IMG/VR virus record: IMGVR_UViG_3300043432_000237 | Coordinates: 32,001 to 96,000 of that record | DNA length: 64,000 nt | Strand: one strand, 5' to 3' | Source: a virus | Lineage: Duplodnaviria; Caudoviricetes | Shown here: piece by piece, positions 1 to 64,000 of the stretch | Position numbering within the stretch: the stretch's first letter is position 1 | Layout: each line of letters begins with the position of its first letter | Translations under genes and position numbers: made by a program | Notes under the pieces: model-generated | What the model was told of the DNA's origin: nothing | Seen by the model: only the letters and a program-made list of their open reading frames with translations | Database searches by the model: none

Positions 1-222
1 TTCGAGCAAGCCGAGTCGGTCGACGAGGTCGCGCAGAGCTTCATCCAGCAGCTCGGTGCGCCCACGATCGGTCAGGTCGTGGCGAACATCAGCGCCGAGC
101 AGGTCATCGCGACCGTGCAGGCGCAACCCGACGGCGCCACCAGTCCGCTCGTGCGGCGAGAAGGGCAGAAGTTCGTTCGGGCGCTGTGGGAAAGCCTCAA
201 GCAGCGCGTGGGCATGGGCTGA
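1..222 (+). CDS. C-terminal part of a helical hypothetical protein (truncated by window start)
   Basis: Open frame 1 FEQAESVDEVAQ...SLKQRVGMG*, followed by SD AAGGAG and next ATG at 242. Confidence 0.7.
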   Translation, partial: FEQAESVDEVAQSFIQQLGAPTIGQVVANISAEQVIATVQAQPDGATSPLVRREGQKFVRALWESLKQRVGMG

Positions 223-241
223 TCAACAAGGAGCGAAAGAC

Positions 242-715
242 ATGGAACAGCAACTGCATCTGGATCAACTCGCCGGCTACCTCACGCGCACCGACGCGCT
301 GCTACAGCTGACGAAGCAGCAAGCGACTTCTCTGTCTCCCGAGACGCAGGCCGCGCTGGCTGCGCTGGAGGCCGAGCGTGCAGCGTGGCCGGAGTGGGAC
401 ATCGGGTCGATGACGTGCAATACCGGAGCGCAGAAGCAGCTGCCCTGGGCGCTGCCCGCAACGGTGGAGGTTTCGGCTCCCACCGACAAACCCTTCCTGG
501 TGAGCGAGGTGGACTTCGGTAATGCACCGGTCAACGTGGACGTGCGCGCCCCGGGTCAGCTCAAAGCGTTTGCCACGGGCTCGGGCGTAATCAGTTGCTG
601 GTGCGTGTTGCCCCCAGGCGAGAAGCTCACGCTGAGGATCACGCCCCAGGTGCCGGGGGCTCAGCTCACGAGTCTGCCCGTCGTGAAAGGCTACCCTCTC
701 GGCCGCGCCGAGTAG
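242..715 (+). CDS. Coiled-coil plus beta-sandwich protein, candidate minor jelly-roll structural protein
   Basis: SD AAGGAG before ATG 242; helical N-terminus then beta-rich end VLPPGEKLTLRIT...VVKGYPL resembling 15415 and 35209 ORFs. Confidence 0.55.
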   Translation: MEQQLHLDQLAGYLTRTDALLQLTKQQATSLSPETQAALAALEAERAAWPEWDIGSMTCNTGAQKQLPWALPATVEVSAPTDKPFLVSEVDFGNAPVNVDVRAPGQLKAFATGSGVISCWCVLPPGEKLTLRITPQVPGAQLTSLPVVKGYPLGRAE

Positions 716-767
716 CACGTGTCCGAAAGTTTGGGTGGCAGAATGATGCCAGGTAACCTCCTGGGTC

Positions 768-1382
768 ATGTCGGCAGTTGGCCTGCGTAGGCTCTCACCC
801 GTCCTCACGCTCCTGAACACTCCAGGTTTCGATCTGGAGGGCATCAACACTCATGAGCTGCCGGACGGAGCGATTTGCTACTGCGCAGAAACGAAGTGCG
901 ACTTTCAGCTCGACCTGACGTCCACGGCTGCAGCAGTGGTGGGTGCGGTCGTTGTGCCGCTGTCCGGACCTGGACGCTGGAAGTCTGCAGCGCCTTCGGT
1001 GCAAGGCAGCTCGACCGTGTTCCGGCGCTCGGACTTCACTCCGCTGACGACGCCGAGCAATGTCCAGGCCACGCTGTTCTCCTTTGCCCTGGATGCCTAC
1101 CAGGACGGCACATACGACCTGGGCATCCTGGTGCAGCTGCGCAACGAGGCAACGGGTGACACGGCATCCTACCGGCGCGTGGCAACCTTCAAGGTCGTCG
1201 CAGGCGTGGTGACGCAAGTGTCGACCACCGACGCGACGTACGACAAGGTGGACGCAGCGCTGGCCGCGTGCGTGGTGACCATCGACACGAGCGGCGGCGA
1301 CGCGCGTGTGCAGGTGACCGGCTTGCTCGCGACGCCGCTGACCTGGACAGGTGGGTACGAAAGCGCGCTGACGCTCTACTAG
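768..1382 (+). CDS. Putative spike/fibre protein with shared N-terminal domain
   Basis: N-terminal ~70 aa (GLRRLSP...ELPDGAIC.C.ET.CD.QL...GPGRW) closely similar to ORF 19522; Thr/Val beta-rich C-terminus. Confidence 0.6.
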   Translation: MSAVGLRRLSPVLTLLNTPGFDLEGINTHELPDGAICYCAETKCDFQLDLTSTAAAVVGAVVVPLSGPGRWKSAAPSVQGSSTVFRRSDFTPLTTPSNVQATLFSFALDAYQDGTYDLGILVQLRNEATGDTASYRRVATFKVVAGVVTQVSTTDATYDKVDAALAACVVTIDTSGGDARVQVTGLLATPLTWTGGYESALTLY

Positions 1383-1392
1383 CCAGGTTCAC

Positions 1393-2694
1393 ATGCTGAG
1401 GATGTTCAACAACCTGGGCTGGTCTCCGACAGACGTCGCTGACCTCGTCTTTTGGGGTGACGCCTCCAAGGAGCTGCCCGGAGCAAGCGTGCTCTTCACA
1501 GACCGAAGCGGCAGTGGCAACCATGCTGTGGGTACCGGGACCGTGGGCACAACCGTGCAAAACGGTCTGCGCACGATGCGGTTCAACGGCACCACGGATA
1601 AGTTCGCCACACCCAACGTCGACTGGACCGCGGTCAACGCCTTCACGATCTGCACGGTGTTCAAGTCGAACAGTGTCGCCGTGGACCAAGCCATTTGCAC
1701 GAAGGGCTACAGCGGATACCCGTTTGCGTCAGAGGGGACGATGTTTTACATCGACACCTCTGTGTCTGCCGAGGTGAAGGGGGCGCAGTACAGCGCCGGC
1801 AACAACTTCAACGTCAAGGATCTGGACGCGGACAACGGACAGAGTTTTGCTGTGCGCTCGCAGCGCGTAAATCGAGCGTTGGCCGCAGCGTACCAGCAGA
1901 GCTTCACGCGCGATGGTGGCATCTGTTACGACCCGGTCACCTTTGGTGGCACCGCTGCGGCAGCCGGCCTCGGGAACAGCCCGATCTACATCGGCGTGCA
2001 CGGCAACGGGACCAACATCCCGCTCTCGGGAGACATCGCAGAGATCCTGATCTTCTCGCGTCGTCTGACCGACGACGAGCTGCGTCGGGTCGAAATGTAC
2101 TTGGGCATCAAGTGGGCGTTGCCGTACCGCTCCATCTATCCGCTCGGCAACTCCATCACGTACGGAGACGTGAACGACGGGTGGCGAGGCCCACTGATGG
2201 ACTCGAACCTGATCACGCTGGTCTCGCGAGGAAATCTCCTCGCCCCGGGCGTCTACCATCACGAAGGACACCCGGGTGCGGCGATTGCGTTCATCGACGC
2301 CAACATCACTGGCTACTGGAACTCTGCCCGAGGCAGAGAAATCCTGCTGACCATCGGCACCAATGACGCGCTTACTCCTGGTTTGCGCGCTGGCATGCTG
2401 GCTGCCTACGACACGCTGCTCAACACGATCGACGCGCTCTCGCCTGCGCCGTCGATCGTCTGGTGCGCGACGCTCACGCCCCTGGGTGACGCGCCGAGCG
2501 ACGCTGCGGTCAACACCTTCAATGCGGGTCTGCCAGCGGTGGTCGCCGGACACCCCAAGGCTCGCTACGTGGACGTAGGCTCGTGTCTGACCGTGGCTGA
2601 CCTGGCGGACTTCATCCACCCGACGCCTGCCGGATTCTTGAAGATGGGCCAGCGTTGGGCCAACGTCCTGAACGGCCTGGTCATCCCGCCCTGA
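1393..2694 (+). CDS. LamG/ConA-like lectin domain fused to SGNH/GDSL esterase
   Basis: LamG-type ending IYIG...LSGDIAEILIFSRRLTDDELRRVEMYLGIKW; SGNH blocks PLGNSITYG, IGTND, DFIHP. Confidence 0.8.
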   Translation: MLRMFNNLGWSPTDVADLVFWGDASKELPGASVLFTDRSGSGNHAVGTGTVGTTVQNGLRTMRFNGTTDKFATPNVDWTAVNAFTICTVFKSNSVAVDQAICTKGYSGYPFASEGTMFYIDTSVSAEVKGAQYSAGNNFNVKDLDADNGQSFAVRSQRVNRALAAAYQQSFTRDGGICYDPVTFGGTAAAAGLGNSPIYIGVHGNGTNIPLSGDIAEILIFSRRLTDDELRRVEMYLGIKWALPYRSIYPLGNSITYGDVNDGWRGPLMDSNLITLVSRGNLLAPGVYHHEGHPGAAIAFIDANITGYWNSARGREILLTIGTNDALTPGLRAGMLAAYDTLLNTIDALSPAPSIVWCATLTPLGDAPSDAAVNTFNAGLPAVVAGHPKARYVDVGSCLTVADLADFIHPTPAGFLKMGQRWANVLNGLVIPP

Positions 2695-2753
2695 GCGCTC
2701 ACGTGTCCGAAAACTTGAGGCGGCTGGCGCAGGACCCGTACAGTGCCAGGTGA

Positions 2754-3287
2754 ATGCAAAACCGCCTGGAGCTGTCGCCGCCAACCGTGACGCGCCCCTT
2801 CCGCGGGCCCGAGGACACCGTGCGCGAAATGGTGCGCGCGGTGCTGGGGCCGCGAGGCGAGCGCTCGATGCTGGTGCGCACGATGACCGAGCAGTGCGTG
2901 CACCTGCTGCAGGACAAGGACTACCAGAGCGAGCTAATCGCCATCCGCAACTTCGTCGCCACCAAGGGTCGTTACACCAACGACTCACTGGGCGTCGAGG
3001 TGGTGAAGGATCCGCAGCGCCAGGTGGAAGAGATCCTGGCCCGCGGTGTGACCGTCGGCGACTGCGACGACTGCGCCACGCTGATTGCCACCATGTGCCG
3101 CCAGGTGGGCCGCGAGGCCGAGTTCGTGACGGTGGGCTTCGGCTCCCCGAACACCTACTCGCACGTGTTCACGCGCGTGCGCGAGCCCAAGAGCAAACAG
3201 TGGATCGTGCTGGACACGGTGGCGGGTAGCGACGAAGCCAAGATGCTCCGTCGGGTGACGACCTGGCGAGCATGGAGGATTGACTGA
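2754..3287 (+). CDS. Transglutaminase-like cysteine enzyme (candidate maturation protease)
   Basis: GDCDDCA (Cys), YSHVF (His), WIVLD (Asp) in transglutaminase-core order and spacing. Confidence 0.8.
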   Translation: MQNRLELSPPTVTRPFRGPEDTVREMVRAVLGPRGERSMLVRTMTEQCVHLLQDKDYQSELIAIRNFVATKGRYTNDSLGVEVVKDPQRQVEEILARGVTVGDCDDCATLIATMCRQVGREAEFVTVGFGSPNTYSHVFTRVREPKSKQWIVLDTVAGSDEAKMLRRVTTWRAWRID

Positions 3288-4051
3288 TGAGCTACGTTGC
3301 TGTCGGAGCCCTTACGCGCGTGTCCACCATCAACGCCCCCGCGGTACCGGTCTCGAACCCGTCGGCTGGGCAGGCCAGTAGTTTCAAGACGCGCATGACG
3401 ACGTACAGCGCACCGCCGCCGCCGCCCGCTGCCGCCCCGACCAACCAGGTCGAGTTCGGCGTGCCCATGCAGAAGACGGTGCAAGCCCCCCAGGCCACGG
3501 TGCAACAGGTAGTGCCAGTGCCCCAGGCCGTGTTGCAGCAGGCGGTTCCGGTCGCGGAAGCCTCGGTGCAAAAGGTGCCTAGTCTGCCCGTGCAGCCCAC
3601 GGTTACGCCGCCGCCCTCCAGCTGGTCGCCGCTCCAGGCGCCCGTCAAAGTCGAGGTGCCCGCGCCCGCGCCCAAGTTGTCCCCCATCAGCTTGGGCTTG
3701 CAGTACGCGCTCATTCCGCCGCCGGCCGCGCCGGCCGCGCCGGCCGCGCCGCGGGCTGCTCGTCGGCCAGCTCCGGCTCCGGCTGCGCGCCCGAGCGCAG
3801 GCAGCTGGCTGAGCCGCCCGGCCGCGCCGCTGGTGCCGCCGGCCGTGATGAGCTACCTGCCGGGCGCCAGCTGGTCAGCGGCGCCGGCTCCCGTCATCAC
3901 CAACACGCAACAGGTGACGCTGCCGCCGTCGGTGCGCGAGCCATCCGAGGCTCCTGCTGGCATGAGCAAGCGTGACTGGATGATCGCGGGGTTGATCGGA
4001 CTCGTCGCAGTGGGTGCGGCGGCCGTGTACGTGAAGCAGAAGAAAGGCTGA
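3287..4051 (+). CDS. Pro/Ala-rich tail-anchored membrane protein
   Basis: Low-complexity stalk, C-terminal TM WMIAGLIGLVAVGAAAVYV plus KQKKG. Confidence 0.75.
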   Translation: MSYVAVGALTRVSTINAPAVPVSNPSAGQASSFKTRMTTYSAPPPPPAAAPTNQVEFGVPMQKTVQAPQATVQQVVPVPQAVLQQAVPVAEASVQKVPSLPVQPTVTPPPSSWSPLQAPVKVEVPAPAPKLSPISLGLQYALIPPPAAPAAPAAPRAARRPAPAPAARPSAGSWLSRPAAPLVPPAVMSYLPGASWSAAPAPVITNTQQVTLPPSVREPSEAPAGMSKRDWMIAGLIGLVAVGAAAVYVKQKKG

Positions 4052-4056
4052 GAGCA

Positions 4057-4491
4057 ATGTTGGGTCAGACAGGTTTCATGGTTCCGGGGCCGACGGCCTA
4101 CAGTCCGCCGCGCGGATTCCCCACGTGCGTGCCGGCCGATCGCAAGGCGCTCGCCGAGTACGCCTGCAAGCGCTACCAGACCGTCAAGGGACTGGGCACG
4201 GTGGCCGATCCGTACGCGGTGGCCCCCGCCTGCTACGTCGCGGCCATGCCGACCTGTGCGCCGACGCTGGTGCGCAGCTCGTTCCCGACGGCGCAGCTCA
4301 GCACGTCCGTCCTGAACGCCCTGCGGACGCCACCCGTCCTGAACACCGAGCCGCAGCCCATTCCGCCGCCCCCGGCGCCCGCTCCGTCGAGCAACAAGGC
4401 GCTGGTCGTCGGTGGCATTCTGGCCGCCGCGCTGGTCGTCGGCGGTGGCTACCTGGTCTACAAGTCCAGGAAGAAAACCGCAGCCGCCTGA
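4057..4491 (+). CDS. Tail-anchored membrane protein
   Basis: 4 Cys, KGLGT motif, C-terminal TM plus KSRKK. Confidence 0.75.
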   Translation: MLGQTGFMVPGPTAYSPPRGFPTCVPADRKALAEYACKRYQTVKGLGTVADPYAVAPACYVAAMPTCAPTLVRSSFPTAQLSTSVLNALRTPPVLNTEPQPIPPPPAPAPSSNKALVVGGILAAALVVGGGYLVYKSRKKTAAA

Positions 4492-4543
4492 CTTTTTGGG
4501 TCACCCGACCCAGAGTGATAGGCTGCACGAGACAGGAGACAGA

Positions 4544-5194
4544 ATGACGGCTTTCCCCAATCAGCCCATCGGTGGCCGGCTCCCGACGATGTGGGAGGTC
4601 GGCCCGAGCGACTTGCGCTACTCGTCGAGCACTGCGCCGGCCATGCAGACCCAGATCGATCGGGCGCACGGGCGTCATCTCGCCGGGACCGACGACCAGG
4701 TCCAGGACGAGGCCGCCGATCAAGGCATGGCCAAGAACGAGCTGGACTACTACGCGCAGATGGACGACGTCCAGGGCGCGGGCGTGTTCGATCCGCCGGG
4801 TAGTCATGGCAACATCCACCCCGACGCCGGGATCTTCACGGCGCGGTTCGACGTGCCGGGCTACCTCGCCCGCGAGCGCTTCAACCGCCCGAGCGAAGTC
4901 ATCGACGCCACCACGGGCCGCCCGACGATCTACGTCAACGGCGGCGCCGTGGCGATGGACGACAGCGCGCGCGTGGCGTTCATCGAGAACGATCAGTACC
5001 AGACGCCGCAGCCGGTACTGGACTCGCTGGCCGAGCACCGCATGCCGGGCCGCTCGACCGTCAACGTCCAGCAGAACCCGCAAGCCATCGGCGCCGTCTC
5101 GCAGCCGATGAGCGGGATCAAGCTGTTCGCGATCACGGCCGCTGTCGGCCTGGCCGCGGGCGCCGCCTACGCGGCGTTCCGCAAGAAGAAGTGA
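4544..5194 (+). CDS. Tail-anchored membrane protein
   Basis: SD AGGAG before ATG 4544; C-terminal TM plus RKKK. Confidence 0.75.
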   Translation: MTAFPNQPIGGRLPTMWEVGPSDLRYSSSTAPAMQTQIDRAHGRHLAGTDDQVQDEAADQGMAKNELDYYAQMDDVQGAGVFDPPGSHGNIHPDAGIFTARFDVPGYLARERFNRPSEVIDATTGRPTIYVNGGAVAMDDSARVAFIENDQYQTPQPVLDSLAEHRMPGRSTVNVQQNPQAIGAVSQPMSGIKLFAITAAVGLAAGAAYAAFRKKK

Positions 5195-5200
5195 GCGCCA

Positions 5201-5479
5201 ATGGACTGGGAGCAGGCAGCAGCTGGGACCGGGGACTATCACAGCTACCCGATCACGCCGGGCGTGGGCGACGTCTACAGTGACGCCGCGGTCAGCCAGG
5301 CGCGCGCCATTTGGGGTGCGCTCAGCGTCGCGGGCGCTGCTGCCAGTGCCTACCACGGCTACAAGCGCACGCAGAGCGTCGGCTGGGCGTTCGTGTGGGC
5401 GCTGTGCGGCTCGATCGCTCCGGTCGTCACCGTGCCCGTGGCCATCGCGCAGGGATTCGGCAAGCCGAAGCGAGGGTGA
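5201..5479 (+). CDS. Small two-TM membrane protein
   Basis: Two hydrophobic helices around AYHGYKR; ends GFGKPKRG. Confidence 0.7.
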   Translation: MDWEQAAAGTGDYHSYPITPGVGDVYSDAAVSQARAIWGALSVAGAAASAYHGYKRTQSVGWAFVWALCGSIAPVVTVPVAIAQGFGKPKRG

Positions 5480-5485
5480 GCGGAG

Positions 5486-6937
5486 ATGGCGTTCTATCGG
5501 GTGCTGGTGGCAGAAAACGGTCGCATGCGCGAAGCAGGCGAGGTGCGCCTTGTGGAGCGTGCCAGCAACGCCGAGCTGGAGCGCGTGCTCGCCGACATAT
5601 CAGTCTTCGCGCCCCGGGGACAAGACCGAGTGAAGTGGACCGCAGAGGGCGCCACCATCACGGATGCGCACGGCGACCTGGTGGTACTGAAGAAGGTGGA
5701 GCGCATGAAGGCCAATGCAATGCGGATCCGTAAAGACTGTGCGCACTGTGGTCACCACATGTCGGCGCACCGGTACGACCCGGCAGTGCGCGGCGGTCCG
5801 CAACGCTGCTCTGTGCATGGGTGCCGCTGCACGGTGTTCGAGCGCGCAGCGAAGGGCGCGAGGAAAGTGAAGTTGGAGGCCAACGTGCGCAAGCAGCACT
5901 TTGCTGGGTACGACTTTTCCTCGGGTCCCGAAGGAACGGTAGTGCATCGTCCGCATGCGTCAGAGCTGCGCAGCGGCGATCGGGTCAAGTACAAGGACGT
6001 GAACCTGACCGACCAGGGCACAGTCGTATCGGCATCCGGTAAGTGGGCAGAGGTGCGTTGGGACCGATACCCGAACACTGCCACCAGAGAGTGGGCAGAC
6101 AATCTGAAAGTAGTGTCTCAGATGAACCGAAACTCACGTCACGCTCAGCTCGACTCGCGCACGCGCGAGATCGCCGAGACCGCTCCCATCCTGAACGACG
6201 GCGAGTTCGACTGGAAGGGCGAGGAGGGGCTGCTGCGCATCTGGATGGGCCAGCACGCTCCGACCTTCCTGTACTACTTCGGCAGCAGCGTCGAGGACGC
6301 TTTCGAGGAAGCGGTCGAATGGGCCGATGACCACGCTCCGGGCTTGCTGTTTATGCTGGGGCTCGAAGAGTACAAAGGAGCGGCCGAGGACGAGGGCATC
6401 GAGTGGAACGACGCCTGGCCGGACTTCGAGGACCCGGACTTCCAGCGAGTGGTCGATGCTGCCGAAGCAGACATGACTATCATCGGGCACACCACGCTCA
6501 AGAACGGCAATGCGGTACCAAGCTGGGAGTGGGGAGTCGACGAGATCCACGGCGAGGAGCGCGAGATCGTGACCGCGCGCGCCGCGCCGTACACGTACCG
6601 CATGACCTACGAGATCGTGACCCCGGAGAGCGCCGAAGATGGTGACGCCGCGGAGCGTGGGTGGGAAGTCGAGGAGCCCGCCGGACCCTTCTCACTCGAA
6701 GACCTCGTGCGGGAGGTCAACGATCACACCTGGGTCGAGTGGTCGAACAGCAACCCCACGGGCCAACGGGGCGAGTGGCTGATCAGCGAAGCGGAGCAGA
6801 ACTACTCCACCGGCGAAGACACCAGCTACCACCTGTTCATCGAACGGGTGGACGGGAAGCCGCTTTCCACGGCAGAGATCAAGGACATCAGCAAGGCGCT
6901 CGGTGTCTCGACGTTCGGCATGATGTTTCGGACCTGA
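5486..6937 (+). CDS. Multidomain polyprotein-like protein
   Basis: Unrelated-looking segments (Cys/His Zn-finger, SH3-like barrel, acidic domains) separated by MKAN, LEAN, MNRN. Confidence 0.7.
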   Translation: MAFYRVLVAENGRMREAGEVRLVERASNAELERVLADISVFAPRGQDRVKWTAEGATITDAHGDLVVLKKVERMKANAMRIRKDCAHCGHHMSAHRYDPAVRGGPQRCSVHGCRCTVFERAAKGARKVKLEANVRKQHFAGYDFSSGPEGTVVHRPHASELRSGDRVKYKDVNLTDQGTVVSASGKWAEVRWDRYPNTATREWADNLKVVSQMNRNSRHAQLDSRTREIAETAPILNDGEFDWKGEEGLLRIWMGQHAPTFLYYFGSSVEDAFEEAVEWADDHAPGLLFMLGLEEYKGAAEDEGIEWNDAWPDFEDPDFQRVVDAAEADMTIIGHTTLKNGNAVPSWEWGVDEIHGEEREIVTARAAPYTYRMTYEIVTPESAEDGDAAERGWEVEEPAGPFSLEDLVREVNDHTWVEWSNSNPTGQRGEWLISEAEQNYSTGEDTSYHLFIERVDGKPLSTAEIKDISKALGVSTFGMMFRT

Positions 6938-6940
6938 GGA

Positions 6941-7546
6941 ATGACTATGCAGATGCCCGGCTACCCTCCTGGAGTTCCCAACCCGCTCGTGCGGCACGTG
7001 CACCCGTACCCCACGCGCTTCCATGGCACGATCTACACGCGCCCGGTGTTCGGGCTGCCGTACGTGCTCAGCCCGGGCAACGTCGCCATGCCGGGTGAGA
7101 TCGCCGGCCTGGGCGACTACAACGTGGGCCAGGGCGTGTTCCGCCCGGGCGGCTACGGCGGCGGCGTGTTCGACGGCAACCTCGCGGGACTCGGAGCCAC
7201 GGATCCGGTGGCGGCGGCCCAGACCAACCTCACCCAGCTGCAAGCCACCATTTCGGCGCTGGCGTCCCAGATGGCGTCGGTGACGCCCAACCAGGCCGCT
7301 CTGCTGGCAGAGCAGATCGCTGCGCTGCAGAAGCAGGAGACCGCGCTCAAGGCGGAGATCAAGAAGCTGCAGAGCGTGCCGAAGGTGCCCGTGTCGTTCT
7401 CGCCTCCAGTGGCCGCTCCGCCGGTGCAGACGGCGCCAGTCGAGTCGCTGATGGTGCCCAGCGACAACAAGTGGGTCATGTTCGTGGTGGGTGGCGGAAT
7501 CGCCATCGGTGCGCTGATCTACCTCAAGAAGAAGAAGAAGATCTGA
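6941..7546 (+). CDS. Tail-anchored coiled-coil membrane protein
   Basis: AGLGDY and AGLGAT motifs, coiled coil, TM plus KKKKKI. Confidence 0.75.
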   Translation: MTMQMPGYPPGVPNPLVRHVHPYPTRFHGTIYTRPVFGLPYVLSPGNVAMPGEIAGLGDYNVGQGVFRPGGYGGGVFDGNLAGLGATDPVAAAQTNLTQLQATISALASQMASVTPNQAALLAEQIAALQKQETALKAEIKKLQSVPKVPVSFSPPVAAPPVQTAPVESLMVPSDNKWVMFVVGGGIAIGALIYLKKKKKI

Positions 7547-7980
7547 TGTACGTCTCGCTCGGAGCCGAGCTGCAGCACTTGCCACTGCCGGGACTCTCCA
7601 GCGGTGGCTCGTGCAGTATGGCGTCCAACGCCTACAGCGTGTTGACCGGTCGCGTGCAGGATGCCTTGGCCGAAGAAGGCGCCTCGCTGATCTCGGACGG
7701 CATCTGGAGCAAGCGCACCTGTGCGGGCTGGTGGCTGGTGATGGAAGAGGCGCCGACCGAGTCGGGCGTGCGCGAGCTGCTGGGCGACTACGTCCCGACG
7801 CAGTGCAAGTCCATCAGCGTGCCCGCCTGCCCGCGCCCGAGCGCGGCCGAGCTGGCGGCGGTCAAGGTCGCCAAGCCGGGCTGGCAGGCCGACATCGGCG
7901 GCAAGCCCTGGAACCTGTGGCTGGTGGGCGGCGTGGTCGCCGTGGCCGCTGCCTTGGCCTACACGCGCCGCAACAAGTAG
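7546..7980 (+). CDS. Tail-anchored Cys-containing membrane protein
   Basis: Start coupled to upstream stop (TGATG); VSLGA near N-terminus; TM plus RRNK. Confidence 0.7.
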   Translation: MYVSLGAELQHLPLPGLSSGGSCSMASNAYSVLTGRVQDALAEEGASLISDGIWSKRTCAGWWLVMEEAPTESGVRELLGDYVPTQCKSISVPACPRPSAAELAAVKVAKPGWQADIGGKPWNLWLVGGVVAVAAALAYTRRNK

Positions 7981-8029
7981 CGGTCGGGATTTTTGCAGCC
8001 GTTGGCTGCCCCGTGATGTACTCGGCCTC

Positions 8030-8671
8030 ATGAGTTTCGGAATTCTCGGAGGTCTGGGAGCAACGGGACTGGGGTCAGCTCCATACCCGGTGTGCTCCTA
8101 CTTCGGCTACGAGTGTCAGCACTGGAACGAGTACCCGCCGGACATTCAGAGCCAGATCATCGCCGCGGCGAAGCAGATCGACGCGAACCTGCAGGCGCAG
8201 TACGCGACCATCCGCAACGACGGCGGCTGCGACGCCAACGTCTCGGGTCGTCTGGCTGGCGCGCTCAAGGAGAAGCTGATCAAGTCCGGTGGTGATCCGG
8301 CCAAGATGAGCGCGGACGACTCCAGCTTCGGCCCCAAGGAGTGCGCCGAGTGGTGGAGGATCTACGACCGCGGCGTGACCATGGACGACGTGCTGGCGGT
8401 CAGCACGGCCGTGCTGGGCGGCGTGAAGGCGTCGGTCCAGACGATCTGCCAAAACAAGATCACGCTGCCGACCTGCGTGAAGCCGCCGCCGCCGCCGCCC
8501 CCCGGCGGTGGCAGCAGCAGCGGTGGCGGTGGTGGCGGAGTGATCCTGCCGCTGCCCATGCCGGCCAAGCCCAAGGTCAGCTACGCCAACCTGCTGGTGA
8601 CGGGCGGCGTGGTTGCCGCCGTCAGCGTGACGGGCTACTTCGTGGCGAAGAAGAAAGGCTGGCTCAAGTGA
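8030..8671 (+). CDS. Tail-anchored Cys-rich membrane protein
   Basis: GGLGATGLGS leader, 6 Cys, Pro/Gly linker, TM plus KKKGWLK. Confidence 0.75.
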   Translation: MSFGILGGLGATGLGSAPYPVCSYFGYECQHWNEYPPDIQSQIIAAAKQIDANLQAQYATIRNDGGCDANVSGRLAGALKEKLIKSGGDPAKMSADDSSFGPKECAEWWRIYDRGVTMDDVLAVSTAVLGGVKASVQTICQNKITLPTCVKPPPPPPPGGGSSSGGGGGGVILPLPMPAKPKVSYANLLVTGGVVAAVSVTGYFVAKKKGWLK

Positions 8672-9039
8672 AGCGAGTCAACGTGGACGTGAGCAACTTT
8701 CGCGGCCCGCTCGATCCGGTGCCGTTCGCGGGGCTGGGTGCAGCGGCGCCCGGCTGGCCGGGTGGGCGCTCCTACTGGAACGTCTCGAACTTTCGCGCTC
8801 CCTACGACACCGGCCGGTTCAACGCGAGCCTGATGGGCCTGGGCGCGACGCAGGTGGCCGTGCCGCCGAGCGCGCTCTTGCCACCGCGCTTCCAGGAGTA
8901 CCTCGCCACGGGCGCCCCGATGCGCTCGGTCGTGGGCGCCGTGCAGCCCGCGCTCTGCCAGATCCCGCGCTGGGCCTGGGCGCTGATTGCCGCAGGCGCC
9001 GGCTACGCCGCCTATCGGGCGTTCAAGCCCAAGACCTGA
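8668..9039 (+). CDS. Tail-anchored protein with duplicated VSNFR.P.D...GLGA unit
   Basis: GTGA overlap start; DVSNFRGPLD..AGLGA and NVSNFRAPYD..MGLGA; C-terminal TM. Confidence 0.7.
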   Translation: MKRVNVDVSNFRGPLDPVPFAGLGAAAPGWPGGRSYWNVSNFRAPYDTGRFNASLMGLGATQVAVPPSALLPPRFQEYLATGAPMRSVVGAVQPALCQIPRWAWALIAAGAGYAAYRAFKPKT

Positions 9040-9049
9040 GAGAGCGACC

Positions 9050-9871
9050 ATGGGAAGCCTACAGGCACTTGCGTCCAAGTTCGTGATGGATCCGCCGCCG
9101 GATGACCCGGCAGGTCGGCTGCAGTTCCTTGCTCAGCATCTGCAGTACGTCGAGCAGATCATCGCGAAGCTGCCGCTGCCCGGCTACATCGCGGAGGATC
9201 AGGCGCTCCGCGACATGAACTCCGTGCGCGATCTGCTGGACAAGCTCAAGGACGTGACGGTGTCCACGGCTTTCCAGCTGCCCGGCGACGTGATGCGCAA
9301 CGTGATCCTGGGTCTCTGGCACGTCTGCAACTACGGCGTGAAGGTGCACTCTCCGGAGTGGCGCCAGCTGGCGCTGACCAACAAGGTCATGACGGCCGCC
9401 GAGCTGGAGCAGGACTACCTGGCGCGCCTGGGTGTGATGCAGGTGATCATCCGCATCCAGCAGTCGGGCGCGCTCAATCCGCTGTTCGCGAAGAAGGGTT
9501 CGATCACCTCGCTGGGTGAGCCCATCACGACCATCGCCATCGTCGCCATCGTCGCCACCGCCGTGGTGCTCGTCGCGCTGGGCTACGCGCTGATGCAGTG
9601 GACGGTGCTGTCCCTGAACAACAAGAAGATCCTGGACCGCCTGGACAAGATCTGTTTTGACTCGCAGGGGCGACCCATCGAGGCTGTCAAGGCCGACTGC
9701 GTGAAGGCCTACCAGGATGCCAACGACAAGCTCAACACGCAGGGCCCCAAGAACCCGATCGAAGACCTGGTGAAGTACGCGGCCATCGGTGGCGCCGTGT
9801 ACCTGGGCGTGCTGTTCCTGCCTGACATCGTGCGCACGCTGCGCGAGACCCGCGCTGCGTCCAAAGCCTGA
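9050..9871 (+). CDS. Two-TM membrane protein
   Basis: TSLGE immediately before first TM; second TM near C-terminus. Confidence 0.7.
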   Translation: MGSLQALASKFVMDPPPDDPAGRLQFLAQHLQYVEQIIAKLPLPGYIAEDQALRDMNSVRDLLDKLKDVTVSTAFQLPGDVMRNVILGLWHVCNYGVKVHSPEWRQLALTNKVMTAAELEQDYLARLGVMQVIIRIQQSGALNPLFAKKGSITSLGEPITTIAIVAIVATAVVLVALGYALMQWTVLSLNNKKILDRLDKICFDSQGRPIEAVKADCVKAYQDANDKLNTQGPKNPIEDLVKYAAIGGAVYLGVLFLPDIVRTLRETRAASKA

Positions 9872-9884
9872 GGAGCATCCAGTC

Positions 9885-10223
9885 GTGATCTACTCACAGT
9901 GGAAGCCCGACACGGGGCGCTACGAGTACTACGAGTCGGCCGAGCGCTACGCGCGCGGCGACGATCTGCCGGTGCCGCGCCTGCGTGCCACCTCTCCAAT
10001 CGGTGTGCCCAGCACCGAGATCGGTCGCACGCCGACCCAGGCTCTGCGGCGCGTGGGCGAGGGCGAGCATGCCCGCGGCATGATCCTGCCGCTCAGTCGC
10101 GTGGGGCTGCTCGGCAGCACGACGCTCGACAGCATCCCGACCTGGGTGTGGGTGGGGCTGGGCGTGGCGGCGGGGTACGTCTTGTCGCGTCCCATCGCCA
10201 AGATGCTGAGGAGCGCGCTGTGA
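9885..10223 (+). CDS. Tail-anchored membrane protein
   Basis: SD GAGGAG, GTG start; GLLGS then TM WVWVGLGVAAGYVL. Confidence 0.65.
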   Translation: MIYSQWKPDTGRYEYYESAERYARGDDLPVPRLRATSPIGVPSTEIGRTPTQALRRVGEGEHARGMILPLSRVGLLGSTTLDSIPTWVWVGLGVAAGYVLSRPIAKMLRSAL

Positions 10224-10795
10224 GTCGACGCTACGTCGTCAACCGCGCCGAGTCGTTCGAGGCGGCCAAGCGCATCCGGGAGACGTTCCAGGACGCCCCC
10301 ATGCGCCGGCAGACCCCTGTGCCCTGGCAGTGGCCGAGCAGCATGCAAGAGGTGGGGATCTGCATTGGCGTCATGTACGCCTCCAACAAGTGGCAGTCCA
10401 ACCCGCGCACGCTGGTCGACTACAAGCACCTTGCCGAAGGTCCGCAGCGCCTCTACGTGCGCCGCGGTTTTCTGCGCGAGCACAAGACTCCCGAGCGCCA
10501 GCTGCGCGTCTGTGGCCCGATGGTGCCGCTCGACAAGCCGATGCCCACCGCGTTCGCGGAGCTGGCCAAGATCTTGGGCATCCAAGCCCAGCTCTATCAG
10601 GGCACCAACGAGCGCTTCGTGGTGCCCGAGGGCGACGAGCACATCTACCAGGTCAACATTCCCCGCGCGCACCTGGGGGCGGCCAAGCACCCCAAGACAG
10701 GTGAGACGTTCTTGCTGGTCTACAACGCCGACGGTGTTCACTGCATCATCTGCGGTGATGAGCTGGACGTCGAGAAGGACGGCATCGTGGGATGA
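10220..10795 (+). CDS. Hypothetical structural-region protein
   Basis: GTGA overlap start; soluble beta-rich protein with YVVN near N-terminus. Confidence 0.65.
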   Translation: MSRRYVVNRAESFEAAKRIRETFQDAPMRRQTPVPWQWPSSMQEVGICIGVMYASNKWQSNPRTLVDYKHLAEGPQRLYVRRGFLREHKTPERQLRVCGPMVPLDKPMPTAFAELAKILGIQAQLYQGTNERFVVPEGDEHIYQVNIPRAHLGAAKHPKTGETFLLVYNADGVHCIICGDELDVEKDGIVG

Positions 10796-11106
10796 GCTAC
10801 GTCGTGGCCCGCCCGCAGAAGAGCCTCGGCGTCGTCCCGGGAGGACAGAACTTGTGGCTTGGACTCGCACTGTCAGTGGTCCTGCTGTACGTGTTCCGCG
10901 CGGAGCTGTTCGGTGGTGTGTCCACCGCGGGCTGGTACGTGGAGCTGTACGAGTATCCGGTGGGCCACCGGGAGCGTCGCATCAAGCTGGTGGAGGGACC
11001 GTTCGAGAGCAAGCGTGAGGCGAACGAAGTCGCGCGCGAGAACGACGACGTCTGGTATCCGCGCGTGGTCTACCGTGAGCGCGCGTACACGGAAGAGGAC
11101 TTCTGA
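10792..11106 (+). CDS. Small membrane protein with SPOR-like C-terminus
   Basis: KSLGV, TM, then GPFESKREANEVAR. Confidence 0.55.
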   Translation: MSYVVARPQKSLGVVPGGQNLWLGLALSVVLLYVFRAELFGGVSTAGWYVELYEYPVGHRERRIKLVEGPFESKREANEVARENDDVWYPRVVYRERAYTEEDF

Positions 11107-12209
11107 TGGCCTACACCGCAATGAACCTGCAACCGATGGGCAAACAGATCATTGCCCGCGGCGGTTCGACCGACAGCTCCAGCATGCAGGTCTACGCACA
11201 GACGGCCGGCGCGATCGGTGGCGCCGCGATCTGCGCAGCCAGCGGTGCGGGCGCCGTGGCTGCTTCGATCTGTGCCCAGGTGGGCGGCGCAATCGTCAAG
11301 GTCATCGCGGGCAACATCGGCACCCCGGCCACGTCAGGCAACGCCTACGGCTTGTTCAATTTGTGGAAGGACGCCATGGTGCCGCAGGCGCGCATCGCCC
11401 AGGAGGGTTCGATGGCGGTGCGCGCGTACCTGACCATGCGCGATCAGCTGATCGACGAGCTGGCCCAGCAGCTGCGCCCGTTGCAGTCTGTGGAGTCAGG
11501 TAGGGCCTGGGCCGACGCTCGTCTGAGTCAGCTGGGCTTGCCGCCCGCACCCGTGTTGCCGCAGTGGGCGCCCCGTGACGACCTCTGGCAGGCCTACAAG
11601 GACAACCAGGTCTGGAGCAAGAATCCGCTCGGAGATCCTCCGACGTGGAAGTCGTCGCTGACGACGCCACTCTTCCCGACCAAGAACTACTGCACCTACG
11701 GCGAGATCTGGGGCTACCAGAGTCCGTCCATCAATCAGCTGCGCGACAAGGTCGGGCTGAGCTGCTCAGATCTGTTGTTGCTCTGGCTCTACCCGATGGG
11801 CGCTCCTGCACCGCCGGGTGAGCCGATCAACTGGGCCATGGTGGGCGCCTGGGAGCTGGCGCAGCGCTTCACGCAGCTGAGCATGATCAGTATCCCAGTG
11901 CACCAGGCGAGCGCCGTGCGCGTCGTCCGCCCCGGCGTGAAGGTGACGCAGCTGCCGTACAAGAGTCCGCAGCAGGTCGTGACGGCCACGGTGACTCCGT
12001 CGCAGCATGCCACGCTGTTGGTGCTCAACCTGCAAGAGGCCAGCGCGAAGCTCAAGCAAGAGGTCAAGGCCCGCTTGGCTTCGTCAGCTGCCGTGGCGCT
12101 CGTCCAGCTGCGCACCGAAAGTGATCGCAAGCTCACGTGGGCTGTCGCAGCTGGCGTACTGGGCGTCGGCGCTGCCGGCTACTGGTGGCACCGACGCAGC
12201 AAGCGATGA
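11106..12209 (+). CDS. Tail-anchored membrane protein with Gly/Ala-rich N-terminal hairpin
   Basis: AGAIGGAAICAASGAGAVAASICAQVGGAI segment; C-terminal TM plus HRRSKR. Confidence 0.7.
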   Translation: MAYTAMNLQPMGKQIIARGGSTDSSSMQVYAQTAGAIGGAAICAASGAGAVAASICAQVGGAIVKVIAGNIGTPATSGNAYGLFNLWKDAMVPQARIAQEGSMAVRAYLTMRDQLIDELAQQLRPLQSVESGRAWADARLSQLGLPPAPVLPQWAPRDDLWQAYKDNQVWSKNPLGDPPTWKSSLTTPLFPTKNYCTYGEIWGYQSPSINQLRDKVGLSCSDLLLLWLYPMGAPAPPGEPINWAMVGAWELAQRFTQLSMISIPVHQASAVRVVRPGVKVTQLPYKSPQQVVTATVTPSQHATLLVLNLQEASAKLKQEVKARLASSAAVALVQLRTESDRKLTWAVAAGVLGVGAAGYWWHRRSKR

Positions 12210-12399
12210 ACGTCTTGCCGCCGCGTTTCCCGTACTTGGGGACCGCACAAAAAGCGAACGCCGGGCGATCACTCCCGGCGCACGCAGCGCCCCACCTGAA
12301 GCAGGCAGGTAGGACATGAACAAGATACACGACCAGTACCTCACGAACCAGGCGCAAATTAGCCTGAAAAATAGGCCTGTCGGGCACGTGTGTGAAAAA

Positions 12400-12429
12400 T
12401 TGACGAGCTGCCCGCCTCCCCGCTAGGGT
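12400..12429 (+). promoter_or_regulatory. Sigma70-like promoter upstream of core/capsid genes
   Basis: TTGACG-N18-TAGGGT preceded by A-tract in a long intergenic gap. Confidence 0.45.
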
Positions 12430-12496
12430 GCTCTTCAGTAACGGAATCCCAGGTTGGTCCGGAACCACTTGGCCTGCTCCGCGACAGCGGTGAGGT

Positions 12497-14287
12497 GTGC
12501 CCAAGATGCCCGGAACCATCGGACGAGCGTTCAAGATCAGCAGCAAGCAGGCGAAGAGCTACGGCTACGCCCGCCCCAACCCTGGCGTGACGGCCATCGC
12601 CGCCGTCAACGGCCGCGGGTCCTACACCGCGCGCACGGCCATGACGGGTCGCAGCGCTGCCGGTCGCCTGTCGCACGCGCGCAACGCGACTCGTCGCCAG
12701 CTGAGCGCGGCCGACCGCGCCGCGTTCGCCAAGCGCATGCGCGACGCGCGCCAGCGCAAGATGACCGGCAACATGTCCCGCTCTGCGGCGGGCAAGAAGA
12801 ACATCAAGCGCGCCATCGCCACCCGTAAGGCATGGGGTCGCAGTCTGCAGCGCGGGCACCGGTATCGCGTCGGCGCCGCCGCTTACGGAAAGTCACCCGG
12901 GGCCGCCAAAAAGCTGTCTCCGGGCGTCTACACAGCAAATCGGAGGACAAGAATGCTCAGGAAAAATCGCACCACCGCACGTCGGCGGGGGCGGGTTCTC
13001 CGGAAGAGCCGCAAGGCGCGCCGGATGACCAGCAACCCGAAGGCGCGTCGCACGACTCGCCGCCGCCGGAAGAAGACCACCGCAGCCGCCGCGCCGAAGC
13101 GCCGCCGTCGGGTGAAGCGCCGCCGCAAGGCGACCGCTCGCAAGACGCCGGTGCGCCGTCGCCGCCGCCGCAAGGCCAAGGCCAGCTCGGCAACCCCGAA
13201 GCGTCGCCGTCGGGTGAAGCGCAAGAGCCGCAAGGCGAGCGCTCGCAAGTCGCCGGTGCGTCGTCGTCGTCGCCGCAAGGCCAAGGCCAGCTCGGCCGCG
13301 CCGAAGCGTCGCCGCCGCGTGAAGCGCCGCAAGGGTCGCAAGGCGAAGGCCATGTCGCCCAACCGTCGCCGCCGGGTGAAGCACCGCCGCAACCGTCGCC
13401 GGTCCGGCCGTCGCCTGGGGATGTTCCGCCGCAATCAGGGCTTCATGACCACCCTCAAGGAGGGCGCGAAGGTCGGCCTGATCGTGTTCGCGGGCGTCGC
13501 GGCCCACAAGGCCGCCACCAAGCTCCTGACCGAGCTGGTGCTGGACAAGTTCCTCGGCGCCGCTGCCACCCCGGCCACCCCGCCGGCTCCGGCCGCGGTT
13601 TCGGGACTCGAAGTCCTGCAGCCCTACAAGAAGATCATCGCGGGCATCGCGGTTGCCGGTCTCGGCAGCTTCGCAGCCAACGCCGTGATCAAGGACCAAG
13701 AGACCAAGAAGTACGCCATCGCCGGCATGTGGGGCTCGCTCCTGCACACCGTCATCGTGGACCTCTTGGCCGCCTTCGGTGGAGCCACCGGTGGCAAGGT
13801 TGCGCAGTACCTGTCGGGCTACGACGACAGCACCGCGTACTCCCTCGGCGCTTCGATCATGCCGATGTACCGCCCCGTGGGCGAGTACTTCGATCAGGGC
13901 ATGGGCGAGTACTTCGAGGGCGCCACGGCCGGTCTCGGCAACTACGGCATGAACGGCGACATCTACCAGGCGCAAGCCGGGTACGGCGCCATGCCGGACT
14001 CGAACTCGGGCCACATCGATCCGTCCAGCGACCTCGACCGCGAGCTGACCCTCGCGGAAGCGGCAGCGGGCGTCGGTGCTCTGCCGTCGTACGAAGCAGC
14101 CGCCGGTCTCGGCGACTTCATCGGCAACGGCCACAAGGCGATCGGGTCGCGTTCCACCTGGATCCCGGGTGAGACGAACCCCGGCACCTGGGCACCGGTG
14201 ACCAGCGTCAGCCGCGGCCAGGCCGCGACGGCCATGGTCCCGGCCGGCATCCTGCAGACCGGTGGAGGCTCGGGCGTCTTCGGCTGA
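12497..14287 (+). CDS. Protamine-like Arg/Lys-rich core protein precursor fused to a membrane domain
   Basis: About 300 aa extremely basic N-half, hydrophobic helices, Gly-rich tail with GEYF/GLGNY/GLGDF; directly upstream of capsid candidates. Confidence 0.75.
   Translation: MPKMPGTIGRAFKISSKQAKSYGYARPNPGVTAIAAVNGRGSYTARTAMTGRSAAGRLSHARNATRRQLSAADRAAFAKRMRDARQRKMTGNMSRSAAGKKNIKRAIATRKAWGRSLQRGHRYRVGAAAYGKSPGAAKKLSPGVYTANRRTRMLRKNRTTARRRGRVLRKSRKARRMTSNPKARRTTRRRRKKTTAAAAPKRRRRVKRRRKATARKTPVRRRRRRKAKASSATPKRRRRVKRKSRKASARKSPVRRRRRRKAKASSAAPKRRRRVKRRKGRKAKAMSPNRRRRVKHRRNRRRSGRRLGMFRRNQGFMTTLKEGAKVGLIVFAGVAAHKAATKLLTELVLDKFLGAAATPATPPAPAAVSGLEVLQPYKKIIAGIAVAGLGSFAANAVIKDQETKKYAIAGMWGSLLHTVIVDLLAAFGGATGGKVAQYLSGYDDSTAYSLGASIMPMYRPVGEYFDQGMGEYFEGATAGLGNYGMNGDIYQAQAGYGAMPDSNSGHIDPSSDLDRELTLAEAAAGVGALPSYEAAAGLGDFIGNGHKAIGSRSTWIPGETNPGTWAPVTSVSRGQAATAMVPAGILQTGGGSGVFG
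13094..13350 (+). repeat. About 2.5 tandem copies of a 34-37 aa basic unit (PKRRRRVKR...RK[TS]PVRRRRRRKAKASSA)
   Basis: Direct repeat visible in DNA and protein. Confidence 0.85.
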
Positions 14288-14340
14288 GCCACACGGGCGA
14301 TGAGCTGAGCGCTTCGTCGGCGCGCAGCGAGGCCCCACGA

Positions 14341-14380
14341 CGAGCCCGGGAGGGTGCGGAAAACCGCATCCCCGGGCTCG
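14341..14380 (+). other. Strong intergenic hairpin upstream of major capsid candidate
   Basis: CGAGCCCGGG.GGGTGCGG-AAAA-CCGCATCCCCGGGCTCG. Confidence 0.7.
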
Positions 14381-14468
14381 ACGTGTCGAAAGAGGACGAG
14401 AGGAACCACGCCTCTCAAAAAATGGTGCTCGCGCTTTGCGGGCAGTAGTCCTCAGGAGAACAAGGACC

Positions 14469-15221
14469 ATGGCAAAAGTAGTTTCCATTCGCGAGCGCGT
14501 TCACCAGCCCTTCTACGACACCCTCGTCCGCACGGCGGGTCTCACGGCCGGTGCGCTCACCGACAACACCTCCCTCTTCACCAGCAACGGTGCACGCACC
14601 GAGGCGACGACCAACCTGATCAACGGCGCCACGCTGCCCTCCGATCAGAGCCACGTCGTGCTCGCGCTCCGCGTCTTCACCTGGTACCGCAACCCGCGCC
14701 TGCGCGTGGCCGGTGCCGGTGCCGGCGAGATCGCGCAGAACGGTGACTACAACTTGCTGGCCCCCTGGCTCGCGGGCGGCGCGGCCGTCGGCCAGGCCCC
14801 CGGTCAGGTGCAGGACGTGTACCGCCTGCACTGGCAGACCGAGGAGCAGCTGCACTGGTCGTTCGGGACCGGGCTCAAGAACTCGATCGACAACATGCCG
14901 ACCTGGTACTTCCCGGCGGGCGGCGGCATCTCGGGCGACATGGGTGGGACGACCGACCTCATCCACTGGCAGAACTCGGGCTACGACGGGCACGCCGGCA
15001 TCCTGCGGCTCGCTCGCGCCGTCCTGATTCCGCCTCGCCAGAACATCCTGTGCCAGGCCAAGGTCTTCGCCCTCCCGAACGCGGGTCAGGCGGTCACCTT
15101 CGGCACGACCCAGGGTGCGCGCGACATGCTCAACCTCCGCGACAACCTGAACGCCATCGACGCGATCGGGAAGTGCGTGATGTTCTGCTTCGACGGCCTC
15201 TTCTCGCGCGACGTTCAGTGA
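14469..15221 (+). CDS. Candidate major capsid protein (single jelly-roll type)
   Basis: Strong SD, biased codons, flanking hairpins; HQPFYDT...LF...TNL..GATLPSDQS motif and beta-strand pattern ending MFCFDGL. Confidence 0.6.
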   Translation: MAKVVSIRERVHQPFYDTLVRTAGLTAGALTDNTSLFTSNGARTEATTNLINGATLPSDQSHVVLALRVFTWYRNPRLRVAGAGAGEIAQNGDYNLLAPWLAGGAAVGQAPGQVQDVYRLHWQTEEQLHWSFGTGLKNSIDNMPTWYFPAGGGISGDMGGTTDLIHWQNSGYDGHAGILRLARAVLIPPRQNILCQAKVFALPNAGQAVTFGTTQGARDMLNLRDNLNAIDAIGKCVMFCFDGLFSRDVQ

Positions 15222-15230
15222 TCCCACACG

Positions 15231-15354
15231 CGCCGGTGGGGGTCCTCTCCGGCCCCCTCCGGCGTTCGTCTGCTCCCGAAGAGCGTGGCACGAGCGGCGC
15301 CGCGCTGGCAGCCCAAGCCGCTACGGGATCTGGTTCGCCAGGTCTCGTAGCGGC
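15231..15354 (+). other. Hairpins downstream of capsid gene (stabiliser or attenuator)
   Basis: CGCCGG..GGGG/CCCC..CCGGCG and GCCGCTACGGGATCTGG-TTCG-CCAGGTCTCGTAGCGGC (15317-15354). Confidence 0.65.
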
Positions 15355-15414
15355 CCGCTCAGACCCTTTGATCCTCAACTCCCAGCCCTCGCCTGAGCGA
15401 GCACGGGGTTTCCC

Positions 15415-16365
15415 ATGAACGTCAATCAGCAGCTCTTGAACCAGCTCAACGCCGCGGCGCAGAACGCCCGCGTCGCATTCGAGCGCGCCGCCCGCGCCGA
15501 ACAGCAGGGCCAGGCCTTGTACGCCCAGGCATCGCAGCTCGCCGGTGAGCTGGAGGCCATGAAGCGCGTCGTCGCCAACCTCGAAGTCTCGCGCTCCGGC
15601 GCTCCGGCTTCCATCCAGCGGGTGGAGAACATCCCGGGCCGACGCATCCCGTTCGATGCACTGGTCGACATCGCCATCGGTGACTCGGTGCAGTCGGTGC
15701 AGCAGGGCTCGATCACCATCTCGCAGGAAGGCCCGTTCGTGGGCGTCAGCCGCGTGATGGCGCTGCTCAGCACGTTCGAGTTCCAGTACCGCGATCCGGT
15801 CTCGGGCGCCGCCAGCGCCTTCCAGGGTCGCTCCTACGGCCGCTACCGTCCCGCGCACAGCGCCTGGGACCTGAACGACAGCATGGTCTCGCCGCAGGTC
15901 TCGCAGGCCGTGGGCTTCCCCGGCACCGGCGCGCCGCACGTGACCAGCCCCGGCACGGCGTCCAGCTTCCGCTCGATGGAGGGCGACTTCCGCATCATCG
16001 TCGAGAACGCCGGCTCCAGCTTCCCGCGCTCGAACCAGGAGGTCCCCTCGGCGTTCTGGTCGCGCGCCATCAACGAGCCCTTCGAGCTGGGCGCGCTCGA
16101 CGTCTTCGAGCGTGGCGAGGTCATCGTCTTCAAGGTGCTGCCGCTGCACCCGAACAACCCGAGCTACGGCAACCTGAGCGCGTTCGGCGCGCCCAACGCC
16201 AGCTTCCCGTTCGTGACGGCCGGCTTCGATGCCGTCGAGGGCGTCAACGACCAGAACGACGCGAACGCCTCCACGACCGATCCCGTGACGCGCCTGGCGA
16301 ACGCCATCGTCACGATCGGCTACCACGGCTACCGCATCATCCAGCAGCCGGGTCTGCCGGGCTGA
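15415..16365 (+). CDS. Candidate second capsid protein (coiled coil plus jelly-roll)
   Basis: N-terminal coiled coil; SITISQEGPFV; ends VFERGEVIVFKV...IGYHGYRI. Confidence 0.55.
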   Translation: MNVNQQLLNQLNAAAQNARVAFERAARAEQQGQALYAQASQLAGELEAMKRVVANLEVSRSGAPASIQRVENIPGRRIPFDALVDIAIGDSVQSVQQGSITISQEGPFVGVSRVMALLSTFEFQYRDPVSGAASAFQGRSYGRYRPAHSAWDLNDSMVSPQVSQAVGFPGTGAPHVTSPGTASSFRSMEGDFRIIVENAGSSFPRSNQEVPSAFWSRAINEPFELGALDVFERGEVIVFKVLPLHPNNPSYGNLSAFGAPNASFPFVTAGFDAVEGVNDQNDANASTTDPVTRLANAIVTIGYHGYRIIQQPGLPG

Positions 16366-16436
16366 GGCGTGCCGACCGAGAGGGTCACCGGAGGGATTGC
16401 GAGCCTCCGGTGGCCATTTCGAGGTAGGCTCACACC

Positions 16437-17312
16437 ATGACGGACTACCGCAACCAGCTGTCGTCAGCCTTCCAGCTCCCGAGCATGGGTCATGTGCCGC
16501 GCGACGCCGGAGGCCCGCTCGGTCCCGGTGGTGGAGCGCACCCTGCGCCGAGCGCTCAGGCTGCGCCGCACCCGGAGCCCGCGCCGGACTTCGTGCGCAC
16601 GGTCGCAGCCGGCGGCGCGCTGCCCGAGCTGTTGCTGCACCCGACCTTCCTGCCCTTCGAGAACTTGTTCCGGCGGCTGCCGGAGGAGGCGATGTTCAAC
16701 GCCTCGCCCGACCGCCCCTACAAGTTCGAGCTGGGCGCGTTCGAGGTCCCCAAGAACCAGGCGCTCCTGCTCGCCGACTTTCGGTTCGCGCTGCATCGCT
16801 TGAGCGGCGCCGCCGCCTCCGACACGGTGCCGATGGAGCCCGAGCGGCTGAGCATGCTGCTGGCGTTCGATCTCACGATCGCCAACAACCGCAAGGCGCA
16901 GCTGCGCATGGAGATCGATCCGGTCACCATCCAGGCACAGAAGGAAGCCTTCCAGAGCCAGGTGTCGGGCGGCACGATCTTCCCCGGCGCGCGCACGGGC
17001 GGCTCTGCGCTCAGCCCGGCCAACAACCTGCAGTACGCGCTCTCGCGCTTCGCGCAGTCGGTGGTGCCGGGTGGCCTGGGCCTCTCGGGCTTGCCGAACC
17101 GCCCGCGCCGCCTGGGCGCCGAAGACTTGCCCTTCACGATGGTCGCCGTCGAGACCCAGCGCGTCCAAGCGAGCTGCGTGGTCTTCCGGCCCATCCCCAT
17201 CCCGATCGCGTTCTTCCAGTGCGACATTTCGGGAGTGCTGATGAGCATGAACACGATGCGCGCGCTCTTCGATGCAGTGAAACCTGCCGTCGAGCGTGGA
17301 GGCATCCGATGA
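16437..17312 (+). CDS. Candidate third jelly-roll structural protein
   Basis: ELGAFEVPKNQALLLADFRF; ends QRVQASCVVFR...QCDISGVLM; capsid gene context. Confidence 0.5.
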   Translation: MTDYRNQLSSAFQLPSMGHVPRDAGGPLGPGGGAHPAPSAQAAPHPEPAPDFVRTVAAGGALPELLLHPTFLPFENLFRRLPEEAMFNASPDRPYKFELGAFEVPKNQALLLADFRFALHRLSGAAASDTVPMEPERLSMLLAFDLTIANNRKAQLRMEIDPVTIQAQKEAFQSQVSGGTIFPGARTGGSALSPANNLQYALSRFAQSVVPGGLGLSGLPNRPRRLGAEDLPFTMVAVETQRVQASCVVFRPIPIPIAFFQCDISGVLMSMNTMRALFDAVKPAVERGGIR

Positions 17313-17430
17313 CTTGGGAAAGCGACCGGCCCATGGAGCCCGCGAGCGTTGCAGCGGATCGGACAACTGCTGCAGCGAGCACGAGCCTTCCGGCTTGGGC
17401 CGGTCGTTTCTCCATTCGTGAGGTGAGCTG

Positions 17431-18180
17431 ATGGCCCTGGGAGCATATTTCCGAGCAGTCGAGAGTCAGCCGATCCCGGAGCCGCAGCTGGACGGGCTGG
17501 GCTCGCAGGATCAGTTCGCGGTCGAGGCGTTGCAGGAGCTGCTGGAGGCACAGGGTATCCGGCCTGCGGCGGCGATGGCGCCCTGGGGCATCCAGGAGGG
17601 CAGCGTCGACTGGCAAGCCGAGCACCCGGACCACAGCCTGCTGCTGTATCCGATCAGCGATGGCCTGCTGACGCAGGTCGAGAAGTCGACCTTCGGCATG
17701 CCCGTGCCGGCCGTCGCGATCTTGACCACCACGCCCGTCGTGCTGGCCAAGGCGCGCGAGGCCTACGACGATACGCCGTACCGCTTTCACGCCGTCGAGG
17801 GCGTCTACCGCCTGGACGACAAGAAGCCGGTGCCGACGATCTACTTCCTCTACTGGGGTCACTACCGCGAGCCCAACGACAGCGGAGGTGGCCGCTCGGC
17901 GCTGCAGAGCGTCGCGTCCATGCTCGGCGGCTCGCTCGTCTTCCCGTTGCAGCTGCCGCGCACCGGCCAGGAGCGCCAGCACCCGTCGGTGACCTTCCAG
18001 CTCGCCCTGGCGGCGCAGCTGAGCGGCCAGCCGGCGGCAGCGCTGCCGCCGACGGCGGTGCCCAGCGCGCTGGCACCCAGTGCCGCCCCGGCGCCTAGCG
18101 CGGCCTGGTGGCTGCTCCCGGTGGTCGGCGGGCTGGCCGCCTATGGCGGCTACCGCTGGTGGAAAGGACGCAAGAGCTGA
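17431..18180 (+). CDS. Tail-anchored membrane protein
   Basis: MALGAYFR, DGLGS; TM plus RWWKGRKS. Confidence 0.7.
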   Translation: MALGAYFRAVESQPIPEPQLDGLGSQDQFAVEALQELLEAQGIRPAAAMAPWGIQEGSVDWQAEHPDHSLLLYPISDGLLTQVEKSTFGMPVPAVAILTTTPVVLAKAREAYDDTPYRFHAVEGVYRLDDKKPVPTIYFLYWGHYREPNDSGGGRSALQSVASMLGGSLVFPLQLPRTGQERQHPSVTFQLALAAQLSGQPAAALPPTAVPSALAPSAAPAPSAAWWLLPVVGGLAAYGGYRWWKGRKS

Positions 18181-18329
18181 TGGCCAAGATCGTTGCTATC
18201 TCGGGCACCGAGCCCCAACCCAACCAGGCGGCACTCATGAGCGCAGCAGCACTCGGATGGACGGTCGTGCTCGGCGTGACCTTCTACATCTTCTGGAGCA
18301 CGGCCAAGCCGGCCCGCAAGCGGAGGTAG
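18180..18329 (+). CDS. Small membrane protein
   Basis: Coupled start; single TM plus KPARKRR. Confidence 0.65.
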   Translation: MAKIVAISGTEPQPNQAALMSAAALGWTVVLGVTFYIFWSTAKPARKRR

Positions 18330-18332
18330 ATC

Positions 18333-18548
18333 ATGATCTCGCTCACCGATCTGGGAACCGTGGCCGACGTCGCCCAACAGGTCGAGGCCAACCCCTTCAT
18401 GCTGGCGGGCCGTCTGATCGGCCTGAGCGGTGACGAGCAGAAGGCGGGCGTGCCGATGTGGGCGTGGGTCTCGCTGGCGTTCGTGGGCGGAGCAGTCGCG
18501 ACGCTGAAGTACGGTCCGCAGATCCGCGCCAAGCTCAAGCAGCTCTGA
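18333..18548 (+). CDS. Small tail-anchored membrane protein
   Basis: SD GGAGG; TDLGT; TM plus basic end. Confidence 0.7.
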   Translation: MISLTDLGTVADVAQQVEANPFMLAGRLIGLSGDEQKAGVPMWAWVSLAFVGGAVATLKYGPQIRAKLKQL

Positions 18549-18600
18549 TTTTTGGAGGTCGAGCAGACCTTTGATAGCGTCGGACCTGGAGCCACTCAAC

Positions 18601-18942
18601 ATGTACCAGCCAACCAGCAAAGCAGACGGGATCTTCTCACACGGTGTGGGTCCGAGCTACGCCTACGGCGCGCAGCGAACGGCGCACGCAGACGGCTCGC
18701 TCGGCGAGTACGCCTACGGCGCGCGCACCTCTTCGTTCGCGGACGGATCACTGGGTGGCTGCAGCAGCTGCTCGGGCATGGGCGCCCTGACGCCCGAGCT
18801 GGCGACCAAGGTGTTGTCCGCGATGCAGCCGCAGTTGCCCGCTGCACCGCCGATGTCACCGGTGGTGCGTGGTCTGCTCATCGGCGGCGGCGTGCTGGTC
18901 GTGGCCGCCATCGGCTACGCCGTGATGAAGAAGAAGGGATGA
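18601..18942 (+). CDS. Tail-anchored protein with internal YAYGA.....ADGSLG repeat
   Basis: Two YAYGA/ADGSLG units, SGMGA, TM plus MKKKG; start may be TTG 18571. Confidence 0.7.
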   Translation: MYQPTSKADGIFSHGVGPSYAYGAQRTAHADGSLGEYAYGARTSSFADGSLGGCSSCSGMGALTPELATKVLSAMQPQLPAAPPMSPVVRGLLIGGGVLVVAAIGYAVMKKKG

Positions 18943-18946
18943 GGTC

Positions 18947-19216
18947 ATGGCGCTAACGAATAGGTGCCTGAGCGGTCTCGGCGCGGCGTTCATCGAGATG
19001 CCCCGCGCCCGCCTCGGGTTCCGCGCGGGCGGCGTGTTCTCGCCGCGCGCTTCGGCCGCCGAGTACAAGCCGAGCCTGGGTGAAGTGCAGGCCGTGACGG
19101 AAAGCGCCAGCTCGATCGAACAGCGCCAGGAGAAGCAGAAGCTGCTGCTGGTGACGAGCCTGGCCAGCCTGGCCGTCGGCGCCGCCATCACCTACGCTGT
19201 GATGAAGAAGAGCTGA
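18947..19216 (+). CDS. Small tail-anchored membrane protein
   Basis: SGLGA, PSLGE; TM plus MKKS. Confidence 0.7.
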   Translation: MALTNRCLSGLGAAFIEMPRARLGFRAGGVFSPRASAAEYKPSLGEVQAVTESASSIEQRQEKQKLLLVTSLASLAVGAAITYAVMKKS

Positions 19217-19221
19217 CCGCC

Positions 19222-19515
19222 ATGCAAGACGGTATCTTTCTCTCGTCTCCCACGCGGGGAACGCTGCCCACGTCGCGCAACGCGCTCATTGTGGCTCAGC
19301 GGCCGACTTCGCTGGGCCGAGTCAACTCGGCCGGCGTGGCCCTCACGTTCGGTGTGTTCGGTTTGGTGCTGGCCGGAGGAGCCTACGGGGGCTACCAGCT
19401 GGGTAGGCGTTACAAGCATCCCCTGGTGGGCGCCGCCGCGGGTGCTGCCGTCGCGTACGTCCCCGCCTGGATGGCGGGTGCTGTCACTGCGCTTCTCACG
19501 ATGGGCAGCGTGTGA
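19222..19515 (+). CDS. Small multi-TM membrane protein
   Basis: TSLGR then Gly/Ala-rich hydrophobic helices. Confidence 0.65.
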   Translation: MQDGIFLSSPTRGTLPTSRNALIVAQRPTSLGRVNSAGVALTFGVFGLVLAGGAYGGYQLGRRYKHPLVGAAAGAAVAYVPAWMAGAVTALLTMGSV

Positions 19516-19521
19516 GGATCC

Positions 19522-20964
19522 ATGCAAGACGCTGGAATCGGGCTCCGCCGACTCTCCCCTCGCGACACCCTGGCCGGCGATCCGGGCGGGAGCATAACCG
19601 GCGTCAGCACCTACGAGCTGCCCGACGGAGCGATCTGTTGGTGTGTCGAAACGCAGTGCGACTACCAGTTGCACAAGAGTTCCACGACAGCGGCTGACGG
19701 AGTCTACGTCGTGGCGCCGGCCGCTGGCCCTGGTCGCTGGTTTCAACTGGCAGTGGGGAACAACGTGCTGGTGCAGCCGAGCTGGTACGTCAACGCGGTC
19801 ACTGGTTCAGACGCCAACGACGGCACGACGGCGCTGACCCCGCTGCTCACGTTGGCGGAGCTGTACCGTCGAACGGTGGGCAAAGTGTTCGCCGTGAACG
19901 CTACGGTGTACCTGAGTGGTGACTTCAGCGCAGAGGCACTGGTGCTGGACGCCTGCGTCGCGCCGGGGGTGCAGGTCACGGTGCGCGGTGAAGTCCGACA
20001 GGACGGCAGTTACTCTGTCGGGGCGTATACCGCGTACAACGGTGCAACGAGCACTCCGGCGGTAGTGAGCGACGGCGGAGCGACCGCATACGCTGGCGAC
20101 GTGGGCAAGATCGCGCGGATGACTTCGGGAGCGGCAATCAACTGCTCTGCTCCGATCATGAAGGCGACGGCCGCTGGAGCGTTCCGACCTGGACACTTCC
20201 AGTCGGTGGACTACGTGACGATGGCTCCGGGCGTCGGCGACACCTACGTGGTCGAGGAACTGCTCACCAAGGTAGGGACCATCCAAACGCGCATGAGCGG
20301 CAGCGGTGGAGACTACTCGGTCTATGCCCCGCGCCTGCTCGTGCGGGACCTGGATGTGTACCCGCCGGCAAACACGCCTCAAGACCTGTCGTTCAACGCA
20401 GGCGACGCGAGCGGAGCGGGCACCTTGCTCTACCGCGTGCGTCTGTCCGGTGGCGCCCTGGGCAATGTGTGGCTGACCGGTAGCGGGGTCCAGCTGCTCT
20501 GCACGTACTCCAAAGCCGATTGCTATCTCACCGTCGCCGGTTCAGCGCTCTACTGCTGGGGCTTCGTGGCGATGGGCGGGCTGCAGGTCAACAACAGCAT
20601 CTTGAATGTCCCCTTTGACATGATGCTGGTACAGGGTCACGCGGTTTACTTCTACGGAGGCCAAGTCGCCGCAGTCGCAGGCATCGGGTTCCTGGACATC
20701 GGAGCCGGCGACGGTGCCGGGCTGATCGTCAGCACCGGAGCCAACGTCGAGGCATCCGCCGGGACGTCGTACCTCTGGAGCAACGGAAACCTGTGCGCGT
20801 ACGGTATCCGAGTAGGAGCAGGATCGATGGTCACCTACGGAGTGAAGCCGACGGCCACCGGCGTCACGAACGACACGCTAGTCGGCGGGACCGCCAAGGC
20901 CTATGCCGCGATCCCCTACTTCGAGGCCGCCAACGGCGCGGGCATCGTGGTCTACCAGGGATAG
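19522..20964 (+). CDS. Putative receptor-binding spike (shared N-domain plus beta-helix-like body)
   Basis: N-domain paralogous to ORF 768; WYVNAVTGSDANDGTTALTPLLT is a typical beta-helix entry motif. Confidence 0.65.
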   Translation: MQDAGIGLRRLSPRDTLAGDPGGSITGVSTYELPDGAICWCVETQCDYQLHKSSTTAADGVYVVAPAAGPGRWFQLAVGNNVLVQPSWYVNAVTGSDANDGTTALTPLLTLAELYRRTVGKVFAVNATVYLSGDFSAEALVLDACVAPGVQVTVRGEVRQDGSYSVGAYTAYNGATSTPAVVSDGGATAYAGDVGKIARMTSGAAINCSAPIMKATAAGAFRPGHFQSVDYVTMAPGVGDTYVVEELLTKVGTIQTRMSGSGGDYSVYAPRLLVRDLDVYPPANTPQDLSFNAGDASGAGTLLYRVRLSGGALGNVWLTGSGVQLLCTYSKADCYLTVAGSALYCWGFVAMGGLQVNNSILNVPFDMMLVQGHAVYFYGGQVAAVAGIGFLDIGAGDGAGLIVSTGANVEASAGTSYLWSNGNLCAYGIRVGAGSMVTYGVKPTATGVTNDTLVGGTAKAYAAIPYFEAANGAGIVVYQG

Positions 20965-21019
20965 AGCAGCCACCGAACCCTTGGCAGCGCCAGGCGCCCA
21001 GTGATAAGTCACCAGGCAG

Positions 21020-21610
21020 ATGGCCAATGAGCTGTTCGAGGCGCTGAGCAAGGTTGCGTTCTCCCTGCAGGGCTTGCCGCGCGGCTCACTGGGTGGCCCG
21101 GTCTGGGAAGAGCTGAAGCCCTGGCTGGAGAAGTTGATGTCACACGCGGCGCCCAAGTGGTTGCCGCGCCTGAGCTTCGCGTTCCCCTGCCAGGTGGCTG
21201 TGCATCGACAGGGCGTGCCCATTGGGCCCTGTCCGCACCGGGCCATCGCGAGCTGCGACGTCTGCGGTGGCGCCTGCTGCCTGCACCACGCGCGCATCGA
21301 CCAGCTGGGCGACGCCATCTGCTACCCGTGCGTGGCGCGCGCTGTGGCGGCACACCGTGGCGGCGGCGCACCTCCGGCGCCCCCTCCGCGCAGCAAGGCA
21401 GAAGAGCTGCGCTGGGCCCGCAAGCTGCTCAAGGTCAAGCCGGAGGACGACTGGGAGACCATCCGCGCGGCGCACCGGCGCGAGAGCGGAAAAACCCACC
21501 CGGACCGGCAGCGCACCGACAAGGCCAAGGCCAAGGCCACCGAGCGCTTCAAGCTGGTGCAGCAGGCGTTCGAGGTGCTCAAGCTCGAACACGGCCCCAA
21601 GACGGGCTGA
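21020..21610 (+). CDS. Zn-finger plus J-domain (DnaJ-like) co-chaperone
   Basis: Cys/His cluster; IRAAHRRESGKTHPDR...ATERFKLVQQAFEVL with HPD motif. Confidence 0.8.
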   Translation: MANELFEALSKVAFSLQGLPRGSLGGPVWEELKPWLEKLMSHAAPKWLPRLSFAFPCQVAVHRQGVPIGPCPHRAIASCDVCGGACCLHHARIDQLGDAICYPCVARAVAAHRGGGAPPAPPPRSKAEELRWARKLLKVKPEDDWETIRAAHRRESGKTHPDRQRTDKAKAKATERFKLVQQAFEVLKLEHGPKTG

Positions 21611-21658
21611 CGTTCAGGTTTTTGGTCGATGGCCGAGCCGGGTGGTAGCCTGACCTCC

Positions 21659-21868
21659 ATGAGCTACGGATCGCTGGGTGAGAGCTACGCCATCACGCTG
21701 CCGGTGGTGGGGCACACCTCCATGGAGCTGCCGGTCCAGAAAATCACGCACGACGCCATGAGCTACGCGCTGGAGGATCTCAAGCTCCGCGTCAAGGCGA
21801 AGCTGCCGGTCGTGATCGGTGTCGGTCTGCTCGGCGTGGCCGGCTATCTCGTGATCAAGAGGATGTGA
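21659..21868 (+). CDS. Small tail-anchored membrane protein
   Basis: MSYGSLGE; TM plus KRM. Confidence 0.65.
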   Translation: MSYGSLGESYAITLPVVGHTSMELPVQKITHDAMSYALEDLKLRVKAKLPVVIGVGLLGVAGYLVIKRM

Positions 21869-22194
21869 TGAGCTACGTGAACACCAGCAGGCCGTACTAC
21901 GAGCAGTTCCAGATCGACACGCCCCTCGAAGAGGGCACGATGGGCTGGTCGCGCGCTCCCTGGCCCGGGTGGGGTCAGAACGCCAACCTGATCGGTCCCA
22001 AGCAGATCGCGGTCGGCTCCAGCCCTGACGGACTCGGTGCGTACTACCGGAACCAGGAGAACCGCGCGATCGGCCAGGACGCTGGCTCGGGCGGTGGTGC
22101 GCTGGTGGTCGTGATGTTCGCGTGCGCGGTGGTCGGCGGGCTGGTGCTGCTCGGCAGCATGCGCGAGATCGGCAAGCAGCCGCGTCGTCGGTGA
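21868..22194 (+). CDS. Tail-anchored membrane protein
   Basis: DGLGAYYR, RAIGQ; TM plus KQPRRR. Confidence 0.7.
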   Translation: MSYVNTSRPYYEQFQIDTPLEEGTMGWSRAPWPGWGQNANLIGPKQIAVGSSPDGLGAYYRNQENRAIGQDAGSGGGALVVVMFACAVVGGLVLLGSMREIGKQPRRR

Positions 22195-22198
22195 GATC

Positions 22199-22570
22199 GT
22201 GATCGCGCCGCTGACCGATCCGTGGTTCGAGGCGGAGTTCTACGGGCAGGCCACGCAGTACAGCTACCGCTTGCAGGGAGCGAGCATCGAGGGCGCGCAG
22301 GGACTCTTTCTGTGGTGTCCCTGTGGCTACGGCCAGGCGCAGTACCCGCTGTCCGGGCCTCGTCCCCATGGCCTGCTGGTGCCCTTCGCCAACCCTCGCA
22401 ACGCCCCCGCGTTGCCGGCCGAGCATGGACCAGTCGGTCACTCAGGAGAGCATCCGCGCTGGACGATGGCCGGGTCCGGGCTCGCAGATTTGACGCTTGC
22501 GCCGTCAGTAGACGTCGGCGCGCCGCAGTCCTGCTGGCACGGATTCATCCGCAACGGAGAAGTCAGTTGA
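22199..22570 (+). CDS. DUF6527-like Cys/His protein
   Basis: LWCPCG...LTLAPSVDV...CWHGFIRNG. Confidence 0.55.
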   Translation: MIAPLTDPWFEAEFYGQATQYSYRLQGASIEGAQGLFLWCPCGYGQAQYPLSGPRPHGLLVPFANPRNAPALPAEHGPVGHSGEHPRWTMAGSGLADLTLAPSVDVGAPQSCWHGFIRNGEVS

Positions 22571-22594
22571 CAGCTCTGCTAGCGCGGTGCTAGC
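22567..22594 (+). promoter_or_regulatory. Promoter with paired GCTAGC boxes
   Basis: TTGACA 22567; GCTAGC at 22578 and 22589; ATG 22606. Confidence 0.65.
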
Positions 22595-22605
22595 CATCAG
22601 CGAAC

Positions 22606-23220
22606 ATGTCCGAGGGAAACAAGCTGATCCCGCCCGTTGCGCCGATGGGCTGGGTCAAGGGTGGCACTCCGACGAGCGCGCACGAGCGCCAGATCGCCAA
22701 GCAGGATTTCGACGCCGAGCAGCGCAGGAAGTTGCTCGATGCGCAGGTCGGGGCGACGCAGACCGGCAAGCTGCCGGATGCTTTGCGCGCTCCGGGCATG
22801 GACGGCGGCCCCGGCGTCGCGCGCATGAACAGTCTGCGCCTGGGCGGGCGCGACCACGCGGCCATCGTGCTGGGTGTGCGCCACCCGAAGGACAACCAGA
22901 TCCTGGACTGGATCACCTGTGAGCTGAGCGCCGAGCCGAAGCCGGACGGCACGCAGGAGCTGGTCCTGGTCCTGGCGTGCGTGCGCTGCATCAAGACGCT
23001 GGGCAAGCACAGTCAGCGCTCGCAGATGACCATTCGCCAGAGCAACCGCATGTTCTGGTTGGACCAGCGTCGAGCCGGCGAGATCTGGGTCAACCCGAAA
23101 GACAAGAACGAGGTCTACACGCTGGCGGGCACCATCACGACCAACGACTGGATCACCTGCCCCAATGAGGGGTGCGGGTGGAGATTCAAGATCGACGACA
23201 GCATCGTGAGGTGTGACTGA
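22606..23220 (+). CDS. Hypothetical Zn-binding protein
   Basis: CVRC and CPNEGC pairs. Confidence 0.65.
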   Translation: MSEGNKLIPPVAPMGWVKGGTPTSAHERQIAKQDFDAEQRRKLLDAQVGATQTGKLPDALRAPGMDGGPGVARMNSLRLGGRDHAAIVLGVRHPKDNQILDWITCELSAEPKPDGTQELVLVLACVRCIKTLGKHSQRSQMTIRQSNRMFWLDQRRAGEIWVNPKDKNEVYTLAGTITTNDWITCPNEGCGWRFKIDDSIVRCD

Positions 23221-23534
23221 TGGGACAGGATCGCCGCCGCCGCCGCTTGGCGGCCAAGGGACACTTGAAGCTCTTGCGCGGAGGCGTGGAGCCCGCCCCG
23301 GTAGGGGCGCCGCTGTCTAGTGCTCCGGACCGCTTGGGTCAGGCCGTGCTGGTGCTGATTCAGAAGATGCGCACGATGCCGGAGCGCTGTGATCCCGCGG
23401 CCGAGGTCAAGGTGTTGCTGCAGGTTGCAGCCAAGCTGGCCGAGCAGCTGGGAGCTGACGCCGATCAGTTTGCGGCGGTCGCCCAGCACGAGTTCGTGGA
23501 GTACCTGTCGCAGCCGTCCAAGCCAGGAGCCTGA
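23220..23534 (+). CDS. Hypothetical protein
   Basis: Translationally coupled ORF. Confidence 0.55.
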   Translation: MGQDRRRRRLAAKGHLKLLRGGVEPAPVGAPLSSAPDRLGQAVLVLIQKMRTMPERCDPAAEVKVLLQVAAKLAEQLGADADQFAAVAQHEFVEYLSQPSKPGA

Positions 23535-23535
23535 G

Positions 23536-24876
23536 GTGGAAGAGTTCACGGAGCCTCCGACTCCGACCGCCGAGTCGCTGCGCGAGGTGGTCTTCGCTTC
23601 TGGTACTGCCGCCGAGCATGCGTTCGGGGTGCTCTACCAGGGCGAGCACGAGACGCTGTGGGACGGTACGGGCGTGGCGGTGCGCTTGCACGCGCGCGCA
23701 CTGGCCTCGACGGGGCTACCGCTGCTGCTCAAGAGCTTCAGCAACGTCGTGATCAACGAGAACGGCATTGCGGAGCCGCTGCACGTCGTCGGCCTGGATC
23801 CCAAGCTGCAAGAGCAGGTCGGCGCGCTGCGCAACAGCTCGATCGCCACGCTGGTGCCGCTCATCAAGCACCTGGTCGTCCGTGACGCCGATCACCTGCG
23901 CAACGTGATCTACCCCAAGGGCGTCGTGGCCGCGGACATGGATCAGCTCATGCAGATGCGTGAGTCGGTGGCCCGGGCGACGATCCTCTACACGGTCTGG
24001 GAGCGTGAGAAGATCGATCCTGCCATCGCCAAGCACCTCGCGCGCGTGGCCGAGTGCTGGGTGCCATGCGAGGACAACGCGGCCATGTTGCGCCGGGCCG
24101 GTGTGCAGCGCGTGCACGTGGTGCCGCACCCCTACGACCCCGCCGATCCGTTGTGCACCTTCCGCGCGACGCGCCGCCCGCTGGCGCAGCGGCGCTTCTA
24201 CTCCATCGGGGCCTGGCAACCCCGCAAGGGCTATGATCGGCTCCTGGGCGCCTTCCTGCTCGCGTTCCGGCCGGGGGACGATGTGCACCTGACGCTGAAG
24301 ATCAGCGGCGGCCAGTGGCCCAGCTACGAGCCGCCGGAGGCCGCACTGGGGCGCTGGCTGCAGGACAAGCGCGTCGTGCAGCGCGGCTGGACGTACGACA
24401 GCCTGCAAGGCTACCTGCGGGTCGCCACCGCACGCCTGCCGCAGCCGGTCATCCAGCGCATGCACTACGAGAACAACATCTACGTGAGCAGCTCGCACGG
24501 CGAGGCCTGGTGCTTGCCGGCGTTCGACGCCAAGCTCGCGGGCAATCGCCTCGTGCACGTTCCATTCGGGGGGACGAAGGACTTCGCTGGTCCGGGGGAT
24601 GTGGCGGTGCCGATGCGCCCCGGGCCGGTGCACCCGAGCTACCGGTGGGAAGCGGATGCGACCTGGGCGGACTACGAGGTCGAGGAATTGGCGGCGGCGT
24701 TGCAGACAGCGGAAGCCCCGACGACGTACGAGTTGCCGCCAGGTTTCGAGCAGCGGTTCCAGCTTGGCCACGTGGGCCAGCAGATGGCCGAGCGCGTGCT
24801 GGCCGTTGTGACCGCGACGCAGATCCGGCTGGCCGAGGCCTATCTGCGGAGCCAAGTGCGTCCGTGGTTGCCATGA
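23536..24876 (+). CDS. Glycosyltransferase, GT-B (family 4-like)
   Basis: FYSIGAWQPRKGYDRLL; YVSSSHGEAWCLPAFDA. Confidence 0.85.
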   Translation: MEEFTEPPTPTAESLREVVFASGTAAEHAFGVLYQGEHETLWDGTGVAVRLHARALASTGLPLLLKSFSNVVINENGIAEPLHVVGLDPKLQEQVGALRNSSIATLVPLIKHLVVRDADHLRNVIYPKGVVAADMDQLMQMRESVARATILYTVWEREKIDPAIAKHLARVAECWVPCEDNAAMLRRAGVQRVHVVPHPYDPADPLCTFRATRRPLAQRRFYSIGAWQPRKGYDRLLGAFLLAFRPGDDVHLTLKISGGQWPSYEPPEAALGRWLQDKRVVQRGWTYDSLQGYLRVATARLPQPVIQRMHYENNIYVSSSHGEAWCLPAFDAKLAGNRLVHVPFGGTKDFAGPGDVAVPMRPGPVHPSYRWEADATWADYEVEELAAALQTAEAPTTYELPPGFEQRFQLGHVGQQMAERVLAVVTATQIRLAEAYLRSQVRPWLP

Positions 24877-25069
24877 AGACCTGTTGCTGGTGCTCTGGGG
24901 TGAGTGCGCGACCGCTCGACGTGGACGGCGAGCACTACCATGCGCGCTGTCTGCGCGAGTGGCGAGCGCTGGCGCGCACGCTGCGCGCCAGGGCCGGGCA
25001 CAGCACGCAGTTGCACGACAGCCTGGAGGTCGTGCCACCGCAGATCCATTCCAGCGTGGGAGTGCTGCC

Positions 25070-26149
25070 ATGAGTCAAGCCCGGTTGTATGGTCGCGTGC
25101 TGGGCAACGGCTCGCACGTGCAGGTGACGCGCGGCTTCCAGCAAGCCCTGAGCGCTGCGGGCCTGCTGGCGGGTCAGGTGCACCTGGATCTGGACGAGGT
25201 GGACGAGGTGCCGCCTGGAGCGAGCGCGCCCGTGGCGGTGTTCACGGGGCCGCTCAACATGGTGGCGGCCATGCGGCGCAACGCCGACCACCGCGAGCGC
25301 TGGACGCTGGTGGCCCCGAACAGCGACAAGAGCCCGCCGCGCCTGCTGGCTACCGTGGTGGAGCACTCCACCCGCATCCTGACCCCGAGTGACTGGGGCA
25401 CGCGCGTGGTCCAGGCGCAGCTCACGGAGCTGGGGTTGAGCTGTCCCGTTTCGACCGCTCCGCACGGCATCGCCCCGGAGCTGCGAGTGCACCCCGAGGC
25501 GCGCGCGACGATGGAGCGGAGCTACCAGGAGGGCGCCTTCAAGGTGCTGCACTTCTCGACCAGTGATCGCCAGCGCAAGGGCACGCGCGAGCTGCTGCAG
25601 GCCTGGCAGGAGCTGGCGCCGGTGCTGGGAGACCGCGCACACCTGATCTTGGTGCTGGATCCTCTGGCGGAAAGCGCACTGAGAGCCTGGTGTGTGGACG
25701 AAGATGCGCAGCGCCTGATCCTGCACCCGCAGGTCAGCTTGCTCACTCGACTGGATTGTTCCCCCGCGGACATGGCCCGCGTGCTCTCGTCGGTGCACGT
25801 GGTCTGTCAACCCTCACGGGGAGAAGGTTTCGGACTGGTGCCGCTCGAAGCGCGCGCCTGTGGCGTGCCGGTAGTCATGACCGACTGCACCGGGCACAGT
25901 CAGCACACGCACATTGGGGATCCGGGCGTGCTGGTGGTGCCGACGTACGACCCCGCCCCCATCGACGACTGGGAGGGCGCACGCGCCCCTGCGCTGCGCG
26001 TGCCCGATCTGATCGAGTTTTTGGCCGGTGCGCACGCGCTCTGGCCGTCCCTGAATGCCTCCGCGCGCGCCGCCGCGCCGGAGATTCAGTCCTGGTGGAG
26101 CTGGCCCGAACAGCTGAGAGGAGTGCTAGATGCCATCCGAGAAACCTGA
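25070..26149 (+). CDS. Glycosyltransferase, GT-B (family 4-like)
   Basis: QRKGTRELL; VCQPSRGEGFGLVPLEARACGVPVV. Confidence 0.9.
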   Translation: MSQARLYGRVLGNGSHVQVTRGFQQALSAAGLLAGQVHLDLDEVDEVPPGASAPVAVFTGPLNMVAAMRRNADHRERWTLVAPNSDKSPPRLLATVVEHSTRILTPSDWGTRVVQAQLTELGLSCPVSTAPHGIAPELRVHPEARATMERSYQEGAFKVLHFSTSDRQRKGTRELLQAWQELAPVLGDRAHLILVLDPLAESALRAWCVDEDAQRLILHPQVSLLTRLDCSPADMARVLSSVHVVCQPSRGEGFGLVPLEARACGVPVVMTDCTGHSQHTHIGDPGVLVVPTYDPAPIDDWEGARAPALRVPDLIEFLAGAHALWPSLNASARAAAPEIQSWWSWPEQLRGVLDAIRET

Positions 26150-26639
26150 GGGCGCGTCGGGAAATCTTCCGGGCCCGTGTCGATCGCTAACGGCTCCCGA
26201 GATCGTTCGCATCATCAACGGTATGTTGTTCTTCCTGTGTGGAGCCGTCTCGGGCACTCGGCTTCAGGCTCGGCTACCTGCGTTCAGCGATGAAGAGCTG
26301 GCCGAGGTCGTGCAGCAGTCTCTGCTGGGCATCGAGGCCTACTACCAGACGCCGATCTCCACGGCTGCGGAGCTGGAGCGCACGGCGCGCGGGGTGCGTA
26401 GCAACCCCTTCGTGGCCATGGTCATGACCCCAATCGAAAGTTTGCTCAAGTCCAGCGCGCTGCTGTTTCCTGCGCCGGTCGTGCAAGAAGCGCTGAGCTG
26501 GTGGGTGACCTCACCCAACGGCCGCGAGCGCATCCGCCTGATCGCCGAATTCACAAAGAAAGAGTTCGAGGCGCACGCCGACTTTTTCGATCAGCTGCTC
26601 AAGCAAGCCACCGCACCAGGAGAACCAGATGGACAGTGA
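26130..26639 (+). CDS. Hypothetical protein
   Basis: Co-oriented ORF with coding-like composition. Confidence 0.55.
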   Translation: MPSEKPEGASGNLPGPCRSLTAPEIVRIINGMLFFLCGAVSGTRLQARLPAFSDEELAEVVQQSLLGIEAYYQTPISTAAELERTARGVRSNPFVAMVMTPIESLLKSSALLFPAPVVQEALSWWVTSPNGRERIRLIAEFTKKEFEAHADFFDQLLKQATAPGEPDGQ

Positions 26640-27108
26640 CAACAAGAAATCAGATCCCGCCGCCGCCGCCGCTTCAACGCTGGCCGTGCCCGAGAAGAAC
26701 AACGGTCTCGGTCACGCAACGGAGGGTGTGTTGCCGCCGCCGCTGGCGCCTGGGGTGGAGCGGCTGCAGCGCTACTTCAACAAGCCGGTGGCCGTGCAGC
26801 TCAGGCGCCCGCTGATCATTCTGGACTACGCCGGTGAGGCACAGATCGGCGATCAGCGGTTCGGGTTGCTGGGCCCCGCCATGATGACCGAGGGCGGCAA
26901 GGAGTCCGCCGTGGGCTCGCACTTCCTGCTGCCGACCGTGTTCCTGAACCCGTCTCCGAATGGCTGTGACCTGGTGGCGTGGATCCAGATGCCCGCGACC
27001 GGGGCAATGGTCGAGGTACTGATCGATCCCGCGGACGTGGAGTTCGTGACGTTCGTGGCCCGCATGCCGACGCCTCCCTCTCCGCTGGTGATGCCCAGGC
27101 AGAACTGA
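26629..27108 (+). CDS. Hypothetical protein
   Basis: SD AGGAG, overlapping start. Confidence 0.6.
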   Translation: MDSDNKKSDPAAAAASTLAVPEKNNGLGHATEGVLPPPLAPGVERLQRYFNKPVAVQLRRPLIILDYAGEAQIGDQRFGLLGPAMMTEGGKESAVGSHFLLPTVFLNPSPNGCDLVAWIQMPATGAMVEVLIDPADVEFVTFVARMPTPPSPLVMPRQN

Positions 27109-27788
27109 TGCCCAGTCCGCTGGAAACGCGCTTCCGGCGGTGGCTGATCGACAAGCTCAAGGTCACGCGCTGGGCCTCGTCGGAAACGGTCAACGCCGAG
27201 CTGGCGCGGCGCCTGGGCGTGCAGCTAGAGGTGCTACTGGCCGCCCAGGCCGAGCTGGACCAGGAGAACCGCGCCGCCGGCCGCCCCCTGACTCAGCTCG
27301 GCCGCCCGACCATCGCCAGCTCGCCCGCCGCGCGCAAGGCTCAGCTGACCCTGCAGCTGCCGCAGGTGGTCTACGCGCGCTGGACCACCGCGGCCCGCGA
27401 CCGAAACCTGAGCCGCGCTTCCCTGCTCCGCAGCGCCGTGCACACCTTCCTGCTGCAGCCCGAGCCTCCCTATCACCCGCCGACCAGCGGGTGGGTGATC
27501 GATGGCGTGCTGCAACCGCTGCCCTGGGAGCCCGAGAAGGCCATCAAGGGCAAGGGGTGGTGGCCGTACTGGGTGAACGCCTCGGTGACCCGGGGCGCCA
27601 AGGAAGCGCTCACGCGCCGCGCTCGCGCGACGGGCTGCAGCGAGTTCGCGTTGCTCCGGTCCATCATGCTGGACGTGATGTCGGGCCAGTTGCAGCACGT
27701 GATCTACTTGACGTCGCACACGGGGATGTGGGACGACCCTGACAAGTACCTGACGATGGAGCCAGCAGCATGGACACGGAAGACCTGA
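27108..27788 (+). CDS. Putative tandem ribbon-helix-helix DNA-binding protein
   Basis: QLTLQLPQVVYARW..AARDRNLSRASLLRSAV and VNASVTRGAKEAL..RARATGCSEFALLRSIM. Confidence 0.55.
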   Translation: MPSPLETRFRRWLIDKLKVTRWASSETVNAELARRLGVQLEVLLAAQAELDQENRAAGRPLTQLGRPTIASSPAARKAQLTLQLPQVVYARWTTAARDRNLSRASLLRSAVHTFLLQPEPPYHPPTSGWVIDGVLQPLPWEPEKAIKGKGWWPYWVNASVTRGAKEALTRRARATGCSEFALLRSIMLDVMSGQLQHVIYLTSHTGMWDDPDKYLTMEPAAWTRKT

Positions 27789-27943
27789 AGGAAGCCCTCG
27801 CTGAAGCCTGTGAGAACGGTCTGGATGGTCTCGACGAATGCGAGATCACCAAGAAGGGTGTCGTGCTCACCTTCATGACCGGCGCGCAGTTTCGGTTGGT
27901 CGTCGAGGATCTGAGCGAAGACGAAGACGACGACGAGGACTGA
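27770..27943 (+). CDS. Small acidic protein (57 aa, not in ORF track)
   Basis: MDTEDLKEALAEACENG...SEDEDDDED*. Confidence 0.55.
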   Translation: MDTEDLKEALAEACENGLDGLDECEITKKGVVLTFMTGAQFRLVVEDLSEDEDDDED

Positions 27944-28211
27944 GCGGTCAACGCGGAGGCGGGTCGAGGCGCATCAGACGAGCCTTGCGATTGCGCCAGA
28001 ACCTCCAGACGTTCCGGGCGTCCATCCCGAACATGCGCTTGCCGATCGGCGCTCCCCCGACCACCTTGCCGTCGTGGACCGCCAGACAGAAGACAAGCCA
28101 CTGGCCGGTCTCCCCCTGCACCTCGATGCGCATCCAAGGCAGCTCGTGCAGGGGCGGAACGTCAGCCATGCCCAAGCACGTAGCACCCCTGGCGCTCGTT
28201 CCGCAAGCGGG

Positions 28212-28248
28212 TTGACAGCGAAGCTAGCGCGATGCTAGCGTCGCTAGC
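28212..28248 (+). promoter_or_regulatory. Promoter with three GCTAGC boxes
   Basis: TTGACA 28212; GCTAGC at 28223, 28234, 28243; ATG 28251. Confidence 0.7.
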
Positions 28249-28250
28249 GC

Positions 28251-28487
28251 ATGGCCAAGAAACTGCTGTTCGACATCAAGGATCTCACCCGGCTGGTGGT
28301 GGCCGGCGTAGTGGAAGAGTACGCCTGCTCGGGCACCGAGGTCTCGGTGCGCTGGATCGTCGAGCCCGGAGCGATCAGCTGCATCGTCCTGGTAGGCGGC
28401 GCTGCCGAAGAGCACGAGGAGTTCCACAACGAGCCAGCTCGCGCGGACACCGTCAAGACCACGATCCCGATGGAACTGAAGTCATGA
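28251..28487 (+). CDS. Hypothetical protein
   Basis: First ORF after promoter. Confidence 0.55.
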   Translation: MAKKLLFDIKDLTRLVVAGVVEEYACSGTEVSVRWIVEPGAISCIVLVGGAAEEHEEFHNEPARADTVKTTIPMELKS

Positions 28488-29074
28488 ACTCCAAGCATTT
28501 GTCCAAGACCGCAGAGCAGTACACGCCGCTCTGGCTGGTGGAGAAGGGGCGCGAAGTGCTGGGCGGCACGATCGATCTCGATCCTGCCTCGACGGCCGAA
28601 GTGAACTACGACGGAGTCTGCGCGCGGAAGTTCTTCACCAAGCGCGACGACGGCTTGAAACAGGACTGGGGTACCAGTCGCCGCCCCAGCACCGTGTTCG
28701 TGAACCCTCCCGGGGGACAGTTCAGTCCACGTCAGGCCAAGCAGATCGGCACGCGCAGCAAACAGGTGGCCTTCTGGGTCAAGCTCATGGATGAGGTGCA
28801 CGCAGGGCATGTGCACCGCGCGATGTTCCTGAGCTTCAGCGTCGAGCTGTTGCAGTCGTGCCAGCGCGCGTTGCCGTCGGAGCCGGGCTGGTACCCATTG
28901 GACTTTTCGTGGTGCATTCCTGCTCAGCGCATCAAGTTCGAGAAGATCAAGCGCGGGCAGCGCATAGTCGGCAAGCAGCCGAGTCACGCCAACATCCTGA
29001 TCTTTCCAGGCTGCAACCTGAGCGAGGTGCGGCGCGTGTTCGGGGATGTGGGGCGCTGCGGCAGGGGCGGGTGA
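28484..29074 (+). CDS. Phage DNA N6-adenine methyltransferase-like protein
   Basis: YTP..., IDLDPAS, DDGLKQDW, VFVNPPG (NPPY-like with Y to G). Confidence 0.7.
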   Translation: MNSKHLSKTAEQYTPLWLVEKGREVLGGTIDLDPASTAEVNYDGVCARKFFTKRDDGLKQDWGTSRRPSTVFVNPPGGQFSPRQAKQIGTRSKQVAFWVKLMDEVHAGHVHRAMFLSFSVELLQSCQRALPSEPGWYPLDFSWCIPAQRIKFEKIKRGQRIVGKQPSHANILIFPGCNLSEVRRVFGDVGRCGRGG

Positions 29075-29469
29075 TGAGCGCGATAGGCATTGGCTCGAAG
29101 CTCTGGAGGTTCGACCAGAACCGGCGCTTCTACGCGCCACCGGAGAACAAGGGGGGCTTCGGCAAGCTCATCTGGCGTGAGCACTGGGTCCCCATGGTGG
29201 TGTGCGGGGAGACGCGGGTGTCCTGGCTAGTCGGGTACGCGCCCAGCGCGATCAATCGCCACCGAACGCCGTCCGTCACGCACAAGCTGCCGAAGGCGGA
29301 GTTCCGAAACGGTGGGTGCCCCAGGGACTGGGCGCTCTCAGAAGAGCATCTGGACGAGCTGGCGTGGGCTGAAGAAAACCGGTGTCGGCTGTCCGATCTG
29401 GTGCAGCGCTGTAACGACCCCAAGGTGCTGCGCGCGGTAGATGAGGTGTTGCGTGGAGGTGCACGGTGA
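29074..29469 (+). CDS. Hypothetical phage protein
   Basis: Coupled ORF in accessory array. Confidence 0.6.
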   Translation: MSAIGIGSKLWRFDQNRRFYAPPENKGGFGKLIWREHWVPMVVCGETRVSWLVGYAPSAINRHRTPSVTHKLPKAEFRNGGCPRDWALSEEHLDELAWAEENRCRLSDLVQRCNDPKVLRAVDEVLRGGAR

Positions 29470-30119
29470 CAGTGCTGTTTACAGCTGCGGAGCTGCGAGC
29501 AATGCGGAAGGCCTTCGTGGTGCAGGACGACGGCGGCGAGGGTCACGGCGACGTCGTGTTTGCGCGCAACGCGATGGAGGCCCGCCGCATCGGCGCTGCC
29601 GACCTGGACACCGACGAAACTGCGCTGACTGTTTGCCGCGCACCCGAGTTCGATGCGTGCGCGAGCATGGAAGCAGTGCGTGCGGAGCAGCTGGATCGAG
29701 GCTGGTGGTTCACGTGTGGGCACTGCGAAAGGCATGTTGATCAGGATGGCACCCGATACGTCGGCGAAGCTGACTACGAATATCCGTTCGATCCGGTCAT
29801 CCGGGGCAGAGACGTGTACTGTGACGGGTGGTGCGCGGGCGCGGAAGCGGTAGCGCACGTCGAACGACGGATTCAAAAGTGGACCGTGGTCGAGGCGGCG
29901 ATGGAGAAGTTCCCGGGTGCCGTGATCTGCGACGTGTCAGCGAACACCTATCACATGACCCGCAGGAACGAGATCGTACCCACGGTGCGGTTTCAGGTGC
30001 CGCCCAGGTACCACGCGACGTTTACTTGGCAGCTCGGGGACGAGACGCTGCTGATGAACGAATGCGTGCTGGAGGAGTGGAACGAGTACAGGGTGCTGAG
30101 GCAGGAGAAGCGGACATGA
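29466..30119 (+). CDS. Hypothetical phage protein with Cys pairs
   Basis: GWWFTCGHC...VYCDGWC. Confidence 0.6.
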   Translation: MTVLFTAAELRAMRKAFVVQDDGGEGHGDVVFARNAMEARRIGAADLDTDETALTVCRAPEFDACASMEAVRAEQLDRGWWFTCGHCERHVDQDGTRYVGEADYEYPFDPVIRGRDVYCDGWCAGAEAVAHVERRIQKWTVVEAAMEKFPGAVICDVSANTYHMTRRNEIVPTVRFQVPPRYHATFTWQLGDETLLMNECVLEEWNEYRVLRQEKRT

Positions 30120-31034
30120 GGCTCGACAAGGTCATCGAGGCGTTACGCCCGTTTGTGGATGAGGGCTACCCGCATGTCGTCTCCAACGCTGACAAGCTGC
30201 GCGCTGCGGGCATCGTGCGCGAATACGACCGGCTCCCGCGTGCGAAAAACTACGACGCAGGCGCCGCGCAGCCAACGACTGTGGTTCTGGGGACCAATGG
30301 GCGTCACGTCGTGCTCCAGTCTTCCGGCAACGAAGAGGTCGAGCCGAGCTACATCGTCTGGTCGCCTGCTCAGGCCAGAGAGATTGCTGAGCACCTGCTG
30401 CGACTGGCGGCGCACTTGGAGGAAGGAACAAGGGTATGACCGAGCTGGAGTCTCCGGAAGAGTTCGCCAGTGCGCTGGCTGCTAGCATGGATGTGCTGGG
30501 AGGCGGAGTGTGGTCACCTTCGGTCAGCGCCACCCGAGAAACCATCGAGCTGATTCTTACTCGGGACGCAGCGCTGGCGACCAGGCGAACTGCGCTCGAT
30601 GAGGCTGCTGAGGAAATCGCGCACCTCTGCGGGTGCTCGACGTGGGACTACCCGGCCCAGTTAGTACGGTGGGTGGCCGACCTCAAGGCCGAGCGCGACG
30701 TGCTGCGCTCTGAGCTGTCTGGCGCCGCTCGCGCGCTCGAACAGGCCGATGCGTGGATCGGCGGGTTTGCAGGTCACGTGCGATCTGCGCGCGCCGCGCT
30801 GGCGTTTGGCACTCAACCCAGTAGCGGTGTGAATGATGCCGACGTTCGCTTTCTCGCCGAAGCCATCTCCGCCCGCGATTCCACCATCCGCGCGGCGGTG
30901 CTCGAAGAGGCGGCGCGCACCTGTTCCGACCTGTCCCGCAACGCCTACCGGCACGCGCCGGACATCACCGCCGAGACAGCCGCGCATGAGTGCGCCGACG
31001 CCATCCGCGCCCTCGCCACGAAAGGACCGACCCG

Positions 31035-31658
31035 ATGACCGACACCGACGACGTGATTCGTGAGGTGCGGAGGCTGGACGCGGAGGCAACGAGTGGGCCG
31101 TGGTTCTACAACAGCTACTCCACCGTGTTCTCCGAGCCGGCCTCTGAGGCGTACGAAGCGCTCGTCCAGGCCATCCCCGACGACGCGCCGGACGAGGCGT
31201 GGGAGGCCCTGCCCGCTGGCTACGTCGCGTCGGTCCCCGTCGTTGGCGGCGACACGGCTACTGCGGAGGGGTCAAAAGACGCCGCACTGATAGCCCACTT
31301 CCGCACCGCCGCCCCCCTGCTCGCGGCCGAGGTAGAGCGGCTGAGGGCGGAGAATGCGGCACGTCGCGAGGAGCTGCGCCTCGCCCAGTGTCCGAACCCG
31401 CGCGACCCGGAGTACGCCGGCCACTGTGAGACGTGCTCGGGGCTGTCCGTCGCGCGCACGCGGAGGCTTGCGGAACTGGAGGCTGAGAATGCGGAGCTGC
31501 GGGAGGCGTTGGTCGTCGCCGAGCAATCGCTGGGCTGGTGGGCGTCATCGAGCCACGCGAAGCGGTTCGTGTGGGACGGGCGCGAGCAAGACCCAAACGG
31601 CACGCACCACGCACTGGTAGTCGCCCGCGCAGCGCTCGCGAAGGGAGGCGGCAAGTGA
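31035..31658 (+). CDS. Ead/Ea22-like phage protein
   Basis: AEATSGPW...DAALIAHFRTAAPLLAAEVERLRAE motif. Confidence 0.5.
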   Translation: MTDTDDVIREVRRLDAEATSGPWFYNSYSTVFSEPASEAYEALVQAIPDDAPDEAWEALPAGYVASVPVVGGDTATAEGSKDAALIAHFRTAAPLLAAEVERLRAENAARREELRLAQCPNPRDPEYAGHCETCSGLSVARTRRLAELEAENAELREALVVAEQSLGWWASSSHAKRFVWDGREQDPNGTHHALVVARAALAKGGGK

Positions 31659-33093
31659 GTGAACTGAAGTTGGCGACGGGAACCGATGGCAAGTTGTGTC
31701 TGATGGCGAGCGTTCCAGGTGTCGCAGCGATGTTCGGTCTAGATGACCTGGTCCAGTGCCTCAAGGCCAACCCCGAGGCGTGCGCGGAGGTGTGGGACGC
31801 GCTGTGCGAGACGGAATGCGCCGGGCTCGTGTCGCGCCGCTGGTACGTGGGGGAGCAGACCGCGCGCAAAGAAGCCGAAGCCCGCGCAGAGAAGTTCGCC
31901 GCAGAGCGCGAGGAGAAGCCCGCGCAGGGAAGGCGGGAGGACGAACGCGAGAGAGGGGAGCCCGCTCTGACTTGCCGTGCATGTGGCAAGCCTCTCGTGG
32001 GTGAAGAGCAGCGCATCGTCGTGCCTCCCTGGATTTGCACCTGCGAGGCGTGTGCGGGCTACCCGCCTCGCTCGCGTGACGGGATTGCCCCCGACCCAGC
32101 GGTAGCGAAGGCACTGATCGAGCTGCAGGACACGTGGGGGATCGACGGAGAGCAAGCGGAGCACGTCGCCGAGGTGCTGAATGACGTCTACAATGCGGCC
32201 TACCTGTCGGCGGCGACCCAAACACATGCGTGGCGCCGGCTGACCGCGGACCCGGAATCCTGTCCGGCTGAGGGGGACACGGTGGTGTTGCTCGACGAGG
32301 ACAACCAGGAGCTGCGCCTGGCCGAGTGGCCCCCGCTGGTAGCGGATCACGGCTGGACGCACTGGCAACCGGTGCCGTGGCAGGAGCCACCGTGAGCGAG
32401 TCAGCTTGGCACGAGTGTGACCAGTGGATGGTGAGAGTCGATGGGGGTCCAGGGTTCTGGGCTCCCAGCTGTGGCGGCGTGTTCAGGTGCGACGAATGCG
32501 GAGACCTGGTGGGGTGGTGTTGCGGCGGCTCCGAGGACTGGGTAGACGAGACCAAGCCCGATCCGGGGGTTATCTGTAACGAGTGCTGGGTGGAGCACTA
32601 CGGAGAGGAAGACGACGACGATGGTGGTGGAAGGCAGAGATCTGATGGTGGTCACGCTGAAGGCACACGCTCAGCACGTGCTGCAAAGGCTACTGCGACC
32701 CGTGCGACGAATCGTCAGCGCGGAGCTGGTCGAGGACCAGCGCGTCACCGGAGACATTCTGAGTGAGCTACTGGGCTCGCGCCGGTGCGCGGAAGGCAAC
32801 GCTTGCCTGGCGCAGGAGCTGGCGCTCCGCATCGAACGATCGGAGGCGCAGCTGTATCAGGTGGGCGCGACGCGCGGAGACATTCTGCAGCGGGCCACGC
32901 GCGTCCGGGCCTTGTTCGACGTCATGCTGAACGAACCCGACCCGGTCGAGCTGCTGACTGCATTGGAGGACGCGCTGTACCTGGCCGAAGAGGGCTGGTC
33001 GTACGCGGACGAGTACTTCCAGAAGAAGTGGGAGTTCAAGCAACGGCTTGCTACGCTGCGTGCCGTGGTCCAGGACGCAAAGGAGAAGCTGCA

Positions 33094-33918
33094 GTGAACG
33101 TCGGCAAGCTGTTGGCAACGGAGGAGCGTGAGCCCGTCGAGCGCTGGGTGCGCGCGCACGTGCAGACGGTGTACTGCGGATCCAACGTCGCGCTCTGTCG
33201 CGTGCTGGGGAAGTACCTGTGCCAGGTCGACACGCGCGACTTGTCGCTGGCACCGTACCTGATGTTGGACGGTTTCTGGGAGATGTGGATTTCGCAAGCC
33301 ATCGCGCGGCACGTGCAGCCGGGAATGATCTGCGTGGACGTGGGCGCGTGCTTCGGCTACTACACGCTGCTGTTTGCCGAGCTGGCGGGCCCCAGCGGTC
33401 ATGTGATCAGCTACGAGCCCAACCCGGCCTGCGCTCAGCTCCTGCGGCGCACGTTGGCCTTGAACGGTCTGACTGAGCTAGTGGACGTGCGAGAGAGCGC
33501 CGTGGGCAGCGAGCAGGGCATGGCGAGACTGTGCCTCATGCCAGACCGCTGGGGCGACTCGCGGCTGAGCGAGTCCGTGCCACCGCGCGAGACCGGACAG
33601 CCCGAGTCGCTGTCGTTTGCTGTTCGGAAAGCTCCGCTGGATCTGGATCAGCGCGTGGACGTGATGAAGATCGACGCGGAGGGCTCCGAGCCGGACATCT
33701 GGGTGGGCATGCAGGAGCTGCTGCGTCGCGACAACCCGTTGGTCCTGATGGAGTTCGCGCCCTCGGCGCTCAAATCGCCCGAGGCGCTGCTGGCCCTGGT
33801 GACGTCGTCCGGCTACGAGCTGGCCATCGTGGACGAGGCGGGGCTTCGTCGCCCGGCGACCCGTGAGTACCTGCTGGGGGACGGGGAAATCAGGACCCTC
33901 TGGCTGCAGCGCCAGTAG
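33094..33918 (+). CDS. FkbM-family SAM-dependent methyltransferase
   Basis: VDVGACFGYYT, YEPNP, VMKIDAEGSE. Confidence 0.9.
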   Translation: MNVGKLLATEEREPVERWVRAHVQTVYCGSNVALCRVLGKYLCQVDTRDLSLAPYLMLDGFWEMWISQAIARHVQPGMICVDVGACFGYYTLLFAELAGPSGHVISYEPNPACAQLLRRTLALNGLTELVDVRESAVGSEQGMARLCLMPDRWGDSRLSESVPPRETGQPESLSFAVRKAPLDLDQRVDVMKIDAEGSEPDIWVGMQELLRRDNPLVLMEFAPSALKSPEALLALVTSSGYELAIVDEAGLRRPATREYLLGDGEIRTLWLQRQ

Positions 33919-33932
33919 GGCCCGAAAAAGTT

Positions 33933-33960
33933 GACCCACGCCGCCGCCCAGACCTAGCAT
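33933..33960 (+). promoter_or_regulatory. Sigma70-like promoter
   Basis: A-tract, TTGACC-N18-TAGCAT just before ATG 33967 (approximate coordinates). Confidence 0.5.
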
Positions 33961-33966
33961 GCCCAC

Positions 33967-34380
33967 ATGGCACTAGGTGTTGGCAGCGTCGTCATGATGT
34001 CTCTCAGCTCGGCAGACTTGCCGGAGAACACTGCACAGGGTCCGGACGTGCAGCCGCAGCCGCCGGTTCTGGGCGTGGTGGAGGCGGACGCTGGCGGCGG
34101 AGTCGCCTGGGATATCTCCTGGGGGAACGGCAACCGCACGCTGGCCGTCCCAAGCGGTGGCATTCAAGATCTCTACTCGGTCAGTCCGGCGGAACGCGCT
34201 CGGCTGTTCGGGCGCGTGGTCTCGATCGATGGCGAGAGCGCCGAGTACTGGGGCCAGGTCGTGGAGATGTATCGCCGCGGCTCGACCGAGTCCGAAGAGA
34301 AGGCGCTGGTGTGCATGTTCAGCACCGGCGCGTACCGCGAAGTCAACACGAGCGCACTGGTCGCCGTCCCGGGCCGCTGA
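33967..34380 (+). CDS. Hypothetical protein, tandem paralog A
   Basis: MALGVGS..SADLPEN..GPDV..QPP shared with next ORF. Confidence 0.75.
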   Translation: MALGVGSVVMMSLSSADLPENTAQGPDVQPQPPVLGVVEADAGGGVAWDISWGNGNRTLAVPSGGIQDLYSVSPAERARLFGRVVSIDGESAEYWGQVVEMYRRGSTESEEKALVCMFSTGAYREVNTSALVAVPGR

Positions 34381-34401
34381 AGGAACTGAGGAGCAAGACA
34401 C

Positions 34402-34806
34402 ATGGCATTGGGAGTTGGATCGATCGTCACGCAGAAGGTTGCCAGCGCAGATCTGCCCGAGAACCTCGAAGGCCCGGATGTGCTTGCGCAGCCCCCTCAG
34501 TACGGCAAGGTCGTGGCCGTCGGCAGCCCGGGCTGGAACGTGCTCTGGCAGCAGGGCGTCCTGCAAACGAACATGGCGGCGACCGTGTTCGATGACCTCT
34601 ACGCGGTCAGCGCGAACTCGCGCGCAGCGTACCTGGGTCAGGTCGTGCGGGTGGCCGGCGAATCACCCGAGTACCAGTACCAGGTCATGTCGATGTTCCG
34701 GCGTGGCGCGGCCGTCAACGCCGAGCGCGCCTCACTGAAGGCCCTGAACTCCCGCGGCTACCGCGAAGTGCTCGTGACGCAGCTGGTCGCCGTCACGGGT
34801 CGGTGA
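34402..34806 (+). CDS. Hypothetical protein, tandem paralog B
   Basis: SD GAGGAG; similar along full length to 33967 ORF, both end LVAV.GR. Confidence 0.75.
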   Translation: MALGVGSIVTQKVASADLPENLEGPDVLAQPPQYGKVVAVGSPGWNVLWQQGVLQTNMAATVFDDLYAVSANSRAAYLGQVVRVAGESPEYQYQVMSMFRRGAAVNAERASLKALNSRGYREVLVTQLVAVTGR

Positions 34807-35208
34807 TGGATCTCGACCGCGCCAACCTCCTGGCGTGCGCACAGGCCTGCCTGTCGGCCATCCGCGAGGCGGATGTTGCCTGCGATGCGCTGGACCAGGA
34901 CGACCGGGACCAGGCCCGCGCCCGCGCGGAGGCCGCCCAGGCTGCCAGCCAGCGCGCCCGGCGCATGCTCAAGCAGGTCGTACAGCGGCTGCCCTCCCAT
35001 AGCCGCCAGGCGCGGCTGGCGCGGGCCGCCGTGGAGGCCACGGAGACGGCCATCGAGGGCTCCAGTGGGGCGGTGGAGACGGACGTGCTGGACAGCCGCC
35101 TGGGGCGCGCCCAGCGGGCTGTGGTGGCGGTGTTCGACTGCCTCGGCGAGCCCCGGCCGCCGGTGCCGGTGCGGCAAGGTCCGGCCGCCCAGCTCCCGCG
35201 CCCGCCGC

Positions 35209-35655
35209 TCAGCGCCTCACGGTGAACCCGAACAGCCGGGCGGTGTCGACGACCACGGGCTCCTCGCCCTGGTTCTCGAAGGTCAGGCTCAGACACTCGC
35301 CCGGGGCGCACCAGACGAAGGTCAGCAGAAGATCACGCCCCCAGGCTTCTAGCCCGTTCTGGCGCCGCAGGTTAATGACCAGCCCGGGCTGCTCGATGCG
35401 CGTCAACACGAGGTGCTGGTCGACGGCGACCGTGCGCGTCAGGTGCACCTTGTCGCCAGGAGGCACCACCCACGTTTCTGGGTTGGGCCAGATCGATCCG
35501 TCTGCCAGTGTTCCATCCAAGGCCACCAGCACGTCGATGGCGTTCAGTGTCGCGCGCAGCTCCTTGTCACCCAGTTGTTGCAGCGCGCTGCGCAGCAAAG
35601 CGACCTCGCTGCTCAAGACCTGCACGCGCGCCAGAAGCTGAGCAGGGGTGTCCAT
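35209..35655 (-). CDS. Coiled-coil plus beta-sandwich protein (jelly-roll-like)
   Basis: Architecture like ORF 242; ends WCAPGECLSLTFEN...LFGFTV. Confidence 0.5.
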   Translation of the reverse strand: MDTPAQLLARVQVLSSEVALLRSALQQLGDKELRATLNAIDVLVALDGTLADGSIWPNPETWVVPPGDKVHLTRTVAVDQHLVLTRIEQPGLVINLRRQNGLEAWGRDLLLTFVWCAPGECLSLTFENQGEEPVVVDTARLFGFTVRR

Positions 35656-36177
35656 CTACCGCGCGCCGTGGGGAAAGCAGAAGGGACAGTACGGTGAGCA
35701 CTCCGTCGTGCCCGGGTCCAGCTGAACGCACACGCGCTCGTGAGGCACAGACTGGCGCAAGGTCGCGCGCAGCTCGGCGATGTCGTCCAGCGCGCTCGCC
35801 AAGCGCTGCTCCGCCTCGTTCCGTGCGGCCAGCGCGCTCTGCCACTTCTCGAACAGCTCCGCAATGGCCGCCCGCGCGGCGCTCGGCGAAACGATGGCCC
35901 CGAACGCTACCGAGCGAATCGCTTCCGCCCACTCGTCGGCTTCACTGCGCGCGCGGCGCAAAGCCTCCCGCAGTGTCTCTAGCTCCTGGTCAGCCATGGT
36001 GCGCCCGTTCGCGTTTGGCGCGCGAGCGACAGCGCGGCGAGCAGTAGGTCGGGTACCTTCCGCGTACGCGCCTCACCGGCAGTGATCCGAAACACACCGG
36101 GCAAGAACCCTGGGTCAGAATCACTTGGCGCTCCGTCCACCGCCGCTCCGAGCGGTTCAGATCACGCGCAGGGGACA

Positions 36178-36348
36178 TCACAAACCCATGATGAACTTCT
36201 CGATGATCTCCCGGTAGGAGACCCTGCGGTTCTCGCGCTCGCTGCGCTTGAGCGCGTACGACTGGAGCTTGTCCATCAGTGCCGGCTTGATGCGCACTGC
36301 GAGCAAATGCTCCGACTTCTTACCCTTCTGCGACGAGCTGCTAGCCAT
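36178..36348 (-). CDS. Ribbon-helix-helix (Arc/CopG-like) regulator, 56 aa, not in ORF track
   Basis: MASSSSQKGKKSEHLLAVRIKPALMDKLQSYALKRSERENRRVSYREIIEKFIMGL*. Confidence 0.7.
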   Translation of the reverse strand: MASSSSQKGKKSEHLLAVRIKPALMDKLQSYALKRSERENRRVSYREIIEKFIMGL

Positions 36349-36387
36349 GTCAGCGTGACGCTAGCCGTGCTAGCAGTGCCGCGTCAA
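36340..36387 (-). promoter_or_regulatory. Promoter/operator of the RHH gene
   Basis: TTGACG on minus strand (36387-36382); GCTAGC at 36369, 36360, 36340. Confidence 0.65.
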
Positions 36388-36395
36388 GCGCGAAA

Positions 36396-36959
36396 TCACA
36401 GGAGCCACTGCCAGAGGGCGCCTGCCCAGGCCGCGTAGCCCTTCGCCGTCGGGTGGATGCGGTCCGGAGCCCGCGGGATCTGCAAGGTCTGGCTCGGGAA
36501 GTACTGGGAGGCTGGGATCTTGCTCTGCAAGAAGGCGACGATGCCGTTTGAAGGTTTGGGCAGCGTCGGCGGGCCGATCCAGACCACCTCGGCCGGAGCC
36601 AAGCGTTGCAGGAGCTGGTCGAGGTAGGGGGACTGGCGCTGGACCGCGTTGCCAGTCAGGTACTCGTCGTTCGTGCCGAGCGAGACCAGCACCAGGGTCG
36701 GGCGAAAGGCCGACAGCGTCTGCTGCAGAGCCGCGCTCTGCGCCCACTGGTCGATGCGCGTGCTGACGGTGGCCGTGCCCAAAAACGGCACCTTCTGCTC
36801 GGCCGCGAGCGCCTTGAGCTGAGGCGCCAAGCCGACCGCCAAGCTGTCACCGATCAGCAGCAGGCGCGTCCCGGCGTGCACCTTGGGTGCCCGGATGGCA
36901 CGCACCAAACCCACACCGAGCGCCGCAGCGAGCCCCGCGTATACCCAACGACGATCCAC
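36396..36959 (-). CDS. N-anchored SGNH/GDSL hydrolase
   Basis: N-terminal TM; LIGDSLA, LGTND, DRIHP. Confidence 0.85.
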   Translation of the reverse strand: MDRRWVYAGLAAALGVGLVRAIRAPKVHAGTRLLLIGDSLAVGLAPQLKALAAEQKVPFLGTATVSTRIDQWAQSAALQQTLSAFRPTLVLVSLGTNDEYLTGNAVQRQSPYLDQLLQRLAPAEVVWIGPPTLPKPSNGIVAFLQSKIPASQYFPSQTLQIPRAPDRIHPTAKGYAAWAGALWQWLL

Positions 36960-36990
36960 GATCCCGACGGTACCGCCGCCCGGGCCATCC

Positions 36991-37710
36991 TCACAAGTTT
37001 TTCAGCAGGCCCGCGCGCTGCAGAGCGAAGTAGCCGAGCACGGCCGCGCCGGCTCCCAGCGTGAGCGTGCCGAGCGACGCCGCCACCGAGGACGCGCCCA
37101 GCTTCAAGGTCACGCCCAGGTTGTTGTACGCGATGACCGAGTAGGGGTAGCTGCCGCAACCGGCCATGTTGAGCTGCTTACTCCAGCAGCCGTTGGCGAG
37201 GTTGGTCTGGCTCGGGCAGAGGTGTCCCGCGTTGTAGTAGCTGGCGGCGGCGACTAGCCCGCGTCCCGCGGCGCGCTTGACGTTGTCGGCGAGCAGGTGG
37301 GTGCCCATGTCGATGTTCTTGCCGGGATCAAAACGGTCCTCCAGCGAGTAACCGTACATCTTGGCGACCATCGGGATGGGCTGCATGATGCCGATCGACG
37401 AGAACCCGTCGGCGCTCATGATCGTCGCCTGCTTCGCGGTCGGATAGCCGCCGGTTTCCAGCGTGGCGATGGCGACAGGCCAGCGCACGGGCAACCCGTA
37501 CTTCTTGGCCGCGGCTTGAAAGTGTGCGCCCCAGGCCGTCCACATGCGGATGAAGTTCTTGCCCTGTGGACTGGTCGGGCTGTGCTCGGGCACACCTATT
37601 CCAGCGACCTCGATCTTGCCGTCAGGGAGTTCGCGCCAGTTCGCTCCGCCGCAGGGATTGGTGATCCAGGTCACGAGCTGAGGATCGCCGAATCCGGCGT
37701 CCTGGTCCAA
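36991..37710 (-). CDS. Lytic transglycosylase (SLT-like) with C-terminal membrane anchor
   Basis: AIATLETGG, GIMQ, FDPGKNIDMG, SYYNAG; C-terminal TM. Confidence 0.8.
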   Translation of the reverse strand: MDQDAGFGDPQLVTWITNPCGGANWRELPDGKIEVAGIGVPEHSPTSPQGKNFIRMWTAWGAHFQAAAKKYGLPVRWPVAIATLETGGYPTAKQATIMSADGFSSIGIMQPIPMVAKMYGYSLEDRFDPGKNIDMGTHLLADNVKRAAGRGLVAAASYYNAGHLCPSQTNLANGCWSKQLNMAGCGSYPYSVIAYNNLGVTLKLGASSVAASLGTLTLGAGAAVLGYFALQRAGLLKNL

Positions 37711-38100
37711 TTCCTCGACGCGCAGGCGCCCAGCTGCGCAGAGCGGTGAAGGTCGCGGCCAGCTCGACCAGATGCGCCAGGGGCAAGAGCGGCAGCGCCT
37801 CGGTCTCCGTACTCTCGGCCAGCAGGATCCTCACGATGCGCTGGTCTCCCACGCGCTCACCGGTCACACGCAACACGCTCGCGCGGTACCGCCAGAGAGC
37901 CGCCCGCGCCAGCCACTGCACGCGCGGCAGATCTCCCGCGAGGGCCAGCTCGATCTGATTCTCTCGCGGGTTCAATCTCCAGCAGGACAGCATGGACGGA
38001 GAAAGAGCCAGCAACAGCTCCAGGCACTGGTCCTGGCGCAACGGCCCGTGCCCGACGATGCGCCGCACGCGCGTGCTGTGCCGCGCCCACGGAGGACGAG

Positions 38101-38502
38101 TCAGGGCAGCGCACATGTGGACCTCAGGATGACCCCGTGAGCCATCAGCACGCTGAGCACGGTGAGGCGAAACAGGGTGTCCTTTGCACGCTGTTCGGGC
38201 GGCAGATCGGAGTAGGGCACCAGGCACGGGTGCTCCTTGGTGCTCTCGTCCTTGACCGGCCCGTGTCGCCACCCATCCCGCAGCTTCAGCTCCATCCAGC
38301 GCGCGTGCATGTCCGCTGGACTGCTGTGCGGGTTGTCCAGCAGCGCCTGCACGCCCTGCAACGCCGAAGAGCGCTGCCAGGCTGGCGCGTAGTCCCAGCA
38401 GGGGTGAGAGAAGTCGTGTAGCCCACGACAGAAGGCACGGTTGACCTCGTGCGCCGTGCGCGCGGCCAGCTCGATCAGAATCTGCTTGTTCTCAGGTGTC
38501 AT
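38101..38502 (-). CDS. RyR-domain phage protein
   Basis: HARWMELKLRDGWRHGPVKDESTKEHPCLVPYSDLP. Confidence 0.85.
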   Translation of the reverse strand: MTPENKQILIELAARTAHEVNRAFCRGLHDFSHPCWDYAPAWQRSSALQGVQALLDNPHSSPADMHARWMELKLRDGWRHGPVKDESTKEHPCLVPYSDLPPEQRAKDTLFRLTVLSVLMAHGVILRSTCALP

Positions 38503-38797
38503 CAGGCCGTCCTTTGCTTCTTGCGTTTGCGTGCCACGGTCAGTCCATAGAGCGTGGCCAGTAGCAGCTGCGCCCCTTCGGGAAACCGCACCGCGGTGTA
38601 GGTGCGGGCGGCGACCAGCTCCGCCACGCGCTGGCAGCCCCAGCGCTCCTCGGGCGCCCGGCCGCTCAGTGAGTCCAACACGGAACCGGCGCGAGCGGCA
38701 GCCCACAAGTGCGCGTTGATGTGATGCGGAAACCTCACGCCGCGCTCAGTCAGCAGGACGGTGCAGGTGCCGTCGCCGCACTTGACCCGAAACTTCC

Positions 38798-40042
38798 TCA
38801 CGAGAGGCCTCGTTGCACGTGCACCACCGCGCGCACGTAGCTCGGAACGGTCGAAACGGGCGCCGCGTGCGCGCCGATCAGCGCCACGATGATCTCCTGG
38901 GAGGGCACTGGCTTACTGGTGGGCCAAAGCGTGTGCCCGTCGGTCAACAGGATGACGACGTCGCCGTGTTTGCGCGCCGCCTCCAGACCGTTGCCCAGGT
39001 ACGTGCCGCCGCCGCCCACCAGCTGGAGCTGGTCCACGTTGCGTACGAGCTGCGCCGCCGCGGCTTCGGTGTCGCAACAGATGACGGACACAGCGTGCTG
39101 TCCGATGGCGCGCACGATGCCCGGGATCTCGGCCAAAGCAAGCGGCAGCTCTTCTGCGGCACCCATGGAGCTGGAAGTGTCGAGCACGATCACGACCCGG
39201 GGAAGCCGGCGCACCATGGCAGGCAACAGCACCCCATTGAACGTCCCGCGCCGGCTGCGGCGCGCGTAGGAGTAGTCCTCGCAGCCCGTCGCCAAGCGGC
39301 AGGCCGCGTGAGTCTGGGCCATCAGGGTGCGCTCCCAGGGGATGGTGGGCGCGCGCAGGCGCTCGGTAGCCCAGCGCACGGTGCGCCCAGGCAGGCTGCC
39401 GTGCAGGCGCACGTGAGCCAGGATGTCCCGTGCGGTCTGGTCTCGAATCAGATCCACCTCGACCGGCCCGTAGCCTGGCACGGAGCTGTCGTCCCCCTCT
39501 TCGTAGTCTTGCGGCAAGCCGTGCGCAGCGCTGCCGCACATCAGGGGCGGAGTACTGGTGTCGTCGTCTCGGATCGCAGCGTAGTACTGCTCCCAGAACA
39601 GGTCTACGGGCTGCTGCAGCGTGCGCGGGAAGATCCGGGTCTCGTGTGCGGGCAGCCGGCCACCCTCGGCCTCCAGGTCGTCGTTGATCTCGGCGTCCGT
39701 GCACCGATTGATCAGCCACGCGGTGTGGGCCTTGCACGCGCTGGTGCCCAGCAGCGTCTCTGCCCGGTCAGCGTGCCCGCGCAACCAGTGCTGCAGCTCG
39801 TGCAGCAAGGCCCACGAGGCCTCCGCGACCTTCCAGCTCAGGGTCGGGTCCCAGTAGACGCGCCCGCGACGGTCCACCGCAAACGTGCCAAGGCCAGGTC
39901 GCCGCACGGGTACGAGCGCCGTGAGCGACAAGGCCAGGTAGGGGCGCTTGGTCAGCGCCGCGAGGCGCACTGCAGCGAAGTCGAGAGCCATGCTGATCCA
40001 TGGTACGGAGCCATCAGCCAGAGCTTCCCTGCAGATACTCAC
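38798..40042 (-). CDS. HExxH metallopeptidase-like plus VWA protein (DUF2201-like)
   Basis: LLHELQH; VLDTSSSM MIDAS; GGGGT; LTDG. Confidence 0.85.
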   Translation of the reverse strand: MSICREALADGSVPWISMALDFAAVRLAALTKRPYLALSLTALVPVRRPGLGTFAVDRRGRVYWDPTLSWKVAEASWALLHELQHWLRGHADRAETLLGTSACKAHTAWLINRCTDAEINDDLEAEGGRLPAHETRIFPRTLQQPVDLFWEQYYAAIRDDDTSTPPLMCGSAAHGLPQDYEEGDDSSVPGYGPVEVDLIRDQTARDILAHVRLHGSLPGRTVRWATERLRAPTIPWERTLMAQTHAACRLATGCEDYSYARRSRRGTFNGVLLPAMVRRLPRVVIVLDTSSSMGAAEELPLALAEIPGIVRAIGQHAVSVICCDTEAAAAQLVRNVDQLQLVGGGGTYLGNGLEAARKHGDVVILLTDGHTLWPTSKPVPSQEIIVALIGAHAAPVSTVPSYVRAVVHVQRGLS

Positions 40043-40943
40043 GCATCTCGCGTAACGTCTCAGCCCAGCCGTTGCCGCCGTCTTCGCCCGCGAAGGTCTG
40101 CAGCCCGAGGTCGATGTGCCGCAACAGCTCGGGCGTCGCGTCCCGCGGGCAGCCGGCGAGGCTCCACTGGTTGACCAAGCGGATGATCTGATTGAGCTGC
40201 CGGCGCCCCTGGTTCCACCAGTCGATCGGCGTGTTCTCGGGCCACTCTTTCCAGTGTCGCGCGGTCATCTGGAAGCCTTCACCGTGCGACGCAAGGCTGC
40301 CAAGGAGACGTCCGCTTCGGCCTCCTCGCGAGTCTTGCGCAGCACATCAGAGGGTATGAGCACGGCGCCGTCGCCGCGCACCAGGGCGGCAGGAAACCAC
40401 GCCACGCCCGCCGGGTCGACCAGCGCAAACCACTGCGCGGGTTTCCCCGAAACCTCCTGACGCACGTGCGTGCGCAGCGTGCAGACGAAGACCTGTCCCT
40501 GCCAAGCGACGTAGTAGAGCGGGGCCATTAGATCCACCGAGTAGACTGTTCGAGCTGGTCGAGCAAGCGTTTTCGCGCGCGCTCGATGCCGGCCACCACC
40601 CGTACCGCCGTCTCGGTATCGCCGCGGATCTTCTCGATCAGGAGGGTCGACGCGATCATCGGATCGGCGGTCGCGACGACCTTGCCGGACTTGGCGCACA
40701 CCTCCACCAGCCGCACAGTGTGCTTCTGGCTGCCTGCCTGCCAGGTGTCGAGCAGGATCGCGGCCCGCGCGTTGTAGCGCAAGCCGATCCGCACGGGCCG
40801 CATGCGCAACAAGCTCACTCCGTGATCAATGAGCATCTTGCGCAAGTGCATGACGGTGCGTAGACCAGCGCACAGCAGCTTGTGCAACCGCTCGGGGTGG
40901 CCGTCCAAGGCGTCCAGCGTGATGTCGGTGCGTAGCCGAGCCT

Positions 40944-42107
40944 TCATCGCCCACCTCGCATCATGCCAGCGGCCTGCAGCAGCGGCCGGAACAGCTCGAC
41001 GGCCTTGGCCGCCTCGACAGGGTAGCCGTCCTGGGGAGCCACTTTTACCGACGCCAGTGCGCGCATGGCCATTGCCGCGATGTCCCCGTGCCCGAGCTGG
41101 TGCGCCCGGCCCATCACACGCACCCCAGCCGACCAGCGCGCCTTGGTGTTTTCGCGCAGTACCGCGTTCGTGACCTCGGTCAGGATCACGAAGATCTTGT
41201 CTCCGCGCGGCGGCAAAACGAGCCGATCGGGATGCGCCAACAGCTCCTCGGGATCGGGCAGATCCAGGTCCACGGCGTAGGCCAGGAACGCGGTCGCCGC
41301 AGCCGGGCCGACGCAGCCAGACACCAGCAGGCGAGCCAGCGGGCTGATGTTGCCCTGGTGCTGAGGCAAGCCCTGCCCGAACGAGCCCGCGGCAGCCAGC
41401 AGATCCATGGCCGCCGTCCAGCTGCGGAAGCTCGGCCACGGGCCGGACCGCGCCGCGGCATCCGTCGGCAGGTTGTCGATCGCGCTGGGCATGTGCTGCG
41501 CGAAGCCCGCCACGACCGCCCGCACGCGGTCGAGCCCCGCGCGCCAGTCGTCGGCCACGGTCACCACCGGTGGCGGCGGAAAGCCGCGCAGCATCTGCTG
41601 CACCCAGTAGTCCACGGGCATCTGCCAGGTGAGGTGGCAGAAGCGATTGGCCAGCGGCGCGCTCAGCGCGGTGCCGCTCTCCGCCTGCTCGGGCGGGTTC
41701 ATGGCCGCCACGGTGGCCAGCTTCGGGATGTGCACGTCCCCCCAGGTGCCCTCGTGCACGCCGCGCATGGCCGCGGCCCGGGTCGCCGGTGGCCCGTTGC
41801 CCAGCTCGTCCAAGAACAAGCCCGCGCGGTGCTCGGCCTGCGCCAACCGGTGCACCCAGTCGCACGGCACGAGCGCGACGACGGCGGGCTGCGTCTCCGT
41901 CGCGGCCTGGGGACACGGATAGCCGCCGTACTCGGGCGGCTCGTGCAGCGCCGCGATGCTGACGTGCGACTCGTCGCAGAGCGTCCCCAGCAGGTGCCCC
42001 ACAATGGAGGTCTTGCCGCAGCCCGGCGGACCCGTGAGTAGGCAGGCCACGCGCGCCTGGATGCAGACCGCCACCGCGTCGATCGTCGTCTGAAAGTCCG
42101 TGCTCAT
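40944..42107 (-). CDS. MoxR-like AAA+ ATPase
   Basis: GPPGCGKT Walker A; LFLDE Walker B; AAMNP; PLANRF. Confidence 0.9.
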   Translation of the reverse strand: MSTDFQTTIDAVAVCIQARVACLLTGPPGCGKTSIVGHLLGTLCDESHVSIAALHEPPEYGGYPCPQAATETQPAVVALVPCDWVHRLAQAEHRAGLFLDELGNGPPATRAAAMRGVHEGTWGDVHIPKLATVAAMNPPEQAESGTALSAPLANRFCHLTWQMPVDYWVQQMLRGFPPPPVVTVADDWRAGLDRVRAVVAGFAQHMPSAIDNLPTDAAARSGPWPSFRSWTAAMDLLAAAGSFGQGLPQHQGNISPLARLLVSGCVGPAAATAFLAYAVDLDLPDPEELLAHPDRLVLPPRGDKIFVILTEVTNAVLRENTKARWSAGVRVMGRAHQLGHGDIAAMAMRALASVKVAPQDGYPVEAAKAVELFRPLLQAAGMMRGGR

Positions 42108-42397
42108 GTGTCGTGGTACTCCAGAGAAAGAGAAAATCTCCCCAGCTCAACTAGACTTGGGATAGAGCCGCTCGGCCAGCTCGCTCAGGCGGTTGCGCGT
42201 GTCGGTCTGCTCCGTCGCCGCGAGGTCCAGCAGCAACCTGATGACATCGCTGGCTCGGAGATAGGTCACCTCGCCCACGACCACAAACCGCACGACCACG
42301 TCGGCTTTGCCCATGTCTCCTGGTACGGAACCGCTCTGTAGTTCTCCCCTGAAAAAAAGTAGGGGAGATCGCGGTGCGCTTCGGGGTACCACGAAGC

Positions 42398-43114
42398 ATG
42401 ACCGTCTCCCACGAAGCCGCCCGAGGGTGCGGCTACCGCAAGCCGAGCATGAATGGTGTGGGCATCTACCTGGTGGGGCCCGACACCCAGCAGCCCTGTG
42501 GCCGGCTGCCCATCCCACTCACGCACTGCTCGTGCTGCGGCGCGGGCATCAAGCCCAGCCGCGGCTGGACCTGGATCCGCCCCCGGGAGCTGTTCGGGGT
42601 GCCGGAGAAGCCGTGCCCGCCCCAGCGGGTCAACAACAAGTTCACCAAGGCGCCCTGTGACACCTGCTCGCTGGGCACCGGCATGCCCGCGGGCCAGCAC
42701 GGGCTGTTGTGGGTCGGCGAGGCGTTCTATCCTCGCCCCGAGGACTTCACCCGCGAGGCGGCGCGCATGGGGCTGTCGCGCAAGCTGGGCGCCTTGCCGC
42801 GCGGCTTCGAGCTGGGCGTGACGCGCGTCTACCTGGCGCACCGGCGCGCGTGCTGGAACCCCGAGACGCAGCAGTACACGGCGGGCGTGTTCTCGTCGTT
42901 CATTCCGATCAGGATCGATCTGGTGGTCGCCGACGACGAGCACCCGCCCGAGCGCGCGGTGCAGCTAGCGAAGCAGCTGGGCGACCGTGCCAACATCCTG
43001 CGCGTGGTGCCGCTGACGCAGCAGACGGAGATGTGGCCTGTCACTGCTACGGAGGAGCCTGAAGCAACGACGACCGACGAGGAAACAGGAGGATCGCATG
43101 GCGAAAGAGAATGA
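42398..43114 (+). CDS. Cys-rich hypothetical phage protein
   Basis: RGCGYRK, CGRLP...CSCCG, LLWVGEAFY. Confidence 0.6.
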   Translation: MTVSHEAARGCGYRKPSMNGVGIYLVGPDTQQPCGRLPIPLTHCSCCGAGIKPSRGWTWIRPRELFGVPEKPCPPQRVNNKFTKAPCDTCSLGTGMPAGQHGLLWVGEAFYPRPEDFTREAARMGLSRKLGALPRGFELGVTRVYLAHRRACWNPETQQYTAGVFSSFIPIRIDLVVADDEHPPERAVQLAKQLGDRANILRVVPLTQQTEMWPVTATEEPEATTTDEETGGSHGERE

Positions 43115-44079
43115 ACTGCAAGAGTGCTTGCGTCAGGAGCGCAACGAGATCGCTTATCGGCTGTACTGCTGCCAGAAAGAACGCGACCGTGGGCTGGACG
43201 AACGTCTGCACACGGTCGATGCACTGAACGCGGTCACCAAGCAGCAGGACGAGATCCGGCGGGCCCTGAACACCGCTTTGGGGTCGACTGAGCCTTCCTG
43301 CCACATCATGAACCTGGTGGGCGCTGCTGCTGATGCGTTGCGCCAGCTGCGCGATGAGCATCTCAGCGTGCGCGCTACCCTGGCCCCTGTGCTGGCGGCG
43401 CGCGGGTTTCCCGGGTATCCCAACCGCGCGCCAATCACAGAGCTGGTCGCGGAAGTGGGAAAGCTGGCTGTGCGGACCTTGACAGCCGAGGACGCCATGC
43501 AGCAGGCGCACGAGCGCGCCAGCGCCGCGGAGGCCAAGTTGTCAGCTCTGCAAACGCTGGTCGAAAGCAGCCCGAAGAGCAAGCTGGCCACCGAAGCATT
43601 GCTGCTGCTGAAGTCTCGACGCTGAGGAGCCTGAGGCATGAGCAAAAAGAAACGCATTCGCGAGTTGCGCCGCACGGTGGCGCAGCTGCAAGCCGCCCGC
43701 GCGCGCACTGACGCGCTACTGCGCGATTTGGACCGCGAGCTAACGGTGGTGCTGGGCTCCAAGATCGCGCCGCAAGCCTCGGGTCTCTGGGGAACCGCCC
43801 CGGAGCTGTTCTGGTTCGCGGAGAATTCAATCACGGCCCAGGTCATGCCGGCGTGGGTGCTCCTGAACGGGCACGTTGCGCACAGCGCGCATCCCGAGAT
43901 GGATCGCTGGCAGCTGGTGTCCCTGATGGAGCTGGAGGCGCTGGTTGGTCCAGCACGAGCGCAGCGTTTCAGGGAGCGCCCCACGGACGCGCTGCCCAAC
44001 GTGCCGTGTCCCGAGATCCGGTTTCCTCTCGGCACCTACGAGCGCCTGGACGCGCTGCGCGCGAGGGTACGGGGCAAAT

Positions 44080-44740
44080 CATGAGCTACCACGACATGCA
44101 CGATCAGCGGTTGCGCAAGCACCAGTGGTCGATGAGCGCATTGCTGGTGGAGCACCAGCTGCAGGCGGAATCGTACTGGCCTGGCGGTGCTCGCTGGGTG
44201 GTGGGCAAGCCGGGGACCAGCGTCCTGAGGTTCGAGGTGATCGCGGGCATCTGCGGCTCGCTGATCGTCCACGGTGATATCGACATCGTGCGGTTCGGTC
44301 ACTACAGCGACCGGCGCGATGCGTGGAGCCGGTTGCAGTGGATGGCCTTTTGTACCGACGTGGACTACTACGTGGCGCAGAAGGCCTCCATCGGCATGGG
44401 TCGGGTTAGCGATTCAATGATCTACGACGAGGACGTGGCCCGGGCGGAGCTGTTGCGTGACCTGAAGGAAGCGCAAAGCGAAGGGCCACCTGCGCTCGCA
44501 AAAGTCCTGGAGGAAGCGCTGGAGCACTACACCGAGGACGAGCACGAGCTGCGCAACTTCCTGGCGTCGGCGGGCAACTGGGACCTATGGGAGCGCGAGT
44601 ACGGTAGGTGTCTGTCTCCCTCGGTCATCCTGGCGCACCTGGCGCTGAACAAGACCGCTTGCTTGCTGCAGGAGAAGTACGGAGAATCGGGACCTCCACT
44701 GGGAAGGATGCAACATGATGGAACTGGAAGAGCTGAGTGA
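44080..44740 (+). CDS. Hypothetical phage protein
   Basis: LIVHGDID...DYYVAQK; overlapping start. Confidence 0.55.
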
Positions 44741-45284
44741 CGACGAGCTGATCGAAGAGCTGCTGTGCCGTCAGGGCAAGGTGTCGGTGGCCACCGCCGA
44801 GGCGCGTATGCAGGTGGCCATCGAAGCCGCGAACGGCGACGAGCGCCAAGCCCTGCAGGCGCTGGAGCGCGCCCGCCTCGACTTGGTCGAGACCGCGCTC
44901 AATCTGCTCACCACCTCGGGCGCTTCGGCGCCTGCGCCGAGCCTGGCCGCACAGGCGCACGTGATCTGGGCACACGACCTGCTGCTGGAACGCCTCGAAC
45001 CGGACGGCGAAGACGACGACGAGTCATGAAGCGCAAGCGCTGCCCGCTGTGTGGACGTAGCCGCTGGATCACGTCTTTCTACCCCTGCAAGGCGGCCAAG
45101 GACGGCCATCAGCGCCTCTGCAAGGACTGCGACAACCAGGATCGCAAGCGTAGGTACAACCAGCCCGTCTCGCGGGATGCGCCCTGGCGACCCAGGCTGG
45201 TCCGCAAGATCTGTCCGGTGTGCAACAACCTGGGTCACGCGCGCCCACCGGAGGGTTGCCCAGGCTGCAAGCGCCCTCCCACCC

Positions 45285-45323
45285 TTGACGGATAAACGCT
45301 AGCTGTGCTAGCGAGGAGCTAAC
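45285..45323 (+). promoter_or_regulatory. Promoter with GCTAGC boxes
   Basis: TTGACG 45285; GCTAGC 45298 and 45307; GCTAAC 45318; ATG 45328. Confidence 0.65.
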
Positions 45324-46891
45324 ACTGATGGCGGAAGAGGAGTTCGAGTACTACGAGACGCTGGGCTACGACTCTGGCGCTCCGCCCGATCCGCCTCGCG
45401 AGGCGGGCGCCGGCTGGGTGCTGCACGAAACCTTGCCACCTGCTGCGGGCCGGGCGCTCTACGTGTTCCGGTGGAGGCGCGCGTGTCCCCAGACGCAATC
45501 TGGATCCTGAACTGCCGGCGGTGTGACGACTTGTTTCGGGTGATCGAGACAATGCGGAGCTGCCAGTGCGCGCACGTGTCGGGCCAGCTGGATGCGCAAG
45601 AGCGCCCCCAGGTGGAGGGCATACAGGGACGACTGCTGCGCATCGACTGGGAAGAGTACGACGGCGCCGCGGTGGGCGAGGCGCGCCGGTGGGTGGTGGC
45701 GCAGGACGAATTGCCGCTGAACGAGGAGGGCTGAACCGATGCAAGAGGACGCATTCGACGGCGCGGACTACTACGACTGTCAAGACGCCGAGGAACTGAT
45801 GCACGAGAGCGCGAGCGAGGCCATCGCGGATCTGCTCGACTGCTGGGTGACACCCCCCTGCGACACGCCCGCGGTGATTCAGGAGCACTCTCCGATCACG
45901 GTGACGGCCTACCGGCACGTGGAGATCTCAGAGGCGGAGTTTGCCACCCGGGCGTTGCACGCAGCGCAGTCCATTTTGGAAGCGCTCGACGAAGAGTACG
46001 GGGACCCCGACGGCCACCACGTGTTGCGTCAGATCGAAGAGTCGTTGGGAGCTGCGCTCGCACCCGCACTGCGCGCGTGGTGCCAGGAGCACTACCAGCC
46101 CTGGATGTGCAACCCGAGCGGCAAGCGCGTGTACGACGCGGACGCCGTCGAGGCACTCATGCGAAAAGACAAGCCGGAGTGGTTCGAGGCCACCACCGAA
46201 TCAAAGGAGCAGAACCCATGAACGACGAGTTGCGCCACCGAAACCCGACCCTTGCAACCGCGCCACTGGCACTGCAGTCGCTTGTCACACGCGCCTACCT
46301 GGACGATCCGGTGCGCACAGACCGAGAGCTGCGCGAGCTGGGATTCGAGGCGTTGGCGCGCGAGCTGGCGATCGACCACCAGACGGGTCGCCTGCGCGAG
46401 AATCAGGCAACGCTGGAGCCGGGATATGCGCCGTGACGGACTTCAGGGAAAAGGTCGTCGCAATACTGGATGGGTGGGGAGCGAACGACCCCGCGAACCG
46501 TCCTTGTAGCGCGCGGGGGCTGTACGAGCTGCTGTGGCCGATCTTCGCGCAACACTTTCACGTTGCGGAGGCAGCGCGCGCGGCGGCGCTCACGCTGCAG
46601 GTGGCGACCGAGTCTTTGGAGCGCGGCGGCTACTCGTCGTCGCGCATCGTGGAGCGACTGCGCGAAGAAGGACTCGCGCTCACCATGAGCGATCTCTACC
46701 CGCACGCACTGAACTTCGCCAACGCGACGGTCGACAGCCAAGCGTTGTTGGCGTTACGCGAAGCCATCGACGAGCATCTCCCGCACTACGAACCCGAGCA
46801 CGAGAACGGCGACTACGAAGCGGTCGTGCGGATCGCTGGTGCGGAGCTGGTCAAGCTTACCGCCTAACTGAATGTCCGAAAGAAGAAAATC

Positions 46892-47833
46892 ATGAAAGAC
46901 CTACAGACACTGAAAAGTGATCGTGAGCGCGCAACCGTCGTGACGGTCACTCCGGCGCTGGCCCAGGAGCTGCTCAACAACAGCATCGGCAACCGTGCCT
47001 TGCGCAAGGGGGTTGTGGAGCGATACGCGCGCGAGATGTCCGCCAAGCTCTGGAATTGCGAAGCTCCGATCTTCATCATGGTGGACCAGCGCGCCAGGCT
47101 GATCGATGGCCACCACCGACTCACAGCCCTTATTCGTGCCGGGGTCACATTGCCGTTGCGCTTCATGCTTGGCGTGGATCCTGTGCACATGGCCAAGCTG
47201 GACGGCGGCGAGATCCGCACTCTCGGAGACCGGTTCACGGCGTGGTGTCAGGACAAGGCCGTGCGCGACCTTGTGGGCGCCTCGCCGGGCCGCGCCACTC
47301 AGGCAGCCGCCATCGTAGGATTCGTCTACAAAATGCTCACGGGACAACAGAAGCCCGGTCTCGAACCGGCCATCCGTATCGTGCGGCACTACAAAGACAG
47401 TCTCGACTACGCCCTTACGGTTTGCGGGGCCAACCACATCACACGGCGCTCTGCAGTCATGGCAGCGGTGACGATCGCCCACCGCTACGCGCAGCAGGCG
47501 GGCGAGATCAAAAGACTCACTCACTTCACCGAAAGCCTGGTCTCCGGAGAGATGCTCGAAGCCGGAGAACCGGCCTTCACGTTGCGCAACTACCTGATCT
47601 CGACCAAGGGCAAGCGCGACACTCGAAACGTGGCGGTTGCCAGGGTGGACAGTCAGTGGGTGATCTTCGTCAAGACCCTGCACTGCATGCGGCTGGCGCT
47701 TGAAGGCCAGCTGACGCGCAAGCTCATTCCTCCCCGCGATCCCGTTGCGGCCATCGAATACTTCACTGGCGACCGGCGCGAATTGGCGCGTGCCTTGCGA
47801 CTGGACGCAGCTCTCACTAAAGCCGTCGAGTAA
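46892..47833 (+). CDS. ParB/Srx-like N-terminal domain protein
   Basis: VTPALAQELL...NRAL...VERYAREM...LIDGHHRLTAL. Confidence 0.75.
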   Translation: MKDLQTLKSDRERATVVTVTPALAQELLNNSIGNRALRKGVVERYAREMSAKLWNCEAPIFIMVDQRARLIDGHHRLTALIRAGVTLPLRFMLGVDPVHMAKLDGGEIRTLGDRFTAWCQDKAVRDLVGASPGRATQAAAIVGFVYKMLTGQQKPGLEPAIRIVRHYKDSLDYALTVCGANHITRRSAVMAAVTIAHRYAQQAGEIKRLTHFTESLVSGEMLEAGEPAFTLRNYLISTKGKRDTRNVAVARVDSQWVIFVKTLHCMRLALEGQLTRKLIPPRDPVAAIEYFTGDRRELARALRLDAALTKAVE

Positions 47834-47850
47834 GCGGCCAGAAGCAAGTG

Positions 47851-48120
47851 CTAGCGACGCAGCACGCGAGGCAGGAGGGCGTTCAGGCGGCGCTGGCGTT
47901 CTTGGCAGGGGGAGCACTGCTCGATGCCCAACGCCCCGGTGGCTCGCGCGACCAGATCTCCAGCACCGTAGAAGCGGGGGTCGACCGGCTGCACCGGGTG
48001 CTCGTGCTCTTGCAAGAAGCGTTGGGCTTGCAGCTCGTCCTGGGGAATGGCGGCCACGCGGCAGACCGAGCAGAGCAGCTGCGTGCCCTGGTGGGTGCGG
48101 CGCGAGAACACGTGCGACAT
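47851..48120 (-). CDS. Small Cys-motif phage protein
   Basis: GAGDLVARAT..LGIEQCSPCQERQRRLN. Confidence 0.55.
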   Translation of the reverse strand: MSHVFSRRTHQGTQLLCSVCRVAAIPQDELQAQRFLQEHEHPVQPVDPRFYGAGDLVARATGALGIEQCSPCQERQRRLNALLPRVLRR

Positions 48121-48200
48121 GGCCGTCAGTATACCGAGTTGAGAATCAGGTGTCAGATCTCTGGGCGGGTCGGCGTCTAGCAGACAGGAGGCCACGAACA

Positions 48201-48668
48201 ATGAAGCTCTCGCCCGACTCGCACCTGGACCACGCCCTCACCCCCGCCCACCTGGAGTGGCTGCTGTGGCGCTTCCGCGACCGCCAGGAGTTCTTCCTGG
48301 AGACCATCGAGCTACCACCCGAGCTGCCTTCGCTGGAGTGCGGGCTCCATGGCCCGCTGGTCGGCGATCCGCCGGTGCCCGAGACCGAGGTGACCTACCT
48401 GGTCCGCGGGCAGCGCTCGGGCCCGAGCCGGCTCTGCGCCCGGCCGCCGCGTCCCACGCGGTTGCTGACCGTCATCGCCGGGCCCGACGGGGAGGAGCCC
48501 TGCGTGCTCTACACCGCCTTTGGTGGGCCGGCGGCGCCCCGAGAAGGGTTCGACGTGTCCCTGCAGTCCGACGAGGTCCAGCAGGCGTCCAGGGCCTTCT
48601 GGGAGGAGCATGCTCTTTCCGGGGGAGATCTGATCCAGGCTGCCCGTACCACCGAGGAGGAGCCATGA
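48201..48668 (+). CDS. Hypothetical phage protein
   Basis: SD AGGAGG; SHLDH...LYTAFGGPAAPRE. Confidence 0.65.
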   Translation: MKLSPDSHLDHALTPAHLEWLLWRFRDRQEFFLETIELPPELPSLECGLHGPLVGDPPVPETEVTYLVRGQRSGPSRLCARPPRPTRLLTVIAGPDGEEPCVLYTAFGGPAAPREGFDVSLQSDEVQQASRAFWEEHALSGGDLIQAARTTEEEP

Positions 48669-49018
48669 AACTGCCGCGCAAGGACTGGTTGACTCCCCAC
48701 CCCGAGCTGCGAGGGGTGTTCGTGGGCGGCTGCGTCGAGCGCGGAGTGGGCTCGAAGTTTCGGGCCAAGGCGCACGCGCACACTGCGGGCCCGTTCCGGG
48801 GGTGGATCTGTTTCCGAGGCAGCCGCTGGCTGCACGTCCGCATGCTCTGGTTGCACGAGCTAGCGCACGTCGTCACGCGCGAGGGGCACACGCGGCGCTG
48901 GCGAGAGTACCTGCTCGCCATCGGCGGCACGCTCGATCCCGTTTACGACGGTGAGCCGGTCGACAAGAACTGCGTGCTGGGGTCCTATCATGCTGAGACC
49001 AGGAAGGTGGCAGCATGA
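48665..49018 (+). CDS. Minimal HExxH zincin (SprT-like)
   Basis: WLHELAHVVTREGHTRRW. Confidence 0.6.
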   Translation: MKLPRKDWLTPHPELRGVFVGGCVERGVGSKFRAKAHAHTAGPFRGWICFRGSRWLHVRMLWLHELAHVVTREGHTRRWREYLLAIGGTLDPVYDGEPVDKNCVLGSYHAETRKVAA

Positions 49019-50376
49019 GGGAGCTTGCCGACCTCGCGCGCAGCTACAGCTCTGGCCAAGTCCAGGGTCTGTACCGGCGCTGGTGCCAGTACCGCACGCT
49101 GGACTCCTCGGTGTCCGTGCTGGCGCCGCACCTGGACGCGCTGCCCGATGACGAAGCACGCGATCGTGGCCTTGCGCGGTCGCTTCTGAACACCCTGAAC
49201 TACGCCACCGCCCGCTCGAAGATGAGCCGCCCGGACGACGAGGAGGCGGCTACTCCTGCGTGTATCGCGGCGGGCGCGCTGCCCTGGTCGCTTCACCAGC
49301 AGCTGGACGAGCTGGAGGGCTGGATAAAGGCGCACTACGGCTCAGTGAGCGATGAGTGGGAATTCCTGCCGCGCACAGCGCACGAGACCATGCCTCCGAT
49401 CGTTCTGATGGGGCAAGTTTTTCAGGGCCTGATCCAACACTACTCTGCGGATTCCTGGGTCGACGCCTTCGGTTGCTTCACCGACGACTTCGTGCGTGTC
49501 TGGCCGATTGCAGTCCTTTGGATCCGAGGATGGCTGCAGCGCGACATTGAAACGAACGGTGGACTGGTGGACTTCGGCTCGACCTGGTGCCAAGCGGGCT
49601 ACGCGCAGCTGGTCGTGCACCAGCCGCTGGCAGCGGCGTTCGCGCTGACCGACGTGCCCGACAGTCTGATCCCGGAAGAGTTGCCCTGGCAGGCGTTCCG
49701 AATCTTGCTACCGAAGAGCCCAGTCCTTGTGCACGGGCCCAATTTCGAGGGTCGGTTCGACGAGCTGTGGCTCTGGAGCACTCTTGCAGATGGCGGAACC
49801 ACAACGATGTGGTGCTTGGGCGGCAGTTTGCTGTCTACGTTTACGAACGGATCCGTCCAGCGCAACTTCTGGGTGATCGCGCGCGGAGCGACTTCGTTGC
49901 GCGCAGTCACTCAGACGGTGCAGCGCCACGTGTCTGAGCTGTCAAAAACGAAGCGCACCGAGCTGGTCACCGTGGCCAGCGAGTCGGCGCGCGCACTGGT
50001 GAACATCTTGCTGTGCGTGGCCGTTCAGCTGGCGGAGCGCAACTTCGAGCGCGCGCCGGCAAAGAAGGCACCCAAGGGCAAGCGCTGGCGCGCTCCGAAG
50101 CAACAGCCGGTCACCACGGACTACGTGTTGGGTCGCGACATCAGGGTCACGGGGCCAAACCTGGCCCCGGTGGTCGAGGCGATCTGCCGGGGCGAGAAAA
50201 AGTTTGGGCTGAAGCAGTGGATGGTGCGCGGGCACAAGCGCGAGCAGGCGCACGGGCCGCGGCACAGTCTGCGCAAGACGATCTGGATCCAGCCCTTCTG
50301 GAAGGGGCCAGTCGATGCGCCTATTCTCAAGCGCTCGCATGAGCTGCAGGAGGATTCCCATGCTCATGACAGCTGA
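49015..50376 (+). CDS. Conserved-type phage protein
   Basis: C-terminal VRGHKREQAHGP...IWIQPFWKG motif. Confidence 0.65.
   Translation: MRELADLARSYSSGQVQGLYRRWCQYRTLDSSVSVLAPHLDALPDDEARDRGLARSLLNTLNYATARSKMSRPDDEEAATPACIAAGALPWSLHQQLDELEGWIKAHYGSVSDEWEFLPRTAHETMPPIVLMGQVFQGLIQHYSADSWVDAFGCFTDDFVRVWPIAVLWIRGWLQRDIETNGGLVDFGSTWCQAGYAQLVVHQPLAAAFALTDVPDSLIPEELPWQAFRILLPKSPVLVHGPNFEGRFDELWLWSTLADGGTTTMWCLGGSLLSTFTNGSVQRNFWVIARGATSLRAVTQTVQRHVSELSKTKRTELVTVASESARALVNILLCVAVQLAERNFERAPAKKAPKGKRWRAPKQQPVTTDYVLGRDIRVTGPNLAPVVEAICRGEKKFGLKQWMVRGHKREQAHGPRHSLRKTIWIQPFWKGPVDAPILKRSHELQEDSHAHDS

Positions 50377-64000: not shown

Follow-up and report, generated by a model that had tools for sequence, protein, structure and literature searches.

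The 242-22194 block of the DNA analysed here is, in our reading, the centre of a virion-morphogenesis module of about 33 kb, which builds the particle of a non-tailed membrane virus lineage; we put the probability of this reading at roughly 55%. The stretch analysed, hereafter the window, comprises 64,000 nucleotides and sits in a 125,036-bp virus genome that was assembled as a circle. Gene content, conservation, membrane topology, one fold model and the absence of hallmark genes are the evidence for this reading, and it has to be weighed against a membrane virion of another architecture, a very divergent tailed phage, a non-viral element and an enlarged member of a known tailless virus order.

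Results

GC3-based gene calls place 27 of the 28 genes at 2754-22194 on the + strand, which agrees with the co-orientation described in an earlier note on this DNA; the features described below at 1-222, 768-22194 and 22606-27788 are all on that strand. The conserved module is wider than 242-22194: its left edge lies some 5.5 kb upstream of the window and its right edge near window position 27800. The 36 genes common to all three full relatives are mostly those of this module together with DnaB and DnaC, and several independent complete genomes of 125-180 kb carry the same core. Among the proteins of the genome that were scanned, PHROG or Pfam matches fall to replication, lysis, sugar-modification and integrase genes, and in the Pfam record of window 5.4-26 kb the entries are DnaJ, a weak match to BubE and a GT4 glycosyltransferase only. 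The cargo named in the earlier note is all present: three tRNAs, a tmRNA that scores 88 bits in Rfam, and a MoxR-like ATPase, which is accessory and found in two of five relatives. A bacterial host is indicated by the tmRNA, DnaB/DnaC, a beta clamp and peptidoglycan hydrolases.

Small membrane proteins dominate the block. A hydrophobic segment is present in 22 of the 38 gene products examined at 242-26149, and 15 products there are strictly tail-anchored, with a single C-terminal helix followed by Lys/Arg. Gly/Ala-rich C-terminal anchors in the products starting at 8668, 11106 and 17431 bring the total to 18-19 by hydropathy, close to the 19 or so small membrane proteins counted earlier. By an automatic criterion, 14/28 genes in the block are tail-anchored against 7/142 outside it (Fisher p=2e-8), and the excess is kept in relatives (7/22 vs 5/130, 8/21 vs 2/146 and 9/26 vs 5/129, block vs elsewhere). 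Because they have no signal peptides, these are not expected to be exported surface proteins. Hydropathy scans show a run of them at 3287-9039 (starts 3287, 4057, 4544, 5201, 6947, 7546, 8030 and 8668), each with an N-terminal part rich in Pro/Gly and a single helix at the C terminus before a Lys/Arg end; an acidic soluble 483-aa protein (5486-6937) breaks the run. Most of these sequences are beyond the reach of phmmer in relatives; the tail-anchor feature is nonetheless kept. Further along are a 273-aa protein with two transmembrane helices by hydropathy (9050-9871), two proteins conserved as a pair, one tail-anchored of 112 aa and one soluble of 191 aa (9885-10795), which distant relatives retain too (L040 and L048), and a 104-aa protein that has an N-terminal helix and is followed by a 367-aa one anchored at its C terminus (10792-12209). 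At 17431-19515, a 249-aa C-terminally anchored protein precedes small membrane proteins starting at 18180, 18333, 18601, 18947 and 19222 (17431 and 18333 are conserved in relatives), and two tail-anchored proteins of 79 and 108 aa, the second conserved, lie at 21629-22194.

The basic core protein proposed earlier corresponds to a 593-aa protamine-like product (12506-14287), with 141 Lys/Arg in 593-596 aa and a 35-aa tandem repeat (105 bp, at 13088-13387). About 370 aa containing the 141 Lys/Arg and the repeats are followed by two to three hydrophobic helices and an acidic Gly-rich tail. The gene is syntenic across all relatives, and the L040 version has 162 Lys/Arg in 803 aa; its composition suggests a candidate membrane-tethered DNA-condensing core protein. 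A 177-aa transglutaminase-like (papain-type Cys) protein (2754-3287; PF01841, 34.3 bits against a cut-off of 23) is the second most conserved core gene (1.28 bits/aa across relatives) and is homologous to the structural protein gp34 of phage SSIP-1 (phmmer 1e-7; BLASTP 4e-10, 24% identity over 135 aa). A conserved 862-aa protein, a core gene in all three compared relatives, starts 2366 bp upstream of the window and ends within it (1-222). Alignment of four orthologues shows a conserved N-domain, then a coiled coil of about 300 aa rich in Glu/Arg/Lys, a stretch rich in Pro/Gln and, last, a small C-domain. The protein has no PHROG match and no significant PDB match, and is a candidate scaffold or tape-measure protein. 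The core gene at 21020-21610 encodes a 196-aa DnaJ protein with a Cys-rich N-terminal part and a C-terminal J-domain (PF00226), a candidate for bringing in host Hsp70, either for assembly or to insert the tail-anchored proteins. The block continues downstream at 22606-27788 with a 204-aa protein, a 446-aa glycosyltransferase-like protein, a GT4 glycosyltransferase and a 226-aa protein (phrog_2170 and Pfam GT4 families), which are core in relatives.

Spike-like candidates, also expected from the earlier note, occur at three loci. The 433-aa product of 1393-2694 combines ConA/LamG-like (PF13385) and SGNH/GDSL esterase (PF13472) domains, matches phrog_10356 ('virion structural protein') and is not kept in relatives; neither is the 480-aa Gly/Ala/Thr-rich product of 19522-20964. 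The latter is similar to the 204-aa product of 768-1382 (BLASTP E=1e-24), with 57% identity over the first 70 residues, which suggests a common virion-attachment domain at the N terminus of two exchangeable spike or fibre proteins. Elsewhere, accessory genes common to tailed phages include a phrog_1645 virion protein (cyanomyoviruses, HMO-2011), and a fibre-like cassette with Ig-like domains resembles tail-tip proteins.

Three adjacent beta-rich genes follow the basic protein and, as described earlier, are real and conserved; the order basic protein, 250, 316 and 291 aa is retained at identities as low as 33% and in a relative with 51% GC. The 250-aa protein (14469-15221) is the product of the genome's most conserved gene (1.78 bits/aa across relatives), and it, the transglutaminase-like and the 316-aa proteins are all within the four most conserved genes. 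Its family has 686 homologues with a length constant near 250 aa, the best 120 of the 686 at an identity of at least 71%. It has no match in Pfam, PHROG or the PDB. A language-model lead gives PM2 P2 and PRD1 P3 as its nearest named clusters, at only 0.75-0.77, and 43 members of the family have no match to Pfam P2 or P3. We regard it as a candidate major capsid protein, and as the best capsid candidate of the genome.

The 316-aa protein (15415-16365) has 604 homologues, with identities of at least 53% among the best 120 listed, and is the sole protein that was modelled. The AlphaFold2 model, of moderate confidence (pLDDT 67.7, pTM 0.58), has a 58-residue N-terminal helix and an 8-strand jelly-roll-like sandwich at residues 74-316. 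Helix followed by beta-sandwich is the layout of trimeric fibre heads too. The Foldseek comparison advised in the earlier note ranks SPV1 first in the PDB, then PR772/PRD1 P3, PBCV-1 and SH1, and the matches in BFVD are single-jelly-roll capsid proteins, SPV1 VP4 included; the top fold matches are capsid proteins from membrane-containing viruses. The family has tandem paralogues in distant relatives (three copies in L039, four in L040), and jelly-roll capsid genes are duplicated in helvetiaviruses too (PMC8812541). On the model, the protein is a candidate second capsid or vertex protein. The gene of the conserved 291-aa protein (16437-17312) is always directly 3' of it. Profiles of the 250- and 316-aa families had no match among PDB sequences, a set that may not hold P23-77 or SH1; entries of both turn up in fold searches.

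Paralogy of the 250-, 316-, 291- and 249-aa families found no support, with profile-profile probabilities below 2%. Neither was a shared ending pattern confirmed among the three adjacent beta-rich proteins and the products of 242-715 and 35209-35655, as all pairwise BLASTP E-values of the five exceed 0.3. No homologue of the 242-715 product turned up in the nine related loci or the three related genomes, nor one of the 35209-35655 product in those three genomes. The earlier suggestion of several single-jelly-roll candidates is not supported: it has one modelled protein behind it, that of 316 aa, and the paralogy proposed for the five was not borne out.

PHROG or Pfam scans covered about 90 proteins of the 125-kb genome, including every ORF above 400 aa and nearly all above 250 aa, and gave no match to terminase, portal, HK97 capsid or tail proteins, nor to an FtsK/A32 ATPase; the same four tailed-phage families (PHROGs, Pfam) are matched by 0/10 of the block's largest proteins. 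Six-frame Pfam scans of five genomes (three complete) were negative for PF03354, PF04466, PF04860 and PF05065, and that of the element's own genome for PF03237; the control genomes, which comprised no far-diverged tailed phage, gave signal. The search for terminase, portal and HK97 capsid genes, whose presence the earlier note would take as refutation, was in this way extended to the whole 125-kb genome and four relatives, three complete, and found none. The FtsK/HerA packaging ATPase sought alongside, or one of the A32 type, is absent from all five genomes searched. A canonical Walker A motif occurs only in DnaB, DnaC, the accessory MoxR-like ATPase and one relative's kinase-like gene; the SNF2 helicase has a variant GKT motif instead. 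Four genomes contain no unassigned ORF with a Walker A motif, and DnaB is the only Walker A protein, or P-loop NTPase, common to all four compared genomes. To our knowledge, a bacterial virus this large without a packaging motor would be unprecedented.

Discussion

The block may instead encode a membrane virion of another architecture, externally enveloped, pleomorphic or non-icosahedral, in which the 316-aa protein and its paralogues are spike, lectin or fusion proteins. Sequence does not reveal where a membrane lies, trimeric attachment proteins typically combine a helix with a beta-sandwich, the module's two glycosyltransferases and the sugar-modification cluster suggest glycosylated surface proteins, and a missing packaging ATPase fits assembly by wrapping or budding. 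We nevertheless consider this unlikely: conservation of the 250- and 316-aa proteins greatly exceeds what is usual for attachment proteins, the spike-like genes that vary lie elsewhere (1393, 768 and 19522), and shell proteins rather than fibres head the fold matches. A very divergent tailed phage, with hallmark genes that escape profiles and membrane proteins serving lysis, superinfection exclusion or host takeover, is quite unlikely. Related clusters are automatically labelled Uroviricota, accessory virion proteins are common with tailed phages, Ig domains resembling those of tail tips occur in a 566-aa protein upstream of the window, and capsid and portal proteins of novel phage clades often escape HMMs. 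A terminase, however, requires a P-loop ATPase of at least 400 aa, for which the four genomes have no unassigned Walker A ORF; the only large protein conserved lineage-wide is the coiled-coil protein; and the fibre-like cassette and phrog_1645 gene are missing in relatives, that is, accessory. About half of the genes in the most conserved block are tail-anchored, to which we know of no parallel in tailed phages and found none in the open-access papers searched.

That the element is a large plasmid or other non-viral mobile element, with the block building a cell-envelope or vesicle structure, is very unlikely. The capsid is a candidate only, the searches turned up no packaging enzyme, genes for an integrase, ParB and DnaB/DnaC are present, and the element is known solely from metagenomes and MAG bins. 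Yet the same core recurs in several independent complete genomes, an endolysin and a lytic transglycosylase are encoded, and there are homologues of annotated virion components of cultured phages (SSIP-1 gp34, phrog_1645 and phrog_10356); the protamine-like protein adjoining extremely conserved jelly-roll-like proteins is a virion signature, and the tail-anchored proteins, having no signal peptide, are not exported surface proteins. The kinship with Halopanivirales put forward in the earlier note was not supported. The side-by-side position of two conserved beta-proteins that differ in size (250 and 316 aa) would suit an enlarged true member of Halopanivirales/Helvetiavirae (the P23-77 and SH1 lineage). 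Against it, the FtsK/HerA ATPase that unites that lineage (PMC8812541) is missing, solved chains show no similarity at the sequence or profile level, paralogy between the two proteins is not detectable, and double-jelly-roll capsids and SPV1 match the fold equally well or better, which makes membership most improbable.

For the non-tailed membrane virus that we favour, the best functional analogue is Sulfolobus polyhedral virus 1, an archaeal virus of the Portogloboviridae (SPV1), with a match too weak to claim common descent. SPV1 has a single-jelly-roll shell, an internal membrane, many small membrane or membrane-spanning subcapsomer proteins, and circular DNA that a basic protein condenses into a nucleoprotein core; it encodes a glycosyltransferase as well as a methyltransferase, lacks a packaging ATPase (PMC8459092, PMC8812541), and so matches the building plan read here from genes alone. 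Sequence and profile comparisons find no resemblance to it, and the lineage described here has a bacterial host, genomes 6-9 times larger (125-180 kb vs 20 kb), its own replication and lysis genes, and a core protein candidate that is 593 aa long and membrane-tethered. SSIP-1, a cultured internal-membrane phage (PMC6356626), is the only cultured virus with detectable homology, through the transglutaminase-like domain of gp34. It shares a structural block in which tail-anchored proteins, with Gly-rich helices and ends that contain Lys, are numerous, and a basic structural protein anchored at its C terminus (gp41, with 50 Lys/Arg in 290 aa). In contrast, no SSIP-1 protein is matched by the 250- and 316-aa families (HMM E >0.005, hhalign probability <=7%), its virion P-loop protein gp40 has no counterpart here, and its genome is three to four times smaller. 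Halopanivirales/Helvetiavirae (Thermus phage P23-77, haloarchaeal SH1 and HHIV-2) are likewise tailless with an internal membrane and two adjacent unequal capsid genes, but differ in the ATPase, profile and paralogy features weighed above and in their 17-31 kb genomes. PRD1 (Tectiviridae) and PM2 (Corticoviridae) also have many small virus-encoded membrane proteins among their structural genes, and vertex spikes, besides the language-model proximity and the negative P2/P3 searches reported above; their genomes are 10-15 kb, they have the A32/FtsK ATPase missing here, and no double barrel was seen in any protein here.

From these genes we infer the existence of a particle, the internal position of its membrane and the role of each protein. 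The two highly conserved beta-proteins of 250 and 316 aa, at least the latter jelly-roll-like, would form the outer shell around a lipid membrane filled with 15-19 virus-encoded tail-anchored proteins, and the membrane-tethered 593-aa protein would condense the DNA core; exchangeable spikes would attach by their common N-terminal domain. Tail-anchored proteins may enter the host membrane post-translationally, the viral J-domain protein possibly bringing in host Hsp70. The long coiled-coil protein and the shell proteins could then mould a membrane patch around the nucleoprotein, with the transglutaminase-like enzyme processing or cross-linking components. Because DnaB is the sole P-loop NTPase common to the four compared genomes, the genome would probably be enclosed during condensation, as proposed for SPV1, and not pumped into a preformed shell. 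Most likely, then, the architecture is a jelly-roll shell, a lipid membrane and a protamine-like DNA core, and the lineage is one of widespread, uncultured bacterial viruses whose genomes, of 125-180 kb and circular or circularly permuted, have no tailed-phage genes.

Results

The window spans bases 32001-96000 of an IMG/VR virus record of 125,036 bp. The genome carries an exact 127-bp repeat at both ends (bases 1-127 and 124910-125036), an overlap of the kind that assembly produces when a molecule is circular or circularly permuted. Given that 127 bp is a common maximum assembler k-mer, the repeat shows a circular assembly, not necessarily physical terminal repeats. The GC content is 66% and, because high-GC DNA is full of spurious ORFs, genes were called by codon-position GC; for window 5.4-26 kb an independent stored gene call for the same contig agrees with these calls. 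DnaC, DnaB, dNMP phosphatase, RNase H and ParB are encoded upstream of the window, and the other genome arm holds an SNF2 helicase, a sliding clamp, sugar-modification enzymes and genes without an assigned function. Beside the block treated below, the window carries glycosyltransferases and methyltransferases, together with a lytic transglycosylase and an endolysin, an integrase and a MoxR-like ATPase. Nowhere in the genome could a DNA polymerase be recognised. An 882-aa protein (L003:12503-15151, in a stretch of this genome; genome 107503-110151, minus strand) shows, at residues 102-170, a weak ATPase motif of the GHKL (MutL/PMS2/histidine-kinase) type. The sugar-modification genes (L003:3259-9556 and window 50887-52068; an acetyltransferase fused to a methyltransferase-like domain, an aminotransferase and two nucleotide-sugar epimerases), together with two glycosyltransferases of the module (window 23536-26149), suggest glycosylated virion proteins or modified DNA.

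At window 2754-22194, 27 of 28 genes lie on the + strand, which bears out the co-orientation described in the earlier note, as does hydropathy for its approximately 19 small membrane proteins: 15 are tail-anchored and three (8668, 11106 and 17431, named by window start) have Gly/Ala-rich anchors slightly below the threshold. The 15 are classed as tail-anchored because each has a single hydrophobic helix at the extreme C-terminus, then a Lys/Arg-rich end, and no N-terminal signal peptide. By an automatic criterion, 14/28 genes in the block are tail-anchored vs 7/142 in the remaining genome (Fisher p=2e-8), and the three full-length relatives give 7/22 vs 5/130, 8/21 vs 2/146 and 9/26 vs 5/129. 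The proposed basic core protein is found at 12506-14287 (593 aa, 141 Lys/Arg), its composition suggesting the core role; within it lies a tandem repeat of 105 bp (35 aa, 2.4-2.7 copies), and hydrophobic helices follow. Spikes had also been proposed, and the product of the spike-like gene 1393-2694 indeed joins a ConA/LamG-like domain to an SGNH esterase and matches a PHROG 'virion structural protein' family. The products of 768-1382 and 19522-20964 are 57% identical across their first 70 residues (E=1e-24) with no likeness beyond, a pattern that would fit exchangeable attachment proteins with one common anchoring domain; the shared start is probably a virion-attachment domain common to interchangeable spikes.

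Nine IMG/VR loci, on contigs of 38-179 kb of which eight span 95-179 kb, and ten MAG contigs carry the module. Thirty-six genes are common to this genome and three full relatives (135, 138 and 179 kb), namely DnaB, DnaC, the integrase, a few genes without an assigned function and a continuous block at genome 26.5-59.8 kb (window -5455 to 27788). Conservation is highest of all genes for a 250-aa protein (14469-15221; 1.78 bits per residue), with values of 1.28 for a transglutaminase-like protein (2754-3287), 1.24 for a 174-aa protein and 1.16 for a 316-aa protein (15415-16365). The 250-aa family has 686 detected members of almost constant length, and the 316-aa family has 604 members in 114 clusters at 50% identity. 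Relatives whose 250-aa protein is only 33% identical still share one gene order: 112-aa, 191-aa, basic protein, 250-aa, 316-aa, 291-aa (16437-17312), (249-aa; 17431), J-domain protein. This order is also retained in L040, a distant relative's contig of 53.8 kb and 51% GC, in which the basic protein has 803 aa with 162 Lys/Arg and the 250-aa homologue has 214 aa. Directly after the 250-aa homologue, L040 carries four tandem 316-aa-family paralogues (L040:7565-11595; 256, 285, 276 and 253 aa), and the contig of another distant relative carries three (L039:142-3121; 319, 321 and 336 aa). Neither the window nor the 316-aa protein nor the 566-aa protein described below had a match among 50,697 GenBank phage records by megablast and tblastn, and a search of one paper library found no published description of the lineage.

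The earlier claim that terminase, portal and HK97 capsid genes are lacking, set beforehand as the refutation test, covered the window, half of the genome; we extended it to the rest of the genome and to four relatives (three rated complete), and the scans stayed negative. Among approximately 90 scanned proteins (every ORF >400 aa and nearly every one >250 aa) there was no match to a terminase, portal, HK97 capsid, tail or FtsK/HerA family, and no ORF >400 aa matched a PHROG terminase. Six-frame searches with the terminase families PF03354 and PF04466 were negative in all five genomes and positive in control genomes; PF03237, also positive in controls, was negative in our own genome, the only one searched with it. 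The portal and HK97 capsid families PF04860 and PF05065 were likewise negative in the five genomes, with controls responding, and PHROG head and portal families gave no match, to be read with the fact that these folds often escape sequence profiles; neither of two modelled proteins (316-aa and 566-aa) has a portal or HK97 fold. PF01580 and PF04665 (FtsK/HerA, A32) responded in the controls and were negative in the five genomes, the sole weak match being the P-loop of DnaB.

A scan of our own genome for the canonical Walker A motif returned DnaC, DnaB and the MoxR-like ATPase only, to which a looser GK[ST] scan adds the SNF2 helicase. In the three complete relatives it returned DnaB, DnaC in one, a kinase-like gene in a single genome and nothing else. 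DnaB alone thus has the motif in each of the four genomes compared (DnaC, also core, retains it in two), and none of these genomes has a Walker A ORF without an assignment. From the negative Pfam, PHROG and Walker A scans we conclude that neither known type of DNA-packaging motor is encoded. The MoxR-like ATPase was rejected as a motor, being present in only two of five relatives and missing from two complete genomes; this distribution also qualifies the earlier claim of jumbo-phage-type cargo, of which the tmRNA, the tRNAs and the MoxR-like gene itself were all found.

Upstream of the window, on the minus strand, lies a two-gene cassette (L001:7262-11898 in genome coordinates) for proteins of 566 and 975 aa. 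The 566-aa protein (genome 10198-11898, minus strand) has 3809 homologues, the best 120 at >=70% identity, and was considered as a terminase for this extreme conservation and a 'REWGKT' motif. It was rejected: its AlphaFold model (pLDDT 75) is all-beta with the motif within strands and with C-terminal Ig/CnaB-like domains resembling phage tail-tip and pilin proteins, and both cassette genes are missing from all three full relatives. We read the pair as a fibre-like cassette that is accessory and mobile rather than as a hallmark gene; it looks like a highly mobile fibre or appendage module common to unrelated viruses. An ESM Atlas search with the 566-aa protein gave no usable match; its family profile, and phmmer with four large ORFs, against PDB sequences gave nothing informative except the GHKL-ATPase motif of the 882-aa protein. 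A 421-aa protein (L004:2995-4260, in another stretch of this genome; genome 112995-114260, minus strand) matches phrog_1645 'virion structural protein' (E=4.5e-95) and is 32-42% identical to proteins of T4-like cyanophages (S-RIM8, S-SRM01) and podovirus HMO-2011; it was probably acquired horizontally, given that it is absent from the relatives.

Five beta-rich proteins (242, 14469, 15415, 16437 and 35209) had been put forward as single-jelly-roll candidates with the same ending pattern. Pairwise comparison found no significant similarity among them, and paralogy of the 250-, 316-, 291- and 249-aa families was rejected at profile-profile probabilities of <2%. Gene 242-715 has no homologue in nine related loci or three related genomes, nor does 35209-35655 in three related genomes. 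Of the five, the 316-aa protein was modelled, from 55 homologues, as a 58-residue N-terminal helix and then a single barrel of eight strands within residues 80-307 (pLDDT 67.7, pTM 0.58). Foldseek against the PDB ranks Sulfolobus polyhedral virus 1 (SPV1) first (E 7.6e-3), above PR772/PRD1 P3, PBCV-1 Vp54, SH1, picornavirus and nodavirus coats and ConA lectins. In a second structural alignment the scores are 6.7 for the SGIV MCP, 6.6 for PBCV-1, 6.5 for SH1, 6.4 for SPV1 and 6.1 for PRD1, with vaccinia D13 (5.8), HHIV-2 (5.7), STIV (5.6) and P23-77 VP16-VP17 (5.4) lower; the non-viral enzyme PHM also scores 6.4. BFVD matches are single-jelly-roll capsid proteins of small DNA viruses and SPV1 VP4. 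The model thus predicts a jelly-roll-like sandwich closest to viral shell proteins, a fold likeness that is no proof of kinship.

For the 250-aa protein, a language model places PM2 P2 and PRD1 P3 closest among named clusters, with scores that are often due to chance. When all 43 members of the family were scanned against Pfam (including P2 and P3) and PHROGs, an E cut-off of 10 yielded only recurrent weak matches to a GH127 sandwich domain and unnamed PHROGs. As for Bamfordvirae such as PRD1 and PM2, this weak lead stands beside the missing P2/P3 match and the single-barrelled 316-aa model. Profiles of the 250- and 316-aa families against PDB chains at E up to 10 returned nothing but coiled-coil noise. 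When the 250-aa protein was paired with residues 60-316 of the 316-aa protein in a complex prediction, the score was 0.00, which is evidence neither for nor against.

The tmRNA (88 bits), DnaB/DnaC, beta clamp and peptidoglycan hydrolases point to a bacterial host. The full-length tmRNA (Rfam) lies with tRNA-Gln, tRNA-Ile and tRNA-Arg at window 52505-57513, adjoining the tyrosine integrase (56224-57513). Its tag peptide as read by ARAGORN is atypical, Arg-rich and without the usual Ala-Ala end, so that the tmRNA may be non-standard or its tag mis-read. Outside virus records the 250-aa gene occurs on MAG contigs only (n = 10), with no isolate genome carrying it. Two of these contigs, at 106 and 123 kb, are virus-sized and therefore not integrated prophages. 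Of the ten, four were binned with Planctomycetota (Pirellulales twice, Phycisphaeraceae, Planctomycetota), a weak hint at this host given that viral contigs are binned by composition and coverage.

Discussion

We put at roughly 0.55 the probability that this block is the morphogenesis module of a virus lineage that has a membrane, no tail and an SPV1-like plan. SPV1, an archaeal portoglobovirus, is built of single-jelly-roll shell proteins, an icosahedrally shaped membrane and many subcapsomer and membrane proteins, and its circular DNA is wound with basic protein into a nucleoprotein core without a packaging ATPase (PMC8459092, PMC8812541). The present lineage likewise has no detected packaging ATPase and has a basic protein, conserved in synteny, whose composition suggests the same role, but its 250- and 316-aa profiles show no sequence homology to SPV1 virion proteins among PDB chains. 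By analogy, the closest functional combination would be SPV1, not the Halopanivirales. In such a virion, the 593-aa protein would condense the DNA and its helices would tether it to the membrane, into which the tail-anchored proteins would insert post-translationally, possibly with help from host Hsp70 and the conserved J-domain protein. Just upstream, a gene ending at window 222 encodes an 862-aa coiled-coil protein that could be a scaffold or size ruler, the transglutaminase-like enzyme may mature or cross-link components, and the 250- and 316-aa proteins would form the shell.

The cultured membrane phage SSIP-1 (44 kb, T=49, internal membrane) is thought to use two single-barrel capsid proteins (PMC6260650, PMC4958249, PMC6356626). 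Its structural block is similar in style, with approximately 8-9 proteins, including gp34, that have a Gly-rich C-terminal helix and Lys near the C-terminus, among them the basic structural protein gp41 (50 Lys/Arg). Only the structural protein gp34 is homologous, through a transglutaminase-like domain shared with 2754-3287 (phmmer 1e-7; BLASTP 4e-10, 24% over 135 aa; Pfam PF01841 at 34 bits). Unlike the present lineage, SSIP-1 has a virion P-loop protein, gp40, and hmmsearch, a widened profile and hhalign found no homologue of gp40, gp41 or gp45-47 among the capsid candidates.

A membrane virion of another architecture is an unlikely reading. A very divergent tailed phage is quite improbable: its portal and capsid might have slipped past the profiles, and the 421-aa protein has relatives in tailed phages, yet terminase searches that found their targets in control genomes found none in five genomes here. 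Still less probable is a non-viral element, a reading that the MAG-only occurrences might invite; the block encodes a spike-like protein with a virion structural match. True membership of the Halopanivirales, as the earlier note proposed, has very little probability left: the FtsK/HerA ATPase is missing from five genomes.

The fuller version of the SPV1-like reading is tentative and, as a whole, rather doubtful. It would make these large bacterial viruses, possibly infecting Planctomycetota, a lineage new at high rank (order level or above), with a virion assembled without a packaging NTPase. In it, 125-180 kb of DNA would be condensed by a protamine-like protein tethered to the membrane, and a jelly-roll shell and a membrane rich in tail-anchored proteins would close around this DNA: a bacterial counterpart of the portogloboviruses with a genome 6-9 times as large. 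New here are hallmark tests that cover the whole genome and several relatives, a defined set of core genes, the model of one fold, the tandem paralogues of distant relatives and the analogy with SPV1.

No large bacterial virus without a tail is known to us so far. According to reviews, icosahedral DNA phages in culture that contain a membrane have genomes of approximately 9-44 kb (PMC6260650, PMC6356626), a size limit that a widespread tailless membrane lineage of 125-180 kb would, if true, exceed. The family is large, with 600-700 homologues per core protein, and virus-detection pipelines apply a tailed-phage label by default, hence a whole morphotype may lie hidden in current catalogues. If the reading is true, the lineage would be a second and much bigger case of motor-free DNA packaging via nucleoprotein condensation, and would offer fresh material on the origin of jelly-roll capsids (PMC8812541).

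Follow-up and report, generated by a model that had tools for sequence, protein, structure and literature searches.

Short peptides on otherwise unrelated proteins are known to direct these proteins to a common shell. In phage T4, the internal proteins reach the shell by means of a short capsid-targeting sequence, which the prohead protease subsequently cuts off, and cargo-loading peptides of the GSLxIGSL type direct cargo to the shell of encapsulins. Glycine-based sites on many structural precursors are also cleaved in large eukaryotic DNA viruses with jelly-roll capsids, at (M/I/L)XGX-G or (M/I/L)XGG-X by adenovirus AVP, at AG-X by poxvirus I7 and at GG-X by ASFV pS273R, all of which are clan CE proteases. 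A third type of signature motif, found in the LPXTG/sortase, PEP-CTERM/exosortase and GlyGly-CTERM/rhombosortase systems, abuts a C-terminal helix with a basic tail in proteins that have an N-terminal signal peptide.

The window analysed here, a stretch of 64,000 nucleotides, comes from an IMG/VR virus genome of 125 kb that has terminal repeats. The virus is a member of an undescribed lineage of large phages (125-180 kb), in which an internal membrane is probably enclosed by a capsid of the single jelly-roll type. Phages of this family are probably tailless and membrane-containing. Sphaerolipoviridae and their relatives (P23-77, HHIV-2, HCIV-1), together with Sulfolobus polyhedral virus 1, provide the top structural matches of a 250-aa protein of the window and also have a gene block rich in small membrane proteins. 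However, their genomes are much smaller (16-30 kb), there is no sequence similarity, and no packaging ATPase of the expected A32/FtsK type was detected in the genome studied here. SSIP-1, a cultured membrane-containing Salisaeta phage, shares a homologue of the enzyme discussed below (gp34) and many small proteins with C-terminal helices, but its genome is one third the size, and no capsid-protein similarity to it was found by HMM.

The motif-rich block spans 20-30 kb, opens with a transglutaminase-like gene and is syntenic as a whole among related genomes. For counting, we defined the module as the 27 proteins of 2754-22194 and the remainder of the genome as 140 proteins; comparisons cover five genomes, this virus (67% GC) and four related ones, with one of the five at 55% GC. 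An earlier note on this DNA had reported a shared [GSA]-[LMVF]-G motif, and all the instances it quoted are present in their ORFs, among them the N-terminal GGLGATGLGS of ORF 8030 and TSLGR in ORF 19222. The broad pattern is indeed enriched, but only about 1.5x (54 observed vs 34.8 expected in the block, z 3.2; 132 vs 130.8 in the other 140 proteins). The signal lies in the narrower core [GS][LM]G, with 27 sites in the block vs 9.5 expected (z 6.0) and an enrichment of about 3x overall (z 5.7-7.7). Neither Ala at position 1 (ALG, 4 vs 5.5 expected) nor Val or Phe at position 2 ([GSA]VG, 16 vs 13.2 expected) is in excess. With transmembrane segments masked and sequences shuffled within 20-residue windows, the module retained 25 core sites vs 8.7 expected (z 5.7) and 16 sites of [GS][LM]G[ADENS] vs 2.7 (z 7.4), while the remainder of the genome gave z -0.6; the four related genomes gave z 6.0-7.7 inside the module and about 0 elsewhere. 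In each genome, 17-28 different 9-mers encode the sites, and the constraint therefore acts on protein and not on DNA. [GS]-[LM]-G is a real short linear motif, and selection on it acts at the protein level. AGFGD, which had been counted among the instances, lies in a membrane-anchored SLT transglycosylase (36991-37710, minus strand) and is probably a chance occurrence, since it falls beyond the module and matches nothing but the non-enriched broad pattern. Three sites (9509, 10155, 13658) fall inside hydrophobic helices.

The extended consensus is [YF]-F-A-x-[NSD]-G-[LM]-G-[EAD]-Y-F. In a position-specific profile of 172 sites, constraint flanks the core on both sides: downstream, Tyr (+2) is 6.8x and Phe (+3) 4.7x as frequent as in the background, and upstream Tyr/Phe (-5/-4) are 3.6-4x as frequent. 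The core has no invariant Gln or Lys and is thus not a transglutaminase site, which has no bearing on other substrates of such an enzyme. Some copies are found as early as residues 2-9 (MNNGLGEYF, MALGAYF), and 17-18-residue repeats of the form (F/V)(R/K)SGSLG(V/I)LG are also found. Motif copy number differs among orthologues, and in orthologue alignments the motif columns have an identity of 0.47 vs 0.31 in the drifting flanks, with 35% motif retention vs 8-25% for control tripeptides.

The carriers are membrane proteins of a virion gene block and, as previously claimed, are otherwise dissimilar: all-against-all BLAST places most of them in separate families. A transmembrane helix is predicted in 82 of 144 block proteins (57%), and 56 of these 82 have the motif. 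The typical carrier evolves fast and has a single C-terminal membrane helix followed by a short basic tail; many have one motif copy. In proteins with a single C-terminal helix (n=59), the net charge is +2.66 after the helix vs -0.02 before it; the motif thus sits on the flexible, non-basic side, opposite the basic one. The proposal that the motif closes a short leader or stands ahead of the helix holds loosely: of the 125 motifs in transmembrane proteins, 90 lie before the first helix and half of the first copies are within 30 residues of the N-terminus, but the distance to the helix is variable. The combination of motif, C-terminal helix and basic tail recalls the sorting signals mentioned above; unlike these, the motif stands ahead of the helix by 15 to more than 120 residues, is sometimes repeated and is often N-terminal.

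Tail-anchored carriers are encoded on the plus strand at 3287..4051 (N-terminus MSY, transmembrane helix 230-251; SLG at nt 3689-3697), 4057..4491 (Cys-containing, FAM2; KGLGT at nt 4189-4197, in the same alignment column in three orthologues), 6941..7546 (FAM6; AGLGDY at nt 7106-7114, AGLGA at nt 7187-7195), 8030..8671 (double motif GGLGATGLGS at residues 7-16, nt 8051-8074), 18571..18942 (FAM21; repeat unit (H/F)ADGSLG(E/G) at nt 18697-18705, 18748-18756 and 18775-18783), 18947..19216 (89 aa; SGLGA at nt 18974-18982, PSLGE at nt 19073-19081), 21629..21868 (79 aa; YGSLGESY at nt 21671-21679) and 21865..22194 (109 aa, N-terminus MMSY; DGLGAYY at nt 22030-22038), the last being a paralogue of 5201-5479 (FAM4). 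Further plus-strand carriers are a 144-aa protein with VSLGA at residues 3-7 (7546..7980; nt 7555-7563); a 123-aa protein whose two ~35-residue repeats each close with the motif (8668..9039, FAM9; nt 8731-8739 and 8836-8844), the first copy being kept in four full-length orthologues; a small membrane protein with N-terminus MSY and KSLGV directly ahead of its helix (10792..11106; nt 10822-10830); a 249-aa membrane protein that begins with MALGAYF and carries DGLGS (17431..18180; nt 17494-17502); and a 97-aa hydrophobic ORF absent from the gene call, with TSLGR (19222..19515; nt 19309-19317).

A 596-aa protein (12497..14287, plus strand) has a motif-dense C-terminal region, which follows ~370 Arg/Lys-rich residues and a hydrophobic hairpin or helix. 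Sites are found at nt 13841-13849, 13898-13906, 13931-13939 and 14105-14113, along with AAAG[VF]G variants, and the protein ends in GVFG. In its five-genome alignment (A5), overall identity is only 41-48%, but G462, E463, Y464, F465, G468, G470, E471, Y472, F473, G479, L480, G481 and Y483 do not vary; in orthologues, FAQNGLGEY is repeated 3-5 times in tandem with a 9-residue period.

The conserved, folded soluble proteins of the block do not have the motif. Among them, the product of 14469..15221 (plus strand, 250 aa) is the most conserved protein of the block, with 686 homologues. Its AF2 model (pLDDT 79.6) best matches the SPV1 capsid protein (6oj0, Z 8.2, Foldseek prob 0.98), followed by P23-77 VP17 (Z 7.0), HHIV-2 and HCIV-1, which makes it a candidate single jelly-roll capsid protein. 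The motif is also absent in all five genomes from the 316-aa product of 15415..16365 (plus strand, FAM17), which is conserved and soluble and has a coiled coil in its N-terminal part. The product of 21020..21610 (plus strand, FAM24), likewise conserved and soluble, carries a C-terminal J domain (Pfam DnaJ E 4e-10, also NCBIfam) and is a possible chaperone recruiter for the membrane proteins; its SLG is not conserved.

The first gene of the block (2754..3287, plus strand) encodes a 177-aa protein that matches Transglut_core (PF01841, E 3e-8, 34.3 bits vs a curated cut-off of 23) and, as the earlier note had it, is predicted to be a transglutaminase-fold Cys-His-Asp enzyme with an intact catalytic triad: all 30 aligned homologues keep C104, H137 and D154 (alignment A2). 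The enzyme is found in the virion block of all four related genomes and at 35% identity in a ~20-kb distant relative, so that its conservation spans 20-kb to 180-kb relatives. Only two characterised phage homologues were found, SSIP-1 gp34 (hhalign 97.4%, triad kept), which is annotated as a structural protein, and a cell-wall enzyme, the pseudomurein endoisopeptidase of Methanobacterium virus PhiF1, which is a weak and partial match (E 4e-3, 31.6% identity, 44% of the query). Neither a signal peptide nor a transmembrane helix is present in the window's enzyme; in two relatives it carries the same C-terminal anchor as the motif carriers. Its own SLG is not conserved among homologues. Motif and enzyme co-occur in the four related genomes, but SSIP-1 has the enzyme with no motif enrichment (8 sites vs 7.9 expected), and nothing computed ties the two together beyond the synteny of the whole block.

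What does the motif do? Gly/Ala/Leu-rich proteins of a 67% GC genome could in principle yield it without selection, as the weak excess of the broad pattern might suggest, with Val, Phe and Met (three of its four middle residues) and position-1 Ala showing none. We reject this very improbable reading on the masked and shuffled enrichment (3x for the core and at least 6x for the extended form, in five genomes that include one of 55% GC, with no excess elsewhere in the same genomes) and on the conservation of motif columns. The earlier note had instead proposed a maturation code, with cleavage by the enzyme after Leu-Gly. On this reading the enzyme would be a virion maturation protease that cuts after or within Gly-Leu-Gly, strips off short leaders and frees N-terminal domains from their membrane anchors. 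Papain-like proteases select substrates mainly through a hydrophobic P2, and Gly-Leu-Gly would suit a hydrophobic S2 pocket and a small P1; Met, Ile or Leu two residues ahead of the core is enriched 2-3x in the 172-site profile, and the adenain-like (M/I/L)-x-G-x-G fits about 30% of sites. The invariant triad, the persistence of the enzyme within virion blocks, the structural annotation of gp34, the shared anchor, which would put enzyme and carriers on the same membrane side, and the N-terminal position of half of the first motifs all point the same way. Yet tandem sites would release nonapeptides, some leaders would be merely 2-5 residues long, primed-side constraint is as strong as unprimed-side constraint, conserved capsid-block proteins have no sites, and SSIP-1 keeps the enzyme at background motif frequency. 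Tandem arrays and extreme N-terminal copies are not seen in the AVP, I7 and pS273R systems, whose protease family does not include this enzyme; no clan CE protease was found in the genome. We therefore consider cleavage by this putative protease a serious but rather unlikely explanation.

It is less likely still that enzyme and motif are unrelated, the former being a virion-borne cell-wall endopeptidase for entry or exit, or a cross-linking transglutaminase, and the latter having a separate function. The PhiF1 match, the SLT transglycosylase encoded in the same genome and the wider conservation of the enzyme than of the motif enrichment would agree with this, but that match is weak and covers only part of the query, the enzyme of the window lacks both signal peptide and membrane helix, and the core, at least, is not a transglutaminase site. 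We also find it improbable that the motif has no single partner and forms an FG-repeat-like, cohesive disordered matrix between membrane and shell, or serves as a handle for chaperones or insertion, for example through the J-domain protein. Multicopy Gly/Tyr/Phe-rich repeats with Pro/Ser/Ala spacers, the rapid turnover of copy number and position, and the conserved J-domain protein fit such roles, but the Leu/Met between glycines and the flanking pattern are more specific than generic cohesive repeats would lead one to expect, and many carriers have one copy. We tentatively favour, at slightly less than an even chance, a multivalent docking or assembly handle common to unrelated membrane proteins. 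Docking with no cleavage suits the carrier anatomy at least as well as cleavage does, and we prefer it because of the tandem arrays, the copies at residues 2-6, the two-sided constraint and the SSIP-1 enzyme unaccompanied by enrichment. The restriction of the enrichment to the block in five genomes, the absence of the motif from folded soluble block proteins, jelly-roll protein included, and the resemblance of the latter to capsid proteins of internal-membrane viruses also argue for docking. Against it, the first gene of the same block encodes a conserved, intact papain-like enzyme with a virion-associated homologue in SSIP-1, the jelly-roll match is of middling strength (Z 8.2), and a packaging ATPase of the expected type was not found. 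The charge bias, the only basis from which we infer the orientation of the carriers, is a further difficulty: if the bacterial positive-inside rule applies, the cytoplasm would hold the basic tails and the motif side would lie in the periplasm or vesicle lumen, which counts against docking that faces the capsid.

A docking handle would resemble the T4 and encapsulin peptides in being a short conserved sequence that brings otherwise unrelated proteins to a common shell, and some repeats (SGSLGVLG) resemble the encapsulin cargo-loading peptide. In those systems, however, the shell has the HK97 fold and the cargo is soluble, whereas the carriers here are membrane-anchored, the candidate shell protein is a jelly roll and the motif is often multiple or tandem. 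The analysis shows the motif, its restriction to the block, its conservation, the architecture of the carriers, the intact enzyme and the jelly-roll neighbour, whereas binding, its partner, the membrane orientation and any cleavage are inferred. Trimming of the handle at a later stage by the transglutaminase-fold enzyme, as in T4, would be compatible with docking but is not required. The opposite face of the membrane would present short Lys/Arg tails or, in the 596-aa protein, a long Arg-rich domain. In this family of phages, one to several handles per protein would dock the carriers on a shared capsid-side partner, which may be the capsid lattice or an assembly factor, and the membrane vesicle with its protein load would thus be recruited and tethered to the shell.

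The window spans bases 32001-96000 of an IMG/VR virus record that is 125,036 bp long, carries direct terminal repeats and has a GC content of 66-67%; a self-trained gene call places about 170 genes in this genome. From about 2.7 kb to 22 kb the window consists of an uninterrupted, plus-strand-only run of mostly small genes (hereafter the block), almost none of whose products are named by Pfam, PHROGs or NCBIfam. The few genes that these databases name in or near the block are a Transglut_core enzyme that opens it (2754-3287, plus strand), a GDSL-lipase/LamG protein directly upstream of this enzyme, a J-domain protein (21020-21610, plus strand) and glycosyltransferases directly downstream of the block.

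An earlier note had proposed that a [GSA]-[LMVF]-G motif is shared by otherwise dissimilar virion membrane proteins in this region. Every instance it quoted is found in the sequence, and most carriers of the motif do belong to separate sequence families. The broad pattern itself shows a modest excess, with 54 occurrences against 34.8 expected in the 27 proteins of 2754-22194 (z 3.2), and no enrichment in the genome's other 140 proteins (132 against 130.8 expected). Alanine at the first position and valine or phenylalanine in the middle contribute no excess; the signal comes from a narrower core motif, [GS]-[LM]-G, found 27 times in the block against 9.5 expected (z 6.0). The excess rises to about six-fold when the next residue is restricted to [ADENS], and with an aromatic residue added there are 9 occurrences against 0.4 expected within the block and one against 1.3 elsewhere. 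The enrichment survives the masking of transmembrane (TM) segments and the composition matching that the note had suggested: with residues shuffled within 20-residue windows, the core reaches z 5.7 and the four-residue form z 7.4 in the block, compared with z -0.6 in the remainder of the genome. One quoted instance, AGFGD in the gene at 36991, lies outside the block and is probably due to chance. The product of that gene (36991-37710, minus strand), an SLT lytic transglycosylase, carries a membrane helix at its C-terminal end and is a candidate muramidase of the virion or of lysis.

We recovered four related virus genomes of 138, 124.6, 179 and 125.7 kb, one of them with a GC content of only 55%, whose proteins share 55-80% identity with the window's. 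Scanned in 10-kb bins, each genome has the core motif about 3-fold enriched in exactly one block of 20-30 kb and nowhere else, and in each relative the block starts with the transglutaminase-like gene. After masking and local shuffling, the blocks of the relatives score z 6.0-7.7. In more distant relatives, with 28-39% identity in the capsid candidate, the excess is smaller (z 2.1-4.4). The motif sites are encoded by 18 different 9-mers in the window's genome and by 17-28 per genome overall, which rules out an explanation at the DNA level and argues that the constraint acts on the protein. Chance as the origin of the motif is extremely improbable.

A profile of 172 sites extends the consensus to [YF]-F-A-(M/I/L/T/Q)-(N/S/D)-G-(L/M)-G-(E/A/D)-Y-F. 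Orthologues of the 596-aa protein (12497-14287) carry three to five tandem copies of FAQNGLGEY followed by EAAAG(V/F)G repeats, and another family holds 5-7 copies of (F/V)(R/K)SGSLG(V/I)LG; FDQGMGEYFEGATAGLGNYG is an example of a motif-bearing stretch, the FAQNGLGEY array being another. In alignments of orthologues the motif stays in register while its flanks diverge. Across the five genomes the motif residues of the 596-aa protein are invariant at an overall identity of 41-48%, and over all families identity is 0.47 in motif columns versus 0.31 for the flanking residues. Orthologues keep a motif in 35% of cases, compared with 8-25% for control tripeptides. In the 123-aa carrier at 8668-9039, the motif closes a longer repeat of about 35 residues, (S/T)NFR(A/G)P(Y/L)D...GLGA, which is kept in orthologues, so that the recognised unit may exceed the core; a homologue search with this protein yields four proteins only, too few for a deep conservation profile.

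The carriers share an architecture. A TM helix, usually single and C-terminal, is predicted in 82 of the 144 proteins (57%) of the five blocks; 56 of these 82 bear the motif, and 90 of their 125 motifs precede the first helix. For half of the first copies, the distance to the N-terminus is 30 residues at most. In the 59 proteins with a single C-terminal helix, the mean net charge is +2.66 in the short tail after the helix and -0.02 in the 15 residues before it. The membrane therefore separates the motif-bearing part from the basic one. In the 596-aa protein this polarity recurs on a larger scale, as an Arg-rich domain, a hydrophobic segment and a motif-dense domain, in that order. The conserved, folded, soluble proteins of the block, namely those of 191, 250 (14469-15221) and 316 residues (15415-16365) and the J-domain protein, have no conserved motif.

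Other features of protein termini were noted in the block. Met-Ser-Tyr is its top enriched tripeptide (6 against 0.3 expected); it begins 14 of the 144 block proteins in the five genomes (about 10%) versus about 1% of the other proteins in the same genomes, with starts at 3287, 10792 and 21865 in the window, and could serve as a second signal at the N-terminus or as a site of modification. G-x-G-(V/I)-F-G forms the extreme C-terminus of the 596-aa protein (14276-14287 in the window) and of each of its four orthologues, after a conserved TWIPG...LWAG...GIL(E/Q)TGG stretch; this free hydrophobic-Gly C-terminus resembles the processed ends of ubiquitin-like or Atg8-like proteins. Finally, the proteins at 768-1382 (204 aa) and 19522-20964 (480 aa) have a common N-terminal segment, ...GLRRLSP...ELPDGAIC(Y/W)C(A/V)ET(K/Q)CD(F/Y)QL..., and diverge afterwards; this segment may be an anchoring domain common to two vertex or spike proteins.

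What kind of virion these proteins belong to is suggested by the 250-aa protein, the most conserved gene, with 686 homologues that are all unnamed and occur on contigs of up to about 138 kb, one of them in a Gemmatimonadales MAG. A shallow alignment gave a fold with a pLDDT of 40, and a deeper, more diverse alignment from a representative search was needed to obtain a beta-sandwich model with a pLDDT of 79.6. In two structure searches the top match of this model was 6oj0, the capsid protein of Sulfolobus polyhedral virus 1 (SPV1; Z 8.2, in a range of about 8 that unrelated best matches also reach; 137 residues aligned; Foldseek probability 0.98), followed by P23-77 VP17 (Z 7.0) and then by the HHIV-2 and HCIV-1 capsid proteins. 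Single jelly-roll capsid proteins from viruses with an internal membrane occupy the top ranks. The ESM Atlas adds weak leads to the PM2 P2 and PRD1 P3 capsid clusters (score 0.75-0.77). Sequence searches of the PDB with the 250-aa protein, the 316-aa protein and the enzyme returned nothing useful, and the block and the capsid candidate had no match by megablast or tblastn in 50,697 phage records. The idea of three jelly-roll paralogues has no support from sequence, as hhalign gave no paralogy among the 250-, 316-, 291-, 249-, 191- and 216-aa families.

Hallmarks of tailed phages were sought in the same genome. PF03237 (Terminase_6N) has no match in it, and among the 25 Pfam and 25 PHROGs families listed for 148 proteins there are no terminase, portal, HK97 capsid, head or tail families besides phrog_1645. 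PF04665 (Pox_A32, the FtsK/HerA-type packaging ATPase) has no match either; a divergent ATPase is possible, and a Walker-A motif is present only in DnaB, in a DnaC-like loader and in an AAA+-type ATPase. The phrog_1645 match ('virion structural protein', E 4.5e-95) is a 421-aa protein at L004:17995-19260 (genome 112995-114260, outside the window), distant from the capsid block and the sole strong head-and-packaging match of the genome among those listed. Given the jelly-roll matches, the high share of membrane proteins and the lack of tailed-phage hallmarks, the best reading is that the virion would be tailless and membrane-containing. The jelly-roll candidate and the missing matches to terminase, portal, HK97 and A32 together indicate that these very large tailless phages form an undescribed lineage. 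A 19.9-kb Logan contig (SRR26786804) pairs an enzyme 35% identical to the window's with a capsid candidate 28% identical, alongside small tail-anchored proteins; genome sizes within the lineage may therefore cover a nine-fold range.

The same 148-protein scan found DnaB, the DnaC-like loader, a DNA polymerase III beta subunit, ParB, an integrase, the SLT transglycosylase and many sugar-modifying enzymes. Other products of the genome are a Tad5-like Thoeris inhibitor and a dual-specificity phosphatase; a DUF2201 metallopeptidase/VWA pair is accompanied by an AAA+ ATPase, and there are no fewer than six glycosyltransferases in addition to nucleotide-sugar enzymes, a set that suggests heavy modification of virion or host-surface glycans.

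The enzyme scores 34.3 bits on PF01841 (clan Peptidase_CA), where the curated cut-off is 23 (E 3e-8), and most of its 138 homologues bear this label. Its Cys-His-Asp triad, C104 (GDCDD), H137 (SHVF) and D154 (DPVAG), is invariant in 30 homologues. The enzyme is found in all four large relatives and, with a C-terminal helix gained, in the relative of about 20 kb. Besides a weak, partial match to Methanobacterium virus PhiF1, cultured phages yield a single homologue, gp34 of SSIP-1 (Salisaeta icosahedral phage 1), at an hhalign probability of 97.4%. SSIP-1 has no tail and contains an internal membrane; its gp34 carries a helix at the C-terminus and an annotation as structural protein. The triad is retained both in gp34 and in the small relative. 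Since it is kept from SSIP-1 and the 20-kb relative to the large genomes, the enzyme is an old component of such viruses and is probably carried in the virion.

Whether this enzyme reads the motif is a separate matter, as shared synteny is the one computed tie between them; a predicted complex between the enzyme and residues 452-500 of the 596-aa protein scored 0.01 in a run without controls and allows no call either way. We tentatively favour, at a little under even likelihood, a motif that serves as a common recognition handle, a multivalent docking or assembly signal on virion membrane proteins. The handle would lie on the non-basic, probably capsid-facing side of these proteins, and the enzyme may or may not trim it afterwards, as the T4 capsid-targeting sequence is trimmed after use. 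The earlier note's proposal, a pure maturation code in which the enzyme cleaves at the motif, is a possible, if somewhat unlikely, explanation. A Gly-hydrophobic-Gly core suits the specificity of papain-like clan CA enzymes, many motif copies are N-terminal, and in two relatives the enzyme has the membrane anchor of the carriers. About 30% of the sites also match the adenovirus-type (M/I/L)-x-G-x-G, with M, I or L at position -2 in 52 of 172 sites (2-3 times background), but most of the 172 do not fit it. Against cleavage, sites are arrayed at a 9-residue spacing, copies at residues 2-6 would release just four to six residues, and both sides of the core are equally constrained, the Tyr-Phe pair included; moreover, conserved soluble virion proteins lack sites, and SSIP-1 has the enzyme but no motif excess (8 against 7.9 expected).

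An enzyme that has nothing to do with the motif, acting as a cell-wall peptidase or a cross-linker, is doubtful; such a role overlaps with the docking and cohesive-repeat readings and is not additive to them. Transglutaminase-fold enzymes of phages can be cell-wall peptidases, and tblastn aligns the enzyme to the PhiF1 pseudomurein endoisopeptidase (E 4e-3, 31.6% identity over 44% of the query, a weak and partial match). Generic cohesive repeats or a chaperone handle are improbable. Two other roles can be set aside: the core has no invariant Gln or Lys, which rules out a transglutaminase site, and the motif lies about 15 to more than 120 residues from the helix instead of adjoining it, which rules out a signal of the sortase, exosortase or rhombosortase type. 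The most far-reaching combination, in which one Gly-Leu-Gly code loads dozens of unrelated membrane proteins under a jelly-roll shell and a virion-borne protease or sortase-like transpeptidase processes them, we regard as unlikely. With a protease, it would be a prokaryotic equivalent of the maturation seen in adenovirus, poxvirus and ASFV, one that evolved on another protease fold; with a transpeptidase, the proteins would be cut after Gly and ligated to capsid lysines or lipid.

The motif is genuine, specific and conserved, a peptide code of an undescribed virus lineage with a candidate reader only. In tailed phages, encapsulins and eukaryotic large DNA viruses, short peptides common to many unrelated virion proteins are known to sort or process them; to our knowledge, none is known from membrane-containing prokaryotic viruses. 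The motif would work like capsid-targeting and cargo-loading peptides, but here the shell would not be of the HK97 fold and the carriers are membrane proteins. It resembles the Gly-based maturation sites known from adenovirus, poxvirus and ASFV, but the predicted fold of the only candidate protease differs from clan CE: PF02902 (Peptidase_C48) has no match in the genome at E <= 1, and the adenain C5, I7 C57 and pS273R C63 families are absent from the Pfam matches listed (the first 25 of 52 families for 148 proteins). The system is a member of neither group.

The setting is unusual in itself: genomes of 125-180 kb that have a single jelly-roll capsid candidate and in which terminase, portal, HK97 capsid and A32 ATPase all escape detection. 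How membrane-containing prokaryotic viruses select their virion membrane proteins and tether them to the shell is poorly understood. The signal described here is strong, confined to one gene block and conserved in a widespread uncultured lineage with genomes of about 20 kb to 180 kb, and the cultured phage SSIP-1 offers a way in for the study of the enzyme. With peptides, a single enzyme and a single capsid protein, the recruitment or maturation of virion membrane proteins therefore becomes open to direct test.

Follow-up and report, generated by a model that had tools for sequence, protein, structure and literature searches.

The open reading frame (ORF) at positions 12497..14287 is a real, conserved coding gene. 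Its strongly polybasic product is, in our estimation, a structural protein of the virion with a little better than an even chance; its basic arm would neutralise DNA, two of its helices (H2 and H3) would sit in a lipid layer and the motifs of its tail would contact other virion proteins. The window analysed is a stretch of 64,000 nucleotides (67% G+C), i.e., bases 32001-96000 of a 125,036-bp IMG/VR virus record that is rated 80% complete by CheckV, although direct terminal repeats are present. The polybasic gene and all its parts lie on the + strand, as do the capsid-like genes and the transglutaminase-like gene considered below.

Read from the GTG codon at 12497, the ORF encodes 596 aa, while the ATG codon at 12506 yields 593 aa and is the likelier start because the relatives begin with MxGTIGRAF. 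The whole protein has a mass of 64.7 kDa, a pI of 12.0 and a net charge of +116, and its mature form (from ATG 12506) is devoid of cysteine. That the basic region is translated within this one protein, as the original prediction required, is borne out in three ways. The GC3 of the ORF (0.86 overall, 0.74-0.96 along its length) resembles that of the adjoining genes; one unbroken ORF of 596-815 aa is found at 15 related loci, with the N-terminal domain and the C-terminal half alike and the arm varying in length and sequence; and, in contigs of a strain about 93% identical to ours, the indels inside the ORF (+12, +9, -102, -6 and +9 nt) are net multiples of three, single-nucleotide indels being confined to the annotated GTG start (12504, 12506) or to positions past the stop. 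Homologues of 327-362 aa were considered as natural arm-less forms, but this was ruled out, as they are truncated gene calls; a practical point is that public gene calls for this family are systematically truncated.

About 65 metagenomic homologues were gathered, along with the 15 related viral loci, which are carried by contigs of up to 179 kb. Scanned over its full length against Pfam-A (E up to 0.01), the protein matched no family, Pfam and PHROGs gave no match for it or for nine neighbours, a sequence search of the PDB gave nothing below E 0.14, and the C-terminal half found no match by tblastn in 50,697 phage records. Matches in the ESM Atlas belong to unnamed viral clusters only, and literature searches found no published description of the family.

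The protein opens with a family-specific N-terminal domain of ~85 aa (12506..12760), delineated by alignment and bearing the signature GRAFKIS..A..YGY..PN|PGVTAIAA.NGRGSY..., in which Asn28 (site at 12569-12580) is nearly invariant in an alignment of 22 full-length homologues. When this domain was searched with phmmer against 1.84 billion representatives, 19 matches were obtained, always at the protein N-terminus, the long ones measuring 485-823 aa. The polybasic arm follows (12761..13435), interspersed with hydrophobic-x-x-Asn motifs. Residues 1-313 carry a net charge of +123 (87 Arg, 38 Lys), and residues 141-330 consist of 35% Arg and 14% Lys, with a net charge of +14 to +19 per 30 residues. 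Part of the arm is a tandem repeat (13088..13374) with a 105-nt (35-aa) unit in ~2.5 copies (82-84% matches), and it is here that the ~93% identical strain is missing a net 102 nt, i.e., one repeat unit. In the relatives, the arm has a charge of +115 to +170 and a length of ~300-470 residues, with differing repeat units; one relative, of 56% GC, builds it mainly from Lys (98 K, 76 R), in contrast to the Arg-rich arm described here. Since the charge of the arm is kept while its sequence and its choice of Lys or Arg vary, it is on charge, not on sequence, that selection acts.

Beyond the arm, residues 306-596 were modelled with AlphaFold2 (AF2) from a 34-sequence alignment, separate from that of the 22 full-length homologues. 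Three helices are predicted, all with pLDDT above 90. H1 (residues 314-353; 13436..13555), in which G333 and H337 are conserved, is marginally hydrophobic, with a conserved His-Lys in mid-helix and a longest run without K/R/D/E/H that has a median of 12 (range 11-21). H2 (residues 371-397; 13607..13687) is of the canonical transmembrane type (best 19-residue KD 2.02), as is H3 (residues 401-427; 13697..13777), which is joined to it by a 3-residue loop (KD..T[RK]); their uncharged runs have family medians of 19 and 20, respectively. If an integral membrane protein is recognised by at least one conserved helix with some 19 or more consecutive uncharged hydrophobic residues, H2 and H3 are both helices of this kind, from which we infer insertion into a membrane. 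Compared with known folds, the three-helix model recovered generic helical matches only (Z at most 6.7). The remainder is an acidic Gly/Ala-rich tail (13778..14284), predicted to be disordered from residue 446 onwards, after a short linker, and having a net charge of -9 to -14 in the family (residues 446-596) and of about -11 here (residues 439-596). It contains the fixed motifs GxGEYF (1-4 repeats), AAAGxG, SDLDRELTxAEAAAGVG and a C-terminal GILQTGGGxGxFG, so that conservation in the tail concerns longer motifs and not bare xLG.

The motifs ARPN, MTGN, YTAN, LRKN, MTSN, MSPN, HRRN and FRRN, from which the original prediction had started, are indeed present, with their Asn at residues 28, 92, 148, 157, 180, 289, 299 and 313. 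The last of them (residues 310-313; 13424..13435) does mark the junction between basic and hydrophobic parts, as the AF2 helix begins at residue 314, and Asn313 is invariant (22/22 aligned full-length homologues). The pattern [MLFYH]xxN occurs 11 times in the polybasic protein vs 2.55 expected, a number reached by none of 300 shuffles and the strongest excess among 131 genes; no other protein of this genome shows a significant enrichment. Across 47 homologues, 309 of the 465 Asn residues of the arm (66%) have a hydrophobic residue at -3, vs a 15% background; each of L, M, F and H is about 7-fold commoner than expected at this position, enrichment at +1 concerns Gly and Pro, and motif density is maximal over the 25 residues that lead up to the junction (9.5 per 100 aa). 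On these sequence patterns, we regard the hydrophobic-x-x-Asn motif as real and functional in some way. As a genome-wide virion code it was rejected (178 occurrences vs 152 expected, and no conservation at the termini of other virion families); in other genes, it is not enriched at 5486-6937 and weakly so at 57855-59870 (7 vs 3.5, p about 0.04).

The proposed division of two motif types between the halves of the protein stands in part. LG-type motifs are weakly enriched (5 vs 1.7 expected in the polybasic protein, p about 0.04; 26 vs 17.9 in the structural module), and hydrophobic-x-x-Asn is found outside the basic half too, as FAAN395, YGMN486 and FIGN544. In the tail site Y483-x-x-N486-P (13943-13954), Y483 and N486 are each conserved in 34/34 sequences and P487 in 29/34. 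Because of this invariant site in the acidic tail, the Asn motif cannot serve to tell a basic side from a tail side, which contradicts the idea that the two motifs label opposite sides of a membrane. Regarding the topology itself, the protein may just as well form a hairpin whose two ends share one side, because the opposite-sides reading needs H1 to span the membrane, yet the longest uncharged run of H1 is about 12 residues.

At the related loci, the polybasic gene always lies directly upstream of a set of genes encoding proteins of 261, 316, 291 and 249 aa, the first three of which (14436..17312) are conserved in synteny in the relatives. The 316-aa capsid-like protein (15415-16365), for which there are more than 600 homologue clusters (over 50% identity; contigs of up to about 180 kb), is modelled by AF2 (pLDDT 62) as a long N-terminal helix followed by a jelly-roll-like beta-sandwich. 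The best VIA matches of this model include viral jelly rolls, with PBCV-1 8h2i at Z 7.3, EhV-201 at 6.9, SPV1 at 6.7, HHIV-2 at 6.5 and HCIV-1 at 5.9, all below the confidence line of the fold-comparison tool (Z 8), and Foldseek gave E values of ~0.03 (PDB) and 0.004 (BFVD), none reaching 0.001. These middling scores suggest a jelly-roll fold; a tblastn search with the 316-aa protein against the 50,697 phage records gave no match. The possibility of three jelly-roll paralogues found no support in sequence, as hhalign among the 261-, 316-, 291-, 249- and 294-aa families gave probabilities of at most 1%. Numerous small proteins of the module have one hydrophobic segment each, C-terminal in several of them, and the neighbouring structural proteins have net charges of -6 to +4. 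When a packaging ATPase was sought, Pox_A32 (PF04665) and FtsK (PF01580) had no match at E up to 0.1, nor had Terminase_6N, and Walker-A scans retrieved only SNF2, DnaC-like, DnaB and MoxR-like AAA proteins as P-loop proteins; such an enzyme could be missed in a record rated 80% complete, or be too divergent.

Genes and RNAs of bacterial type in the genome comprise a replication set (DnaB, a loader resembling DnaC, a beta clamp, an SNF2 helicase), sugar-modifying enzymes, a tyrosine integrase, tRNAs and a tmRNA. The host is probably a bacterium. In the genome collection, the homologue matches fall on contigs of metagenome-assembled genomes whose taxa are discordant (Pseudomonadota, Pirellulales, Gemmatimonadota, Methanomicrobiales), and these contigs therefore allow no host assignment. 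Altogether, the viruses carrying the polybasic gene are apparently an uncultured and undescribed group of large (~95-180 kb), tailless, bacterial and membrane-containing viruses.

According to the structural reading that we favour, the polybasic arm (300-470 residues, +115 to +170) would bind the genome non-specifically and neutralise its phosphate charge, some 2,000 copies being enough, by simple arithmetic, for all 250,000 charges of a 125-kb genome. A hairpin formed by H2 and H3, against which the conserved H1 would pack, would anchor the protein in the lipid layer of the virion, and the fixed short motifs of the disordered acidic tail would touch other virion proteins; with no recognisable packaging motor, the DNA would then be condensed and wrapped rather than pumped. 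DNA binding is the natural reading because the neighbouring proteins (-6 to +4) cannot balance +116 per copy, which leaves DNA as the sole stoichiometric polyanion. Of the original proposal that one precursor tethers DNA to the membrane, the architecture has stood, since a single protein does join a protamine-like arm to hydrophobic helices and is conserved beside a jelly-roll-like capsid gene; the tethering would follow from the structural reading. A polycation of 300 residues cannot cross the host membrane, and PRD1-style budding into the cytoplasm would leave the arm outside the vesicle, facing the capsid and not the DNA lumen; contact between arm and DNA therefore needs a different assembly, in which the membrane would wrap around the DNA or be made de novo.

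There is an alternative, in our view improbable, in which a hairpin topology would place both arm and tail on the capsid-facing side, so that the polycation would coat anionic lipid head groups or serve as an electrostatic scaffold or size tape between membrane and shell. It would agree with H2 and H3 being the only canonical membrane spans, with the occurrence of the Asn motif in arm and tail alike, as expected of a single compartment, and with the positive-inside rule, an established principle by which the arm would be kept cytoplasmic during synthesis. The wide variation in arm length (from about 300 to 470 residues) also counts in its favour, but what the family conserves is charge and neither length nor sequence; moreover, +123 per copy is far above what near-neutral capsid proteins could balance, and the missing packaging motor is better explained by DNA condensation. 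It is more improbable still that the protein acts outside the virion, as a late membrane-bound polycation that compacts or sequesters host or viral DNA at the membrane or that helps lysis. Polycations are membrane-active in general, but the polybasic gene holds an invariant position in the capsid gene block at no fewer than 15 loci, its large conserved tail and N-terminal domain would be needless for such roles, and a possible cell-wall enzyme is encoded elsewhere (60650-61327), although this M15-type peptidase match is weak (23.7 bits, under the 25-bit cut-off).

Returning to the structural reading, it can be refined, though not replaced, by supposing that the polybasic protein is a precursor cut after the Asn of hydrophobic-x-x-Asn, either by a virus-encoded enzyme or through Asn-Pro self-cleavage, which we hold to be possible but doubtful. 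The products would be protamine-like peptides (median ~22 aa if all sites are used) and a fragment comprising the membrane part and the tail, as for adenovirus pVII and pX/mu. A candidate processing enzyme is a transglutaminase-like (papain-fold) protein of 177 aa (2754..3287; PF01841, E 3e-8) with conserved Cys, His and Asp, the gene of which is present in 5/5 related genomes, 10-17 kb upstream of the polybasic gene and on the same strand. Its profile matches gp34 of Salisaeta phage SSIP-1 (E 1e-8), annotated as 'structural protein'; it is through this match alone that the genome is tied by sequence to a virus in culture.

For cleavage speak the strong enrichment and the conservation of the motif, its density peak just before the junction, and the positions of the conserved residues, with Asn313 invariant at the boundary between arm and helix, Asn28 nearly invariant and Asn486 invariant, Pro or Gly often coming next. 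The motif is nevertheless neither enriched genome-wide nor conserved close to the ends of other virion proteins; given that the helix starts at 314, Asn313 might act as its N-cap; and Arg-Arg-Asn-Arg-Arg is also reminiscent of the arginine-rich motifs that bind nucleic acids, of which HIV Rev provides an example. Likewise, the retention of the Cys-His-Asp enzyme in all five relatives and the annotation of its SSIP-1 homologue as a virion protein favour processing, but the enzyme may instead hydrolyse the cell wall to allow entry. An adenovirus-like route is at odds with the absence of an adenain gene (Peptidase_C5, PF00770) from the 125-kb genome, and the polybasic protein contains neither (M/I/L)XGX-G nor (M/I/L)XGG-X adenovirus protease sites (0 of either). 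More broadly, the invariant Asn sites (N28, N313, N486 and the copies in the arm) might be substrates for an Asn-directed chemistry, performed by the virion transglutaminase-like enzyme or by Asn-Pro self-cleavage, which we consider unlikely; the outcome may be the release of protamine-like peptides or a covalent core in which DNA, polycation and membrane are locked together by Asn-Lys isopeptide cross-links. If true, such a chemistry would imply that bacterial viruses can be assembled without a motor, by 'condense-and-wrap', under a maturation code for which no counterpart is known.

In its way of working, the polybasic protein would come closest to adenovirus pVII/pX and ascovirus P64, with phiX174 J as a small-scale parallel. 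Its sequence lacks the defining features of every known system that could be tested. Adenovirus pVII and pX/mu are core proteins of the virion that are matured by the adenovirus protease, pX being a basic peptide with a hydrophobic C-terminal segment that is cut at the junction. They share with the polybasic protein an Arg-rich composition and a DNA-neutralising role (inferred for ours), and the fold suggested for the capsid-like protein of the virus studied here is also a jelly roll. In contrast, there is no sequence similarity to Adeno_VII or Adeno_PX (zero families in the Pfam scan), P1 of the candidate motif is occupied by Asn, the polybasic protein is ten times larger than the adenovirus core proteins and probably membrane-embedded, and its host is probably bacterial. 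In phage phiX174, the basic part of protein J binds the genome and its hydrophobic end tethers it to the particle; J, however, is a peptide of ~37 aa that binds single-stranded DNA and whose docking site is the capsid protein, not a membrane, and no homology with the polybasic protein is expected.

Ascovirus P64 is a virion protein of 64 kDa and pI 12.2, whose basic tandem-repeat domain condenses a dsDNA genome of 100-200 kb and which is defined by four vs2C-ad motifs (pfam08793) and Ser/Arg repeats (PMC6163548). The polybasic protein is similarly large and cationic, with basic tandem repeats of its own, but both the vs2C-ad motifs and the Ser/Arg repeats are absent from it; conversely, P64 is without membrane helices or acidic tail and belongs to an insect virus. 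Finally, the tailless viruses with an internal membrane and single jelly-roll capsid proteins (SSIP-1, Sphaerolipoviridae/HHIV-2 and SPV1) resemble the virus studied here by the small membrane proteins and, if the suggested jelly-roll fold is right, by the capsid-like neighbour; SSIP-1 has a gene for a 47-aa protein of charge +13, one end of which is hydrophobic, and SPV1 has a nucleoprotein core wrapped in lipid. The genomes described here are 3-8 times larger than theirs, profiles of the capsid-like families and of the polybasic protein matched the SSIP-1 genome at E values of no less than 0.06, and the FtsK/HerA-type (A32-like) packaging ATPase of the PRD1-like/SSIP-1 group was not found in our genome.

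Phages with dsDNA are thought to pack naked DNA by means of an ATP-driven motor, its charge being neutralised by ions and polyamines, and protein-mediated condensation is, to our knowledge, known mainly from viruses of eukaryotes and from a few archaeal viruses. Neither DNA-binding or condensing proteins nor nucleoproteins are mentioned in a review of membrane phages from 2019. A conserved, membrane-anchored polycation of protamine scale, encoded beside capsid genes in a genome with no detectable motor, would thus point to a different construction of bacterial viruses, and the polybasic protein offers a concrete test object for it, with three invariant Asn sites (Asn28 nearly so). The viral lineage concerned is widespread yet missed by databases; the public runs that best match the window are freshwater metagenomes.

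In public gene calls, the polybasic core protein family is often shortened to 327–362 aa, the shortened calls beginning at the internal Met of an MRRN motif (one form of the hydrophobic-x-x-Asn motif enriched in the polybasic arm) and leaving ~1.3 kb as "non-coding"; the true ORFs are of ~700 aa (L006:8882-10987 and L007:8915-11023, in related loci). Moreover, in a ~93% identical strain from another freshwater run the tandem repeat of the arm is shorter by a net 102 nt (window 13123-13231), and the number of arm repeats therefore differs among strains.

ORF 51 of the Salisaeta phage SSIP-1 (L031:38488-38631), located within the structural block of that phage, is a protein of 47 aa with a net charge of +13 and a hydrophobic C-terminal end, in which the basic-plus-hydrophobic design may recur in miniature. 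The structural block of the present genome is headed, just upstream of the window, by the gene of a 164-aa acidic protein (net charge -30, pI 4.1; genome 29143-29637, i.e., L003:11143-11637), a candidate that could act as chaperone of the polycation.

A transglutaminase-like Cys-His-Asp protein (window 2754-3287, plus strand) is present in all five relatives (L026 to L030), its gene thus belonging to the core set of this lineage; its homologue in SSIP-1 (E 1e-8) is gp34 (L031:21296-22210), annotated as a virion structural protein. Regarding packaging, neither Pox_A32, FtsK/SpoIIIE or Terminase_6N nor any portal-like Pfam family was matched among the large ORFs scanned across the whole 125-kb genome. 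The sole non-replicative P-loop protein found in the genome is a MoxR-like AAA ATPase (window 40944-42107), whose gene adjoins that of a DUF2201_N metallopeptidase plus VWA protein (window 38798-40042), both on the minus strand (38798-42107 together).

The virus also encodes a tmRNA (window 53313-53667, minus strand; Rfam RF00023, 88 bits, E 3e-34), beside which lie tRNA-Gln, tRNA-Ile and tRNA-Arg (window 52505-53127), while a tyrosine integrase (window 56224-57513) is found ~2.5 kb away from it. Finally, sugar-modification genes are numerous (window 24884-26149, 32785-33918 and 50887-52068; genome 98259-101808), and this set, which includes a GT4 glycosyltransferase, an FkbM methyltransferase, an NAD epimerase, a DegT aminotransferase and a GNAT-methyltransferase-GT2 fusion, suggests glycan modification of the virion or of the host surface.
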